Shown: piece by piece, positions 1 to 64,000 of the stretch
How the letters are laid out: each line of letters begins with the position of its first letter
Position numbering within the stretch: position 1 is the first letter of the stretch
NCBI GenBank assembly: GCA_051294375.1
Contig: CM119269.1
Coordinates: 10,227,056-10,291,055, forward strand
Reading direction: 5' to 3'
Origin: Paraspadella gotoi
Lineage: Eukaryota; Animalia; Chaetognatha
Length of the DNA: 64,000 bases
Notes under the pieces: model-generated
What the model saw: the letters and a program-made list of their open reading frames with translations, nothing else
Told to the model about the DNA's origin: nothing
Databases searched by the model: none
Translations under genes and position numbers: made by a program

Positions 1-1432
1 GGTCCAGTTATCGGTGGTGACGCACTGAATACGACAACGCCGGCACATATAATATCGAAGCACCTCCGCCGGTCGCCGCGCCTCCGAAGTGTAATGCATC
101 AGCAGCCTATCCTGGTCTTCGGTGACCGAGGCCGACGAGCCGACAGAGGAAGCCCCGGGATGAGTAGCGTCGTCGAGCGCCGCTTCAAAGACGCGGGTCA
201 AGACGGAAGTAGGAAGTTCGTCCGCAAAGTCATCGACCGGGGGTCCGTCTCCGCTTTCCGACGGGGAGAGTTGCCCTAAACGGCGGTAGGGAGAAAAACG
301 TTAAAAAATTGCATTAAGAGTATTCAAGTTTCCAGCTCGTCGTTTTTCTTACCCGTCGAACTTGTCGTCGAAGTTTCGTTGGAAAAAGTCATCGCCGACG
401 GAGGAAAGGTCGAGATGAAGTTGGACGGGGAGATGGTGAAATAACTCAAAAATCCCCCTATGAGGAAAAGAGCGAAAGACTTTTAAGAATAAAGAGGAGT
501 AAGGAATTTTCCGACAGCGGGCGCTCAGGGATTTGCACCAGCAGAGAACATCCTATGTGTTTAAAATGTTTATGCTAGCACCATCACACTTATTCATTTT
601 CTATTTCTCTTTACCCCTGGGTCCACCCTCGGATTTTCGAGACTCGTCCAGCGCTTTCATCTCGTCGTACGTGAGGCGAGCGCTGACGCGGTCGCGCAAT
701 TCAGCAGGGAGATCATCGATGCGACGCGGCAGGAATGAAGAGGATCGGACGTGCAGTAGTCGCGTCGCTAGGGAGCAGTCATGGCGGAGTCGTGCGTTCG
801 CATCCTCGAGTTGACGAACGCGAATCGTGGTCGACTGAAGAGAGAGAAATTGTTTGTGAATATGAACTTAGTCTTACCCCAATTTTCCCTCCGCAAACTA
901 CTTTAAGTTCGGCGTCCAACGAGCGAACAAGCGCTTGAAGACATGAGTTTTTCCCGTCAACTTCGTCGGCTTTCGAAAGAATTTTCTCTTCCAGCATCTG
1001 GTTAACGCGTTGCATTTGTCGATGACTCTCCAACAACCGATCGTATTTGTCGCGGTGTGAGCGCAACTCCGTCTTAAAGGGTTAACCACGATGTAAGAGA
1101 GGTCACGGGGAAGCTGAGATTTTTTAAAAAGTTTGTCTCGAGACGATAAACACCTGCAACTTTTTGGCTTCATTCTGTCCGCGTTGACGGCTTTCGATAA
1201 GCGCATGTTCCAATTTTTGTACGTGTTCGTTGTTCTGCTTAAGACGGGCATTGAGGACCTCGATCTGATGCTGAAGATCGAGATTCGCGGTAGTCGTGAC
1301 GAGATGATGATGGTGATGATAGTGAGTCGTCGTTTTGGCGGGAGGAGACGATGTAGTAGAAAAAGATGGTTTTTGGTTAGCCAATTCCGAGTCCTTGTCA
1401 AATTCCTTCAAAGAGAAATGTGGTGAATTCAT
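1..1432 (-). CDS. TJAP1/BEGAIN-family coiled-coil protein, 5 exons visible, 3' end runs off the window
   Basis: Spliced translation gives ...ELRSHRDKYDRLLESHRQMQRVNQMLEEKILS...LEDANARLRHDCSLATRLLH...IDDLPAELRDRVS...TFPPSAM. This resembles the BEGAIN/TJAP1 N-terminal block (LQRINQELEDKL...DCNLAAQLL...LPSDFQERVS). GT-AG boundaries near 1152/1073, 901/835, 625/457, 352/276. Confidence 0.75.
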
Positions 1433-1692
1433 GTTGTGAATTTTATATCATATAAAATGTAGGAGAAAAAGTAAATTAATTACATCAGTTAATAATGCTA
1501 AAATAATTTAAATAATGCTAAATTGAATTATAAATTCACACGTCTTTTACTTGCATAGTTGAAAAGAGAAATGGGTGTGAGTTAAGAAACTATTAAAGAA
1601 TGGAATGTGAAAGATTAAAGAGCGTGGAAATCTTTTTTTCCATCTCTTTCATTCCTGGGTGAAAAGCATACTGCCATTAAAAAAAGTAAACA

Positions 1693-1696
<4 letters not shown>

Positions 1697-1748
<52 letters not shown>
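1697..1748. repeat. (GA)n microsatellite
   Basis: About 25 uninterrupted GA units. Confidence 0.95.
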
Positions 1749-1752
<4 letters not shown>

Positions 1753-3033
1753 ATAAAAAAATTCAGTATAGTAATAATCGAGGACATTTAAAAATCAAGA
1801 ACGAAAAGGCACAAGTTGGAATCGCGGCAAAAACCACAAGGAGCTACGAATCACCTTCAGCACACAAAAGGGACAGAGGAAAAAAAATGCTAAGTAATTA
1901 GCGAAAGCCATCGACTCAAACAAGAGAGAAAAATGGGAAAGAAAGAAAAAAAAACGAGGCTGGCTTTTTCGGTCAGTGGCAAGTATGAAATGCAATAAGT
2001 TGGTACGAGGGTACTAATGAGAATTTTTTTTAAATATTTAAATGGAAACTAACCAACGAATCTAACCCTTCTTAATTTTTATATCTTTCAACGTAAAGTG
2101 TATCAAGGGTCTGGACTAGTTTAGATAGAATATTTTGTTACCAAAAAGAACAACAAAAAGTTACTAGCTTCACTAAAGTTAGTCACCTTGGATACTTTCC
2201 CGCAAACGGAACACGGGCAACCGCATCTTTGGCAAGCGTTCAAAGTGGAAGAATTAGAAGGCGAATGTGAATCCATAATACCTGTCAACCCCATTTGACG
2301 CTAGGTATTTATTTTTAATTGCGCAAAATTTGAGATTTCAAGTAGTTCGAAAACGATTGGTTCATTTAAATGTTTTATCTCACTATATTGACTAAAGGAT
2401 AACAAATACTACAATTGTAAAATGATAACAAACTTCAATGATCCAAATAATAAAACAGAAATGGCTACTTGATAAATTTGGTGAAAAGTGTATCACAAAG
2501 GGTGCGATGATATATACTAATTTTATATGTTAATTCCATGAAACATTTATTCAACGAAAAGCGCGTGATATCACAATCGCTAAGAAACCGCCGTAAAAGC
2601 GGGAAAAAAGGAATAAAATTGGGGGGTTGTGATTGTCCGAAGAAACAATAAATACTCACATTTTCTTTGTTCAAATGCTATACATATTACATAACCTTTA
2701 AGTAATAATACACAAACTAAGGGCGGCATATAGAAAATCTTACAGATATAATGGACGGATTAATAATCACCAAAGTAAAAATCTAACTATATATATATAT
2801 ATGTTAAGGCACAAAGATTAAACGCTCTAAGAGGGGAAGTAGATCAAAAACTAGAATATATTGCTTTCATTGATCAGAAAATATCAGTATTCGCGAACAA
2901 TAGCTTAAAATCGAAACTAGAATCAATTGAATCATTTAAAAATGAAATGGTAATTCTTTCTGGTGGAAGTTCAGCGCTAAAATTTCTTAAATGACCCATT
3001 CCGGAAAGTAGTCTGTCATGCGAGTTAAATTAT

Positions 3034-6000
3034 TCAGCCCATAGGCTCCGAAGCAAGGCTGCCACCATCAATGCTGGCCTTTGGTGTGGGAGGATCGAAG
3101 TCGGGTGGGGCCTCTAGAAACTGATCGCCACCTTAAGGAAAAAAATAGTTGTTGGCTAACACTGTGTGCGTTAAGTTTGTATTCAAGTAAATAATTTCGG
3201 ACCTGATTTGGCAGTGGAATCGACCTGATGCTTGCGATGATTTAAAATAGCACGTAACTCATAAGAAGACATCGTAGTGTAACCGCAGAGATTTTTTTGA
3301 ACAGTCAGCTGAGAATCAAGCCGCGATCCTTTTGTATTAAAATAAAATGTATTTTAACAAAGATAAAAATAAAAAGATATGATAATTTAACTACATAAGG
3401 AAAAATGAGTGTGGGAACGAAAAAAGTAATACGCACCTTCATCCTTTCCAAAAAATTCGATAAATTCTTTTTGCTTCAAGGTGAATAGGCTTAGTCCAGT
3501 TTGACCCTGAAGACATTTTAATAGAATCAAATGAATCAAATAAAATGAAATTAAACCTAATAACATACTGATTTCATATAAGAAACATTGTAATAATTTG
3601 TGGTTTATGATTTAGATACTGAAAGAATTTATCATTCACAAACTTCGAAATATCTGCAACGTAAAAAATCGCGGAAAAAAAAGTGACAGACCAAGAAGCT
3701 CTATTTAACTATTAATGAAATTTGCAATAAATTTTCATCGCCGTTCCTTGTTACCTGTAATGCTTGACGGACCCGAGGGGAAAAACCTTTCGTTTCCAAC
3801 CACTTTTGAACTTCCTCTTCAGAACTTTCTTGAGATATGTAAAGTACGGGAACCTAAATAATGATTAATTAGAAAAAATTAATCAAGTATAAGTATTGAG
3901 ATTATTCATATAAACTATTCAATACTCAACTCAAAACTGTCCATTGCACCAAACGTTATTCGTATTATGGCTTGTGACAAACAGCTGCAGCAGCAACAGC
4001 AAACCCGACACTCATAGAACAAATTAATTGGATTACCTCTTTTGCTCCGTCGGTAAACGGCTTCCCGGTTCTTCCGCCGTTGCTCATTTTTTTCTTGAGT
4101 TCATCGTTGACCGCGTCCTGACCCGATCTATTACCACCTCCGCCGACCGGGCTCATTTGAGCTCCGTGGGCCTGGTTACGAACATTGGCGTCGAGCAGGG
4201 CAAAAGAATTGTTATAAATTACATAACAATTGAGCCGACTTAAATACGACATGCTAGTTCAACAATAAAATATCGGCAATAGATTTTAAAAGTTCGGGTT
4301 GATAACAATATTCGACAAAAAGTAAAACATCCTTTAAATCTGTCATACTCATAGTGTAAAGCGGATTGAGAAGGAAATGCAGAACAAGTTAGAAAATATG
4401 GATGAATTAAACTTTTAGTCAGAATTTAGTTGCCACGCCCACCCCATAATAAGCTGAGCAAATATTGTTTAAATGTAAAAGAAACGGATTTTCATCCTAA
4501 AGAATTAAGTTGGAGATTTGAGAGGTAAAAACGGTTCACTCGATATAGAGACAATGTCATTTTCTTTCATTATCGTTTCTATTTTCCATCTTGTTCCAGT
4601 GAAAGGTTTGCGCCAGGCAAAGAAAAAGTGAGACTTTAAAAACTAGAAGGGAAATGTTTGCACTAATTCAGCCGAATCTTAGTTCGGCAAGTTTTCTTGA
4701 GCGTACTAAACGATAGGAAAGTGACACAAAAGAATAGGAAGTATGATATTAGTCAGTTTTAGTTAACGTAAAACATCACCGTAGGGGTTATTTTTTCGGG
4801 GGTAAACAAACCAATTCTCTGTTAGTTTCTCTGGAGTGAAGCCATCTTAAGAGTAAAACTAATGTATTTACCATGACAAGTACCTGCACAGATCTTAATT
4901 GCCCCTTTGCGGCCAAAACAGCAGCGGCGTGGCCTATGCTTCCAGATGGATCTAAACGACTGGAAGATCGAGAATCAGAGGGCGGCGGTGGCGGAGGCGG
5001 GGGAGGTGGGGTGGCCGAGCTGGCGCGCGAGTCTCGCACAACTTTCAAAATGGTGTTCGGGACGTAACCCTCTTCGCCCCGCCAATTTCGTACCTTGCGA
5101 AGAAAAATGGTTTATAAATAATAATATAATAAATGATAAAATAAAACATTTTTTTATTGATTCACATTTTTTTCCACCCACCCCTCCCCCCCCCCGTTTC
5201 ATTAGCAAGGTTTAACTTTCACCGAGTTTTGACTTCATGCATAAAATAGAACTAATTGTAATTTCATTGTAATTTATTGTATATTTATAATCATGATTTA
5301 TTTACTCCCGTCAAATACGCTCACTTTCCACCATTGTTTGGAGTCGTCGATGAGTTCGACGACTTCTGATTTGCGAACCGTCAATTCCTTGACGTGATTG
5401 GACCGCCTATCAAAAACCGCTTCGTAGACGCGAGCGCCGTGAGAGAGAAGGCTTTCCTCCAGATCCTTGAGAATGAATGCATAATGCCTATATTAAACCT
5501 AAAGACCTACAAGGCTCAATTATTTCTTTCCGATTTCTTTAACGATGAAAAAAAATATTAAAACTTTTAGTCGGTCAGTCGGTCCGCCAACTCAATCTTG
5601 TCGGGCATTCACTTATAACATATCAAAACATCGAATATATTTTACTATTTGAACACCAATTGCTCATGAGTGGATCGGGCGATTGACCTTGAATTTTGTA
5701 TGTGGGTACTGGGTAGGAAAGTGTGTGATTAAGTTTCCATGGAATTGTCTGGGTGGAAATGAGTTTAAATGGAAAAAACAAAAAACCTGTTTCACTAATT
5801 GATTATGCTTCTTTTTCCTTTTATATTAAATGTAAATATAGGATGTATTAATTAATCAATAAACAATAACTAATCAGTCAATCAATAAAGTCAATCGTTA
5901 TCGGCATTATTCTCATCGTCATTGCTTTTGTCGTGGTAAGTGACGAAAAGACCTAAAAACAAACATTTGGGATCAAATTAATTAATTGCTTAATTAATTG

Positions 6001-9000
6001 CCTAATTAATTAATTAATATGAATAATTTTATTAATTACCGATAATGATCGTAGGCAGGTCTGAAAATGTTTGCTCAAACTTGTTCTCCTATCACCCTCC
6101 ATATTTCTCCAAAATTTTGTAATTTCTTATTACACTAAATTAGTGTAAATTATTACATTCATCACAGATTACATTATAAAGATTACCAACCAGAATCGTC
6201 AAGTTAAAGGTATTTTAAATGATAATGGGTATAAACAAATATGAAACATATCCACAAGCATATCATTAAATACTCTCTAGGTTAAAACAACCAATTATTT
6301 TTAATATTATATGAACTGTGCAGCACTGACTTTCTGTAATTTCATAACTACATACCACATAGAAATGCGGTCATGTGATAACAAAAATATTCATATGTAC
6401 TTAATGCGGAAGTATCATTTTATGATAACTTAATTTTCGGTAAAATATCATCAACGATAATGATATGAAATAGGTATACTAACGATATAATATATATAGG
6501 ACAAGCACATTATCAAGGTATCATGTAACACATTGCACAGTGCATGCAAGTATGCATATTAAGCATCTCATCGTACACAACTTTGTAACAAAATGATTGA
6601 GAAGTATTAAACTTATAAACACTTAAAACATTAGGATTGACCAATCGACGGACCAACAGAATAAACCGAAAACAAGTCGGATCTGCCCATTATCGGTAAT
6701 TAATTAATTAATAATTAAATTATTCAAGTTAATTAATTTGATCCCAAATGTTTGTTTTTAGGTCTTTTCGTCACTAACCACGACAAAAGCGATTACGATG
6801 AGAATAATGCCAATAACGATTGACCTGACTGACTTATTAATTAATTATTGATTAATTAATTGACTAATTGATTAATTAACTGATTATTTATTTGATTTAT
6901 TAAAACATACAAAAGGAAAAAAAAGCATAATCAATTATTGAAACAGGTTTTTTGTTTTTTTCTATTTAAACTCATTTCCACTCAAACGATTCCATCGAAA
7001 CTTGATTTCCTGCTCAATCACACACTTTCCTACCCACACAAAATTTAAGGTCAATCGCGCCATCCACTCAAGAGCAATTGGTGTTCAAATAGTGAAATAT
7101 ATTTTTTTTGTTTTTTCCATTTAAACTCATTCCATTCGGACGATTCCATCAAAAATCCATATCCAGCTCTATCAAACACTTCCCTACCCACACACAAAAT
7201 TTTATTCCAATCCATCCATCCAATCACGAGTAATTGGTGTTTTTTGTCTAAGGTGAGACGGACGATATTCTGACATGATATAAGTTAGTGCCCGACAATA
7301 TTGAGGGGGCGGACCGACGGACCGACAAAGTGAATTATAGAGTCGGGATCTGTTGATAAGCAGATCCAACTAAAAATATTGGCAAATATTACTTTCGCCG
7401 ACCGGGGTTTTGTCGTCTTTTGAAAAACCACTTAAAAATACTTATTTCTAAAAAAAATGAAAAACAAAAATTATTACCCAATTACCCTAACCCTAAACCC
7501 TCTTAACCCTAAAAACCCCCTAATTCTAAACCACCCCTAAAAACCCCCCTAACCCCGGTTGGCGAAAGTAAATGCCAAAATATTAGCGACGCAACTAAAA
7601 ATAGAAAACGCTGGTCCTCCGCACCTGCATCCTCTGAGCAAAGGCCCTCAACAGCCTTGGATCCTGCCTCAGTTCATCGAAGACTAGAACAGAAAGTTGA
7701 TTTTCGATTTCCGACTCTGTTTTGGGCGGAATGACTCGGTTGGCGGACTCGGGCGGTGGAGGCCGCGAGGGGGGAGAACCGACAGGTTCACCACCGCGAT
7801 TCGCGCCTGTTGTGTGGATGTTGCTCTCGTAAAGGGAATAATTACGGTCGTTATGAGGACTTCGCGGAGGCGCGCTTTCGTAATCGGTGATGGAACGTTC
7901 GCGACGCTGTTCATTCGATCTGGAGGAAAAAGAGTGGTTACGCTTGTTAGAGAGCAAAGAACAACTTTAGTTAGGGGTAGCCCTACTCGATCATTAATGA
8001 GAAACTCATAATATCTAATAGGCCGAATAAAAAGGGGGAATGGATAATTTTTTTGGGGATTAAGGTCATATTGTATGATTGTTTTTATCATGAGGATATG
8101 ACTAGTATGACTACCTTGTAGAATCGTATGTTCTGATAGGGATACAAACTGGGGATAGTTTGTATGTAATTTTTCTAATGTAATTTTAAAGTATATGTTA
8201 AAATATTTTTTGAGTTTTTTGATATTTTTCTAAGTTTCTATTCATATTTCTATATCATTTTTTAAGTAAAATAGAAAGGTCAGTTGGGAACCTATAAACT
8301 TCTTAACTTCTATTTCTTAATATATATTTTTTTTCTTTGTTGTATCAAACCACGGTAAGGTTTGGTTAAGCGTGGTTGGGGTAATATTCGAACTACTTTT
8401 TTTTTAAATTATTTTTCGATAAGCGGGTCAAAAATAAAAAAAACTATAAAAAATCATAATCTTTCCATGATTTTATCTGTTTTTTAATATTTTTGTTAAG
8501 CAAGGTAATCATTTTTTAAAGCTGTAATTATATTTTTTGTTTAAATTTTTTTGCTTTATCAGAATCTATCTAAAAAATTTTGGTTTTCAAAAATCTTTTT
8601 TTCATCATATAAGACAAGATAGCTTATTTATTAAATGAATGAATAATTTTATATTGGTTGTACCAATTTCATAGTAATATAATAATTTTAATTAGGCGAG
8701 TACCCTCAGAAAAAAACATTTTTGACAAAAAAAATTTTGATACTATAATCTATGCTGACAATAGATTTTAATGCTGTATACATTAGCATTTAAATTTGAT
8801 CGGCAATGGCTACTTTCGTCAATAGTCATACTCGTCCTGCTTCATCCTCCTTTGAGATTGTGCCCGTGCGACTTCCGCAACAGAAGACGAAAGTCTAGAA
8901 GATATTTCCACTAAAAAAAATAAAGAAATATTAAATATCCGCAAATAAAAATAAATAGCAACAAAAGAAAAATATATCTAAACCCAATAGTGCAATAGTT

Positions 9001-12000
9001 AATATTTGGATAAATAATATCTGTCGAATATTCAATTATAGAATATGTATCCGATCTTACTCTTTTGATCCTCTTGGTCTAAGTAGATGCTTGGATTTGG
9101 CTTCCAACCGTCATCGAAAACAGGAAAGTATGGAGCCGCATAGCCCGTCCATCGATCTTTACTTACGTACCAAGTCTCCCCAAGCGACATCCACAAGTGG
9201 TGCTCGCGAGAAGTCAAGCAATTTGACAGCAAGTCTGACAGAATATACAGAAGGCTTAATATTAATTATTATAAAATGTGGTACCCCTTTTTTGTGACCA
9301 GAATCTGTTCCCACCCAACTACCGGATCGAATTTCATGAAATTTTACATTTAGAGTTCTAATGACAATATAAATGGAACTATCCAGGCGAATTTTAATAT
9401 TCAGCCCCTGACAAGAGATACAGGGCCCTGGGCAGGCTAAATTTTTCTTTTTCATTTTTTAGAATTTTTTTAGTAGAATCAGGTTCTTTGATGTTTTAAA
9501 CATAAAAATATTTTTTAAAACTAAAATTAATAATTTTTTTGCTAATTAATCGGTGTTTGAAGATGCATGGTTCATCGTTTTTCTCCAAATTTTCCAGAAT
9601 TATTCCAAATCTGACTTGAACAGCTGATGTTCATGAAGCTGAAACTTATGGTAAACTAATATTTTTGTGGAAATAAATACAATTTTGTGGAAGAGTAAAC
9701 GTCTGGGCAACTGTTCAAAAAAAAAAAAAAAAAAAAAAAAAGTTTTGACTATTTTTTGCCCTTATGAGTGACCCCTACCGGGCCCCATATCTCGGCTCAG
9801 GGGTCAAATATTGAAATTCGCCTCAATATTTCAATCTGTATTCACATAGAGATCGTTCATACAAAATTTCATTAAAATCTATTAAATAGTTTTCTCGGAA
9901 CGTGTTCTGGTCACAAAAAGGGGTACCACATTTTATAATATGAAGCCTTCTGTATAATATACAGAAAGATTTATATTATAAAATGAAGTTGAGGTTTTTT
10001 GTGAACAGAATCTGTTCCGCAAAATCTACGAGATCCAATTAATTGAAATTTGATATAAACGATCCCTATGTAAATACAAATATAACTATCGAGGCGAATT
10101 TAAATATTTGACCCCTGAACCGAGATATGGGCCCCGGGGAGTCACCCAAAGGGGCAAAAAAAATGATAATTTTTTTTAAAAACATACGAGACGTTTACTC
10201 TTTCACAAAAACGTTTTTATTACTATGGCAACAGCCTCAGTGAGGACTCGTCTCACTGGCGCGGTTACCCTAGGACGGTCTCGCTTTGCCAACGCAGAGA
10301 GAAGTTGTTTGGACTGTGGATGGAACACAACGCCTGGGATGGTTCGTTCCACCTCTGAGCCAATGGGATTGGCTGAACGATGGTGGATGTGAGGCGGTGT
10401 GAATATACCACCACATTATCTTAATTTTTTGGTTCAGATTTTGAATATTCTGGAAAATTGGAAGTAAAACAATTTTTAATTAGCAAAAAATTAACTTAAT
10501 AAAAGGGCTTTATTAAGTGTTTAAGATGCTACTAAAAGAAAGAAAAAAACTTTTTAGCCTTCTTTTGGTCCGCCCAGGGGTCCAGGCACAGGGCCCTGTA
10601 TCTCCACTCAGAGGTTGAATATCAAAATTCGCCTCGTCATTAGAACACTGCGTAAAATTTCATAAAATTCGATCAATTCTGGTCACACGATCCCACTTTA
10701 TAATATGAAGCTTCTGTATTCAATTAAAAATAAAATTCTTTCATCATGTCTCGTGTTTCACTTCGTAATTAATGGTATTTATTACATTCTTGCTTAAAAA
10801 CTATTCTCACCTACTGCTTCCTTTATGAGCAACGGCGATACTACACCGCTTCCTAGCGGAACACCAGTCTTCGGATTTTTTGACGCTTCCATAACGAGCG
10901 ACAATGGTGTGAAGAGAAAATGAACCAATTCAGGAGAATTCGGATTGTGTATGTGGGGCTGTGTGAAATATAAAAATAATTTTAAGTAATATCTAAAGGC
11001 CTTGTAAAATATTCTTAAATATTGCCCGTTTCGTCACCATTGTTATTATATCATTATCCCCACCACTGGTCCTCCCAGTTATTTATGAAATTCTTGGTTA
11101 ACTAATGACCAACCTTGAGTTTTGCCAAAAGGTTGAAACAGAGTTTGAATTTCTTAAAAACTTTCTCAAATTCGGGCTCTTGTGGTGGAAGCGTCTGCGA
11201 GAGCAGCTGTTCTATTGCGTCCTTGTCCTTCTTGCTCTGGCGGTGAAACCCGGATTTTTTCTTTTTTTGACGATTTTCCAACTCTTTGTAGGCCTCGGAA
11301 ACGCGCTGAATAAAAGGAGAAAAATATTCAGAAAAATATTCAGATAAAAATATACTGCTGCAAGAAAGTTAACAGTTCTGGAGATGATACGTTGGATATA
11401 TCCTGCTTCTCTATCCTACATTTTCACTTATCAGGGAAATTGCATTGCAGTAGTCATTATCATTTGTCTTGATTTTCAAAAAAATTTTTAAATATTTTGT
11501 AAAGAAATGGGCGCTAAAAAATTTGACACGTTATGAAAAAAGCATCAGTTATAGGAGTTGCCATTAGATTTTTTTAACATTCATGATATCGATCGAACGA
11601 AAAATGAACCGTTTTTGTGCTGTAAGCACTTTGAAGTAAGTTCCATTAGAGCTGGACCTACCTGTATGATTAAGTACACAGACCTGCAACCTGGCGACGA
11701 ATGATTCAATGTCGTCGAAGCATTTGTTAAGCATGGTGACATCGTGGTCGACTCGTTCAACTTCGTTCGGCTCTCGAAGAGCGCCATCGACCCGAGGCTT
11801 AGTTCCAGAGAGGGCCGTATCATCACCGACATCTCGCAAGGTCGTTGACACGCTGGGGTGAGAGCCAAAGGGAGAGTAGAAGCGGGAACGGCGTGAAATA
11901 GTGCGAGGACGACGCACAGGAGAAAGCATAATTCAATATTGATATATTGACCAAATTCAACCTTAAAGCCTTTTATGTACAGCCCAGATTTGTCAATAAA

Positions 12001-13894
12001 ACTTTCAAAAAATAAATTCGCTTCTTTAATCTTCGATTAGCCAGCCAGACCAGCACTCGTTTGACGTCTAATTTTTTTGTCATTTTGGTTCAAAAACCGG
12101 TTTTTCTTTCGAGGTAAACTACGTAAATAAAGCAAAAATAACAAAAAACTTTTGATGAGCATTTATTCAGTACGACTATGAGAGGAGCTTTAACAGATGC
12201 GAGAAAAAAATAAAAATTAGTAGATAGAATATTTCTAACTAGTCTATTCTATTATTATCAACTTAACATCTAAATAACTATGATTAATTTGTTCTTGAAT
12301 TAAAAATTTGGTAAAAAAATAGTCGCCCTCCATTAATAAATATTTGGTCCATCGCAATTAGAAAATAAACAAAGTTTTTTATAAGAACCGATAGTAAGAA
12401 GTTTTGAACCCTGGCTAAGGAATGAACAAAAGGAGATACCTGGTGCTTATGAGGCTGTCGGTAACCGGGGCAAATAGAGAGGATGTTTCTCCACCCGTTT
12501 GCTCTTTATACCTGAGAAATATCAAGAATTAATTATATAGAAATATTAATCATTTTAGTAACAAAACGATAAAGTACGTTGAAAAACGCAAATAAAAAAA
12601 ACGAAAAATTAGATGCCAAAATTAGTTTAGAGGATTTTCTTTTTTATATATCTGAAATATGGAAAATACAACCTAATAGAATTGTATTCTGCACATTTAA
12701 ACTTATTATAACATTAACAGTTATTACTTGAATTTTGAATTTGAAGAATCCTCGTTAGTCCACTGAGCTCGGTTCTTTTTTAAGCTTGCCTTTACGAGTT
12801 CACTTTTAGCGTGTTTCACTCCATCGACGATATCTTTGGCGCTGATAAGGAAGGGTGAAATGATTTGCTAAAGATGAAGTCGTTGAATCGCTGGTTAAAT
12901 CAAGTCTTTTTTATCTCGTTTGGTTTTATTTTTTAAGGCTGTGGTTGTTAACTTGTTCTCATTTTTATGGTTTTTGAGTGTTGTTGAGTGCAAAAAAAAA
13001 AAAAAAAAAAAAGAATTGAATACTAAAAAGTATATTTTGTCTTTTCTATTTAAACTCACTTCTACTCGCACGGTCCCATCGAAACGGTAAACGTAATTTT
13101 CAACTAAGTCACAGACAAAGCCAATCGCATAGCCGATTCTTGTAAACCTGCAATTAACGCATTGGAAAAGGTGCATTTCCTCGGCTGACTTATCGTCAAC
13201 GGGTGACTTGGCGACAAAGAGGAACACGTTGTTGAAGGGATCTCGACGGTCGTCAGAGAGACGAGCCGCCGGTTCTATCATATCCTCGATGGAGAACTGC
13301 TGGGTCCGACTCTCTCGTCCGTTTTCCTGATGTCGAACGTTCGGTAGTAAGAATCAATTCGTTCCAACGAAATTTATTATCTACATTCGAGTTTGTGTAG
13401 ATACATTATGTACCGGTTCTCACCTTATAAACTACGTGAAAATAAGGAGAAGACACTAGAAGAGAGCACTGCATAGTCCAGACACCCGTCGTTCGTTCCA
13501 TATCGAATAACTTGTCAAATCCATCTTCAATTAACTTTCGACCGGTCGATTGGTGGGGAACGGCAAAAGTCGCCAGATGATCAACTTCGAAAGGTCCTGT
13601 AAAATACATCTTTTAAAAAAATATACTACTAGTATAGTAAGCATAATCAAAAATTAAATTTGAAAAAGCTTTTAACGGTGATGTTTTATTGCAGAGTAAA
13701 AATCCATGTCGCTTGTTTTCTAGAATTTTTATATATTCTTACACAATTTCTATTTGTGCCTGAACTAGGCAATGAAAGTATACATTTGTATTCTTACCAA
13801 TTCACACCAAAGCACCATGCCCATTTCTCTTACCCATGTAAGGACCATCGTCTGTTTCTTCCTCCAAGACCATCTCGCATCCATCCCAGGACAT
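3034..13894 (-). CDS. EPS8: Epidermal growth factor receptor kinase substrate 8 family protein (PTB, EGFR-binding region, SH3, SAM-like), multi-exon
   Basis: Exons encode the PTB region (GPFEVDHLATF...HLFQC), DVTMLNKCFDDIESFVARLQ, FKKFKLCFNLLAKLK|PHIHNPNSPELVHFLFTPL and LLSNCLTSREHHLWMSLGETW. They also encode SH3 (ELTVRKSEVVELIDDSKQWWK|VRNWRGEEGYVPNTIL) and SAM (EVQKWLETKGFS...GSRLDSQLTVQK). Stop TGA at 3036-3034; the start ATG at 13894 is tentative. Confidence 0.93.
5565..6085 (+). mobile_element. DINE-1/Helentron-like non-autonomous element (family R1)
   Basis: Same core as 37306-38140: GTCG/GTCC microsatellite, GTGGAAATGAGTTTAAATGGAAAAAAC core, 3' GTTTGCTCAAAC hairpin. Confidence 0.65.
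6671..7373 (-). mobile_element. DINE-1/Helentron-like non-autonomous element (family R1)
   Basis: Reverse-complement copy of 37306-38140, with GTCGGATCTGC subterminal repeats. It forms an inverted pair with 5565-6085. Confidence 0.7.
7381..7576. mobile_element. MITE with GG..CC termini and 8-bp TSD (Merlin- or Mutator-like, family R3)
   Basis: TIR GGCA..TTACTTTCGCCGACCGGGG / CCCCGGTTGGCGAAAGTAAATGCC, with AAAATATT on both flanks and internal AACCCT-like repeats. Relatives at 48834-49003 and 57995-58345. Confidence 0.75.
9248..9952. mobile_element. Tc1/mariner-type MITE (family R2)
   Basis: Long TIRs TA|CAGAAGGCTT..GGTACCCCTTTTTTGTGACCAGAA and the reverse complement ending CTTCTG|TA. Confidence 0.8.
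9962..10716. mobile_element. Tc1/mariner-type MITE (family R2), interrupted by a twister-SINE relic
   Basis: Degenerate copy of the same TIRs with TA flanks; 10225-10415 is inserted inside it. Confidence 0.7.
10225..10415 (-). mobile_element. Twister-bearing SINE-like element, subfamily C, P4/L4 deleted (likely inactive)
   Basis: Aligns with 36625-36885. It retains GCGA-GACC...UAA-CCGC-GCC and P3 (AGUGAG/CUCACU), then jumps directly to the GCTGTTGCCA tail. Confidence 0.8.
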
Positions 13895-14744
13895 AATAGA
13901 AAAAGTTGTGACTATTGGGCGATCGTGTTGTCGGGGCTTAATTTGAAAAGGAGAAAAATATCATAAATTAAAATTATTAAAACGGAATAATCGATATTTT
14001 TTCAATAATGAATTTCCAGTTATTATTACGATTTAGATTAAACAACTCACCGAAAAATTAAAATTTGCGATTTGGATGTAACTGGACAAATCGGTTCGTG
14101 TACCATACTAGAATAGAAAAGTGATCGATGTAAAAGCGGTCACGGGACAGGATAGGCGGCCTCCATTTAAAACGTTCCGATTTCGAGAGGCTGAGGCAGA
14201 TTAAGACGTAAATATTTTTTTTCAAATTCTTCACAAATAACAAGTAAAAAAAAATCAAATTCATGTATCATTTGATAAAAACGCGGAAAAGGTAGAACCA
14301 CCCATTGTTTTCCTAACGGAGACAAACAAACACTCGGATTGAAGGAGGAGATTTCGGTCGACGTCAGACTCCGAGCAAATTCGCTTTCGACGGGGACGAC
14401 GACGACTCGATTCAACAGAGCGAAATTCCAGAGAGAGAGAGAGAGAGAGAGAGAAGAGAAGAGAGAGATCTCAACGGGGCTTATTTATAGAATTAGAAGG
14501 ATAGGAACAGAGGGCGATCCTGGATTTCAATACGCTTGGGAGGCTCATGGGAAAATAAAAAAAAGATAAAAAAATTAAGTTTATTTCTTTACGAAAAATA
14601 AACATTAAAACCGTGACAACAATGATTTTAATAAAAACGCTGAATTTATCGGATAAGCTACACAGTCGAAAGATTTTTATTATATAAAATATTATTTAAA
14701 CATTATATTTTATTATAAACTTATTAATTATTATTATTAGAATA

Positions 14745-14945
14745 AAATTGGTGCAACCAATATAAAAATTATCCATTCATCTAAAAAATAAGATATCTTG
14801 CCCTTAACTTTGGACAGGTTTTGATGGTTTAAGGTCTCAATCACTTACAAGATAATGACATAGCAGGTCCCTGCAAGCTTTTAATAAAGATTCTCGCAAA
14901 GTCTCCCACCGTACCTGGTTTCCCTATCAATGAAATGGTATAATA
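14745..14945 (-). repeat. Unclassified dispersed repeat (family R4)
   Basis: Reverse complement of 24941-25157 (GATAGCTTATTTATTAAATGAATGGATAATTTTTATATTGGTTGTACCAATTTCATA end). Confidence 0.8.
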
Positions 14946-15024
14946 TTTCAAAAAATATTTTAATTGTATGAAAAGACCACTATTATAATATTATTTTTTA
15001 AAAAAATTATTTACATTATCATAT

Positions 15025-15270
15025 ACTAACTTACCCATAAACTTAATGTATCCTGAACCTACCTCTAATTTACCCCTCACCCTAATTTACCTTTAATCCT
15101 AACTTACCCCTAACTTACTCTTGACCCAACTTACCCCTAACCCGAACTTGCCCCTAACTTATTTTTAACCCTAACTTATTTTTATTCCTAACTTACCCTT
15201 CTTCTTAACTTACACTTAATCTTAATTTATCCTTTCTTAACTTTAATTTTTCAAAACCTAACATTAACCA
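15025..15270. repeat. Degenerate ~17-bp minisatellite (CCTAACTTACCCCTAAC-like)
   Basis: Repeated TAACTTACCC / CCCTAA units. Confidence 0.7.
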
Positions 15271-15914
15271 AATATTAATAAACAACAAAAATAAATATCG
15301 AAAAATTATGATAAAGCCGAATTCCTTTTTTTTCTTCCGATAAATTATCCTCCTCCGCTCCGTTTACGTTTATTCATTAAAAAAACCTTGCTCTTCGTTT
15401 TCCCAAAGACCTCTGTAGCGTAAATGACCAAATTATGGATGAAAATTTTAGCCACGGAAGGTCGTGACGACGAGTGTAAAGAACCTCCCATCCTCGACCG
15501 AGCGGAGAGGGAGAAGACGTCGGGAGAGAAACTGTACTGAAGACCGGGATCGCGGGCGCCGTAATGTTTATAAATAGACTTATCCACTGTTGAGGATGTT
15601 GATGTTGATGTTGATATTTAGTACCTTAATAAAATAATCAAAGCATATAGATATTCCATTGCTTTTGCCGAAAAGTGAAAAGACTATCTAGCGGAGAGGG
15701 AGAAAACGTCGGGACAGAAACCACCCTCAAACCCGGAGGCATCCAAGTTCTGCGAGATTTTGCAGGCCTTTCGGCATGGGTTTTTTTTTCTGGAAAGAAA
15801 AAGACAACAAAATAAATGAGGTAGTTAGGTCGTCCAAAAGGGTATCAAAATATAAAACAAAATCCGGAGAATCACAGGAATGGACTATCAAAAAAAAATT
15901 GTGACAGCTGTTGG

Positions 15915-16085
15915 GTTAAAGAGTTGATCGACGTCTCCGTCAACATCTGGAGTCGGGTGAGAGGGATTGCGGCTGAGAAGGAGGGCAGCGTTACCCTTCA
16001 GCATCAAACTGCCGAGGCGCTGGAAAACATGGCGAACCGCTGTCCCCTCTCGATGGAGCCTTTGAGTTGGTTTATTCTTCAACGC
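15915..16085 (-). mobile_element. 3' fragment of a CRE-clade (REL endonuclease) non-LTR retrotransposon
   Basis: Translation EGTAVRHVFQRLGSLMLKGNAALLLSRNP matches the QRLS..L.RGNA C-terminal signature of CRE-type ORFs. Confidence 0.6.
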
Positions 16086-16735
16086 ATCCCATTAGATGAG
16101 AGAGAGGGGATAGAAATAGAACGAGATCCAGACCAGAGCATCGTCACCGCCACCGGAGCCGGAGGATGCTCCTCCTCCTCCTCCACCTCCTCTTCCGTCT
16201 TCAATGTCGCTCTCGTCAAAACATTGTTCTTTTGTTTTCAGGATGAGCCAAATCTGACTCAGCTCAAATTAATAATAATATCTATTGTCATTATTGAATG
16301 TAAATTAGTATAAAACTTATTAACTCATTTATGTTGCTGTTTTCCTTATTTTCTTTACAGAATAAAAAATATTACTCAATTTGTACCAATAATAAGCGAA
16401 ATTACGTACGACTAGTTCGAGTTTAACTATTAAAAAACTACTGAAATATGATTAATTTCGAGTTGATGCCGCTTTGGACGACCGAATTACTATAAAGTCC
16501 AGACGACTATCTGCAACTCGGATTCTCTTTTGTCTCGGTCAAGAGAGATATCGAATTTCGTCTCATAATCGGTCTCTCGCGATTATTCATAATTCTGCTT
16601 TGAAACGGGACTCTTCCCAAAAATAATAAACGTTTGTGGACGCTTAGTGGTTTCTTCGTGGTTTGTTGAATTGTTTAATATTGCGTTGAAGAGGCTGGTT
16701 TTACAGGGCGCCACACCCGCAGCGGTGTCACCTCG

Positions 16736-16948
16736 TGGCAACAGCGAGACTGCATGTTCATGTAGTCCAGAGCTTTGGATCTGGCCGTAGGCCCTTGCCT
16801 ACAGGCGGGTTACCCGGTCCCTCCCACTTTCTACATGACAACCTCAGGGCTCGAACCAGGGACGCACATTGGGATGGTGCATTAGTCCACTGAGCCACTG
16901 AGGCGCTGCGAAAGAAACAGCTTTAATCCATCTGTGGTGATAGGACCA
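16736..16948 (-). mobile_element. tRNA-derived SINE-like element with twister ribozyme, subfamily A copy 1
   Basis: The minus strand reads A box TGGCTCAGTGG and B box GGTTCGAGCC inside a CCTCAG/CTGAGG stem, then the twister motif and a GCTGTTGCCA tail. Confidence 0.8.
16759..16837 (-). ncRNA. Putative type-P5 twister ribozyme (A1); predicted cleavage between 16812 and 16811
   Basis: CAUGUAG-AAA-GUGG-GA-GG-GACCGGG-U^AA-CCC-GCC-[UGUAGGC AAGG GCCUACG]-G-CCAGA-UCCAAAGC-UCUGG-A-CUACAUG. One T1 mismatch. Confidence 0.7.
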
Positions 16949-17079
16949 ATAGACAGCCGCCCCCAGGACTCTCACTATGAGAGTACGAAGCAGGGGATGA
17001 AGCGCATGTCTCTTTGCTGAACCTCTCTTCATTCTGGTGGCTTATGCGTTGAGTGGCAGCTGCATAGTTCAAACCACAT

Positions 17080-17281
17080 CAGCGAGACAGCATGTTCATT
17101 TAGTCCAGAGCTTTGGATCTGGCAGTAGGCCCTTGCCTACAGGCGGGTTACCCGGTCCATCCCACTTTCTACATGACAACCTCAGGGCTCGAACCAGGGA
17201 CGCACATTGGGATGGTGCATTAGTCCACTGAGGCGCTGCAAAAGAAACAGCTTTAATCCATCTGTGGTGATAGGACCACCA
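17080..17281 (-). mobile_element. tRNA-derived SINE-like element with twister ribozyme, subfamily A copy 2
   Basis: Near-identical direct repeat of 16743-16948, with an 8-nt deletion in the A-box region. Confidence 0.8.
17097..17175 (-). ncRNA. Putative type-P5 twister ribozyme (A2); predicted cleavage between 17150 and 17149
   Basis: As A1, but GA-UG gives full T1 pairing with CA of loop UCCAAAGC. Confidence 0.72.
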
Positions 17282-17547
17282 GAACGTACTTGATTAATTA
17301 ATGATTACGTCTAACCCCCCCCCCGTGTCCTGGAGGGGTTTCTTCATTACCTCATTTATGTTGTCCTTTTTCTTTCCAGAAAAACATTTTTCGAGTATAA
17401 TTATTATTAACGTTTCCGTTTTCTTTGACGTATTAAGTGTTCGTAATTTCTTTCGTGAACAATTAACAGATGCACTGCCGCGACGACCACGGAGTCAGGG
17501 GGGGCCGACACGACCGGATTCGAGATAAAATCCACTCAGAGGCCCAA

Positions 17548-17978
17548 CTCGCCTGCCTCAACCCGAAGAAGGAAGCTCCTGGTCTTCTCCCTTGATCCCT
17601 ATCTCGACCCGCCGATATCTACATCCCTAATTGGATAGACGGCCAGAAAATAGCCTTTGATGTATCCGTCGTCTCCCCTGTCCAGGAGGCCATAATCCTC
17701 CAAGCCGCCATGGCTCCTGCCGCCGCCATTGAGATGTGGAAATCTGCCAAAATGCGCGGCCATTTCGCCAACTGCCAGGCCCAAGGAATACACTTTCAGC
17801 CTCTCATAGTGGAAGCCTTCGGCGGTTGGGACAAGGAAGCCCTGACCTTTCTTAAAGCCCTTGCCCACCTTGACGATGGGGAAAAAACAATTCCTTATAA
17901 TTTAAATACTTTTTCCAATTCCTGTCCGTTGCCCTTCAACGAGGCAACGCAGACCTGCTGATAAACCGCGACTATTAA
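17548..17978 (+). mobile_element. Decayed 3' fragment of a CRE-clade non-LTR retrotransposon (restriction-like endonuclease domain)
   Basis: Translation RPADIYIPNWIDGQKIAFDVSVVSP...K..K...FQPLIVEAFGGW...FQFLSVALQRGNA, with in-frame stops and a frameshift. Confidence 0.85.
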
Positions 17979-18327
17979 CTCTCATTTTACGGCATCTTTC
18001 CTAAAATAACCTACAGGAAGGAAAAAATATATATAGTATTATATACTTGTTTAACTTAAACTTTCCTATAATAAAATCTTCATTCACGACAATATACTTT
18101 TATCGACTTTTATGACAAAATCAACATCACTCTCATTTTGACAATTACTTTTTCTTCGCGATATATTATCCTTTCTTTTTCCAGGAAAAAAAAAACAGAT
18201 TAATCATCGAGTTGATTCTTTTAAATTTTTGATGCATTTAGGTGATTATCTTCTTCTTTTTTTCTGTTATTTCGGACTACTAATGAAGCAGGAGTCCTTT
18301 TTCCAAAGTAGTCTTTTTTAATTTTTT

Positions 18328-18513
18328 TTATTTCTCTTTTTCTTTGGCAGTTTCCTGTGATAAAAATAAACTTCGTGATTCAAAAACTGGGCTTATTGGG
18401 TCTTTACATTCACATTTACCATTTATTTGTAGTATGCGTATAAATACCGCCGTTATTGCAATGATCAGTATGACGATAAACGAGATTCCAATAGCAACTG
18501 ACGCTTCCATCAC
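18328..18513 (-). CDS. Possible last exon of a small single-pass membrane protein
   Basis: Hydrophobic stretch VAIGISFIVILIIAITAVFI followed by a charged tail. A Cys-rich open frame lies upstream (about 18600-18760). No family recognised. Confidence 0.3.
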   Translation of the reverse strand: MMEASVAIGISFIVILIIAITAVFIRILQINGKCECKDPISPVFESRSLFLSQETAKEKEK

Positions 18514-19194
18514 CGAGGGACATCTAAAACGTGATTAATTTATAATTAACATATGAATTACAAGTTAATTGTAAGACAAAATCTGTTAAAATTCATTCAA
18601 TATTCCTTATATCGTTGAGTTGATCAACTGAAGAGATGTTTTTACAAATTGTAGTTTCTTTTTGGGTCCATAGTTCAGGGTCCACACATTTACAAACAGG
18701 TCTGAAGTCTAAATCGTAGCATTCGTAACAAATAGTTCCTGATAAAAGTAAAACAGACGATAGACTTCATCAGAAACATGTAAGCGTAATAGTATTAGTT
18801 TTAGGTATTAGTTGTTAACTTGCCTGTAGATCTTTGAATTTTTGTATTTAAAGCTCCAACTTTACTCCAAAATAACACCAATAGACTCATTATACAAGGT
18901 AAAAATGGCATTTTGCTAATGGTTAGAAAACAAATCGTCAAAAAGTACTTCAGAAAGGTACCCTCAGATTTCTATAACGTCGATCTTATCTTTATCTTGA
19001 AAGAGCCAAGTTCAAACAACCACTTTATTGAAAAGTTCAATAGTAACTGATACAGCTATAACAAAAATAAGATTTTTCAAATTGTTTTGATAACATTTAT
19101 TAAAACTTCGATAAGTTAGCAAGCCAAATTTTTTTTGACTGTACGTTTTAGCTTTTTTGGTTTGGACTGATCCGGTTGCATAAACCATTGCATT

Positions 19195-27577
<8,383 letters not shown>

Positions 27578-27714
27578 TGTGCACGATTTTAAATTCAATT
27601 TGCCTGTGTCGGAACCATGTCCTCGTCAAGCTAAATTTTTTCAAAGTTTTGTTACGTTTTCCTTGTTGATTTTCAGATAAATTCAGTCTTTCCATCAGAC
27701 TGAATATTATTCTC

Positions 27715-28538
27715 ATGGGGCTGTCATGGTTTTCCAATGGGAGTCCGTCGTTTTATATTAATTTTGTGGCTGTTGGCGTTTTGTCTTTACTTGTCTTTTC
27801 ATCGACTAATTAAAAAAAAAACGATTTTTTCAATTCGATCGCCTCCTTCCATGAAAGGGGTTTAACGGGATCAAGAACGCAGAAAACAGGTGTGTCAAGT
27901 TCATTTCATGTTGAAAAATCTACAAGTATATTGTACAATATTGTCAACATTTTAAACCTCAGCATGTTCCCGTCAGCTTAGATGCCATCTTTTTCGTTCC
28001 TGGAATCGGCGGTTTAACGTCTGGTAAAAAGCTACAAATTAATTTGGTGAAAAATTTTATACTTTCGCCTCTTAAAAATGCGGCTGCTTTAGTGTCTTTC
28101 GGTGAAAAACAAGTGCTTCTCTTGGAGCGACATGATCGCCCCGGCGACGTAGAAAATGGCTACGAGTTCGACGTAGGCATTCAATACTTTAGCGAATTGG
28201 GTCATAGATGGATAAAATTACCAGGTAAGAAAAACCCTATTTGTCGTGGCTTCCAGCAGACGCGACTCTATAATTTATATCTATAATCTATACTTTAATT
28301 AACTACCAAATCTGAAAAAAAAAAACGAATGAACCCGGTTACTAGAATTATCATCGCAATAATTAAGGTTTATCAAATAATCTTCGACCTTATTACTATT
28401 GCAGATTTACTACGACGCTATGGTAACTCTCCGCACGAATGTGGGGATTCCGGGTTTTTATTTCGTGGGCCAGGACGCCTTCACCTGCGGCTTTGCTGGT
28501 TTATTTCACGCCGGGGTTTTGGCGACTTTGACGGTTTA
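27715..28538 (+). pseudogene. RETSAT: Retinol saturase / phytoene-desaturase-family relic with a large internal deletion
   Basis: Fragments VPVSLDAIFFVPGIGGLTS, AALVSFGEKQVLLLERHDRPG..ENGYEFDVGIQY and LRTNVGIPGFYFVGQDAFTCGFAG resemble the RETSAT N-terminal dinucleotide fold and C-terminus. The first Gly of GxGxxG is lost, there is an early stop and a damaged acceptor, and the middle of the protein is absent. Confidence 0.75.
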
Positions 28539-28959
28539 ATTTTGCTTCAGACAAATTGTTTCGGATTGGAAACAAGGAGACAAAACAACTATCAATTTTA
28601 CTCATATTGTACTACCATTCTGATCTTCTAAAACACCTAAAGCATAAAAATAAAAATTGCTCAATGCTAATGAATTTAATTTAATAGTTTTTTTAAAGAA
28701 TATACCAAATGATCAAACGACGATTTTATTTATCTGCTTTAACTGCCCGAAGATTTTGATGAATTTTATTTGCCTCTTTACTGTTAACAACGATTGTTTT
28801 TCAATAAGGGTTCTTTAACCTTTTTATATACAGGTACTACCTCTCATGGTTTCTCGATTTTTATTTTGGATTCATTCTGCATTGATTTTTATTACGATTT
28901 TTCAGATGACATCACGTCATATACAAATTAAATGACAGAAACAAAAAATACCATTCAAA

Positions 28960-31900
28960 ATGAAAATTTCGAAAACTGTATTCCTTATTTTTGTTAATAT
29001 CGTCTTTTGTTTTCACTCTGCTTTCTCGGCGCCGGATTATGCCAATGATGCGCTGAAATCTCATGCTGTGGAAAAAGGCAAACTTCAATATGATTTGTTA
29101 CAAGCAAAGGCCAAGGTTAATTTCAATATTATTTTTACTACCCAGGTTTTAAATTTCCTATTCTGGCATTTTCCAATCATTTTACGCCGTTGATGTTAAA
29201 AATATACGTATATATGTAGCCGTTTTGTTGAGATTAAAATAACACTTAAGGCATAACATTTAAGCATAGCTGATGAAATTTAAATGCTAATGTATACAGC
29301 ATTAAAATAATCTATTATGACCATAGATTATGGTATTAAAATATTTTTGTCTAAAAAACTTTCTTCTTACTATATAGAGAATAAAAAATTTTTGGTGGAT
29401 TCTAATAGAGCATAAAAAATTAAACCAACTTTTAAAAATTTTTACGTTTTCTAAGTGAATATATAAAAAAATAATAAAATCATTAAAAGATGATAATGAT
29501 GATAATCTTTTGTTTTCTTATTTTTGACTCACTTATAATAAAAATATTTAAAAAAGAATTATATTAAGCCATATAAGAAATTGTCTGTCTATTGAAAGTA
29601 TACTTAAAAAAGTAAAAATTTTTGTTTGAGCATGTACTCGCTATAAATTTTTGACTCGCCCCATTAAGTTGGGATAATACCCCTACTATTAGTGGAGGAC
29701 TAAAATTTGAATACACCTAAAAAGTTTAACATAACTCTCTACCCCCTAAATTAATTCTTTCATAATACATATTTATTTATAGATAAAGGTATAACTTTTT
29801 TTAAAGATTTTGTTTTGAAAATCAGAATCATGTAGCTTTTGGATATTTTGATTAGAAGTTGGTGAAAAATTAATAAAGCTGTTAAAAATTATCATCCTTC
29901 GATAATTTTATCAGTTTTTCTTAATTTGACTTAGAAAACGTATGAATTTTTAAAAGTTGTAATTATATTTTTCTTTTAACTTTTTTTGCTCTATCAGAAT
30001 TTATTTAAGATTAAATAAAAATCGTTTTATCATTATATAGTAATATTGATAGCAACTATAAGTGTAGAGAAGTTTCTGTCTCTCTACGCCGCTCCAAGTA
30101 ATATCAGTTGGTCCAGGAAAGGCTCGGCTAAATACCGCAACCGACAAGGCATCCACTGACTCTATATCATGAGTATAATCTCGAAGACAATGTAAGAGAA
30201 ATCATAGAGTAAATCGAAGTATAATTCTAAAGAAATGCATCAATAATCCGTCATATAATCCAGTAATAATTCGTTAAAGCCAGTGTAAAATGCCGTAGGA
30301 AAATAGTTAAAATACCGAGGGAAATTAGTCCAAGCAAGCGGAATCTATCAAACTAAACTCGCGATCCAAATTCTGACTGAGGTTGACCGGGGAAGAAGAG
30401 GAGAGAGCTCGAGAGAGATATCTCAGTCTCTCTCGGTCCACAAACTATCTGTGGCCACTGGTTCTACTTCAATAAGTATATTTACTAATGGTTAATATAT
30501 TAATATAAAAAATAGAAATGAGACGAAATGTGATGTTAATATACAAATCATGAAATAATTTCTCAGTTTCGTCATATTCCGCATCTGCAGATCCCACGCT
30601 ATGGTGATTGTTGGCGGTCGGCGCTCGGGCAAGTGGAGGCTGGTTGTAAACGCCTCAATGAAGACCAACAGGCTCGCCTCTCATTGGCTCTCGTCGCTTG
30701 TCAAATGGATCAGTTAGGCATCAAAAGGAAACCCATGAAGGACAGCGATGAGTCCGTAAGAAAATTTCTCGAATTCGAACTTTTTTCGCCCGTATTTTAA
30801 CTAGAATATTATAACATCACCATTATTTTACTTTCCTAAATGATTACTAATTGGTTCAAATTATGCTATGATATCCGTTTTGACGGCTTTTTGCTCGGCT
30901 CTTTTCTCTTCTCTTCTCTTCTCTTCTCTTCTCTTTTGTGTTTTCGTCACCCCCTTAATCTAATAAGTTATAACCTTCCAGTCGTCTTCTCGGACTTATC
31001 ATTGCGACCCGGATACACCCGTTCACGTTTGCACATCGGGAATCGACCAGGACGTCAACGCCTTTACAGCCTTTTCTCAATTTTTCACACATACAGGTGG
31101 TCTTTTCAATCAAAGCAAAGAGAGCAAAGAAGACAGTTTTTCTTATCCGTTTCCACCCCCCTCTCTCTGGTAACAGCCCACATGTGTTTCTTCCTTGAGT
31201 CTCAACGTTGGCACGAGGCTACCGCCCTGACCGTCGACGCTCTTTTGCGATCCTCCGAGGTCGTCGCCCGCGGCCTCAACATCTCCACTCAGATTCAGGA
31301 GCGTCTAATTACCTCACAAGAGGAGCTGCTCGCCAGGGGCGTCGATCTGAGCCAAAGTCTTGAATCGTCGTCAGGTGAGATTGATATGGTTATAGTTGTT
31401 CACATCGAATATCCTATCTCACCAGTGGTGAGTCACCACTCAACAGAGGGAGTACAGCGTCTCTTTGACGAATTTCGATCGTCCACGGAAAATCAGAGGC
31501 TCTTGGTCGTGGACACGATCTCGCGCGTGGCTCAACTACAGTCGTTCGTCGTCGACCAAGTTTCGCTCTTTTACGCGTACATCTTTTACATTGCGGGTCT
31601 CGTCGTCGCCTCCCTTTTGACTTCGACTAAAAGAAGTGGGGGTGCTCGGGTTTGGCTATTCGCGCTATTGACTCTGAACCTCATCGTCGAACGATCAATT
31701 GTCTATTTTATTGACCGACATTTCGCTGAAGATTACGGGTATAGTTTTATTTTTTATTACGCAATTCTCTTTTAAATTGATTCTTAGTACGGCATTTAGA
31801 GGTTGATTTTTCTGTTTTAGCGTCAACGAGATCGGTGACATGATCAATATTTGGGCTTGGAGATGTCGCCACTCCTTTTTAAGCCTAGCAGCGACTGTGT

Positions 31901-34125
31901 TATTATGGAAAATATGGGCTTTTCAAGACCTTCATGTCATTAACAACGCCGTGTTGCAGCAAATACACAAACAAAACGCCGATTTAAAAGTTAGTGGCCA
32001 ATGTAAATTTTACTTTACATACGTACTCACGGTAGGGCCGAGAGATTGTGAAAGAAACAAAAAAGTGCCATCTCTGAAACCCATAAAATCTTAAAGTATA
32101 CCCATAAGACTTTTAATCTGGAAGTTCAGCAAAATCCGATCAAAGCAGGATTTTTTTGAAACGTTAAGCTTAAGGTATTTTTTAGGCAAAGTATGTTCAT
32201 AGGATTAGGAAAAAAATAGGAAAATAATTTAAAGAAACTTTCTCTGCTTCAGCAACGTTTGGAAGCTCTTGCTTCCGCTTCTCGTCCTCCATCAACGTTG
32301 GGCCCAAACAAGAATGATGACGATGGAACAGATTCCTTATTTGCCGAAAGATCTCTGAGTAAGTTTTTTCAAGAGCGATAAATTTACAAAAATTGACTTT
32401 CACATTGCTGCCTTTAAATTCACAGCCGAAAGCTACGCGAATTCGTTTTTACCATCAGAAATGGATTCCAGCCTCGATATCACTTTCGTTCCTCGTAAAA
32501 ACTTTAGTGACGACGACGACGACACCGAAAGTTACATCACGGGATCCTCCAGGTGGGGACCAACTGATCCATGTTTATGGTTTAACTATATATCCTGTAT
32601 ATCCGTCGCAATCGCTTTGCGTTTGCGACGATATTGCTTTGGTTTTGCTCAGAAGTGGCGTCGTCGTCGTTGGCGTTCCAAATTATAGATCGCCTTTTTT
32701 ATGAAAATTTATTACAGCTTCTCATTATCGATGTGCTTAAAACTGAGTCTGGACAGTTATTAAATATGTTTTTTTTTACGTTTTATCAAAACAAACAAAA
32801 TTTCTTTCTTTTATTTTTATATTTTTTTCTCTCTCTCTCTTTTCTCTTTCAATTACATGTCTCTTTCCCTTTTCCTTAGACTTTTCCCTAGTCACTGATT
32901 CATACTATGAATCATAGGGGGAAAAAACGAGTCTGCAGGGGCTTATTTTTTTTCTCTCTTTGCTTCTGCTGCTTCTGCTGCTGCCTTTTGATTTTTCTTT
33001 TTTTCTGGGTGCCTCTGCTGCAGCCGCTGCTGATTCGTCTGAAAACGATTTGGTCTCTCTTTCTCTCGCTCTCTCTCCTCTCTCCTCTCTCCTCTCTTTC
33101 ATTTTATTTCACTTTAGTCTTTACTTCACTTCGGCAGTCTGATTCAAGTTTCACTTTGTCTTTCGTCTGGGAATGCTGACAGTGTTTAGAGAGGTCGCAT
33201 TCGATCAAACTGCTCGCTTATGCAGGCTAAAAGTAAAACAAAAGTACCTTCAATAATGTCTATCCAGACTTAGCACTTGTTAAAAATTAAACTCGAAAAT
33301 AAGTTATTTTACTGTTTTATATTTATTATTCTTTTTTTTTTCTTTTTCTTTCTGTTTGTAAATTAATTTTTTTTTCTCATATTTAATTTTTTTAGTATCA
33401 AAATTTGTCGTCAATCCAGATTTTTCTTATGCGATTGCAACGATCCTTATACTTTTAAGATTTTTGTACCCTTGGCTCGTGCCTCAATTTTTCTGTTTTT
33501 CTAATTAGCGGTCGATCGTCTCGAACTGAGTTAATTCCCCTGGGCGAAAAACCGTCAGTTTACCCTCGGACGACTTCGATGACTTCTATGGGTTCATCCC
33601 TGGCTTCCTCGGCCTCGGCGGTCGCATCCTCAATGGGATCGACCCTTTCCTCTCTTGTCGACGAGTTGAAATCCCTTTCTCCGCCCGGCTTGTCAGGATG
33701 TAAGTCCATTACGGGCAATCGGGCATGTTAATTGAAATTGTGTTGGAGAGCTACTAATTGAATTTAAATAATCTAAAACTTTGACGTAGTAAACGTAATA
33801 GTATGGTCCATCGAATTCTATTAGAAAATATTTATTTATTCATGTAGTGAACATCGGGAAAGAAACTCGGTACAATCTTCGCCCTCGCTCTCAATGTTCC
33901 CGCCCAGCGTCCTCCGTCGGCGACGCCCTCCGCCGCGGCGTCGAAATCATTCGGGAGGAAACTCCGGAGGAATTCGGCGTCGCCGTTCGCCAAATGCTAA
34001 ATGTTTCTCGGCGAAATGCCAAGAAGGTGAAGAAAACTCTGAGAACCTCGGGGATCCGACAAAACCGGAATTTGCGTCCTGGCGACCAAATTGGCGTCGG
34101 ATTCTTCTCAAGCGACGACGAATGA
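28960..34125 (+). CDS. GEX1/Brambleberry/Kar5-family nuclear membrane fusion protein
   Basis: Signal peptide, then the Cys-rich domain YGDCWRSALGQVEAGCKRLNEDQQARLSLALVACQ...C...C...FSQFFTHT|AHMCFFLESQRW. A coiled-coil, three hydrophobic segments and a tail containing RYNLRPR follow. About 8 exons. Confidence 0.85.
32601..33460 (+). mobile_element. Helentron/HINE-like non-autonomous element with CT/CTG microsatellites (family R5)
   Basis: Subterminal inverted repeats CGTCGCAATCGC / GCGATTGCAACGA and a 5' hairpin. Second copy at 55491-56341. Confidence 0.6.
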
Positions 34126-35351
34126 ACTCTTTGATTCAAACGTTTAGTGTACTCTGAACAGTAAACGCTTGGCTGTTTCTATTGTTGTTATTTGCTGTTT
34201 GTTATTGATATTTCTTTGTATATTTTTAATTGTAATAATTCCCGACTTGCCCCATAAGCTTTTTTTCTTCAGTAAGGCGATGGTAAATTATACCACACAT
34301 TTTTTTAAATTCGTGATTTGGTGGGTCAGTCACTTAATTCATCTTAAAACATCGAATTATATAAAATAAAAAAATAATAATAATAATAAGCTCCTTCCCT
34401 CCGTCCGTCTGTCTTTATGTCCGTCCGTCTCCCCTAAGCTTTAAAATTAGGTTATAATTTTGTGTGGGTATGAAAGTGTTTCGATGGGGTTTTGTGACTT
34501 AAAATTTATTTAAAATTAGGAAATCAAATGACACTTTAAAATCATTTCTTTTTTTCGTTTATATTAACTACTATAATCATATCAATCACAATAACCACAA
34601 TAAAAACGAAATTACAAACACAGCAAGAACAATAACTATTACAACCATTAACTATTACGACTGTAAACATTAAGGAGGAACAAAGTAAAAACTAAGAGTT
34701 CTGAAATATAAATAACGTTAAAGCATCTCTGTGGTATAACGAAATTTAAAACAAATTTAGATTTTATGTATAGTTAATAACATAGAAGCATTTAAAGTTT
34801 AATATTAATCATGAAAAAAAAATTTTTAAATATTACTACAAAATTTTCAAATTTTTATGTTTTATTGGTTAAAATTAGCAAAAAATATAGAAATTATTGT
34901 ACGATGATGATGATTTTAAAGAGTTTTTCCATTATTTGACCCACTTATCTTCGAAATATTAAAAAAACGCATTATATTTATACTTTTTGTAAAAAACTTT
35001 TTATGGGCTATCTGAATCCGTTCTTAAAAAAATTAAATTTTTACAAAAAATATTTTTCATTGCCTATGCATTGATAAATATTTAAATGCTTCAATGTTAT
35101 ACTGTGCTGCACTAGTTAAAAAAGTGATAGTAAATATTGATTAAGTATATGATGGACAAATGAATTTTATATTACAGAACTCTTAATGATAAAAAGTGAT
35201 CAATTTTGGCCCGCCTTAGTAACCATAGCAACTAAAATCATACTACAACAACCACAATCATTACAATGACCATAATAACCACACCCACACAACCGCAAAT
35301 ATATTTATTACAACTACAAACATTGCAACTTGCATACAAATCTCGTTTTAT

Positions 35352-35577
35352 CTATATATTATAAAAGTAATTGTCACCTTTCTCAGTCAGTCTCTGTCTC
35401 TGACCGTTGGTCGGAATGTCTGTCAGTTGGTATCTCTCTATCGGTCTGTCTGTCAGACTGTCCGTCTTTGTTAGTCTCTCAGTGGGTCATTCTGTCTTGG
35501 CCAGTCTGTCGCTCTGTCAGTTGGTTAGTCTGTCTCGGTCAGTCTTCCTATATCAGTTTGTCGGTCAGTCTCTCTGT
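35352..35577 (+). mobile_element. Possible non-autonomous Helitron 5' end with (CTGT/CAGT)n microsatellite
   Basis: A|TCTATATATTATAAAAGT start followed by a tetranucleotide tract; 3' CTAG end not identified. Confidence 0.4.
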
Positions 35578-36062
35578 AAAACAAATTAGAAAAACAAAAG
35601 AGCATTTTAGAAAATAATAAAAAACGAACGAATATAAGATAAAAAAAAGAGAAAAAGAAAAAAAAATATAGAAAACATAACGATCACGTTCACTGTTTAA
35701 CATTTGACCACCAGATTGAAAGGAACAAAAAGATTGCCATACTCTCAATGATAAATGAAGTAATTCGAAACGGTTTTTCTGTTTAACCATTTATTTATTT
35801 TACTACATAGCGGAAATTCCATTATATTTTTATATGATCTCAACGTTCTGTATTCCTTAGAAGTATTTTTGTGTTTTCTAGGCTACTGTTAAGTTGAAAG
35901 ATGTTTGGAAGATCCGAACGGAGCTGAAATGTGGACAATTTCCTGACCAATGTTCCCTTATCATTTAAACGGCGCCTCTTGAGGCCGATTGTAGCTGTTA
36001 TAACCATAAGGAAAAAAATAAACAATTCAGAAAATAAACCATTAAATTGGTGCTGAATCGCG

Positions 36063-38317
36063 ATGGATGTGGAAGAACGCCACGGGACTAAAACGTAAGT
36101 ACAAGAAATGGCATAATGATTTTACTGACTCTGACTTGTAAAAAATATCAATCATGAATTTGAGGCAAATTTCAGACCTGAATCTCCGGCGCCCGAGGAG
36201 ATTGTCGCCCAAGAAGAGTGTAAGTTGAAGAAGAAATTTCCCACGGCAGTACATCCGGGAGGTTCATTATTCCTACAAAAAAAACTGCTGCAGCGAGATA
36301 AAAAGTACTTTGACTCGGGCGACTACAATATGGTCAGGGGTCAGGCAGCCAAAGGGCCTCAGCCCAAGTTAAAGGTATAGTCAATTATATAATTATTTTA
36401 TTATTATTATTATTATATAGAAGTATTGTTAATTGAAGCCTTTTGAAAAAAAAAAAGGGCAAGACGATAACTGGAGAACGTTTAGTGGTACCCGACGATC
36501 CTACGGGGGAAAATCACCCTTCGCCCGACCTCATTCCGCAAAGGAAAGTGTCTGTCACCCAGTCGAAACTCGTTCAGTCACCGACGTCATCTCTTCCAGG
36601 TTAATTCAGTTTAAACTATATATGATGGCAACAGCTATGTTGCCTGTGATGCCCATTGGGATGGGGCATGTCACTGTTGACTTTGGGGGCTTCCGACCCT
36701 CAGTGACGCCTCCTGTCACTGGCGCGGTTACCCTTGGGTGGTCTCGCTTTGCCAACGCAGAGAGAAGTCGTTAGGACTGTGGATGGAACGCAATGCTTGG
36801 GTTGGGATGATGCGTGTTCCCCCTCTGAGCCAATGGGATTCGCTGAACGATGGTGGATGAGAGGCGGTGTGAATATACCGCCACAATATAATAGAATGGA
36901 GCGATCAAAAGATTGAGCAATTGAACATTATTTTTTTGATGCCTTTGTAAACTAAATTTATAAACCAATTTTATATCCTAAAAAAAATTAAAAAATGTTA
37001 TTTAAAAATTTAATATTTAAATTGCAAAAAGTGATTGAAACGTTTCAGGATTTAATAGTTTTTACTACAGAGGATAAAAAGTCCTGAATTTTTACTTTTT
37101 TTCCGGTTTTTATGTTGAAGACTGCCCAATCTTTTTTAATATGATTTATATTTTTGATCTAACTTTTTATAAGGAATCTAAATCTTTAATTAGAAACAAC
37201 TCTGATAAAATGATAAAATTAAATCTTTTGATATAAAATTTGTATTATTCTAATCCATGGACAAAGGTGTCAATTTTCCATATCAGAAAACTGTACAAAA
37301 ATCGGGTTTTTAGTCGGATCTGCTTATCAGCAGATCCCGACTCTATAATTCACTTTGTTGGTCCGTCGGTCTGCCCCCTCAATCTTGTCGGGAATCGACT
37401 TATATCAGGTCAGAATATCGAATTATGATAAATTATAGGAAAAAAATGTCTGTCTGTCCGTCCCACCTTAGCAAAAAACTTTAATTATTCGTGATTGGAT
37501 GGATGGATTGGAACGAAATTTTGTGAGTGGGTTGGAAAGTGTGTAATTGAGCTGGATATGAAATTTTGATAGCATAGTGCGAGTGGAAATGAGTTTAAAC
37601 GGAAAAAACAATAAAATATATTTCACTATTTGAACGCCAATTACTCATAAGTGGATGGGGCGATTTTATTTAAAATTTTGTATATGGGTAGAGAAGTGTG
37701 TCATTAAGCTGGAAATCAACTTTTGATGGAATCGTCTAAGTGGAAATGAGTTTATATGGAAAAATAAAAAACCAGTTTTACTAATTTATTATGCTTCTTT
37801 TTCTTAAATTAAATATTAAATATAAATGCAAGATTTATTAATTAATCAAATAATTAATCAATTAATCTATTAGTAAATTAATGAATAATTAATAAATCAG
37901 TCAATTAATAATTCAATTAATCAATTCATTTATCTATTAATTAATTATTCAATCAATCAAGTCAATCGTTATCGGCATTGTCGTCGTCGCCATCATCATC
38001 ATCGTCGTCACTTTTGTTTGAGGAAAAGACCTCAAAACAAATATTTTGGTTCAAATTAATTAATTAACTTGAATTAATAAATTAATTAATTACCGCTAAT
38101 GATCGTGGGCAGATCCGACATTGTTTGCTCAAACTTGTTCATTTTTGAGTAATAGAGAAATCCGTCGGTCAAAATAAACAGAAAATCGGAGCTACTTTTG
38201 AAAACCTTTTTTAAACTAATTTAAATAGTGTTCAGTGTACTCTTTTATTTTATAGGCACGGAGCATCCAATGATTCAACTCACACGTTCACATCCTCTTC
38301 CGGCTACCCTTAATTAA
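36063..38317 (+). CDS. ENSA: Alpha-endosulfine / ARPP-19 family protein, 4 exons
   Basis: [10 protein letters not shown]...[25 protein letters not shown] (Greatwall site FDSGDY) and [17 protein letters not shown]. The exon 2/3 junction is ambiguous (see findings). Confidence 0.93.
36625..36885 (-). mobile_element. SINE-like element with twister ribozyme, subfamily C, full length, in an ENSA intron
   Basis: 5' hairpin GGCGGT..ACCGCC, A-box-like TGGCTCAGAGG, B-box-like GTTCCATCC, twister motif, ATGCCC/GGGCAT hairpin and GCTGTTGCCA tail. Confidence 0.8.
36676..36756 (-). ncRNA. Putative type-P5 twister ribozyme (C1); predicted cleavage between 36730 and 36729
   Basis: GUUGGC-AAA-GCGA-GA-CC-ACCCAAGGG-U^AA-CCGC-GCC-[AGUGAC AGGAGGC GUCACU]-G-AGGG-UCGGAAGC-CCCC-AAA-GUCAAC. 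T1 is GG/CC. Confidence 0.75.
37306..38140 (+). mobile_element. DINE-1/Helentron-like non-autonomous element (family R1), most complete copy
   Basis: T-run flanks, 5' subTIR GTCGGATCTGC with nearby inverted copy GCAGATCCCGAC, GTCY microsatellite, duplicated core, 3' subTIR GCAGATCCGAC, then hairpin GTTTGCTCAAAC. This is the HINE/DINE-1 architecture. Confidence 0.75.
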
Positions 38318-40646
38318 GGATAACACTGTTAAAAGTTTTACGTTTAACCGGTTTATCAAGATACCTTGATATTGATTATTTTAAAAACTAAGGTAGTAAT
38401 AATTTTATACCTTATAGGTTTATAAATTTGGCTGGACCCTAAGAAGATATTTTTAATGCTACAGAATCGGAAAATATAGCATAGTATTCAGTTTTTTTAG
38501 GGTTTTCAGGCAATATCATTATTATTACTATTTTTTAAAATTTGTACTGAAAGCAAGACAATTTTTTTAATTTAAAGAAAATTAAGCTGTCGATCAGGGT
38601 GATTTCCAGGTCATCTTTTACATCTTACTGTTAAAGTTAAAGTAAACCAATGGACATAATATCTAATAATCTATACTTAAAAATGTATATGTTTTGTCTT
38701 TAAGTATTTATTTTCAAAATAATAAAATTTTTATACGTTTTTGTTTGGTGAATTGTTTCTAGCTTCAGGTTTCAAATGGTCAGCATGTATATATATAATT
38801 TTTTTAAATTGAAATATAATAATCTTTTTATATAACTTTTAATTAAATCCTTAAATCATTAATAATCGTTTAAAATATGGTAATTGTTTGGGTATAGCAA
38901 GCCGTATTTATGCTAGAAGAAAACTAGTGTGATCGAGAATATCAAGATAAATAAAAAAAAAAACATTCTAACATAAAAGATTTTGATAAACAATGTCAGA
39001 CTAAATTTATCTCTCGCATAAACAGCCATTGATTTAAGGAAAAATTCTTTTTTATATTTTGATTTCTTTTTACTATTCATTATCAGTAATTATGACCGAT
39101 GTCAGTAAATAATAATTAGTTTTTTTAATTTAATATCAAATCATCTGATTTTGAAAGTTTTGAATCAATATCGTCTTACAATATTGGATCAATGTTTTAA
39201 CTGATATATGAAAATTAAAAATTCAAACAAGAACGATGATTCGAATGTGTGTTACGCCAGTGGCTTTCACCTGTATTTACGGGTGATTGCGTGACTACCG
39301 TGAAGCGCTTTGCATCGGAATTCGATCTTTTATTTTTCATATTTCTTTAAAAACTGTCGCTCAGATTCGAGGTTCGGTAAAATTAACAAATAGTTACTTT
39401 ATTCAGCCTGAAGCTCCCCGCGGGAAACCGTTGAGTTAGTCAGGGCCAGGAGGCGCAAGGAACGAACGTACCGCGGCACGGCGGGCGATGCAAAGCAGTA
39501 CCGAAAATGTATAGGGTGGGGAAGTTAGAATCTGTACCACAAGGATTCGGGATACCTAGCATAATACAGACACGACATCAAGCACCATCTCTGTAAGGAG
39601 CATGGCTCTTACCTAGAACCTACTCTTGTGAGCAAAAGACTCGCCTATATTGGCATCTCGCGTCTTGCAGGCAGAATAGCAACTGAAGCCGCATTGATCG
39701 TATTTTTAGGTGATCACGTGACTTCACAAGTAAGATACGGAATTAGGTATGCACATTAAAAGTCTTGTGGTAATTCATTTCCATACCTAATTTTAAGTTT
39801 TAACCGACTGACCGACCCCTAAGTGTCTTATAAAGTTGCTCCGCGAGTACTCGGGCCAAAACTAATAACAGAACTGTTATATTTTATTTTTTGTTTGTTT
39901 TGATGCGGGATTATATTGCACAGCTTTTTCGGTTTTAGGTGAGTGATATCGCATTCGGACTGTACATACAGGAAGGTTATCTAATTGCGAATATAAATTG
40001 AATTTTTGAAATTTTATGAAAGAGTTTAAAGTTTAGCCGACTTCATAAAGTTCATTCCTGAAGCTAAAATTCCAATTTTTGTTTAGGGAAGAAAATGCTA
40101 TGGTATAACGTAATAACTAATAAACAAGAGTGATCGTCTTTGGAAGAGTTTACACTTTTTTTTGTTCTTATCTAAACATAAGGGATGATTTGTTAAGTGC
40201 ATCTACACAGTTTGCAGCACCTTAGAGATCACAAAAATCCCTTTACGCAACGTCGAGATTTTTTTTTATTGTGTTACTCTTTGAAATGGCTTTTGGATGT
40301 TATGGTAATTGGGACGGTTGCGGGCAATGGAAATCATTATTGAAAATCTCATTATCTTTGTATCTAAACCATTTCATTTGTTCTATGTTTTCTCCCATGT
40401 CTTTTCTGCCGTCTGAATGATCAAACTGGAAACCAATATTTACTTATTGTGAAACACCAATTGAACCCAATTGACGGTTGTTTCGGCAATTTTCCCTATC
40501 TCGGAGTTCATTTTCCTAATACATTCATGATTTAAAAATTGAATTTTTTTTTTTTTTTTGACAGTGATCAATCGGGTAAATATCATGGATCATTCTTAAA
40601 ATAAGAAGATTCGATAAAATATTCAAAATTACTCAAATGTAGCAAG

Positions 40647-40730
40647 ATAGGGATTAAACTTTGAAAATTAGATAATACCATCTTGGAAATAGGGATTAAA
40701 CTTTGCAAATTAGATAATACCATCTTGGAA
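40647..40730. repeat. 42-bp tandem duplication
   Basis: ATAGGGATTAAACTTTG(A/C)AAATTAGATAATACCATCTTGGAA occurs twice. Confidence 0.9.
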
Positions 40731-42080
40731 ATAAAATTTTTTAACGTTAGATTTTTTTTTTCAAGTAAATGTTTATTAATATAATTTGGCTTAATTTTAA
40801 AATACAAATGATGTATATATCAAAACCCTCAAAGGTTAGATTAAGTATAGGTATAATAATATATTTAAAAAAATATTATTATCATTTAAGTAAGTAGACA
40901 GCGATTCCAACATGAAACCAAGGTGGAATTTATTGTCAAATATTTTACAAGCAAAGAACGGTGTGAGAGTTTACAGGCAGATTGAATCGATACAGAAAAT
41001 GGTCAGTATTTATACAGAGCCCTCGGATCATCGACATGGGCTCTTTTCCCGGCGGCATGAAGCCCCTCTTCTCATTGGTCGATTCCGGAGGTGATTCATC
41101 CAATCAGTGAGTTCTTGGTTGATTTCATCCGAGTCTCCGATCCGGTTTGATTCCGATAAGAATCCGATTCGATTCCTTGGTTTAGATTCCACCTTTGATG
41201 TTATAATGTTGTAAATGATTATTTTTATAAAGTTGTCATAAAAATCGGAAGGTCAGATTTTTATTAATATCAATTTTTTAATTTATATAATTTTTTTTAT
41301 TTGAACCTCACAATGTCAACCTTTATTATTTTATAAGAATATTAATTCAAATATGTTGTATTTTACTATTCTGTTCCCGAGACTATATGAACAAAATATT
41401 TTTTGTACTAGTTATTAGTTAATCATACTATCTCACGTCTAAATTTCCTTGTTTGATAACTCAAATAATTTTTTTGTTATACAGTGTATATACTATTGCT
41501 CTTTTCCTTTTAATTCCTTTATATTAGAGGTAGGAAGTGACGAGGCTTTCGAACAAAAGAATAAACGAATAAGCGGAATTAAATTCTTGTTATTACGAAA
41601 AGCTCTTGCTTGTTGATACGAATTCTAATTTTATGAAAGATGTTAAAATTTGTTTCCTGAGCTTCAAAACTCGAGTTGAAAATATAAGTACTAGTTAAGT
41701 TTATTTGAGGAATACCTCTTAAACATTAAAAACGAGTTTACAGTTAACACTTATTACACGTTCTTCCAAAAACTTCAAGCAAATTTTTGTGGAGTGTAAA
41801 AAGCTGTCAGAAACTGGTTTAACAAGAAAGTAATAATAAAATCGTAAAACTTGCTGTTTCGTTTTAATCGCCGCTTCGAAGTTCCAACGTGGCAAGTAGG
41901 GTTTGGGGGTCGACCTCTGGAAACTAGGAAATTCCGAATTACACTACTTTTCCTCATCGCGAATTTAATGCATTTGCCTTTTCCACACAGTTTTTTAGAA
42001 AGATTAATTAAATAATATTTATTACCATCAATCAAGTCACTTTTTTATGGACCAAACTTGAAAAAAACAAACTGTCAAAA

Positions 42081-45000
42081 ATGTGGACATTGGTGCCCTT
42101 GACTTTCTTACTCCCACTTACTCTGAGCGCCCCCGTCAAAAACGCCGTGCCCGCCGACCATCCCAGCGAAGATGTTGGGGATCCGAATGATGTTAAGGTG
42201 AGAAAGCAGAAGTCGCAATTGTTCAATTTCGATTTTACGGATCCGTTCAATCTTCAATTCAATTTGGCTACTTTTTCGGTATTCTATAACCAAGGTGGAC
42301 ACAGGCCTCGAGTACGACCGCTACCTCCGCGAGATCGTCTCCGTGTTGGAGCAAGACGAACAGTTTCGCCAGAAACTCGAAAACACTTCCATGGACGAAA
42401 TTAAGTCCGGAGTGATCGCCCATCAACTCGACTACGTCTCCCACAACATCCGCACCAAGCTCGATGAAATTAAGCGACGAGAGGTGACGAGGCTACGAGA
42501 CCTAGCCCGTCAGAAACGCGTGCTCGACAAGATGGGCGAGGTCCAGGCTCACGACAAGCTCTTCCCCTCTCACCTCGACCATTCCAACCCGCACACTTTC
42601 GAGACGGAGGACTTGAAGAGGCTCATTAAGGAGGCGACAAAGGACCTGGAGGAGCAAGACAAACTGAGAAAGGAGGACTTTAAAAGGTGCGAGTCAGAGG
42701 CTTTTGGCCAATTCGTTGTCGGTCTATCAATTTAAAATCTATGAACCCTCTTCTTGACCCGTGGGGAAAGGAAGACGACGTCGGGAGTAACCGTCCACTT
42801 GTCTTCTTCAAAATGAAACCTTAAAAAGTACAGAAGGCTTCATATTATAAAATGAGAGGTACCCCTTTTTTGTGACCAGAACACGTTCCGAGAAAATTAC
42901 TGGACCAAATTCATTGAAATTTGGTATGAATGAAAAATACAAATAAAACTATCGAGGCGAATTTCAATATTTGACCCCTGAGCCGAGATATGAGCCTCCA
43001 TAGGAGAGAGAAATGGTCAAAAAAAATTTTTTTATTTTTTTAACAGATGTACAAACGTTTATTCTTCGACAAAAACATATTTATTACCACAAAAATATTT
43101 GTTTACCTTAACTTTCAACTTCATGATCACAAGCTGTTGAAGTTATATTTGGAATAATTTGGGAAAATTGGAAGTAAAACGATGAACAATGAATCTTCAA
43201 ACAAAGCTTCATTATTGAAAATTTAGCAATTTTAGTTCTAAAATGTTTTTTATATGTTTAAAACGTTAATGCACCTGATTTGCTTTTTTTTGGCCTTCCG
43301 GGGGTCACCCCCAGGGCCCTGTATCTCTTGTCAGGGGTTGAATAATGAATATCAAAATTCGCCTGGATAGTTCCATTTATATCGTCATTAAATTCGATCT
43401 GATAGTTTGGTGGGAACAGATTCTGATCACAAAAAAGGGGTACCTCATTTTATAATATGAAGCCTTCTGTAAAGCGTTTGAGATATTCCTATATAAGCTA
43501 GTAAACACAAAAATTATTATGCCATAAAAAATGATTATTGAATAACAAATTAACCAGTAAACTGAACTGTTACTGCGGCACTAATAACATTTTGGTACTT
43601 AAATTTAGGGGGTATACTGAAAAATGAATAGAAAACGAATAAACTTTAATGAGTCAGAAAGCCCTTAAAAAAATGAAGAGAATGATATACTTACGAAAGC
43701 TCTAACATAAAAATTAAGCTGCCCAGTCTTGGTTTAATTAAGAGAGTCAAAAGTTAATTATCTAAAATTTTAAATCTTTTTTAAAATATATGACCCGTTT
43801 AAATTATTATAACATAAAATATTATTATTTATATAAGTATCATTAAAGAGCTTGAAAAAAAGAGATTTAAGATAGCCAATCACAATTTGATAAAAATCCT
43901 AAATTTACCCTCGAGCTATTGATTTTTGGAAAGATGTCTTGTTTTTGAGTATCCTAATTAAATTAAAGCTGGGCCGGTTAAATTTTATACTACAGTATTT
44001 GTAGGTATGTCATTCTCTTTAGATTTGAAAGGGCTTTCAGAAGATAATAATATTAATATTATTTTATTTAAAATTTCTTCAGAAAACTTACTGAAAGTAA
44101 GAGAAAAAAATTGAATCTAAAAAAAGTGAGTTGGAAAATGAAATCCGATTTTACAAGCCAAGTTTCTCCACTCATTGTCAAGGCATATCTTAACTGATCA
44201 AAATAAAATTTGAACACATAAATGATTTTAATCTTTTCTACTCAATTAATTTTTAAAATCAATGAAATAACCACTGGTTTGCAAATGACAGTGTATTTCG
44301 ATCGGCGCTTGTAAAATTGTCACCATGTAGATGGTCGTCGGTGACCAGGTTGTTGAATTCTGCCAATCCCAATAATTCCATCCCAATGGTGCGTTCTAAC
44401 CACAGTCCAAACGACTTCCCCCTGTGCTGGCAAATCGAGACCGGCTTAGGATAATCGCGCCAGGCGGCGCCACTGGGGGTTGGAAGGCCCTAAAGTCAAC
44501 AGTGAGACGCCCCATCCCAATGGGCATCACAAGTAGAGTTCCGATAACCGTTAACAGTTAACAGTTATTAAAGGTTAAAAATAATTAACCGTTAATATAT
44601 TTATTTTAACGGTTAAATTCGGTTAATTTTCAAGTATGATTTTTGTTATTTTTTTGTTATGAAAACTTTGATTTTTTAAGAGAAAAGTTTTTTTCCTGTC
44701 CTCTCTTATTCTCTCCTCTCCCTTTCTCACTATATTTTTCCCCCTGTCTCTTCTAAATTTTTTCCCTTTTTTTTCTTTTGTTATTTTCAACCCTTTAAAC
44801 TTTTTCTATCCTAATCTCTTATCATTTTTTTCTGCCCTTCCAGTATTTTTTTTAACTTACTTTTATGGTGGACTAAAATCCACCAACCGTTCATCAGCGG
44901 CCATTGGTGCCGGAGGCAAGTCATTCTCCTCCTAACCCAAAGGTCCGGGGTTCTAGCCCGGTGGCCGCCTAGCAGTTAAGAGAGACGGGGGCGCTTAACC

Positions 45001-48000
45001 CGCCTGTAACATGGTGTTACAGCCTGATCCGAAGCTCACGGACTGCTTATATTGAACGGTTCTGTCACTAACACATAACAATAATTACTGTCTCTTCACT
45101 TTCTCCTAATTGTTTTCGTTTTTCCTTTTAGCTAATTTTATACATTTACATCAAAGAATATTTTGAAATATAATATGCATCTGCATATATTTTCTTTCAA
45201 ATTAAATTCTTACATGCAATAATATTCTATTTTTATTTAAAAAAATAAATAATCTTTCTAATTTTATTTTTGATCAATCGATCATTCAACCATTCAATTA
45301 ATAAATTGATATTCATAAATAAACTTTGTTTTCTCTTGTTTACAAACAACGGGGTTTTTTTTTCATAAAACGGACATGTTTCAACTCTAGTTTTTCCGAG
45401 TCTACATCAGCGCGTGAGAGTCAAAACATGTCCGTTTTTTTTTAAATAAAAGCCCGTTGTTTGTAAACAAATAAACTTTGCTTTCACTTATCTATAAGCG
45501 CAACGAAAAGAAAGTCTTAACACAATATTCATAATTATATTTATATTTATGGTTATGGTTTATGAAAGACTAACAACAGAAAACATGCTTTCAAAAAACT
45601 AACAACTATAAAAATAATGAGGAAGAGAAATAGAAAAATAAAAAGCAAAAGAGAAAGAAAGAAAGAGAAAGAGAAAACAAAATATATACAGAATTAGAAT
45701 TACATTGTGCTTTTTATTTCATGAGTCAAAAGAAAGATTTATTATAATGCTTTATTTGATTAGCTGATGGGTAGATTCAAGATAGTTTTCTCAAACCAAT
45801 TTTCTCATTTATCAACTATAATGTGTACCTCATTTATCTGAAATAGAAGATAAAGACGATTCAGGAGCCGGAGTTAAGGAAAAAATACCATTAAATACTT
45901 TAAATATTAATATTTTAAATTTAAAGTTAAATTATAAAATTAACCGATTTTAATGGTTAACCGTTAAAAACGTTAGTTAAAAATTAACGGTTGACGGAAC
46001 CCTAATCACAAGCAACAACAAGAGAAAGAGCGCAAAATAATATCCGAATGATATTCTCGTTTTTCCTTAGATACGAAATGGACAAAGAGCATCTAAAAAG
46101 AGAAAAGTTAAAAAAACTGCCGGAAGAAGATAGGATTAAGGAAGAGAAAAGACTGGAAGAAATGGATAAAAAACACAAGGTTTGTATATAAAGTCAGGGG
46201 CAAGATAGCTTATTTATTAAATGAATGGATAATTTTTTTATTGGTTGTACCAATTTCATATAATATATATATAATATATAAATATTAAGGGAGTGGTCTT
46301 TTCATACAATTGAAACATTCTTTGAAATAGTATACCACTTCATTGACAGGGAAGCCAGGTACTCTTGAGAGTAAATAAACGAGACTGTGAGAGCTTGCAT
46401 GGACCTGCTATGTCATTATCTTGTAAGAGTGATGGAGGCCTTAAACCACCAAAGTCAGGGGCAAGATAGCTTATTTATTAAATGAATGGATAATTTTTAT
46501 ATTGGTTGTACCAATTTCATAGTATATATGATGTATAATGAGTGCAAGTGAATAGGTCTAAATGCTGACGAATTGTTTATTCCAGTGGCACAAAAGATAA
46601 ACTAAACCACTTTTAAATTCCCATAACGGGCTTCCAATTTACATAAACTGTCTCATATTATGAGTCATAATTCATAATGAGCTGCTTTTTTACTTGTCTT
46701 CTAAACGTTACCTTAACTTATCGTTTTACTTTTAGGGTAATTTCTCGTATCATTTTCTTCATGAGAAAACATGAAGATTCGTCAAAATATTAAAATACGA
46801 AAATACGAACTTATTGTCATCCGGTTTCCAGAGAAACAGATTTTACACATTTTGATTTTTTTTTTCATTTGTTTAAAGGATCACGAAAAGATCCACCATC
46901 CAGGTTCAAAGGATCAATTGGAAGAAGTTTGGGAAGAAACCGACAAACTCGACAAAAATGACTTCGACCCTAAGACTTTCTTTAAATTACACGACACAAA
47001 TGGAGACCAACATTTAGGTAACTATTATAAGGCTTACTTTTAAAGATTCCTTTAATGGAACGGGGGTAGGGGTGACGGAACGTCTGTGATGCCCGGGCTG
47101 TGAGGCATATTCCGAGCGAGGGCGATCAGTGCTTTAGACCTGCAGTGACCACCCTAGGTCACTGGCGTGTTTGTTCTAGTACCATCACACTTTCACCAGC
47201 GTGACGGTGAAGGTGTTGAGCTCGGAACTCGGGTAGAAATTGAGAACTTTGCGATCTAAGCCAATCATGACCAATTGACCATGCTATACTGATGGCGAAA
47301 TTATGTTTTCAGTAGCGCTACAAGTATTCGTATTTTCACTTATTGATAATAAGTACTTAATTCAGATATTATTGTTCAAACACTCTTGATTCTTAAGGCT
47401 TATATTTTTTGGGTTCATTTGTCTGCAATCAGAATAAAATTGGTCAGCAATAGAGATCCTATTATATTATTTCTAAATATGATTCTTTTTCATGTAACTC
47501 GGTAAACTGTAAAAATTTCAAAAAGAAAAAAAAAAATTGACATGTTTATGAAACATTGTTTAGTCATCAACCTCGTCCTGCAAAAATTGTTTTTGTTACA
47601 TAGTTTAGCTTTTTACTCTGTATTTTATCCGTCGTTGGCGACTTGATACAATAAAACTATGAGGACGATGATCCAAAGCAGCATTGTTAAGACTATGCCG
47701 TGAATAACCATTTTTTTTGCTTCCTTTCCTCGACGTTCGGCCAGTTTGTAGTTGCCTTGCAGTGCCAAAGTCTTGGATTCACTTGCACTCACCACAGCCA
47801 TGGTACCAAGACAAAGAAAGTTGCAACACAAACAAGTGATCCACGACAAAGTTAGATGATCTGAAATTTGTAAATAAATAAATGTAAATAAAACAATCTG
47901 CAAGATCTCTTATTGAAATTTACTTAAATAAAAGGACTATGATTCATACATTTCTTCTGGAATCAGGATTTTATTCAAAATTGTTGTCTATAAAATTTTC

Positions 48001-51000
48001 TATTTTATATTTGTTTGTGATGGAGGCTTTGACCCAGCAAAGCCTGTCCCAAGTCAGGAGGAAAGATAGCCCTTTTATATTGAATGAATGGATGATTTTC
48101 TTAAGGTTTTTACGAATTTCGTAGGTCGTTATTGGACGAAACATTTTACATTGTACAACGTTCTTTATTTTTTAAGACTTGATCTTCATCTCACTTCTTA
48201 TTCAGGTTTTAGGAATTTTCGCCGTTTGTTACCTCTTAATAAGTATAATGAAATATACTATAGTATATATATTATAATCTAAAAACCTCCTGTTAAATAT
48301 TTAGTTTGCTGTTATTATTGTTACCTGGAGGAATTTTTTTTTCGGGCATTTTCGGTTGATGAATGACTACCATTGGAGTCACAATTTGGTTGTATTCCAC
48401 AGATTTTTCTTCCATATCCTTCATTTCGTGGTTGAAAGATTATTCTTAAAAAATAATAATTGATAAAAAAAGTTGGTGGTTTATTTCGAATACCTACCTA
48501 AAATAAAAATGATCTGTCAATTGCCTTAATAAATTTGTTAAATATAATTAAATAGTCGTTCACGTTCCAGGGATATGCATTCGTTTCGATCAAAACCTTT
48601 TCTAATCACGTTGCCAGTTAAACAAGTCGTTCAACTTGCGAAATCACTCTGAGTAAAAAATTCCAGTGAGCGGATTAGCTGAATCGAAAGCTACCTTACG
48701 AATTCTGTTCCGAGCGTGACTTAACCAAGAGTAACGAACAATACGACCGCTCCTAGAATGTATTTTAAAATTGGATTTCCTTAACTAAAGAATAACATTT
48801 TGTCAGCCAATAAAAAAAAAAAACTTTTAAACTTTTACTTTCGCCACCCGGGGTTTTGGCCTCCTTTGAAAAACCATTAAAAAATATTTATTTTTAAAAA
48901 AACTAAAAAATTATTATCTAATTCCCCTCTTAACCCTTACAACCCCTAACGCTAAACCACACTCAACACTAAACCCCCCTCTAACCCCAGTCGGCGAAAG
49001 TAAAATTATGCTAAAAAATAGTGAAATTTAAAGAAAATAAAATAAAATCCTGATTTGATTTTTAGTTAGTTAAAAAACAATCTCGATTCAAGAAAATATT
49101 TTGATATAGTTGTGGTCGGTTATATACAAACATAATTTTGGTTTTACGAATAATATAAGACGGAAATGTACAATTTATTTTAGCTCTATATTTACATGCA
49201 TCTTTATTTCGTTGGCATAGATGAACTTGAAGTTGAAGCGTTGTTTGAGAATGAACTTTCCAAGATGTACAACGAGGATAATCCAGAAGATGATATGAAT
49301 GAAAAGGTGATTTCTATATATTTTTATAGTTTGATGTAATATTTTTATCTCAGATTTAAAGAAAATTACATTTTATTTTTGTCTGTAGGAAGAGGAACGA
49401 AACCGCATGCGTGAACACGTCTTCAATGAAATTGACAAAGACAAGGATTTTCTGATTTCCTTAGAAGAGTTCATTCGTGGAACTCAGGCTGAAGATTTCG
49501 AAAAGGATGAAGGCTGGAAGACGTTAGATGATGAAGAGGTAAACAGTCAACTGTTAAGATTTGTTTTTTAAGTTGCGCATATTTTTTGTAATGTCGGGTT
49601 GTTTGTGTTGAAACTTTGCTGAAAAGTGATCAACCATGAGACGTTTGTTATACATAAATTTCATAGTCATGTAGTCACGTGATAACAGGGAAATACACAT
49701 GAAAAGAAAGTCACAGTATGTACCGATCTTGTTGGAATTAAAACAAGTTTGAGCAAACAATGTCGGATCTGCCCACGATCATTAGCGGTAATTAATTAAT
49801 TAATTAGTTAATAAATTAATTAATTTGATCTGAAATATTTGTTATTAGGTCTTTTCGTCACTGACCACGACAAAAGCAACAAAGACAATGATGACGACGA
49901 CGATAATTATGCTGATAACGATTGACTTGATTGATTGATTATTGATTAAATAATTAATTAATAGATAACTAAATAAATTTATTGATTGAATAATTGATTG
50001 ATTAATTGACCGATTAATTTATTATTTATTAATTGACTAATTGATTAATTAATTAAATTGATTAATTAATACATCTTGCATTTACATTTAATATAAAAAG
50101 AAAAAAAAGCATAATCAATTAATGAAACAGGTTTTTTGTTTTTTCCATTTAAACTAAATTTCACTCAGACGATTCCATCGAAACTTAATTTCTAGCTTAA
50201 TCACACACTTTCCTACCCACATACAAAATTTCAAGTCAATCGCCTCCATCCACTCAAGAAATATATTTTTTGTTTTTCCATTTAAACTCTTTTCCACTCG
50301 CACGATTCCATAAAATCTTCATATCCAGCTTCCTTATCCACACACAAAATTTCATTCCAATCCATCCATCCAATCACGAGCAATTGAAGTTTTTTGCTTA
50401 GGCGAAACAGACGGACGGACATCATTTTTTTTTTTGCATAATTTATCATAATTCGATGTTCTAACATGATATAAATGACAAGATTGTGGGGGCGGACCGA
50501 CAAAGTGAATTATAGAATTATAAAATTATCGTACAATGTACAGTTACAAAGATTTGTAGCCAACTTACCAAAAAGTACATATTGAAGAGACGTAAGCCTC
50601 CCAGAAATATTTCACTTTCACAATTCTTTAGGTTCTCGCAGAGATTCTGGTTCGTTTTTTGGTAAGGAAAATGAATATGACGATAAGAAATATCGTAATG
50701 CGCTATTTATGGACTTTCCGCGCCCAATTTCTATGAAATATTACTTCCGGTTTGAGAATATGATAGGTTTTTGTTAAATATGGTTATTTATGAATGGTAT
50801 TATTGGGTTTTTTGTTATATTTGATTTAAAATACAATAATAAATTCTATAGATAGCAAATAGTAAACAAATTATTATAAATATACTATAAAATATTATAT
50901 AAATTGTTAAGTTATAATAAAAATTCTTAATTTTTTCCAAAATTTTTTATTTTCGAGTTGGTGGAAAACTGAAATGAATTTTTATTCCATCTAAAGCTAT

Positions 51001-54000
51001 CTGTGGTACTTTTAAACACGTCAACCGTTCAAAATTCAAGAATATTTATTTCAATTAACTTTAAACAATTAACCATTATACAACTAAGTGTAGAAGACGA
51101 AAATACGAGAAAATTAGATTAGAACAAAAAAAAGATCCAACAATAATAGGTAACAAAAATAACTAAATTCGAACTAACTATAGTGACGTGCATCATATCC
51201 TGCGGCTTCCATCAGCTCTTCAACAGAGTCAGAAGCAGAAACGCTTTCAAAGCATTTCCTGGTTGCTCGCGGAAATGCTCGTCGAACTAACTCTACTGAT
51301 TGTAAAATATTTTGACGCGTTTCTTGATTTTTTGTCAAGACTTGGGTAAAATCTGAACCGAACTTTACGGCGCGTTCACCAGCATCGTTTGTTACATGCA
51401 ACGCAGAGACAATACTCTTTAATTGACAGTATGTTGGGTCAGATCTCCAAGATTCGACAGGAAGCATTAAAAAGGTTGGGTGAATGCCAACTCTCTAAAT
51501 GAAAAAAAATTAACATCAGCAACAGAAATTATGAAATTATAAATTTAACGAGATCACATACCTTAAAAAGTAACCAAGATTCTGAATCAACGAAATCTTC
51601 TAGATTCTTATCAATATCGATTGACGGAATTGCTGGTTTTCCAGGGGGAACCTCACAAGGCTCATTTGAAGGCAGGAGAAGTGCTTTGGCGATGTGACTT
51701 TTGACTGTATCATCGACCAGCTGAGAAAAAAGAGCAAAAACTACATGACGCCCAGACAAGTACCATGTGTGGCGTTCAAGAACACGCAGAAGGACAGCAG
51801 AGAGGGAAGGATCTCGCGTTCTCCATTTATGTATGTCATTCCAAAGAGCAAGAGTCAGGAACGGGGCATCTGCAGCAACTGGAATAGCAAACCAGTACCT
51901 TCCGTAAATGTAGAGAATGAAATAGGCGAGATCAAGTAAACCTTTGGCCTGCTTTTGACCAAGGTGCACTCGTTCTTCTCCACACACAATCATTTTCAAA
52001 ATATAAATGGCAGCAGCCATCCAACGAGCGTGATGGATGGTACCTACTTTGTCCGACCATTTTAACTCGGTCTCTTGTCCAGTAAGAAACTAAAGATAAA
52101 AAAAAATTGTAGCGAATTCAGGTAAATTTAGGTAAATTTAGGTAAATTCATGTGTCTGTCTTTTACCATTATGAGCCGAGCAAACAAGGTAATCCCCCTT
52201 TGGAAAGGTGTTTCTTCCGCCATGAAGTTAGAGAAAAAAGCTTTGGTTGCATCCAAAAATTCGCGTGTAACGTCATCTTCAGGAGAGAGAAGATTCAAAC
52301 GGAGAGAAGCATTGGTGCGGATTTCCTCTTTTTCCACGGTCTCCAACGAATTAAAGAAGTGGCGAAGCGACTGAAATACTTCTCGCGTGGACCGGAGGTC
52401 GGCCCTAATTTTTCAGTAACAGCAGCCTCCATCAAAAGATCGAGCACGTGATGAAGACACGCGAGCCAGAGGAGCTGCTTGTGCAAATCTTGCTCAATGA
52501 AGACATTTGCTCCTACATAAAAAAAAATTAGAGTATTAAATGGTTTTCAACTTCGGTATTTATATATTACAGTATTACCTTGGTTTGATCCAGTATTGGC
52601 TCTGGTCGTGTCAAATGAAAGAGCAATCACGCGGTCAGCAATTCCCCATTCTCTTAGTAATTGTACAACCGTTGTTGCCATGTTCTTGCCAGTTTCCTTT
52701 GGGAATAGGGATATCTCCCAACATTTTTTCTTTTCCATTCCTTCTCCAGTTACACATAGTCCTAAAAAATCATTTTTAAGACCATAATGTTTTCGTATTT
52801 TCCCGTCAAAATGTGCCTCCAAAAATATAGGAAAAACAAAGTTGTCCTGGAAGGAAAAAAAAAATTATTGATAGAAACTTTTTAAAAAAATTGCAAAATT
52901 TACCTTAATAATCTTAGAAGTTTCTTTATCATGTGCGATGCGTTCTAATCGAATTGATTCTTCTGACGGGGGGAATTTGCCCAAGTTTCCACCACCAGAC
53001 TGAATAGTGGAAGCACAAAACCGAAACAAATCCGCATTGGAAGTTTTAGATCGGCGAGCATGAAGATTCAAATCTCTAATCCATTTTTTGTCGTTTAGCG
53101 TAATAGTAATTTCGGTTTTCTTCTTTGGAACCTTTGGGTGGGGGACGGCGTAATCTGGATCTGAGGGATCAAGAGGAGACGAAGATGACATCGGCGATTC
53201 CATCACTTTGGGGCCATAAAAAAACTATATTCTCGGATGAAGTAGTTGCATTGTCAACCTGGACATAAAATATAATAATGATAAAAGTGGCATGAAATTG
53301 TGCTGAATACAGCAAAGAATAGCTTACCTCTTTGCGATTTTCTTCTTTTTTTGACACGTTCACTTTTTTGTTGTTCTCTCTCAGAAGATCTTTCAAATCT
53401 TTTGATGCGTTTAATATCGAGAGGACCCAAGGAATGAGGTCGATTATCACGAATCGCGAGCAAAAACTGTTTATCTTCCTCCTTCTCTTGGAGCGAAAGT
53501 GTTTTGTCAGAATCTATGATGCCGAAAGCTTTTTCGGCGCTGATGTCAAATCGCGTTTTCAAGTCATCTAAGAATTGTTGCTTCCTGGCTACATAGGTTG
53601 ATGAACATTTTTTTTCCATCGCGTAAGTCACAGAAACGTTGATATAATCGTTTTACTTTTTTTTTTACGTTAGTCTTTGTCATGAGTGGGAGATACGATG
53701 GCGCCCAATGTAGAAGAAGGGAGTTAGCAGCGTTTATGTAGGCGAGTTCAGCGTCCATCTTTTTCTTGACCAAAGTTGAAAAAAAAAAGTGTCGGAGCAC
53801 ATCTTTCGTCGTTGGAAAAGGACCTGGCTTTAAAGTTTCAAGAGCTTCTTGAAGCTCAAACTCATCACAAATATGCTTCTTTGGTTTTCGGTCTCCATTA
53901 TTATAGAAGATGTAATCTGTGATGATAAAAAAATTCGAAATTGAAAAAAATCAAATGTTAAAATCGGTAGAAACAAGGTAAAAACATGGAAAATCATAAA

Positions 54001-56634
54001 TTAAAAACCTTGTTACAAACGGTTGACGACTGACGCGCAAGATGAATTTCGAATAATGACCTGTCAACCAGTGATTTTCCTCGATGGGTTCATACGAATT
54101 TGGCAGGAAAAAAGGTTGGTTTTTTCACCGTATCTCTTGACGGTGATTAGTTATTCCTAGGAAAAAATTCTTCTCCGTATCTCTCGATGGTGATTGTTCG
54201 ATGGCTTACCACAAATTTGAGGGAAAAAGGTTATTTTTTTCTCCATATCTTACGACGGTGATTGGTCGAGGCCGCGAATACAGGAACTAAGGTAAGGTAT
54301 ACTCGCTATCTCAATCTGATATGCGGAAAGGAACCGGATTGGCTAATATTAAAAACTATCTAAAATTAATTCTAAACTATCTTTAAAGATTGCACAAACT
54401 TATCATTATATACCTTTTAAACCGGAAGTGAGCGCCATATATTGGCGGGGAAAGTCCATCTAGAGTAACTTTAGAAAATTTTCTATATTATAGTCGTTTT
54501 CAACACAAAAAATAGTACCAGAAACTTTGCGAGAACTGTAGGAATTCTATAGGTGGATATTTTTCTGGGAAGTCTAAGAGACAGTAATAATTGTTATATG
54601 AAATTGGTACAACCAATATAAAAATTATCCATTCATTTAATAAATAAGCTATGTTAGTGACAGAACCGTTCAATATAAGCAGTCCGTGAGCTTCGGATCA
54701 GGCTGTAACACCGTGTTACAGGCGGGTTAAGCACCCCGTCCTCCTTAACTGCAAGGCGACCACCGGGCTAGAACCCCGGACCTTTGGGTTGAGAGGTGAA
54801 TGACTTGCCTCCGGCACCAATGGCCGCTGATGAACGGTTGGTGGATTTTAGTCCACCATAATATATATTTTTTCTGGATCTTTTGAACTATGGACTGTGA
54901 ACAGTTTAAGTGGTGGTCCCCCTTTATAATAATTTGATATCTATTTAAAAACTATGTATGAGAGATATAAATTTTAAGAGAAAAAAAATTGTGCAAATTC
55001 TTCAACCGCCATCAAAGATCAAAAACATTTTGCTTTCACAGTTAAACTTTAATGTAAGTGAAAATGTAATAGTATTTTTTTTTTTTTTGCTACTGCTTTA
55101 CATTTGAAAACCGAAAAATGCATACATGCTGATTTACGTTAGTCATGGAAAAAATTAAGCGTTTATCCCGACCACCCCTCACCCCTATCCCAACCAAAAC
55201 GTCCTTTTCAAGCAACAGCAATTTTCAGAGGACGAACTCGCCGCTTACGAGAAAGAACTGGAGAGGCGCGAGATGGACGAAGAGGAAAAACAAAGAAAGT
55301 TAAATGCCAAGCATGCAAAAGCTGCCGATAACATGGTTAGTAAAATAAATAGCAGAGGGGAACGTTAGGTTATAGTTATATTTGGGCTAAATCGCAGATT
55401 CTCAGTCAACCTCTCACGACCTAACCGCTCTTACCTGATGGTAGTTAATTACACTCACAGTGTTTTTTTACTTTTATTACGTAATTTTTTATCGTCGCAT
55501 ATCGCTTTGCTGTTCGTTGCGACGATCTCGTAACGCTTTTTCGCAATAAGTGCGCGTAGGCGGTCGTCGTTGTTGTCGTCGGTCGTCGGTCGATGTCATT
55601 CAACTTATTGATGATCGCTCTTTTTTTATGATTAAGTTAATACATATTTCTTTTATTAGTTTTTTATCGTCGCAATCGCTTTGCGTTCGACGATCTCGTA
55701 ACGCTTTTTCGCAAAGTGGCGTAGGGTCGTCGTGTTGTCGTCGTCGTCGGCATTCCACTTATTGATCGCCTTTTTTATGATTAAATTTGGGTATATGAGC
55801 TGAAAGTTATATACGCTTCCCATCATCGATGTCCTTAAAATTGGGTCAGGACAGTTATTAAATATGTTTTGTTTACGTTTTATCAAAACAAACAAATATC
55901 CTCTATTTTATTTTTATTTCTCCTTCTCTCTCTCTTTATCTTTTAATTAAATGTAGTTATCTCTCTCTTTTTTCCCAGTGCTGATTTATCGGGGAAAAAA
56001 CCGAGTCTGCAGCTGGCTCTGAAGGGGCTTTTTCTTTTTCTCTCTTTCTCCTGCTGCCTTTTGATTTTTTCTTTTTTTCTGGCTGCCTCTGCTGCTGCCG
56101 TGCTGATTCGTCCGAAAACGATTTGGCTTCTTTTTTTTCTCTCTCTCTCTCTCTCTTTCTCTTTCTTTCTCTTTTTTTCTCTCTCACTCTTTTTTTTCTC
56201 TCTCTCTTTCTCTCTCTCTTTTTTAATTGATTTATATATAAAACATAATTTTCCTTTATCAAATTTGATTTTTTGAGTGTCAAAGTTTGTCATGGGTCCA
56301 TATTTTTTTATACAATTGCGACGATCCTTATGCTTTTAAGATTTTTTTATTATATATTTCTTTTCCATCACCGTCCGAAAAATCCTCAGACGGTTAATGA
56401 GAATCTTCTAGTATTTTACCTGAGTTTCAAAACCGTTATTTTTTCTCCTTTAAATTTTAGGAACTGGTCCGCAACGCTGCGGACGGTAATGTGGCAAGGA
56501 TGCAGGCCCAAGTCGCCGGCCAAGGGTCTCCAAATAATGGGCCAATCCACTTAGAAGGCCAAGTTCCACCGGGACCGCCACAGAACGAGGCTAAAGAGTC
56601 TTCAGTTCCAAAAGCTAAAAATCAAGATATTTAA
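42081..56634 (+). CDS. NUCB2: Nucleobindin (NUCB1/NUCB2 family), secreted EF-hand protein, 8 exons
   Basis: Signal peptide; [27 protein letters not shown]; [17 protein letters not shown]; [15 protein letters not shown]; [28 protein letters not shown]. Exons start at 42081, 42295, 46071, 46879, 49221, 49389, about 55212 and 56461. NUCB1 versus NUCB2 is not distinguishable by eye. Confidence 0.95.
42831..43469. mobile_element. Tc1/mariner-type MITE (family R2)
   Basis: About 50-bp near-perfect TIRs CAGAAGGCTTCATATTATAAAATGAG..GTACCCCTTTTTTGTGA, with TA flanks. Confidence 0.85.
44365..44533 (+). mobile_element. Degenerate twister-SINE, subfamily C
   Basis: Aligns to the reverse complement of 36640-36830. 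P3 is partly deleted and L4 is mutated to UUGGAAGG, which breaks T2. The tail is interrupted by the hAT element. Confidence 0.7.
44863..45098 (+). mobile_element. tRNA-derived SINE-like element with twister ribozyme, subfamily B copy 1
   Basis: 5' hairpin TGGTGGA..TCCACCA; tRNA-like head closed by GCGGCCA/TGGCCGC with T-arm CCGGG GTTCTAG CCCGG; twister motif at 44972-45046. Confidence 0.8.
44972..45046 (+). ncRNA. Putative type-P5 twister ribozyme (B1); predicted cleavage between 44996 and 44997
   Basis: GCAGU-UAA-GAGA-GA-CG-GGGGCGCU-U^AA-CCC-GCC-[UGUAACA UGG UGUUACA]-G-CCUGA-UCCGAAGC-UCACGG-ACUGC. P2 is weak. Confidence 0.62.
45337..45470. repeat. Palindromic MITE-like element
   Basis: Arms TTGTTTACAAACAACGGG..CGGACATGTT / AACATGTCCG..CCCGTTGTTTGTAAACAA. 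A related palindrome lies at 57440-57690. Confidence 0.75.
47084..47297 (-). mobile_element. Twister-bearing SINE-like element, subfamily D (head degenerate)
   Basis: Shares only the ribozyme core and the downstream ATGCC../GGGCATCACAG hairpin with subfamily C. Confidence 0.65.
47121..47197 (-). ncRNA. Putative type-P5 twister ribozyme (D); predicted cleavage between 47173 and 47172
   Basis: GGUGA-AA-GUGU-GA-UG-GUACUAGAA-C^AA-ACAC-GCC-[AGUGACC UAGGGU GGUCACU]-G-CAGG-UCUAAAGC-ACUG-A-UCGCC. Perfect 4-bp P2 ACAC/GUGU; T1 is UA/UG. Confidence 0.75.
47625..48424 (-). CDS. CD225/dispanin-family (IFITM/PRRT-like) small membrane protein nested in a nucleobindin intron, 2 exons
   Basis: [33 protein letters not shown]|[51 protein letters not shown] plus a C-terminal TM segment; phase-1 GT-AG intron. 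Confidence 0.88.
48834..49003. mobile_element. MITE family R3 copy
   Basis: TTTACTTTCGCCACCCGGGG / CCCCAGTCGGCGAAAGTAAA TIRs. Confidence 0.75.
49742..50515 (-). mobile_element. DINE-1/Helentron-like element (family R1)
   Basis: Reverse-complement copy of 37306-38140. Confidence 0.72.
50593..54576 (-). mobile_element. Full-length hAT-superfamily DNA transposon (probably hATm group)
   Basis: Imperfect ~180-bp TIRs (TAAGCCTCCCAGAAA.. / ..TTTCTGGGAAGTCTA). Flanks AGAGAC-G and AGAGACAG look like a decayed 8-bp TSD. Three subterminal repeats at 54105-54270. Confidence 0.85.
51174..53898 (-). pseudogene. Intron-containing hAT transposase with apparent frameshifts
   Basis: Motifs HFDGK (D1), [10 protein letters not shown] (D2), LACLHH (CxxH), HHARWMA, RHTWYLS and [11 protein letters not shown] (E). 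Short GT-AG introns; frame breaks near 53610 and 52355. Confidence 0.85.
54577..54861 (-). mobile_element. tRNA-derived SINE-like element with twister ribozyme, subfamily B copy 2
   Basis: Reverse-complement copy of 44863-45098. The tail is interrupted by an R4 fragment (54598-54650) and by the hAT transposon. Confidence 0.8.
54679..54752 (-). ncRNA. Putative type-P5 twister ribozyme (B2); predicted cleavage between 54729 and 54728
   Basis: GCAGU-UAA-GGAG-GA-CG-GGGUGCU-U^AA-CCC-GCC-[UGUAACA CGG UGUUACA]-G-CCUGA-UCCGAAGC-UCACGG-ACUGC. T1 is CG/CG. Confidence 0.72.
55491..56341 (+). mobile_element. Helentron/HINE-like element (family R5) with a duplicated 5' module
   Basis: Homologous to 32601-33460; the 5' ~175 bp is present twice. 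Confidence 0.6.
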
Positions 56635-57888
56635 CATTCCACTCTTGCGCGCTTTTTAATTATAACTTAATACTCATTTGTAATTTATCGGTTGTCTCAG
56701 TACAAGAAGAAGGTAGCATTTGTATTCGTTTGTTTTCTTTATTCGGAGGAAATAAATTACAATGGTTTCCTCTTGGAATAGAATTGTCGAAACGAATTGT
56801 CTTTTTCTCTTTTTCATATGCAACATAAGACTTTTAAGAGTAATACATAGTATAACGTATTTTATTATTATTCTAAGTAAGTCAAAAAGTCAAACCATCA
56901 TCCTCTTGCAGTTAGACAGACCTAAAACCGAGAAAATACACAGTTACCAGTTTGGTTTAGCTTACTTTGGTTTAGTTAGATTGGTTTAGTTAAATTGGCT
57001 TGAAAACAGAGACAAAACTCTTCAAAAACAAATACATCAAGTACAGAAGTACATAGATCATGAAGAAATAAAATAATTTAAATAATAGAGGGGATAACTT
57101 TTAAGGAGATTAAGATTTGGGCCGACTGATCAAATGATTGATCGGTTGATTGATTATTTTTTTATAATTTATTATAATTAATGCCATACTGATCTGTTTT
57201 TTAACCGGATCTGCTTATCGTAGATACGGGTAACTTTACTATTCGACGTCCGCAACCAACTTTAACTACCACCGGTCGGTGCTTTGTTAATTTATTTAAT
57301 TTTGTTTTCCCTCTAGCGTCGAGTCTCAGTTTGAGCAATAATATACATTTTTTTTGTTCAGCAATACAAATTTTATAATAAATAATAATTGTTTTAAATT
57401 TATTTTAATTGCTATTTTTATTATTGAGGTAGAAAATGAATTGTTTGTTTACGTACGGGTTTTTTAAAGCAACATAAATTTCGGACATGTTTCAGCTTCA
57501 ATGCAAGCGCAAAAACGAATTGATTTGTGAAACAAATATTTTCAGTCTCTTTCTCTATCTCTCTCTATCTCTCTTCAAACTTCAAAGACTGTGAAAATAT
57601 TTGTTTCACAAATCAATTCGTTTTTGCGCTGATGAAGGTTTACATGTCCGAAATTTGTTTATTAATAAAACTCATTGAAGGTTAACAAACAAAAAAAGGA
57701 AAGAAAAAAAGAATATTTTTTAAACGGTTAGCAATTGGGTTAAGGTGGGTTAGGGATTAGGGGTGGTTAGGGGTAGTTAGGGATTTGTACTAAAAAGGTT
57801 TTCTCCCCTTACTAGTATCATTTTTTTATTTTTGCGTAGCGATATTTCTATACGTCGCTTATAATAAGCGAAAAAAAAACTGACCGCG

Positions 57889-59892
57889 AAATACAAAATT
57901 TTAACTCAGTCCCTTCATCCAATCAGAAATAATAGAATTTTAATGCTATGGAGCAGACATAAGGATGGGACAGACGGATGCCGAGTGGGGGTGAATTTTA
58001 CTTTCGCAGACAGGCGTTAGGGGTGGTTTGTGGATTAGGGTAATTAGTTAATAATCTTTTTTATATAAATACTTTTAAATGGTTTTTCAAAGACGCCAAA
58101 ACCCCGGTCGGCGAATATAAAAATAAGCCGAAGATACTGCGATCCCACTTTAAATTTGTAATTTTCTTAAATCTTTAAACTGAATAATCATGCAAAAAAA
58201 CTCAAGGCAAAATTTTACTTTCGCCGACTGGGGTTTTGGCGTCTTTTAAAAAAACATTTAAAAATATTTATATAAAAAGATTATTAATTAATAACCCTAA
58301 TCCTCTAAACACAAACCACCCCAAACGCCTGTCTGCGAAAGTAAAATTCACCCCCACTCGGCATCCGTCCATCCCATCCTTATGTCTGCTCCATAGTAGA
58401 TTCCTCCATAAATTTTTAAATTTGTCAGAACGTTTTTCTCTTTTTTTTCCATATTTTTTTGACACGCTAAACGTTTCTCTGATTACGCAAAATTTCATGA
58501 AAAAAATAAAAAATTAATAGTACCAATGGTTAGTGTTATGTCTCGAATAGATGGAACTAAGGGGTAACTAAGGCTTACCAATGGCATCCTCCACGCCAAT
58601 CGTTCTCTCAAATAATTTTTTTTATTTAATACATTTGAAAGGGAAAAAAAGAAAATTCAGAATGCAGGTTGCAGAAAGGGTACAGATAATCTGGACATAC
58701 TGACATGATAATCATGACCTTTTATGTCTTGTGAAATGGGATGATAAGTAATAGAATTAAATTTCTTGTATAAAGGTTGTTATATTTAAAAGAAAATTAA
58801 TCAATACAAATAAACACAATGATTCTTGCTTTGTCAAATATGTCGCCAGCTATGTAACTTTTTAAAATTTTATTATGATAAACGAGCAGCGTGTCAAGCT
58901 TTTTGTTTGCAGTTGAAGATAATAAAATGACAATTTTTTTTTCACAGACAAGAAGGTAGACGTCCAGACGGTTTATATCAATCTGAAAATATTTTTGTAT
59001 TTATCATTTTTCATATTTAAAAAAACATTTTATCCAGCTACTTCATAAATTTTTGCTTGTTTTTTACTTTAACTAAAAAATACAAGCAAATTTATAGAGT
59101 AGAGAAAATTTAATGGTAATCAAAATGTAATTTAGTCTTTCCTTTTTCAAATTACGAAAAGAAGAAAAAAAATTTCACATGCCTTCATTGAAATTTTTAA
59201 TGCAAAAAACTGTTATACTTTTAACTCCGATTTAAATAAAACGTGTAAAGATTTATGGATAAAATTTAATAAAACTATTTTAGAGAGGTGCCCCATGATT
59301 AGGGCTTTAATTTAATACCTCACCACATTCCTACCTCTTTTCTTTCCAAAGTTATTCAAGAAAATAACTTTTTTTACCGTTAGAGAAACTAAGGATTTGA
59401 ACTACGCAATACAAATCTTTGTTAAATAAAAATTTCGGCAAAGTGGGAGTATCTCAATTTATCCTATTGGTACAATACCTAAATTTTAAAATAAAACCTA
59501 AAGAAAAATTTTCCGTCCTAAGAGACATATAACTTTCAGGTGTACCCATCGTCTTACACATTTATGGATTATGCTAGAAAATCAGCAAAACGTTTTCTCT
59601 TTTTTTTAAATAGTTTGTACTAGCGGTCAGAAATCTAAGAAGAAACTCGAAAATTTTATTCTGAACAAGTTTTGCCTTTCCAGGCTGACGTTTATGACTA
59701 TATCTCGGAAACCATTGTAGAAATTTAAAAACGGTTTTTTGCAAGTTAATATTGATATCATCCTCCAGGGACCGGCATAAAAATATATAAAAAAATAAAC
59801 TAATATTGGCTCTCGAGTGAGGTAACTTTCCATAGCATTAAAATTCTATTATTTCTGATTGGATGAATGGACTGAGTTAAAATTTTGTATTA
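57889..59892. mobile_element. Composite foldback element: ~62-bp outer inverted repeats and an internal ~185-bp inverted duplication
   Basis: AATACAAAATTTTAACTCAGTCC..AATGCTATGGA at about 57889-57951 is mirrored at 59829-59892; 57945-58115 is mirrored at 58215-58395. Confidence 0.65.
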
Positions 59893-61556
59893 TTGAGATG
59901 TAAGTAAAGTTTTGATGGTACCGTATCGAGTAGAAATAAGTTTAATTTAAATTTAAAAGAACAAAAATTATTTTACATTATTGAATTTTGCTTTCTTTTT
60001 TATTTGATACATGTATGTATGTAAATGAATGTTTCAACAACAAAAGCTATTATAGAAATAATAAATATTATAATTATAAGTATCTCCAAAACGACTACGA
60101 TTACAACCACATAAAGCTTTTTTTGGTAAAATGACGACAATGACAAAAAGGATAATATTTGAACCAAAACGTGGGTAAAAAGGCATTTTCGAGTCCTCAG
60201 TTTGTCCTTAAAATGTCGCGTGCGGTGAAACCACTTTATGTTAAAGTACTCCTTTGTCGTATTGCGAAAATGTGCTTGTTTCTTTCTCTCTCCAAAAATT
60301 AATATAAAAAACCGACATCGTCCCCATTCCAAAGTAACTAAACCTAGACTCTTTCAGATAATCGGCGAAGGAAAGCGGAAAATCTGAAATGGCACATTCA
60401 GACGTAACCAATCCCAAGTTTCCCGTTAATGGCTCAACACTGTCGATCGCCCCGCAATGACCATTGATCACTCTTTCCAGATGACCTTGCTGACCTCACA
60501 TTTTCAATCGCGCATTGAAGGAACAGACTGACAACGGCAACAGTTTGAACTCTAACAATAACAAATTAAAATTAGTTTTTTAAAATTACTGTTCCCCTCT
60601 AATTTTTTTCTCCTTTTCCTCTTCGTTATTCAACAATCTTTAATTTAATTTATTCTTTCTATATTCACTAATTTCTTATTCAATATTGTATTTGTTCATT
60701 TTCTTTACTATATGTCTCGACTTTTGCTTTCCTTCATTCTTTTTTTCTCTATTCTTTTGTTTGTTTGGTTTTTTTTATTCGTTTATCTTTCTTTTTTTTT
60801 ATTTGCTACTTTTTTCATTTTGTTATTTTTCTTTTATACATATATTTATACATTTTTTCTTATAGATTTGATTCGTACTTCTGTTTATTTTTATCATTTG
60901 CTTATTTTTCTTTAATCCACTTTTTCGGTCCGTTGGTCTCACCCCAAAATCTTGTCGGAGACAGAATATCGAATAATGATTATGCAAAAAAATTTTCGTC
61001 CGTCCGACCCCCCCCCGTTAGCATTAAACTCCAATTACAATTAGTGAATGGGGCGATTGACTTGAAATTTTGTATGAGGGTAGGAAAGTGTGTGATTGAG
61101 CCGGAAATCAAGTTGATTACGCTTTTATTTTTATATGAAATGTAAATTCAAGTTGCAATAATTAATTATTACTAAATTAGTAATTTATTATTTCGTAATT
61201 AATTAATTTATTAATTAATTTTTTGATCGAGATAGTTGTATGATTTAGAGGCGAAAGTAAGTGGAAAACGATTTTGATGCAAATAAAAAGGAGAGGGACA
61301 ATATTACAAATAAGACATGTATGGGTGTGTGCAATTGTGCATGTCATAATATTTGTAGTTGTGATGAATATTGTGGTGGTTGTAGTAATCTTAGCTTTTG
61401 TAGTTGCTTTTGTTATTAACTATAAATAGTCATCATTGTCGTCTTAGTTTTGGTTGTCGTACCAGTTCTGATTGTTGATATCGATAAAAAAAAAAAAAAG
61501 AAGATATAAATTAATTCAAATGTAAATCGTAAAAATTATATTTAATTTAAATTTAC

Positions 61557-62015
61557 AGCAGATTCCGGCACTATAATTAACTTGGTCGGTCGGTCGGTCC
61601 TCCCCCTCAATCTTGTCGGTAAGTTACTTAAATCATGTCAGAACATCGAATTATGATAAATTATGAAATTATCTGTCCGTCCATCCGTCCGTCGGTCCGT
61701 CCCCTCTTTGCTTTGAACCCCAATTAGTCATGATTGTATGTAGCGATTGACTTGAAATTTTGTATGTGGGTCGGAAAGTGTGTGATTAAGCAGGAAATAA
61801 AGTTTCGATGGAATCGTCCGAGTGGAAATGAGTTTAAATGGAAAAAACAAAAAACCTGTTTCACTAATTGATTATGCTTCTTTTCTTTTTATGCAAAATG
61901 TATTAATTAATCAATTAATCGTTATTGGCGTTATTGTCGTCTTCGTTGCAAACCAACAAGGGCGGATCTAATTAATTAATTATCAATTAATTATCGCTAA
62001 TGATCGTGGGCAGAT
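61557..62015 (+). mobile_element. DINE-1/Helentron-like element (family R1); further fragments at 60920-61115 and 62205-62290
   Basis: GTCG/GTCC microsatellites and the same core as the other R1 copies. Confidence 0.68.
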
Positions 62016-63137
62016 AACGATAACGATACCAATACAAAAAGATTCATCATAATCCATCCATTCGATCTTGAGTAGTTGGACCTCAAACCCAAGGAGTGAC
62101 GGATGGACAAACTAACGGACAAACATATCGGTAAAGCAAGATCATCTCAAAATCTCAAATTGTAAAATACTCTGTTAGCTTTAAACGCCATTTACTTATG
62201 AGTAGATAAGGCGATTGACTTAAAATTTTCTGCGATTAAGCTGAAAATTAAGTTTTGAAAGAATCGTCCAAGTGGAAATAAGTATAAATAAAAAAAAATT
62301 AATCAATTTAATGTTGATTGTTTTTGCCTATATATAAAAGTTAAATATATATAACAACAAAAATAATTATAATTTATCAACTAATTAGGTTCTTACCGGT
62401 AAATGAATGTTTGCTCAAAGTGTATCAAGATGGATTCAGATTTTCAAAAACGTTCACACAAGTGATCACACATATATATACTTTAATTTAAAACACCTTT
62501 TATTCGATTTGAAATTCTCAACATGAGAGATCCCGGTCGACTTTTATCTGGCTCCTAAATTATGCAAATTAGCTTACGATCGAATTTGTCAGATAACGAT
62601 GACGCTTCTATTCGCGTAATTTTTAAACGTTTTATTATTGTAATATAATAAATAATTGAATATTATAGTTTTTAGAATATTATTTTATAATATAAATAAT
62701 TTATAGTATTTATACTAATATAAATAAGACAAAATAGCAATTAAATGAGATCTTGAATGCTTCTTTTTCTTACCAAAATGAGGAATTCAAAGAGATTTTT
62801 GCATAAAATAAAATATTAACTATTTTGCTTGTTTAAGTTCCTTATTACATATAATATAATATAATTTTGTATTATAAATTGTATAATTCATTCGTTTAAG
62901 TTACTATTATACGTGCTTTAATAAATAGGTAAATATGGAAAAACTTGATACAAGATTAAAATAACCAATAAAAGTAAAATTTAAAAAAAAATAATAATAC
63001 TAATATTAAAATTAGTATTTAATAATTTAATAATAATAATTAATAAAAAAATTATTTTAAAAATTACTGCAAGAAAGAATTTAATTATTTAAAATTATTA
63101 ATGAATATTTTCTATAATTTTTAAATAATTTTTAGTC

Positions 63138-63308
63138 ATACGGTTCCATTAGGATTGCTCACGTAGGAATACGTGGGAATACGTGGAATACGTGGGCGGA
63201 ATACTATGGGTGCAATTGTATGTGGCCCAATGCTACATGGGTGCAATCCTAGGGGCGCAATTTTATGGCCCATATAATACGTGGGCACAATACTGCTACC
63301 ACCGTATA
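63138..63308. repeat. Small element with short inverted ends and ~15-bp internal repeats
   Basis: ATACGGT / ACCGTAT ends enclosing AATACGTGGG / TGGGTGCAAT units. Confidence 0.55.
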
Positions 63309-64000
63309 TACATATAGATAAGTGAAAAGAATCCATTCAATATCATAATCAATGATTTAAGTTATTTATGTTTGAATGATCAGGAAGAAAATTAAATACG
63401 ATCTAATAAATATTACTAAATTTGAATAGCAAATACATAGATTGGACGATTGGATCCTTTTTTGTGTTTGAGGCAACATGAACCGGGACTCATTTTTTGA
63501 TATGGTATAAATAACTGTCTCTATTAATTTGTTTAATTTTCTGATCATAATCAAAAAACTACTTTCATTTAATAAAGAAAACAGAGAAATTTTGAGAGGG
63601 AAACTTACTTCCAAGATTTTAAAGAATTGCTTTTGTTTTATAAGTTTTTGAAATCAAATCATTAATTATAAAATTAATCGAAACCTATTGTCTGTAATAA
63701 TGATAGATTGCTTTGTTAATTCTTCAATCAACCAAATTGAAAAAGTGAGTAAACAAATTATGATTAAAAACAATGATAATATGATAACATTTTAATTGTT
63801 AACAACAACGATGAAGGCTAACAATTAGTTCAAAAATGTCCATTTTTATGTAAAAACATTATGTGTTATTGTTAACCATTAAAAAGTTATTATTTCGTCT
63901 CTAAATCAACACAAATGAAAATAAATATACAATGACTAAAACTAAAAAAAATCCGAGATAATTTTTTATAATTGAAAAAAGTTTGACTATGGATGCTCAA

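Follow-up and report, generated by a model that had tools for sequence, protein, structure and literature searches.

Type-P5 twister folds within five families of short dispersed elements in the chaetognath Paraspadella gotoi

Our analysis of 64,000 nucleotides of P. gotoi DNA (the window) identified five families of short retroposed elements, each with a complete type-P5 twister fold in mid-element. The units are 230-270 nt long, non-coding, dispersed and present in high copy number. In all five families, which are diverged and together number tens of thousands of copies, compensatory change has kept the P5 permutation intact in this mid-element position. This amounts to a paradox, since cutting of its own template between promoter and tail should keep an element from spreading.

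Five families in the window

Eight copies in four groups had been described in the original prediction, and all of them were found in place: family A at 16736 and 17080, B at 44863 and 54577, C at 10225, 36625 and 44365, and D at 47084. That inventory overlooked family E, a very abundant fifth family with seven pieces in the window, which lacks P3 and has A-U pairing in T2. The features, by window position and with ^ at the predicted cut, are as follows.

16687..17283, minus strand: dimer of family A, consisting of A2 (17283-17077, tail shortened), a spacer and A1 (16953-16687, ending ..CTCTTCA); predicted cut sites 338 nt apart
17097..17175, minus strand: type-P5 twister fold of A2, the majority form of family A; T1 UG/CA, predicted cut 17150^17149
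16759..16837, minus strand: twister fold of A1, with a single T1 mismatch (GG/CA); predicted cut 16812^16811
16837..16909, minus strand: tRNA-like head of A1; box A 16897, box B 16857, CCC at the anticodon position, fold z -3.15
16954..17085, minus strand: spacer upstream of the A1 leader, repeated at about 1/10 of the depth of A and running into other sequence in other copies
44863..45098, plus strand: B1, full-length family B; 5' GTGG hairpin, 34-nt leader, tail ..CTCTTCA
44897-44969 and 44972-45046, plus strand: tRNA-like head and twister of B1, respectively; T1 CG/CG, predicted cut 44996^44997
54576..54861, minus strand: B2, family B; twister 54753-54678, predicted cut 54729^54728
36626..36886, minus strand: C2, full copy of family C, with a hairpin at the 5' end, box A at 36832, the box B core and a tail with a terminal hairpin
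36756-36676, minus strand: twister of C2; T1 CC/GG, predicted cut 36730^36729
10226..10418, minus strand: C1, family C; P4/L4/P5' deleted
44372..44531, plus strand: C3, family C; 5'-truncated and decayed, T2 broken
47084..47205, minus strand: D copy, without a repeated head upstream; twister 47200-47118, predicted cut 47173^47172, majority L4 CA
517..598, minus strand: decayed old D-like copy, 72% to D over 93 nt; 11.8 bits with model R1, E 0.055
24937..25156, plus strand: E2; twister 25042-25104 without P3, T1 UG/CA, T2 A-U, predicted cut 25067^25068
14742..14992, minus strand: E1, full-length decayed family E; T1 mismatch
46190..46520, plus strand: E3a, a 3' stub (46190-46259), then full-length E3b (46281-46520), with part of P4/L4 deleted
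48017..48123, plus strand: E4, decayed 5'-truncated family E
8615..8672, plus strand: E5, a family E 3' stub

Family A reaches further in the 3' direction than originally drawn, to 16687, and B2 is interrupted by a family E tail inserted at 54655-54598. Five of the seven family E pieces are 5'-truncated, each at a different place, with a constant 3' end. The intact E2 is flanked by a 21-bp direct repeat (19/21 identical) and sits sense-oriented within an intron of the gene for the largest RNA polymerase subunit.

The twister fold

The twister fold in these elements is real. Its parts follow in the order P5, A-rich linker, P2', GA, NN, short P1, N^AA, P2, GCC, P3, G, P4, UCNNAAGC, P4' and P5'; this order, given in the original prediction, parses in A1, A2, B1, B2, C2, C3 and D, whereas C1 has L4 deleted. 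A strict type-P5 descriptor, which was composed after inspecting these copies and is hence fitted to them, found five matches in the window (A2, B2, C2, D and E2) against a mean of 0.075 (maximum 2) in 200 local dinucleotide shuffles. The proposed type-P5 architecture with compensatory change was borne out in nine aligned copies, with seven of the nine counted pairs altered on both sides. In this alignment 88.8% of 80 cells were paired, slid controls reached at most 47.5% and 0 of 500 shuffles came as high, a count which is not a probability because the nine rows stand for five related families. The catalytic G and the next A (GA) were invariant in all nine aligned copies, and the scissile N^AA was parsed in 9 of 12 copies, the failures being C1, E3b and E4.

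We assigned the pseudoknots T1 and T2 by the rice twister numbering, checked against PMC5408937 and the Rfam alignment. T1, two pairs joining L1 to L4, was paired in 16 of 18 cells, and both of its pairs show two-sided change; its majority states are UG/CA in A, D and E (the state given for E being that of copy E2 in the window), CG/CG in B and CC/GG in C. Covariation of the NN positions had been claimed in four states. Three of these hold as T1 states, and the fourth, UA/UG in D, is due to a minority letter, that is, decay in one copy: about 97-98% of the depth in X1, X3 and X5 reads CA there (position 47136, A>G), among the letter rows listed. T2 (L2 GC to L4) was paired in 17 of 18 cells and changes from G-C to A-U in family E. 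The exceptions include A1, with its T1 mismatch, and C3, with its broken T2.

P4, which carries an 8-nt L4, was paired in 86% of cells, with two-sided change in four of four pairs. The pair closing L4 is A-U in families A and B. A G-C pair at this place is described as essentially invariant in twisters (PMC5408937), and the A-U closure counts against the reading favoured below. P2 has 4 bp in D, 3 bp plus a bulge in A, B and E, and a C.A first pair in C, and P1 has 1-3 bp. Natural twisters are reported to tolerate a short P1 and an imperfect P2, and not changes in the pseudoknots or the catalytic positions (PMC11662667), these data concerning type-P1 twisters and the present elements being type P5. 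The P5 closing stems have 5-8 bp and differ in sequence among A, B, C and E; the stem is weak in the D copy.

Pairs that are broken in individual copies are mended by the majority letters from contigs of public runs. These letters come from two read placements, one of them represented by the best 40 of 138 letter rows and the best 15 of 343 joints. Among the letter rows listed, the majority form restores P2 (44983) and P4 (45039) in B1, P4 (47130) and T1 (47136) in D, and P5 and P4 (44427, 44496, 44491) in C3.

Recognition by the Rfam twister models, which had been put forward as a check, stayed below the cut-off. The gathering score of 37.6 was not reached; Twister-P5 scores only E2 (25.8 bits, the best value, with E 0.0014 in a 271-nt search), and families A-D had no Twister match at E<=1 in the window scan, A and D having none even at E<=10. 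No Rfam hammerhead match was found in the window at E<=1 either. Minimum-energy folds of the B1, D and E2 cores prefer other pairings. The 5' hairpin was also inspected by eye for an HDV-like ribozyme, which was dismissed because the helix closes too early. Pattern scans for relatives gave 19 matches in JGI metagenomes, all without twister context, and 0, 15 and 0 matches in IMG/VR, the 15 being without an Rfam match at E<=0.1. On 34 metagenome and IMG/VR loci, selected for matching the pattern, model R1 reached no more than 14.5 bits.

Heads, ends and copy number

All members had been called tRNA-headed, and this fits A and B, which have box B and a cloverleaf-like fold, in part to C, with box A and a box B core, and not to D and E. 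The A1 head has both box A and box B, and the heads of A, B and C align with one another. Strict box B occurs four times in the window, always within the heads of A and B (mean of 0.99 and maximum of 5 in shuffles). Default ARAGORN made no tRNA call, and targeted scans of A and B1 gave no Rfam tRNA match at E<=10. At threshold 87, B1 was the sole ARAGORN call in 64 kb, shuffles giving 2.4 calls, and at threshold 80 A1 and A2 were among 33 calls, relaxed thresholds being noise window-wide. Phage blastn of the heads returned E values of 0.2-8 only (for A1, four of eight records lay on tRNA-Asn) and was discounted as support. The DNA upstream of the D twister is at single-copy depth, and family E, which lacks a head, has internal T-runs (T4 or more) that would terminate Pol III. 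Runs of T4 or longer are absent from B1, C1, C2, D and A downstream of the A2 leader, which is a weak test.

The 5' ends of A, B and C do not coincide with the start of the tRNA-like region. The leader upstream of this start is 34 nt in B and 44 nt in A, and C begins 54 nt upstream of box A; overall, leaders of 34-47 nt lie outside what the elements' own Pol III boxes would transcribe. The plain Pol III SINE cycle of the original prediction is therefore unsupported as an explanation, because of this leader, the retention of both ribozyme halves and the terminator-like T-runs in E.

The claim of high-copy short retroposed elements was upheld by read depth, which is 10^2.5-10^4 times that of unique pieces. 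In run X1, where unique pieces have a depth of about 30-35, the summed depth is 5-8 x 10^5 for B and E, 5-10 x 10^4 for A, 3-9 x 10^4 for C and about 10^4 for D. As a rough guide only, these sums suggest some 10^3-10^4 copies per family.

Dispersed monomers with fixed ends make up the overwhelming majority of copies. Their 3' ends read ..CA followed by AT-rich flank, without poly(A), and are sharp at 45098 (218 contigs) and 46521 (358 contigs). Among the rows listed, neither a pile of loose ends nor a depth step marks the predicted cut sites. Only one of 15 flank tests for target duplications exceeded all 500 shuffles (E2, 21 bp), and empty-site contigs indicate a duplication of 4-5 bp for B1. 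Heads and tails have been swapped between families, as in B/E chimeras. Among the joints listed (15 of 343) are tail-to-head joints, from 16971 to 16690 in A and from 45098 to 44863 in B, at single-locus depth (36-40 in X1 versus 10^5), and tandem templates are rare. The A locus is dimeric, and no T4 separates its A2 head from its A1 end; the sequence upstream of A's usual 5' end is repeated, and the A2/spacer junction in the window is single-copy. A Pfam scan of 115 reading frames in the window found no partner reverse transcriptase. As separate observations, contigs of run X7 contain a spliced nucleobindin joint, and a homologue search placed 16 relatives at 73-83% and the named ones at 60% or less, among the 120 listed.

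Propagation and comparison with known systems

By analogy, we give a probability of about 0.5 to these families spreading like Schistosoma Sm-alpha (the precedent for the cycle; PMC6765202, PMC2770079) and the animal retrozymes, with a twister replacing the hammerhead; cleavage and circles are predictions of this reading. The source RNA would consist of two or more units, transcribed from rare tandem or adjacent copies, from the upstream unit's Pol III boxes in A, B and C and possibly by Pol II read-through in E. The template RNA would be cut and probably re-ligated, with a host RtcB-type ligase, as circularises animal retrozymes (PMC7229834), closing the unit so that the ribozyme would be restored and leader and promoter would lie inside the circle. 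A putative partner reverse transcriptase, for which Penelope-like or RTE-type enzymes are candidates, would begin at a fixed internal site, yielding the ..CA 3' end, would insert at AT-rich DNA and would mostly halt at the 5' GTGG hairpin, leaving dispersed monomers; an internal start of reverse transcription and AT-rich targets are reported for a Penelope-like element (PMC11167929). A multi-unit or circular template is favoured because of the 34- and 44-nt leaders, the lack of a cut-site pile among the rows listed, the repeated sequence upstream of A's usual 5' end, the tail-to-head joints and the A dimer. Against the overall reading count the rarity of tandem joints, the single-copy A2/spacer junction and the sparse target duplications, as well as the sense intronic position of the intact E2, where fast cleavage should be costly. 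The low Rfam scores, the competing minimum-energy folds of B1, D and E2 and the negative Pfam scan for a partner in the window weigh on the same side. A more specific version, a superfamily of twister retrozymes in which circular non-coding animal RNAs with a tRNA-derived Pol III promoter and a permuted twister would be cut, re-ligated and written back as exact one-round monomers by an internally priming Penelope-like reverse transcriptase, we put forward only tentatively.

The predominance of dispersed monomers with fixed ends would also suit a linear SINE-type cycle, in which a genuine twister is slow or conditionally folded, uncut RNA alone is reverse-transcribed and the ribozyme serves as a turnover or copy-number brake, or as a compact fold recognised by a partner protein. 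Several cores do have favourable competing folds, the whole B element has a long-range closing stem (z -3.1) and E2 lies intact and in sense orientation in the intron of an essential gene. Such a cycle, however, gives no reason for the 34-47 nt of leader that precede the Pol III boxes, and the retention of both pseudoknots by two-sided changes in five diverged families would be odd if cutting merely destroyed the template; we regard it as doubtful without being far-fetched.

Two further explanations concern where the fold came from and whether it matters. The elements could be bipartite SINEs of LINE origin, as Kojima defines them, with a fossil twister that was inherited from an RTE-type LINE's 5' end and has lost its function. 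RTE 5' regions make up the middle of many SINEs (PMC5786205), RTE elements with twister variants at their 5' ends are known (PMC8501958, PMC7761336) and the 21-bp duplication of E2 suits LINE-type insertion. Kojima expects loss of the ribozyme, however, and the majority forms keep the catalytic G, the scissile A and both pseudoknots. The Schistosoma variants take P1 from the target and have the element begin at the cut, a position at which a LINE would keep only one half of a fold opened at P5. Among the rows listed, copies do not pile up with their starts at the predicted cut. We judge this origin unlikely. Fixed ends on both sides, the 5' hairpin, AT-rich sites, the lack of poly(A) and the few clear duplications would fit non-autonomous DNA elements of rolling-circle or MITE type (Helentron/MITE) with terminal hairpins and an incidental twister likeness. 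This seems very improbable in view of the strand-specific pseudoknot compensation, the Pol III boxes, the 5' truncation at varying points while the 3' end stays constant, the 21-bp duplication and the lack of terminal inverted repeats.

The original prediction knew of no tRNA-SINE with a P5 twister, and we likewise found no such family in the main texts of the literature searched, Repbase and Dfam being outside its scope; the excerpts of PMC8782182 and PMC10085705 contain nothing on SINE-borne twisters. The overall design is already known from Sm-alpha, a tRNA-derived SINE whose intact internal ribozyme is a hammerhead, and it is the twister version that appears to be new. The cut-and-rejoin RNA cycle has so far been described only for hammerhead-bearing elements and, by analogy, is likely here too, which would extend the retrozyme idea beyond hammerheads. 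The one role demonstrated for twister ribozymes is in a Schistosoma LINE, at its 5' end (PMC8501958). If the twister-retrozyme reading is true, the present families would be the first case of type-P5 twisters with a role in mobile elements, and would depart from the expected disabling of a ribozyme passenger in headed SINEs. They are also a source of natural type-P5 sequences missed by Rfam's model, and offer natural variants in three T1 and two T2 states, some lacking P3 and some lacking a tRNA-like head.

Among known systems, Sm-alpha and Sj-alpha of Schistosoma likewise carry an intact ribozyme within the unit, and their tRNA-derived nature is paralleled by the tRNA-like heads of A, B and partly C; they are apparently Pol III-driven, self-cleaving and present in >10,000 copies, with multi-unit transcripts proposed as their source (PMC6765202, PMC2770079). 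They have a hammerhead and are often tandem, whereas the chaetognath elements have a type-P5 twister, are mainly dispersed monomers with fixed ends and form five diverged families, two of them without a tRNA-like head. Animal non-LTR retrozymes are non-coding, measure 150-400 nt per unit, carry a single ribozyme in each unit and have a proposed Penelope-like partner (PMC7229834, PMC7761336, bioRxiv 10.64898/2026.07.22.740005). Our elements resemble them as short non-coding units with one ribozyme and a self-paired fold, and in retrozymes the monomer fraction can be high as well. Retrozymes, however, carry type I hammerheads, form tandem repeats and are reported as promoterless, and their circles have been shown experimentally (PMC7229834, PMC7761336), whereas the twister elements have Pol III boxes in three families and their circles are predicted; tandem units as in retrozymes are limited to one dimer in the window and, among the joints listed, to joints at single-locus depth.

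With the type-P5 twister (Rfam RF02684, clan CL00120; PMC5408937, PMC11662667) the elements share the element order, the catalytic G and A, N^AA, the 8-nt L4, T1 and T2. They differ from it in the P1 of 1-3 bp, the bulged 3-bp P2 (A, B and E), the long P3 (A-D) and the A-U pair closing L4 (A and B), and they fall below the Rfam cut-off and are borne by animal repeats. Twister T-variants mark the 5' end of the autonomous LINE Perere-3 (RTE) of Schistosoma mansoni, where the target supplies P1 (PMC8501958); the setting of animal non-LTR retrotransposition is alike, but here the twister is internal, P5-opened, whole and carried by non-coding elements. Lastly, bipartite RTE- and Vingi-derived SINEs such as Bov-tA (PMC5786205) have a comparable arrangement of tRNA head, middle module and defined 3' end, and trade heads and tails among families, to which the B/E chimeras correspond. 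An active ribozyme behind the head is expected to cause 5' truncation and hence to be absent from headed SINEs (Kojima 2018, PMC5786205); unlike in the Bov-tA type, the ribozyme sequence behind the head is intact in the chaetognath elements.

Repeat families and their surroundings

Five short repeat families, A to E, carry a type-P5 twister fold in the middle of the element and are represented by these copies:

16953-16687 (minus), A1
17283-17077 (minus), A2
44863-45098 (plus), B1
54576-54861 (minus), B2
10226-10418 (minus), C1
36626-36886 (minus), C2
44372-44531 (plus), C3
47084-47205 (minus), D
14742-14992 (minus), E1
24937-25156 (plus), E2
46281-46520 (plus), E3b
48017-48123 (plus), E4

All eight copies of the original prediction were confirmed at their positions, and self-comparison reproduced their grouping into A, B, C and D but added a family that had been overlooked, E, with seven pieces in the window. 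Pfam detected exons of nucleobindin, EPS8, endosulfine, CD225 and the largest subunit of RNA polymerase, which mark the DNA as animal. Among the nucleobindin relatives listed, the closest share 73-83% identity and those with a named source at most 60%, suggesting a poorly sampled lineage, presumably an invertebrate. The exon of CD225 (interferon-induced transmembrane family; 47628-47909, minus) is nested antisense within a nucleobindin intron. The window also holds an abundant family of AT-rich, foldback- or MITE-like repeats that contain inverted repeats (5567-6086, 6670-7376, 37307-38139, 49742-50516 and 60909-62387), and a MITE-like repeat with long terminal inverted repeats (9242-10223 and 42829-43471), one copy of which adjoins C1. 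Without a Pfam match were a series of broken reading frames resembling, by eye, a decayed transposase (51177-53950, minus), a frame that we take to resemble the membrane protein brambleberry (30840-31772, plus) and a decayed frame presumably like the restriction-like endonuclease end of a CRE/R2-type retrotransposon (17460-17960, plus), which adjoins the A dimer on the opposite strand.

The twister fold

A strict descriptor written with these copies in view (GA-NN, N^AA, P2, RCC, P4, the 8-nt P4 loop L4, and complementarity in both pseudoknots, T1 and T2) matched five times (A2, B2, C2, D, E2); 200 shuffles averaged 0.075 matches and never gave more than 2. The predicted cuts were placed by a relaxed parse, which fits nine of the 12 copies. 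In the nine-copy alignment, pairs were counted at nine positions of T1, T2, P4 and outer P2, leaving out P1, P3, P5 and inner P2, where the rows are not aligned in register. Pairing was found in 88.8% of 80 cells, with two-sided change in seven of the nine pairs; this score was equalled in none of 500 shuffles and slid controls reached at most 47.5%, the aligned rows being five related families and hence non-independent draws. Additionally, direct inspection of A, B, C and E shows P5 stems of 5-8 bp that differ in sequence. The Rfam Twister-P5 model matched only E2, which scored 25.8 bits, below the cut-off of 37.6. With a model trained on the nine copies, E3b (32 bits) and C1 (24 bits) were recovered too, and E4 and a D-like relic at 517-598 gave weak matches.

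Contigs from four runs were aligned to 44300-47400 and 16690-17320 to obtain majority letters and, among the alignments listed, in-stem majority changes restore pairs. This was the case at B1 44983 (P2) and 45039 (P4; B2 shares the minority letter), at D 47130 (P4) and 47136 (T1), and at C3 44427 and 44496 (P5) and 44491 (P4). In D, the majority letter at 47173 turns the base preceding the cut into U, matching the other families, and that at 47136 turns L4 into CA, so that T1 states number three (UG/CA, CG/CG, CC/GG); the UA/UG state of D, previously read as covariation, is decay. P1 is 1-3 bp long, A, B and E have a bulge in P2, and the first T2 pair is A-U in E. P1 has been described as dispensable (PMC5408937), and in type-P1 twisters defects in P1, P2 and P4 were reported to be tolerated, unlike pseudoknot and catalytic changes (PMC11662667). 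A and B differ from the consensus in closing L4 with A-U, where the review gives G-C as essentially invariant (PMC5408937). We consider it very likely that the majority forms would cleave in vitro.

Gene structure identified seven sense-intronic copies with both halves or remains (C1, E1, E2, C3, B1, E3b, E4), the placement of E1 coming from reading frames alone. One of these seven passed the strict descriptor, versus four of the other five (A1, A2, B2, C2, D), which are antisense or unplaced (Fisher p 0.07, post hoc and on small numbers), a hint that copies of predicted activity may be costly in sense orientation. The exception is the intact E2 twister (25042-25104, plus), in sense in an intron of the RNA polymerase largest-subunit gene.

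Heads, ends and abundance

The elements had been called tRNA-headed, which is probable for A and B and partly so for C, and fails for the group as a whole, because the DNA upstream of D is at single-copy depth and E is unrelated to the heads and contains T4-T6 runs, which would terminate Pol III. All four strict box B matches in the window fall in A or B heads (shuffle mean 0.99, maximum 5), box A and box B lie 29 nt apart in A1, and C carries a box A and the core of a box B. ARAGORN at default settings found no tRNA, and at E<=10 neither A nor B1 matched the Rfam tRNA model. At threshold 87, B1 was the sole ARAGORN call in 64 kb (shuffles average 2.4), and threshold 80 gave 33 calls, A1 and A2 among them. 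ARAGORN reads CCC in A, and the B majority letter at 44933 also yields CCC. Head comparison showed B and C to be homologous (z 4.4), A-C (z 3.0) and A-B (z 2.4) both being weak. A hairpin of the A head resembling an anticodon arm (16856-16882, minus) recurs in the C tail (36643-36669, minus; 81% over 27 nt); it may represent a recognition loop common to both families or a further piece of tRNA.

A GTGG hairpin starts A, B and C, and the start of E is similar. The 3' ends lack poly(A), A and B both terminate in CTCTTCA, and ends are sharp in sequencing run X1 (218 contigs at 45098 and 358 at 46521). Five of the seven E pieces are 5' truncated at varied positions, a 21-bp repeat flanks E2 (no other of the 15 flank tests exceeded all 500 shuffles), and empty-site contigs imply a 4-5 bp duplication at B1. 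Furthermore, an E tail lies inside B2 (54598-54655) and other contigs also show B/E joints, suggesting shared machinery or mutual targeting. Such ends, truncations, flanking repeats and joints are typical of target-primed retroposition by machinery that the families have in common. Summed X1 depth was 5-8 x 10^5 for B and E, 5-10 x 10^4 for A, 3-9 x 10^4 for C3 and about 10^4 for D, with unique pieces at 30-35; summed depth is itself not copy number, which we take as roughly thousands to tens of thousands.

Proposed template of retroposition and known systems

A ribozyme between promoter and tail ought to cut the template, which is a paradox. Kojima (2018) noted that such a ribozyme would do so, and described headed SINEs without the ribozyme-bearing end of the LINE (PMC5786205). 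Depth is approximately even across B, and no pile of loose ends was seen at predicted cuts among the contigs listed. In addition, the tRNA-like start is preceded by a leader of 34 nt in B and 44 nt in A, more than an internal Pol III promoter transcribes. Both the even depth without a cut-site pile and this leader would fit a multi-unit RNA template, cut once per unit and then re-joined, and we give such a cycle a probability of about 0.5. Counted in its favour are the A dimer (predicted cuts 338 nt apart, no T4 between A2 head and A1 end), the repeated spacer upstream of A1 (16954-17085, minus; about one tenth of A depth) and the tail-to-head joints of A and B. Against it, these joints are at single-locus depth and the junction of the dimer in this window is a unique sequence. 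A linear cycle with a slow ribozyme seems unlikely, and a fossil derived from a LINE more improbable still. In other copies of the spacer, the sequence further upstream resembles the D/C tail, and at one locus an A tail is linked with the end of the spacer over 180 undetermined bases.

A candidate reverse transcriptase of a cut-and-rejoin cycle would be Penelope-like, which would suit the AT-rich targets and the 3' ends at a fixed internal site, both described for a Penelope-like element (PMC11167929). Naiads are reported without hammerheads and prefer (TA)n (PMC8557442), and animal retrozymes have been linked to Penelope-like elements (bioRxiv 10.64898/2026.07.22.740005). A Pfam scan of reading frames found no partner element in the window. 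A 3622-nt contig of the RNA-like run X7 (depth 160), with a diverged A-type twister core and no tRNA-like head, matches 17103-17186 and may come from a host mRNA or represent an autonomous partner element.

In the literature covered, main texts including few subscription journals, we found no twister inside a SINE or retrozyme, no type-P5 twister in mobile elements and, as originally supposed, no family combining a tRNA-SINE with a P5 twister. Cutting and re-joining with RtcB has been demonstrated for hammerhead retrozymes (PMC7229834, PMC7761336), and a multi-unit RNA cut and re-joined was proposed for Sm-alpha (PMC6765202), the hammerhead-bearing Schistosoma SINE of tRNA origin (PMC2770079). 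Sm-alpha already has the design of an intact ribozyme inside a tRNA-derived SINE (PMC6765202), and a twister carried by a retroelement is also known (PMC8501958); their combination, a twister within a tRNA-derived SINE-like element, is new as far as could be seen.

Follow-up and report, generated by a model that had tools for sequence, protein, structure and literature searches.

A pair of predicted twister ribozymes in Paraspadella gotoi and the dispersed repeat family to which it appears to belong

Two direct repeats in the window (the whole 64,000-nt stretch of Paraspadella gotoi contig CM119269.1 analysed here) each carry a predicted type-P5 twister ribozyme and appear to be copies of a short dispersed element, family A. 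At a probability of about one in two, we favour the reading that family A is a non-autonomous retroelement family moved by a Penelope-like, probably Naiad, enzyme, and that the 338-nt spacing of the pair is likely a one-off partial tandem. The element family is of more interest than the 338-nt dimer itself. Coordinates are collected in Table 1.

Table 1. Features of the dimer and of the sister families in the window.
Feature	Positions	Strand	Details
Copy 1	17080..17285	-	leader, tRNA-like head without A box, twister, no tail; from alignment and contigs
Copy 2	16739..16948	-	leader minus its first 7 nt, tRNA-like head, twister; from alignment
Tail to the common 3' end of the family, 53 nt	16686..16738	-	behind copy 2 only; from depth step and loose ends
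5' leader hairpin region	17255..17285	-	layout common to families A, C and D
Spacer	16949..17081	-	repetitive; elsewhere linked to a copy start, with other sequence before it; from contigs
Predicted type-P5 twister 1	17096..17176	-	cut 17150/17149; T1 and T2 perfect; one P5 mismatch (17100)
Predicted type-P5 twister 2	16758..16838	-	cut 16812/16811; P5 perfect; one A.G mismatch in T1 (16821)
Linker replacing P1, copy 1	17151..17156	-	6 nt, self-complementary core
Linker replacing P1, copy 2	16813..16818	-	6 nt, identical to that of copy 1
Predicted released piece, 338 nt	16812..17149	-	between the two predicted cuts
A box and B box, copy 2	16847..16897	-	A 16897-16887, B 16857-16847
B box, copy 1	17185..17195	-	pattern match
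Family B twisters	25053, 46420, 14840, 48017		
Family B pieces	24935-25157, 46190-46521, 48017-48123, 8615-8673; 14742-14992, 54595-54655	first four +; last two -	
Family C twisters	36730, 44452, about 10270		
Family C elements	36625-36889, 10215-10419; 44390-44531	first two -; last +	
Family D twisters	54729, about 44990		
Family D elements	44863-45073; 54652-54861	+; -	95% alike, same ends

The two copies (17278-17077 and 16948-16739, minus strand) were 93.3% identical across 210 alignment columns, differing by six substitutions and one 8-nt indel, a deletion in copy 1. Their starts lie 338 nt apart. The first-pass annotation had described two near-identical copies in direct orientation, and this description is borne out; parsing of the fold likewise returned the two cuts it had predicted, 338 nt apart. 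It had also reported a GC-rich, hairpin-containing spacer of about 130 nt. We found 128 nt between the aligned copies, with 52% G+C against 36% for the window and a 7-bp hairpin, yet the spacer folds like its shuffles (z -0.5). The element had been drawn too short, as family A runs 53 nt past the aligned repeat and ends at 16686. The 5' end of copy 1 was taken from loose contig ends at 17283/17285 in run X6, and its 3' end from a match reaching 17080. The 338-nt piece was not unusually structured compared with shuffles, either as a linear (z -1.4) or as a circular (z -0.9) molecule. The leader hairpin showed no excess over shuffles in family A (z -0.5), against z -3.5 in family D.

On one side of the locus lies an EPS8-like gene and on the other a gene for the large subunit of an animal RNA polymerase. 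We looked for a target site duplication and for (TA)n flanks around the dimer and found neither. A 39-nt motif occurs four times nearby, at 15785-15823 (plus strand) and at 17348-17385, 16319-16365 and 18162-18189 (minus strand); two of the four form an inverted pair pointing inward on either side of the dimer region. Loose ends at 16581 and at 17308-17315 in runs X7 and X3 carry similar sequence, which suggests that an insertion of about 730 nt has interrupted a single repeat, whose halves now form the flanks of the dimer. The insertion would also hold a 73-nt piece of another repeat (16592-16664). Further out, a broken reading frame at 17470-17970 (plus strand) had no Pfam match and fell in unnamed eukaryotic clusters of the Atlas at 0.95-0.97. 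We take this fragment to resemble the C-terminal restriction-like endonuclease region of a non-LTR retrotransposon. A link between it and the dimer was rejected, as the two are on different strands and about 185 nt separate the fragment from the 5' end.

Both copies are predicted to be self-cleaving type-P5 twisters. Each could be parsed in the same order: an open P5, a short P2, the GA with one strand of T1, the linker, U^AA, T2, P3, and P4 with L4. The U^AA cleavage site and the GA general-base motif were present in both copies, in the permuted order with open P5. P5 formed 8 of 8 pairs in copy 2 and 7 of 8 in copy 1, and the pseudoknots were complete in copy 1 (T1 3/3, T2 2/2) and lacked one T1 pair in copy 2 (T1 2/3, T2 2/2). 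In the family A copies P4 comprised five pairs with L4, and P2 two pairs with a mismatch or bulge. Family A shares U^AA, the general-base GA, both pseudoknots and P4/L4 with the RF02684 type-P5 twister and with the Perere-3 T-variants described in PMC8501958. Its P3 arm also resembles the schistosome one, and its P3-P4-L4 as a whole resembles the schistosome twisters in Table 1 of that paper. Unlike RF02684, its P1 cannot form the hairpin of a type-P5 twister, being a 6-nt linker in which no hairpin is predicted, the 5' strand of its P2 has only 3 nt, and Rfam does not detect it. The Perere-3 T-variants differ from the P5 form of family A in being type P1 and lying at LINE 5' ends, according to the same source.

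Rfam recognised neither copy as a twister, with no match at the gathering threshold and RF02684 not matched, and the assignment thus rests on helix-by-helix parsing. It draws on the additional helices, on the schistosome-like P3-P4-L4 and on T1 and T2, whose letters change across families B, C and D whilst their pairing persists. The sole Rfam twister match was the family B copy at 25053, at 25.8 bits against a gathering threshold of 37.6 (E 0.32). On the dimer, neither Rfam nor ARAGORN reported a tRNA, a twister or a hammerhead, and no hammerhead or other second ribozyme was found by eye in the spacer. A loose twister descriptor gave two perfect matches, where 40 block shuffles averaged 0.2 and one of them reached two; with one mismatch allowed it matched five times against 2.0 in shuffles. 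By itself this descriptor is weak evidence for a twister. A 19-nt pattern gave three metagenome matches, none of them similar beyond the pattern. The 106 viral matches to a degenerate pattern included no homolog, and one of them (L030) passed a filter on P4 and T2 pairing. On that viral contig, the stretch L030:570-670 (minus strand) folds in the manner of a P5-type twister; its P1 hairpin is normal, and its T1 letters are those of family A.

Public contigs of family A seldom show G16821, the letter behind the T1 mismatch in copy 2, and A17100, the P5 mismatch of copy 1, would appear to be rare too, since most contigs map to copy 2 there. In the published account of a large twister test, an A.G mismatch in the longer pseudoknot was tolerated and P1 defects were without effect in type-P1 twisters, permuted forms not being the focus of that study; mismatch or bulge defects in P2 are also reported as tolerated in type-P1 twisters.

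Family A is one of four P5-type twister families in the 64-kb window. Families A, C and D, which are probably related, are built from the same parts (leader hairpin region, tRNA-like head and twister), and 5' ends match within C and within D. In family C the T1 pairing is inverted and the palindromic linker has 8 nt; downstream of its twister lies a hairpin with the same 9-nt loop as the family A head. Family B has no evident tRNA-like head. Its copies share a common 3' end, are variably truncated at the 5' end and mostly have TA-rich flanks (5 of 7 3' ends by eye; not clear for family A). One has a possible 21-nt target duplication with two mismatches, and another, truncated, is inserted at the 3' end of a family D copy. 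A truncated family B copy also stands directly before a full one at 46190/46451, 261 nt apart.

In all 10 parsed copies P1 is replaced by a linker of 6-8 nt without a predicted hairpin, a count that excludes the second family D copy and its 7-nt linker. The linkers of the four families differ in sequence, and each is near-palindromic. When each family was represented by one copy, pairing was possible at 11-12 of 13 symmetric linker positions. The corresponding test gave p values of 5e-5 to 1.4e-3 with G-U pairs and 0.001-0.015 with Watson-Crick pairs only, across three choices of the family C copy, for copies chosen after inspection and for families of which A, C and D are probably kin, with differing linkers. 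In each of the four families, the best copy has complementary letters at the innermost linker pair, which is out of reach for a hairpin. The decayed copies B14840 and C36730 pair less in the linker, and the family A linker is predicted to form a self-duplex at -8.1 kcal/mol. Penelope and amphibian (newt) hammerheads, which are reported to cleave as dimers, have a comparable palindrome in stem III. The family A ribozyme may likewise cut best with two copies paired. Against such gating, P1 is dispensable in the type-P1 twisters tested, so that by analogy monomers may cut unpaired.

Copy 2 has both internal boxes upstream of its ribozyme. Copy 1 has only the B box, the A box having been lost through the 8-nt deletion. 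A pair of A and B boxes, matched to consensus patterns, occurs once in the 64-kb window and in 3 of 200 shuffles. The proposal that the released unit would carry its own A/B-box promoter stands in so far as both boxes lie inside the 338-nt piece. It falls short in that copy 1, lacking an A box, provides no intact upstream promoter from which to transcribe that piece. No run of four T was found between 17240 and 16623, making read-through across both ribozymes possible. Unlike a tRNA-derived SINE, family A does not begin at its tRNA-like head, as a leader of about 50 nt precedes the position of the A box.

To follow the family beyond this locus, contigs of four runs (X1, X7, X3 and X6, from three studies) were compared out of ten runs with the stretch, none of them recorded as RNA. 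Run X7, which may be RNA, covers the flanks as well and so is no guide to transcription. The comparison rests on 24 of 159 loose-end records and 32 of 1092 pieces. Depth rises at 16686 and drops near 17285; between these points it is much greater than in the flanks in X1, X7 and X6. Loose ends with unlike flanks at 16686-16689 were present in at least 20 contigs in X1, at least three in X7 and at least four in X6, and those at 17283/17285 in at least three contigs in X6. Single unit contigs in X7 and X6 reached about 870 against 2-30 for locus-like contigs, and the excess was small in X3 (38 against 2-15), such depths not being copy numbers. The contigs indicate that family A occurs in many dispersed copies of about 260 nt, whose ends are fixed near 17285 and 16686. 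Its copies span the predicted cut and normally continue into the tail. Across 16686-17285, the depth excess of the element and the ratio of spacer to unit vary greatly between runs of the same labelled organism, the latter being near 0 in X6 and about 0.7 in X3.

The spacer is also repetitive, so the possibility raised in the first-pass annotation that it is unique to this locus does not hold. Among the pieces listed, spacer variants reached depths of 13,941 and 17,056 in X1 against 118-249 for locus-like contigs, 210.6 in X7 against 12.5 for the flank and 26.4 in X3 against 3.8; the spacer was nearly absent from X6. Among the matches listed from X1, X7 and X3, which span three studies, the spacer enters one and the same other sequence behind 17081. 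It does so in at least two contigs each in X1 and X7 and at least one in X3, where at least 56 nt of it are seen. The join between copy 1 and the spacer lies at 17080-17081, with a 2-nt overlap and the unit matching down to 17080. Among the contigs listed, those bridging this join were unbroken, had no differences and were of single-locus depth (227.8 in X1, 3.8 in X3). The dimer is thus confirmed in two studies, and the depth argues that the join is peculiar to the dimer locus. Only one other head-to-tail join was present among the matches listed, from 16971 back to 16689, and it was shallow (208.5 in X1, 17.5 in X7). The two joins differ from each other and each has single-locus depth. The view of 338 nt as the propagating unit is not supported by this comparison, as the other spacers listed run into different sequence, the join is of single-locus depth and most copies carry the tail. 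A junction read joining 16812 to 17149 would not be diagnostic of a circle, because ligating these ends recreates the genomic sequence.

We compared family A with the ribozyme repeats of other animals. The Sm-alpha elements of schistosomes are described in PMC6765202 as having a polymerase III promoter upstream of a self-cleaving motif that ends at the 3' end of the released unit, and as requiring tandem copies for expression of the whole unit. Family A is like them in that the boxes of copy 2 lie upstream of the ribozyme motif. It is unlike these hammerhead SINE-like repeats in having a twister and copies that are mostly dispersed, have fixed ends and extend across the cut. Animal non-LTR retrozymes are reported to carry a type I hammerhead in each tandem unit, to range from all-monomer to all-tandem families and to derive from Penelope ends (PMC7229834; bioRxiv 10.64898/2026.07.22.740005). 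Like them, family A consists of short non-coding ribozyme repeats of a few hundred nucleotides, in monomers and dimers. The amphibian retrozymes in these sources also have a weak helix capped by a palindrome, and mobilisation by Penelope is proposed for them. Unlike retrozymes, family A has a twister, 53% G+C and a tRNA-like head. As its units hold a twister and have no Rfam hammerhead match, it is not a member of either group by their hammerhead definition. The earlier idea of a twister-based analogue of Sm-alpha and the retrozymes is nonetheless supported in part, in its fold, in the distance between the cuts, in the boxes inside the piece and in the resemblance to those elements. In the open-licence literature searched, no report came up of a retrozyme built on a twister, of a twister element with a tRNA head or of twisters paired through a palindrome; this literature included what was available of PMC11662667, PMC7761336, PMC5786205, PMC11167929, PMC13725137, PMC5680766 and bioRxiv 10.1101/2022.07.19.500677.

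Naiad elements offered a further parallel in their insertions. As described in PMC8557442, these are heavily 5'-truncated, form partial tandems, carry a tail of 30-40 bp at one end and prefer (TA)n. Family A may resemble them in its partial tandem and one-sided tail (53 nt against 30-40), and family B in its TA-rich targets. Unlike Naiad, there is no coding sequence here, one short palindrome takes the place of two, and the head is tRNA-like. A scan of 120 of the 124 window frames of at least 80 codons, the other four lying in a low-complexity stretch near 56,000, gave no match to a reverse transcriptase or GIY-YIG domain. In the supplement of PMC8557442, one L4 motif occurs in five places, and three of these are close to the 3' ends of three bivalve Naiad consensuses that follow one another; a parse by eye gave all three tails a P5 twister-like fold with a palindrome directly before UAA. 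Among the matches listed for the family A and B motifs in that supplement there was no close Naiad relative, and the word 'twister' is absent from the main text as available.

The preferred mechanism is by analogy with these elements, from which mobilisation of family A by a Penelope-type enzyme is inferred. Against it count the length of the tail, the family A flanks at this locus, which are neither (TA)n nor duplicated, and the failure to find a partner among the scanned frames. Since family A copies span the cut site, they would have been made from uncut or re-ligated RNA. A Penelope enzyme is reported to insert uncut RNA as its main substrate in vitro, which would explain intact ribozymes in the copies. 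The precursor would start upstream of the internal promoter, as tandem read-through or as a circle, because the copies retain the leader; the position of the leader also argues against simple polymerase III monomers. A Penelope-type enzyme would then copy the longer or tandem transcript from a fixed 3' point, leaving mostly monomers. Through the palindromic linker, two ribozymes would pair and swap domains to form a double twister, in the manner of the Penelope and newt stem III. At the dimer locus, a tail-less copy would have been joined, probably at the 2-nt overlap, to a longer copy that breaks off inside the spacer. The 338-nt RNA could be released if transcribed from upstream, and would then be a by-product. 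A circle of the family, if it included tail, upstream piece and spacer, would measure at least about 450 nt (126 + 56 + 133 + 137).

Three other readings were weighed against this one. The family A copies might be the clipped 3' ends of an autonomous Naiad-type element with spacer, tRNA-like module and twister in its tail, the dimer being an ordinary Penelope partial tandem. The continuation of the spacer into at least 56 nt of further shared sequence would fit this, as would the twister-like folds near published Naiad 3' ends, the heavy 5' truncation and partial tandems of Naiads (both in PMC8557442) and, in family B, the fixed 3' ends, variable 5' truncation and TA-rich sites. We nevertheless consider it doubtful: the 5' ends of A, C and D match at the leader, which random truncation would not give, and none of the 120 window frames scanned gave a Naiad coding sequence. 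It is less probable still that the 338-nt piece is itself the genuine unit of a retrozyme, which would be cut out, closed into a circle and inserted again, perhaps within a subfamily of few copies. Here the distance between the predicted cuts falls inside the reported range of 150-450 nt, the boxes within the unit are intact, the spacer is repetitive, the A.G mismatch belongs to a tolerated kind and a second head-to-tail join exists (16971 to 16689, X1 and X7). That second join is a different one, however, and both joins have single-locus depth; other spacers, among the matches listed, have a different neighbour; copy 1 lacks the A box that would drive the unit; and the ligated ribozyme would unite both defects (16821 and 17100).

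An origin as a LINE-mobilised tRNA SINE, with a twister captured from an RTE 5' region, the ribozyme a passenger and the dimer a chance nested insertion or local rearrangement, seems improbable, if marginally less so than the 338-nt retrozyme unit. A tRNA head joined to an RTE-derived body is a reported SINE design, and one family B copy has the possible, imperfect 21-nt target duplication. RTE 5' ends carry twisters according to PMC8501958, and the likeness of the family A P3 arm to this RTE-linked schistosome twister points to a LINE origin, so counting against the mechanism we prefer. Yet the RTE twisters described there are of type P1 with copies starting at the cut, as opposed to a P5 form whose copies span it, and an active ribozyme would be expected from published accounts to truncate such a SINE. 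Neither the leader upstream of the promoter nor the palindromic linkers would be explained. The reading of a Penelope-moved non-autonomous family remains the one we favour.

A wider form of that reading is tentative. In it, the window would hold a tRNA-headed, Penelope-mobilised superfamily with a twister in place of the hammerhead, whose palindromic P1 forms a domain-swapped double twister and which spreads by self-promoting circular RNAs, the parent circle having at least about 450 nt; the dimer would be a shortened derivative that may release a 338-nt circle. In the portions of the literature compared, hammerheads are described from animal retrozymes and from Penelope termini, and Naiads are reported without them. 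If the wider reading is true, two unrelated ribozymes have converged on dimer-gated cleavage within one retroelement lifestyle. The four different palindromes would serve as natural controls, as homo-pairs should cut and hetero-pairs should not. The 338-nt circle itself matters less than had first been held. If the reading is true, the role of ribozymes in Penelope-type transposition becomes directly testable.
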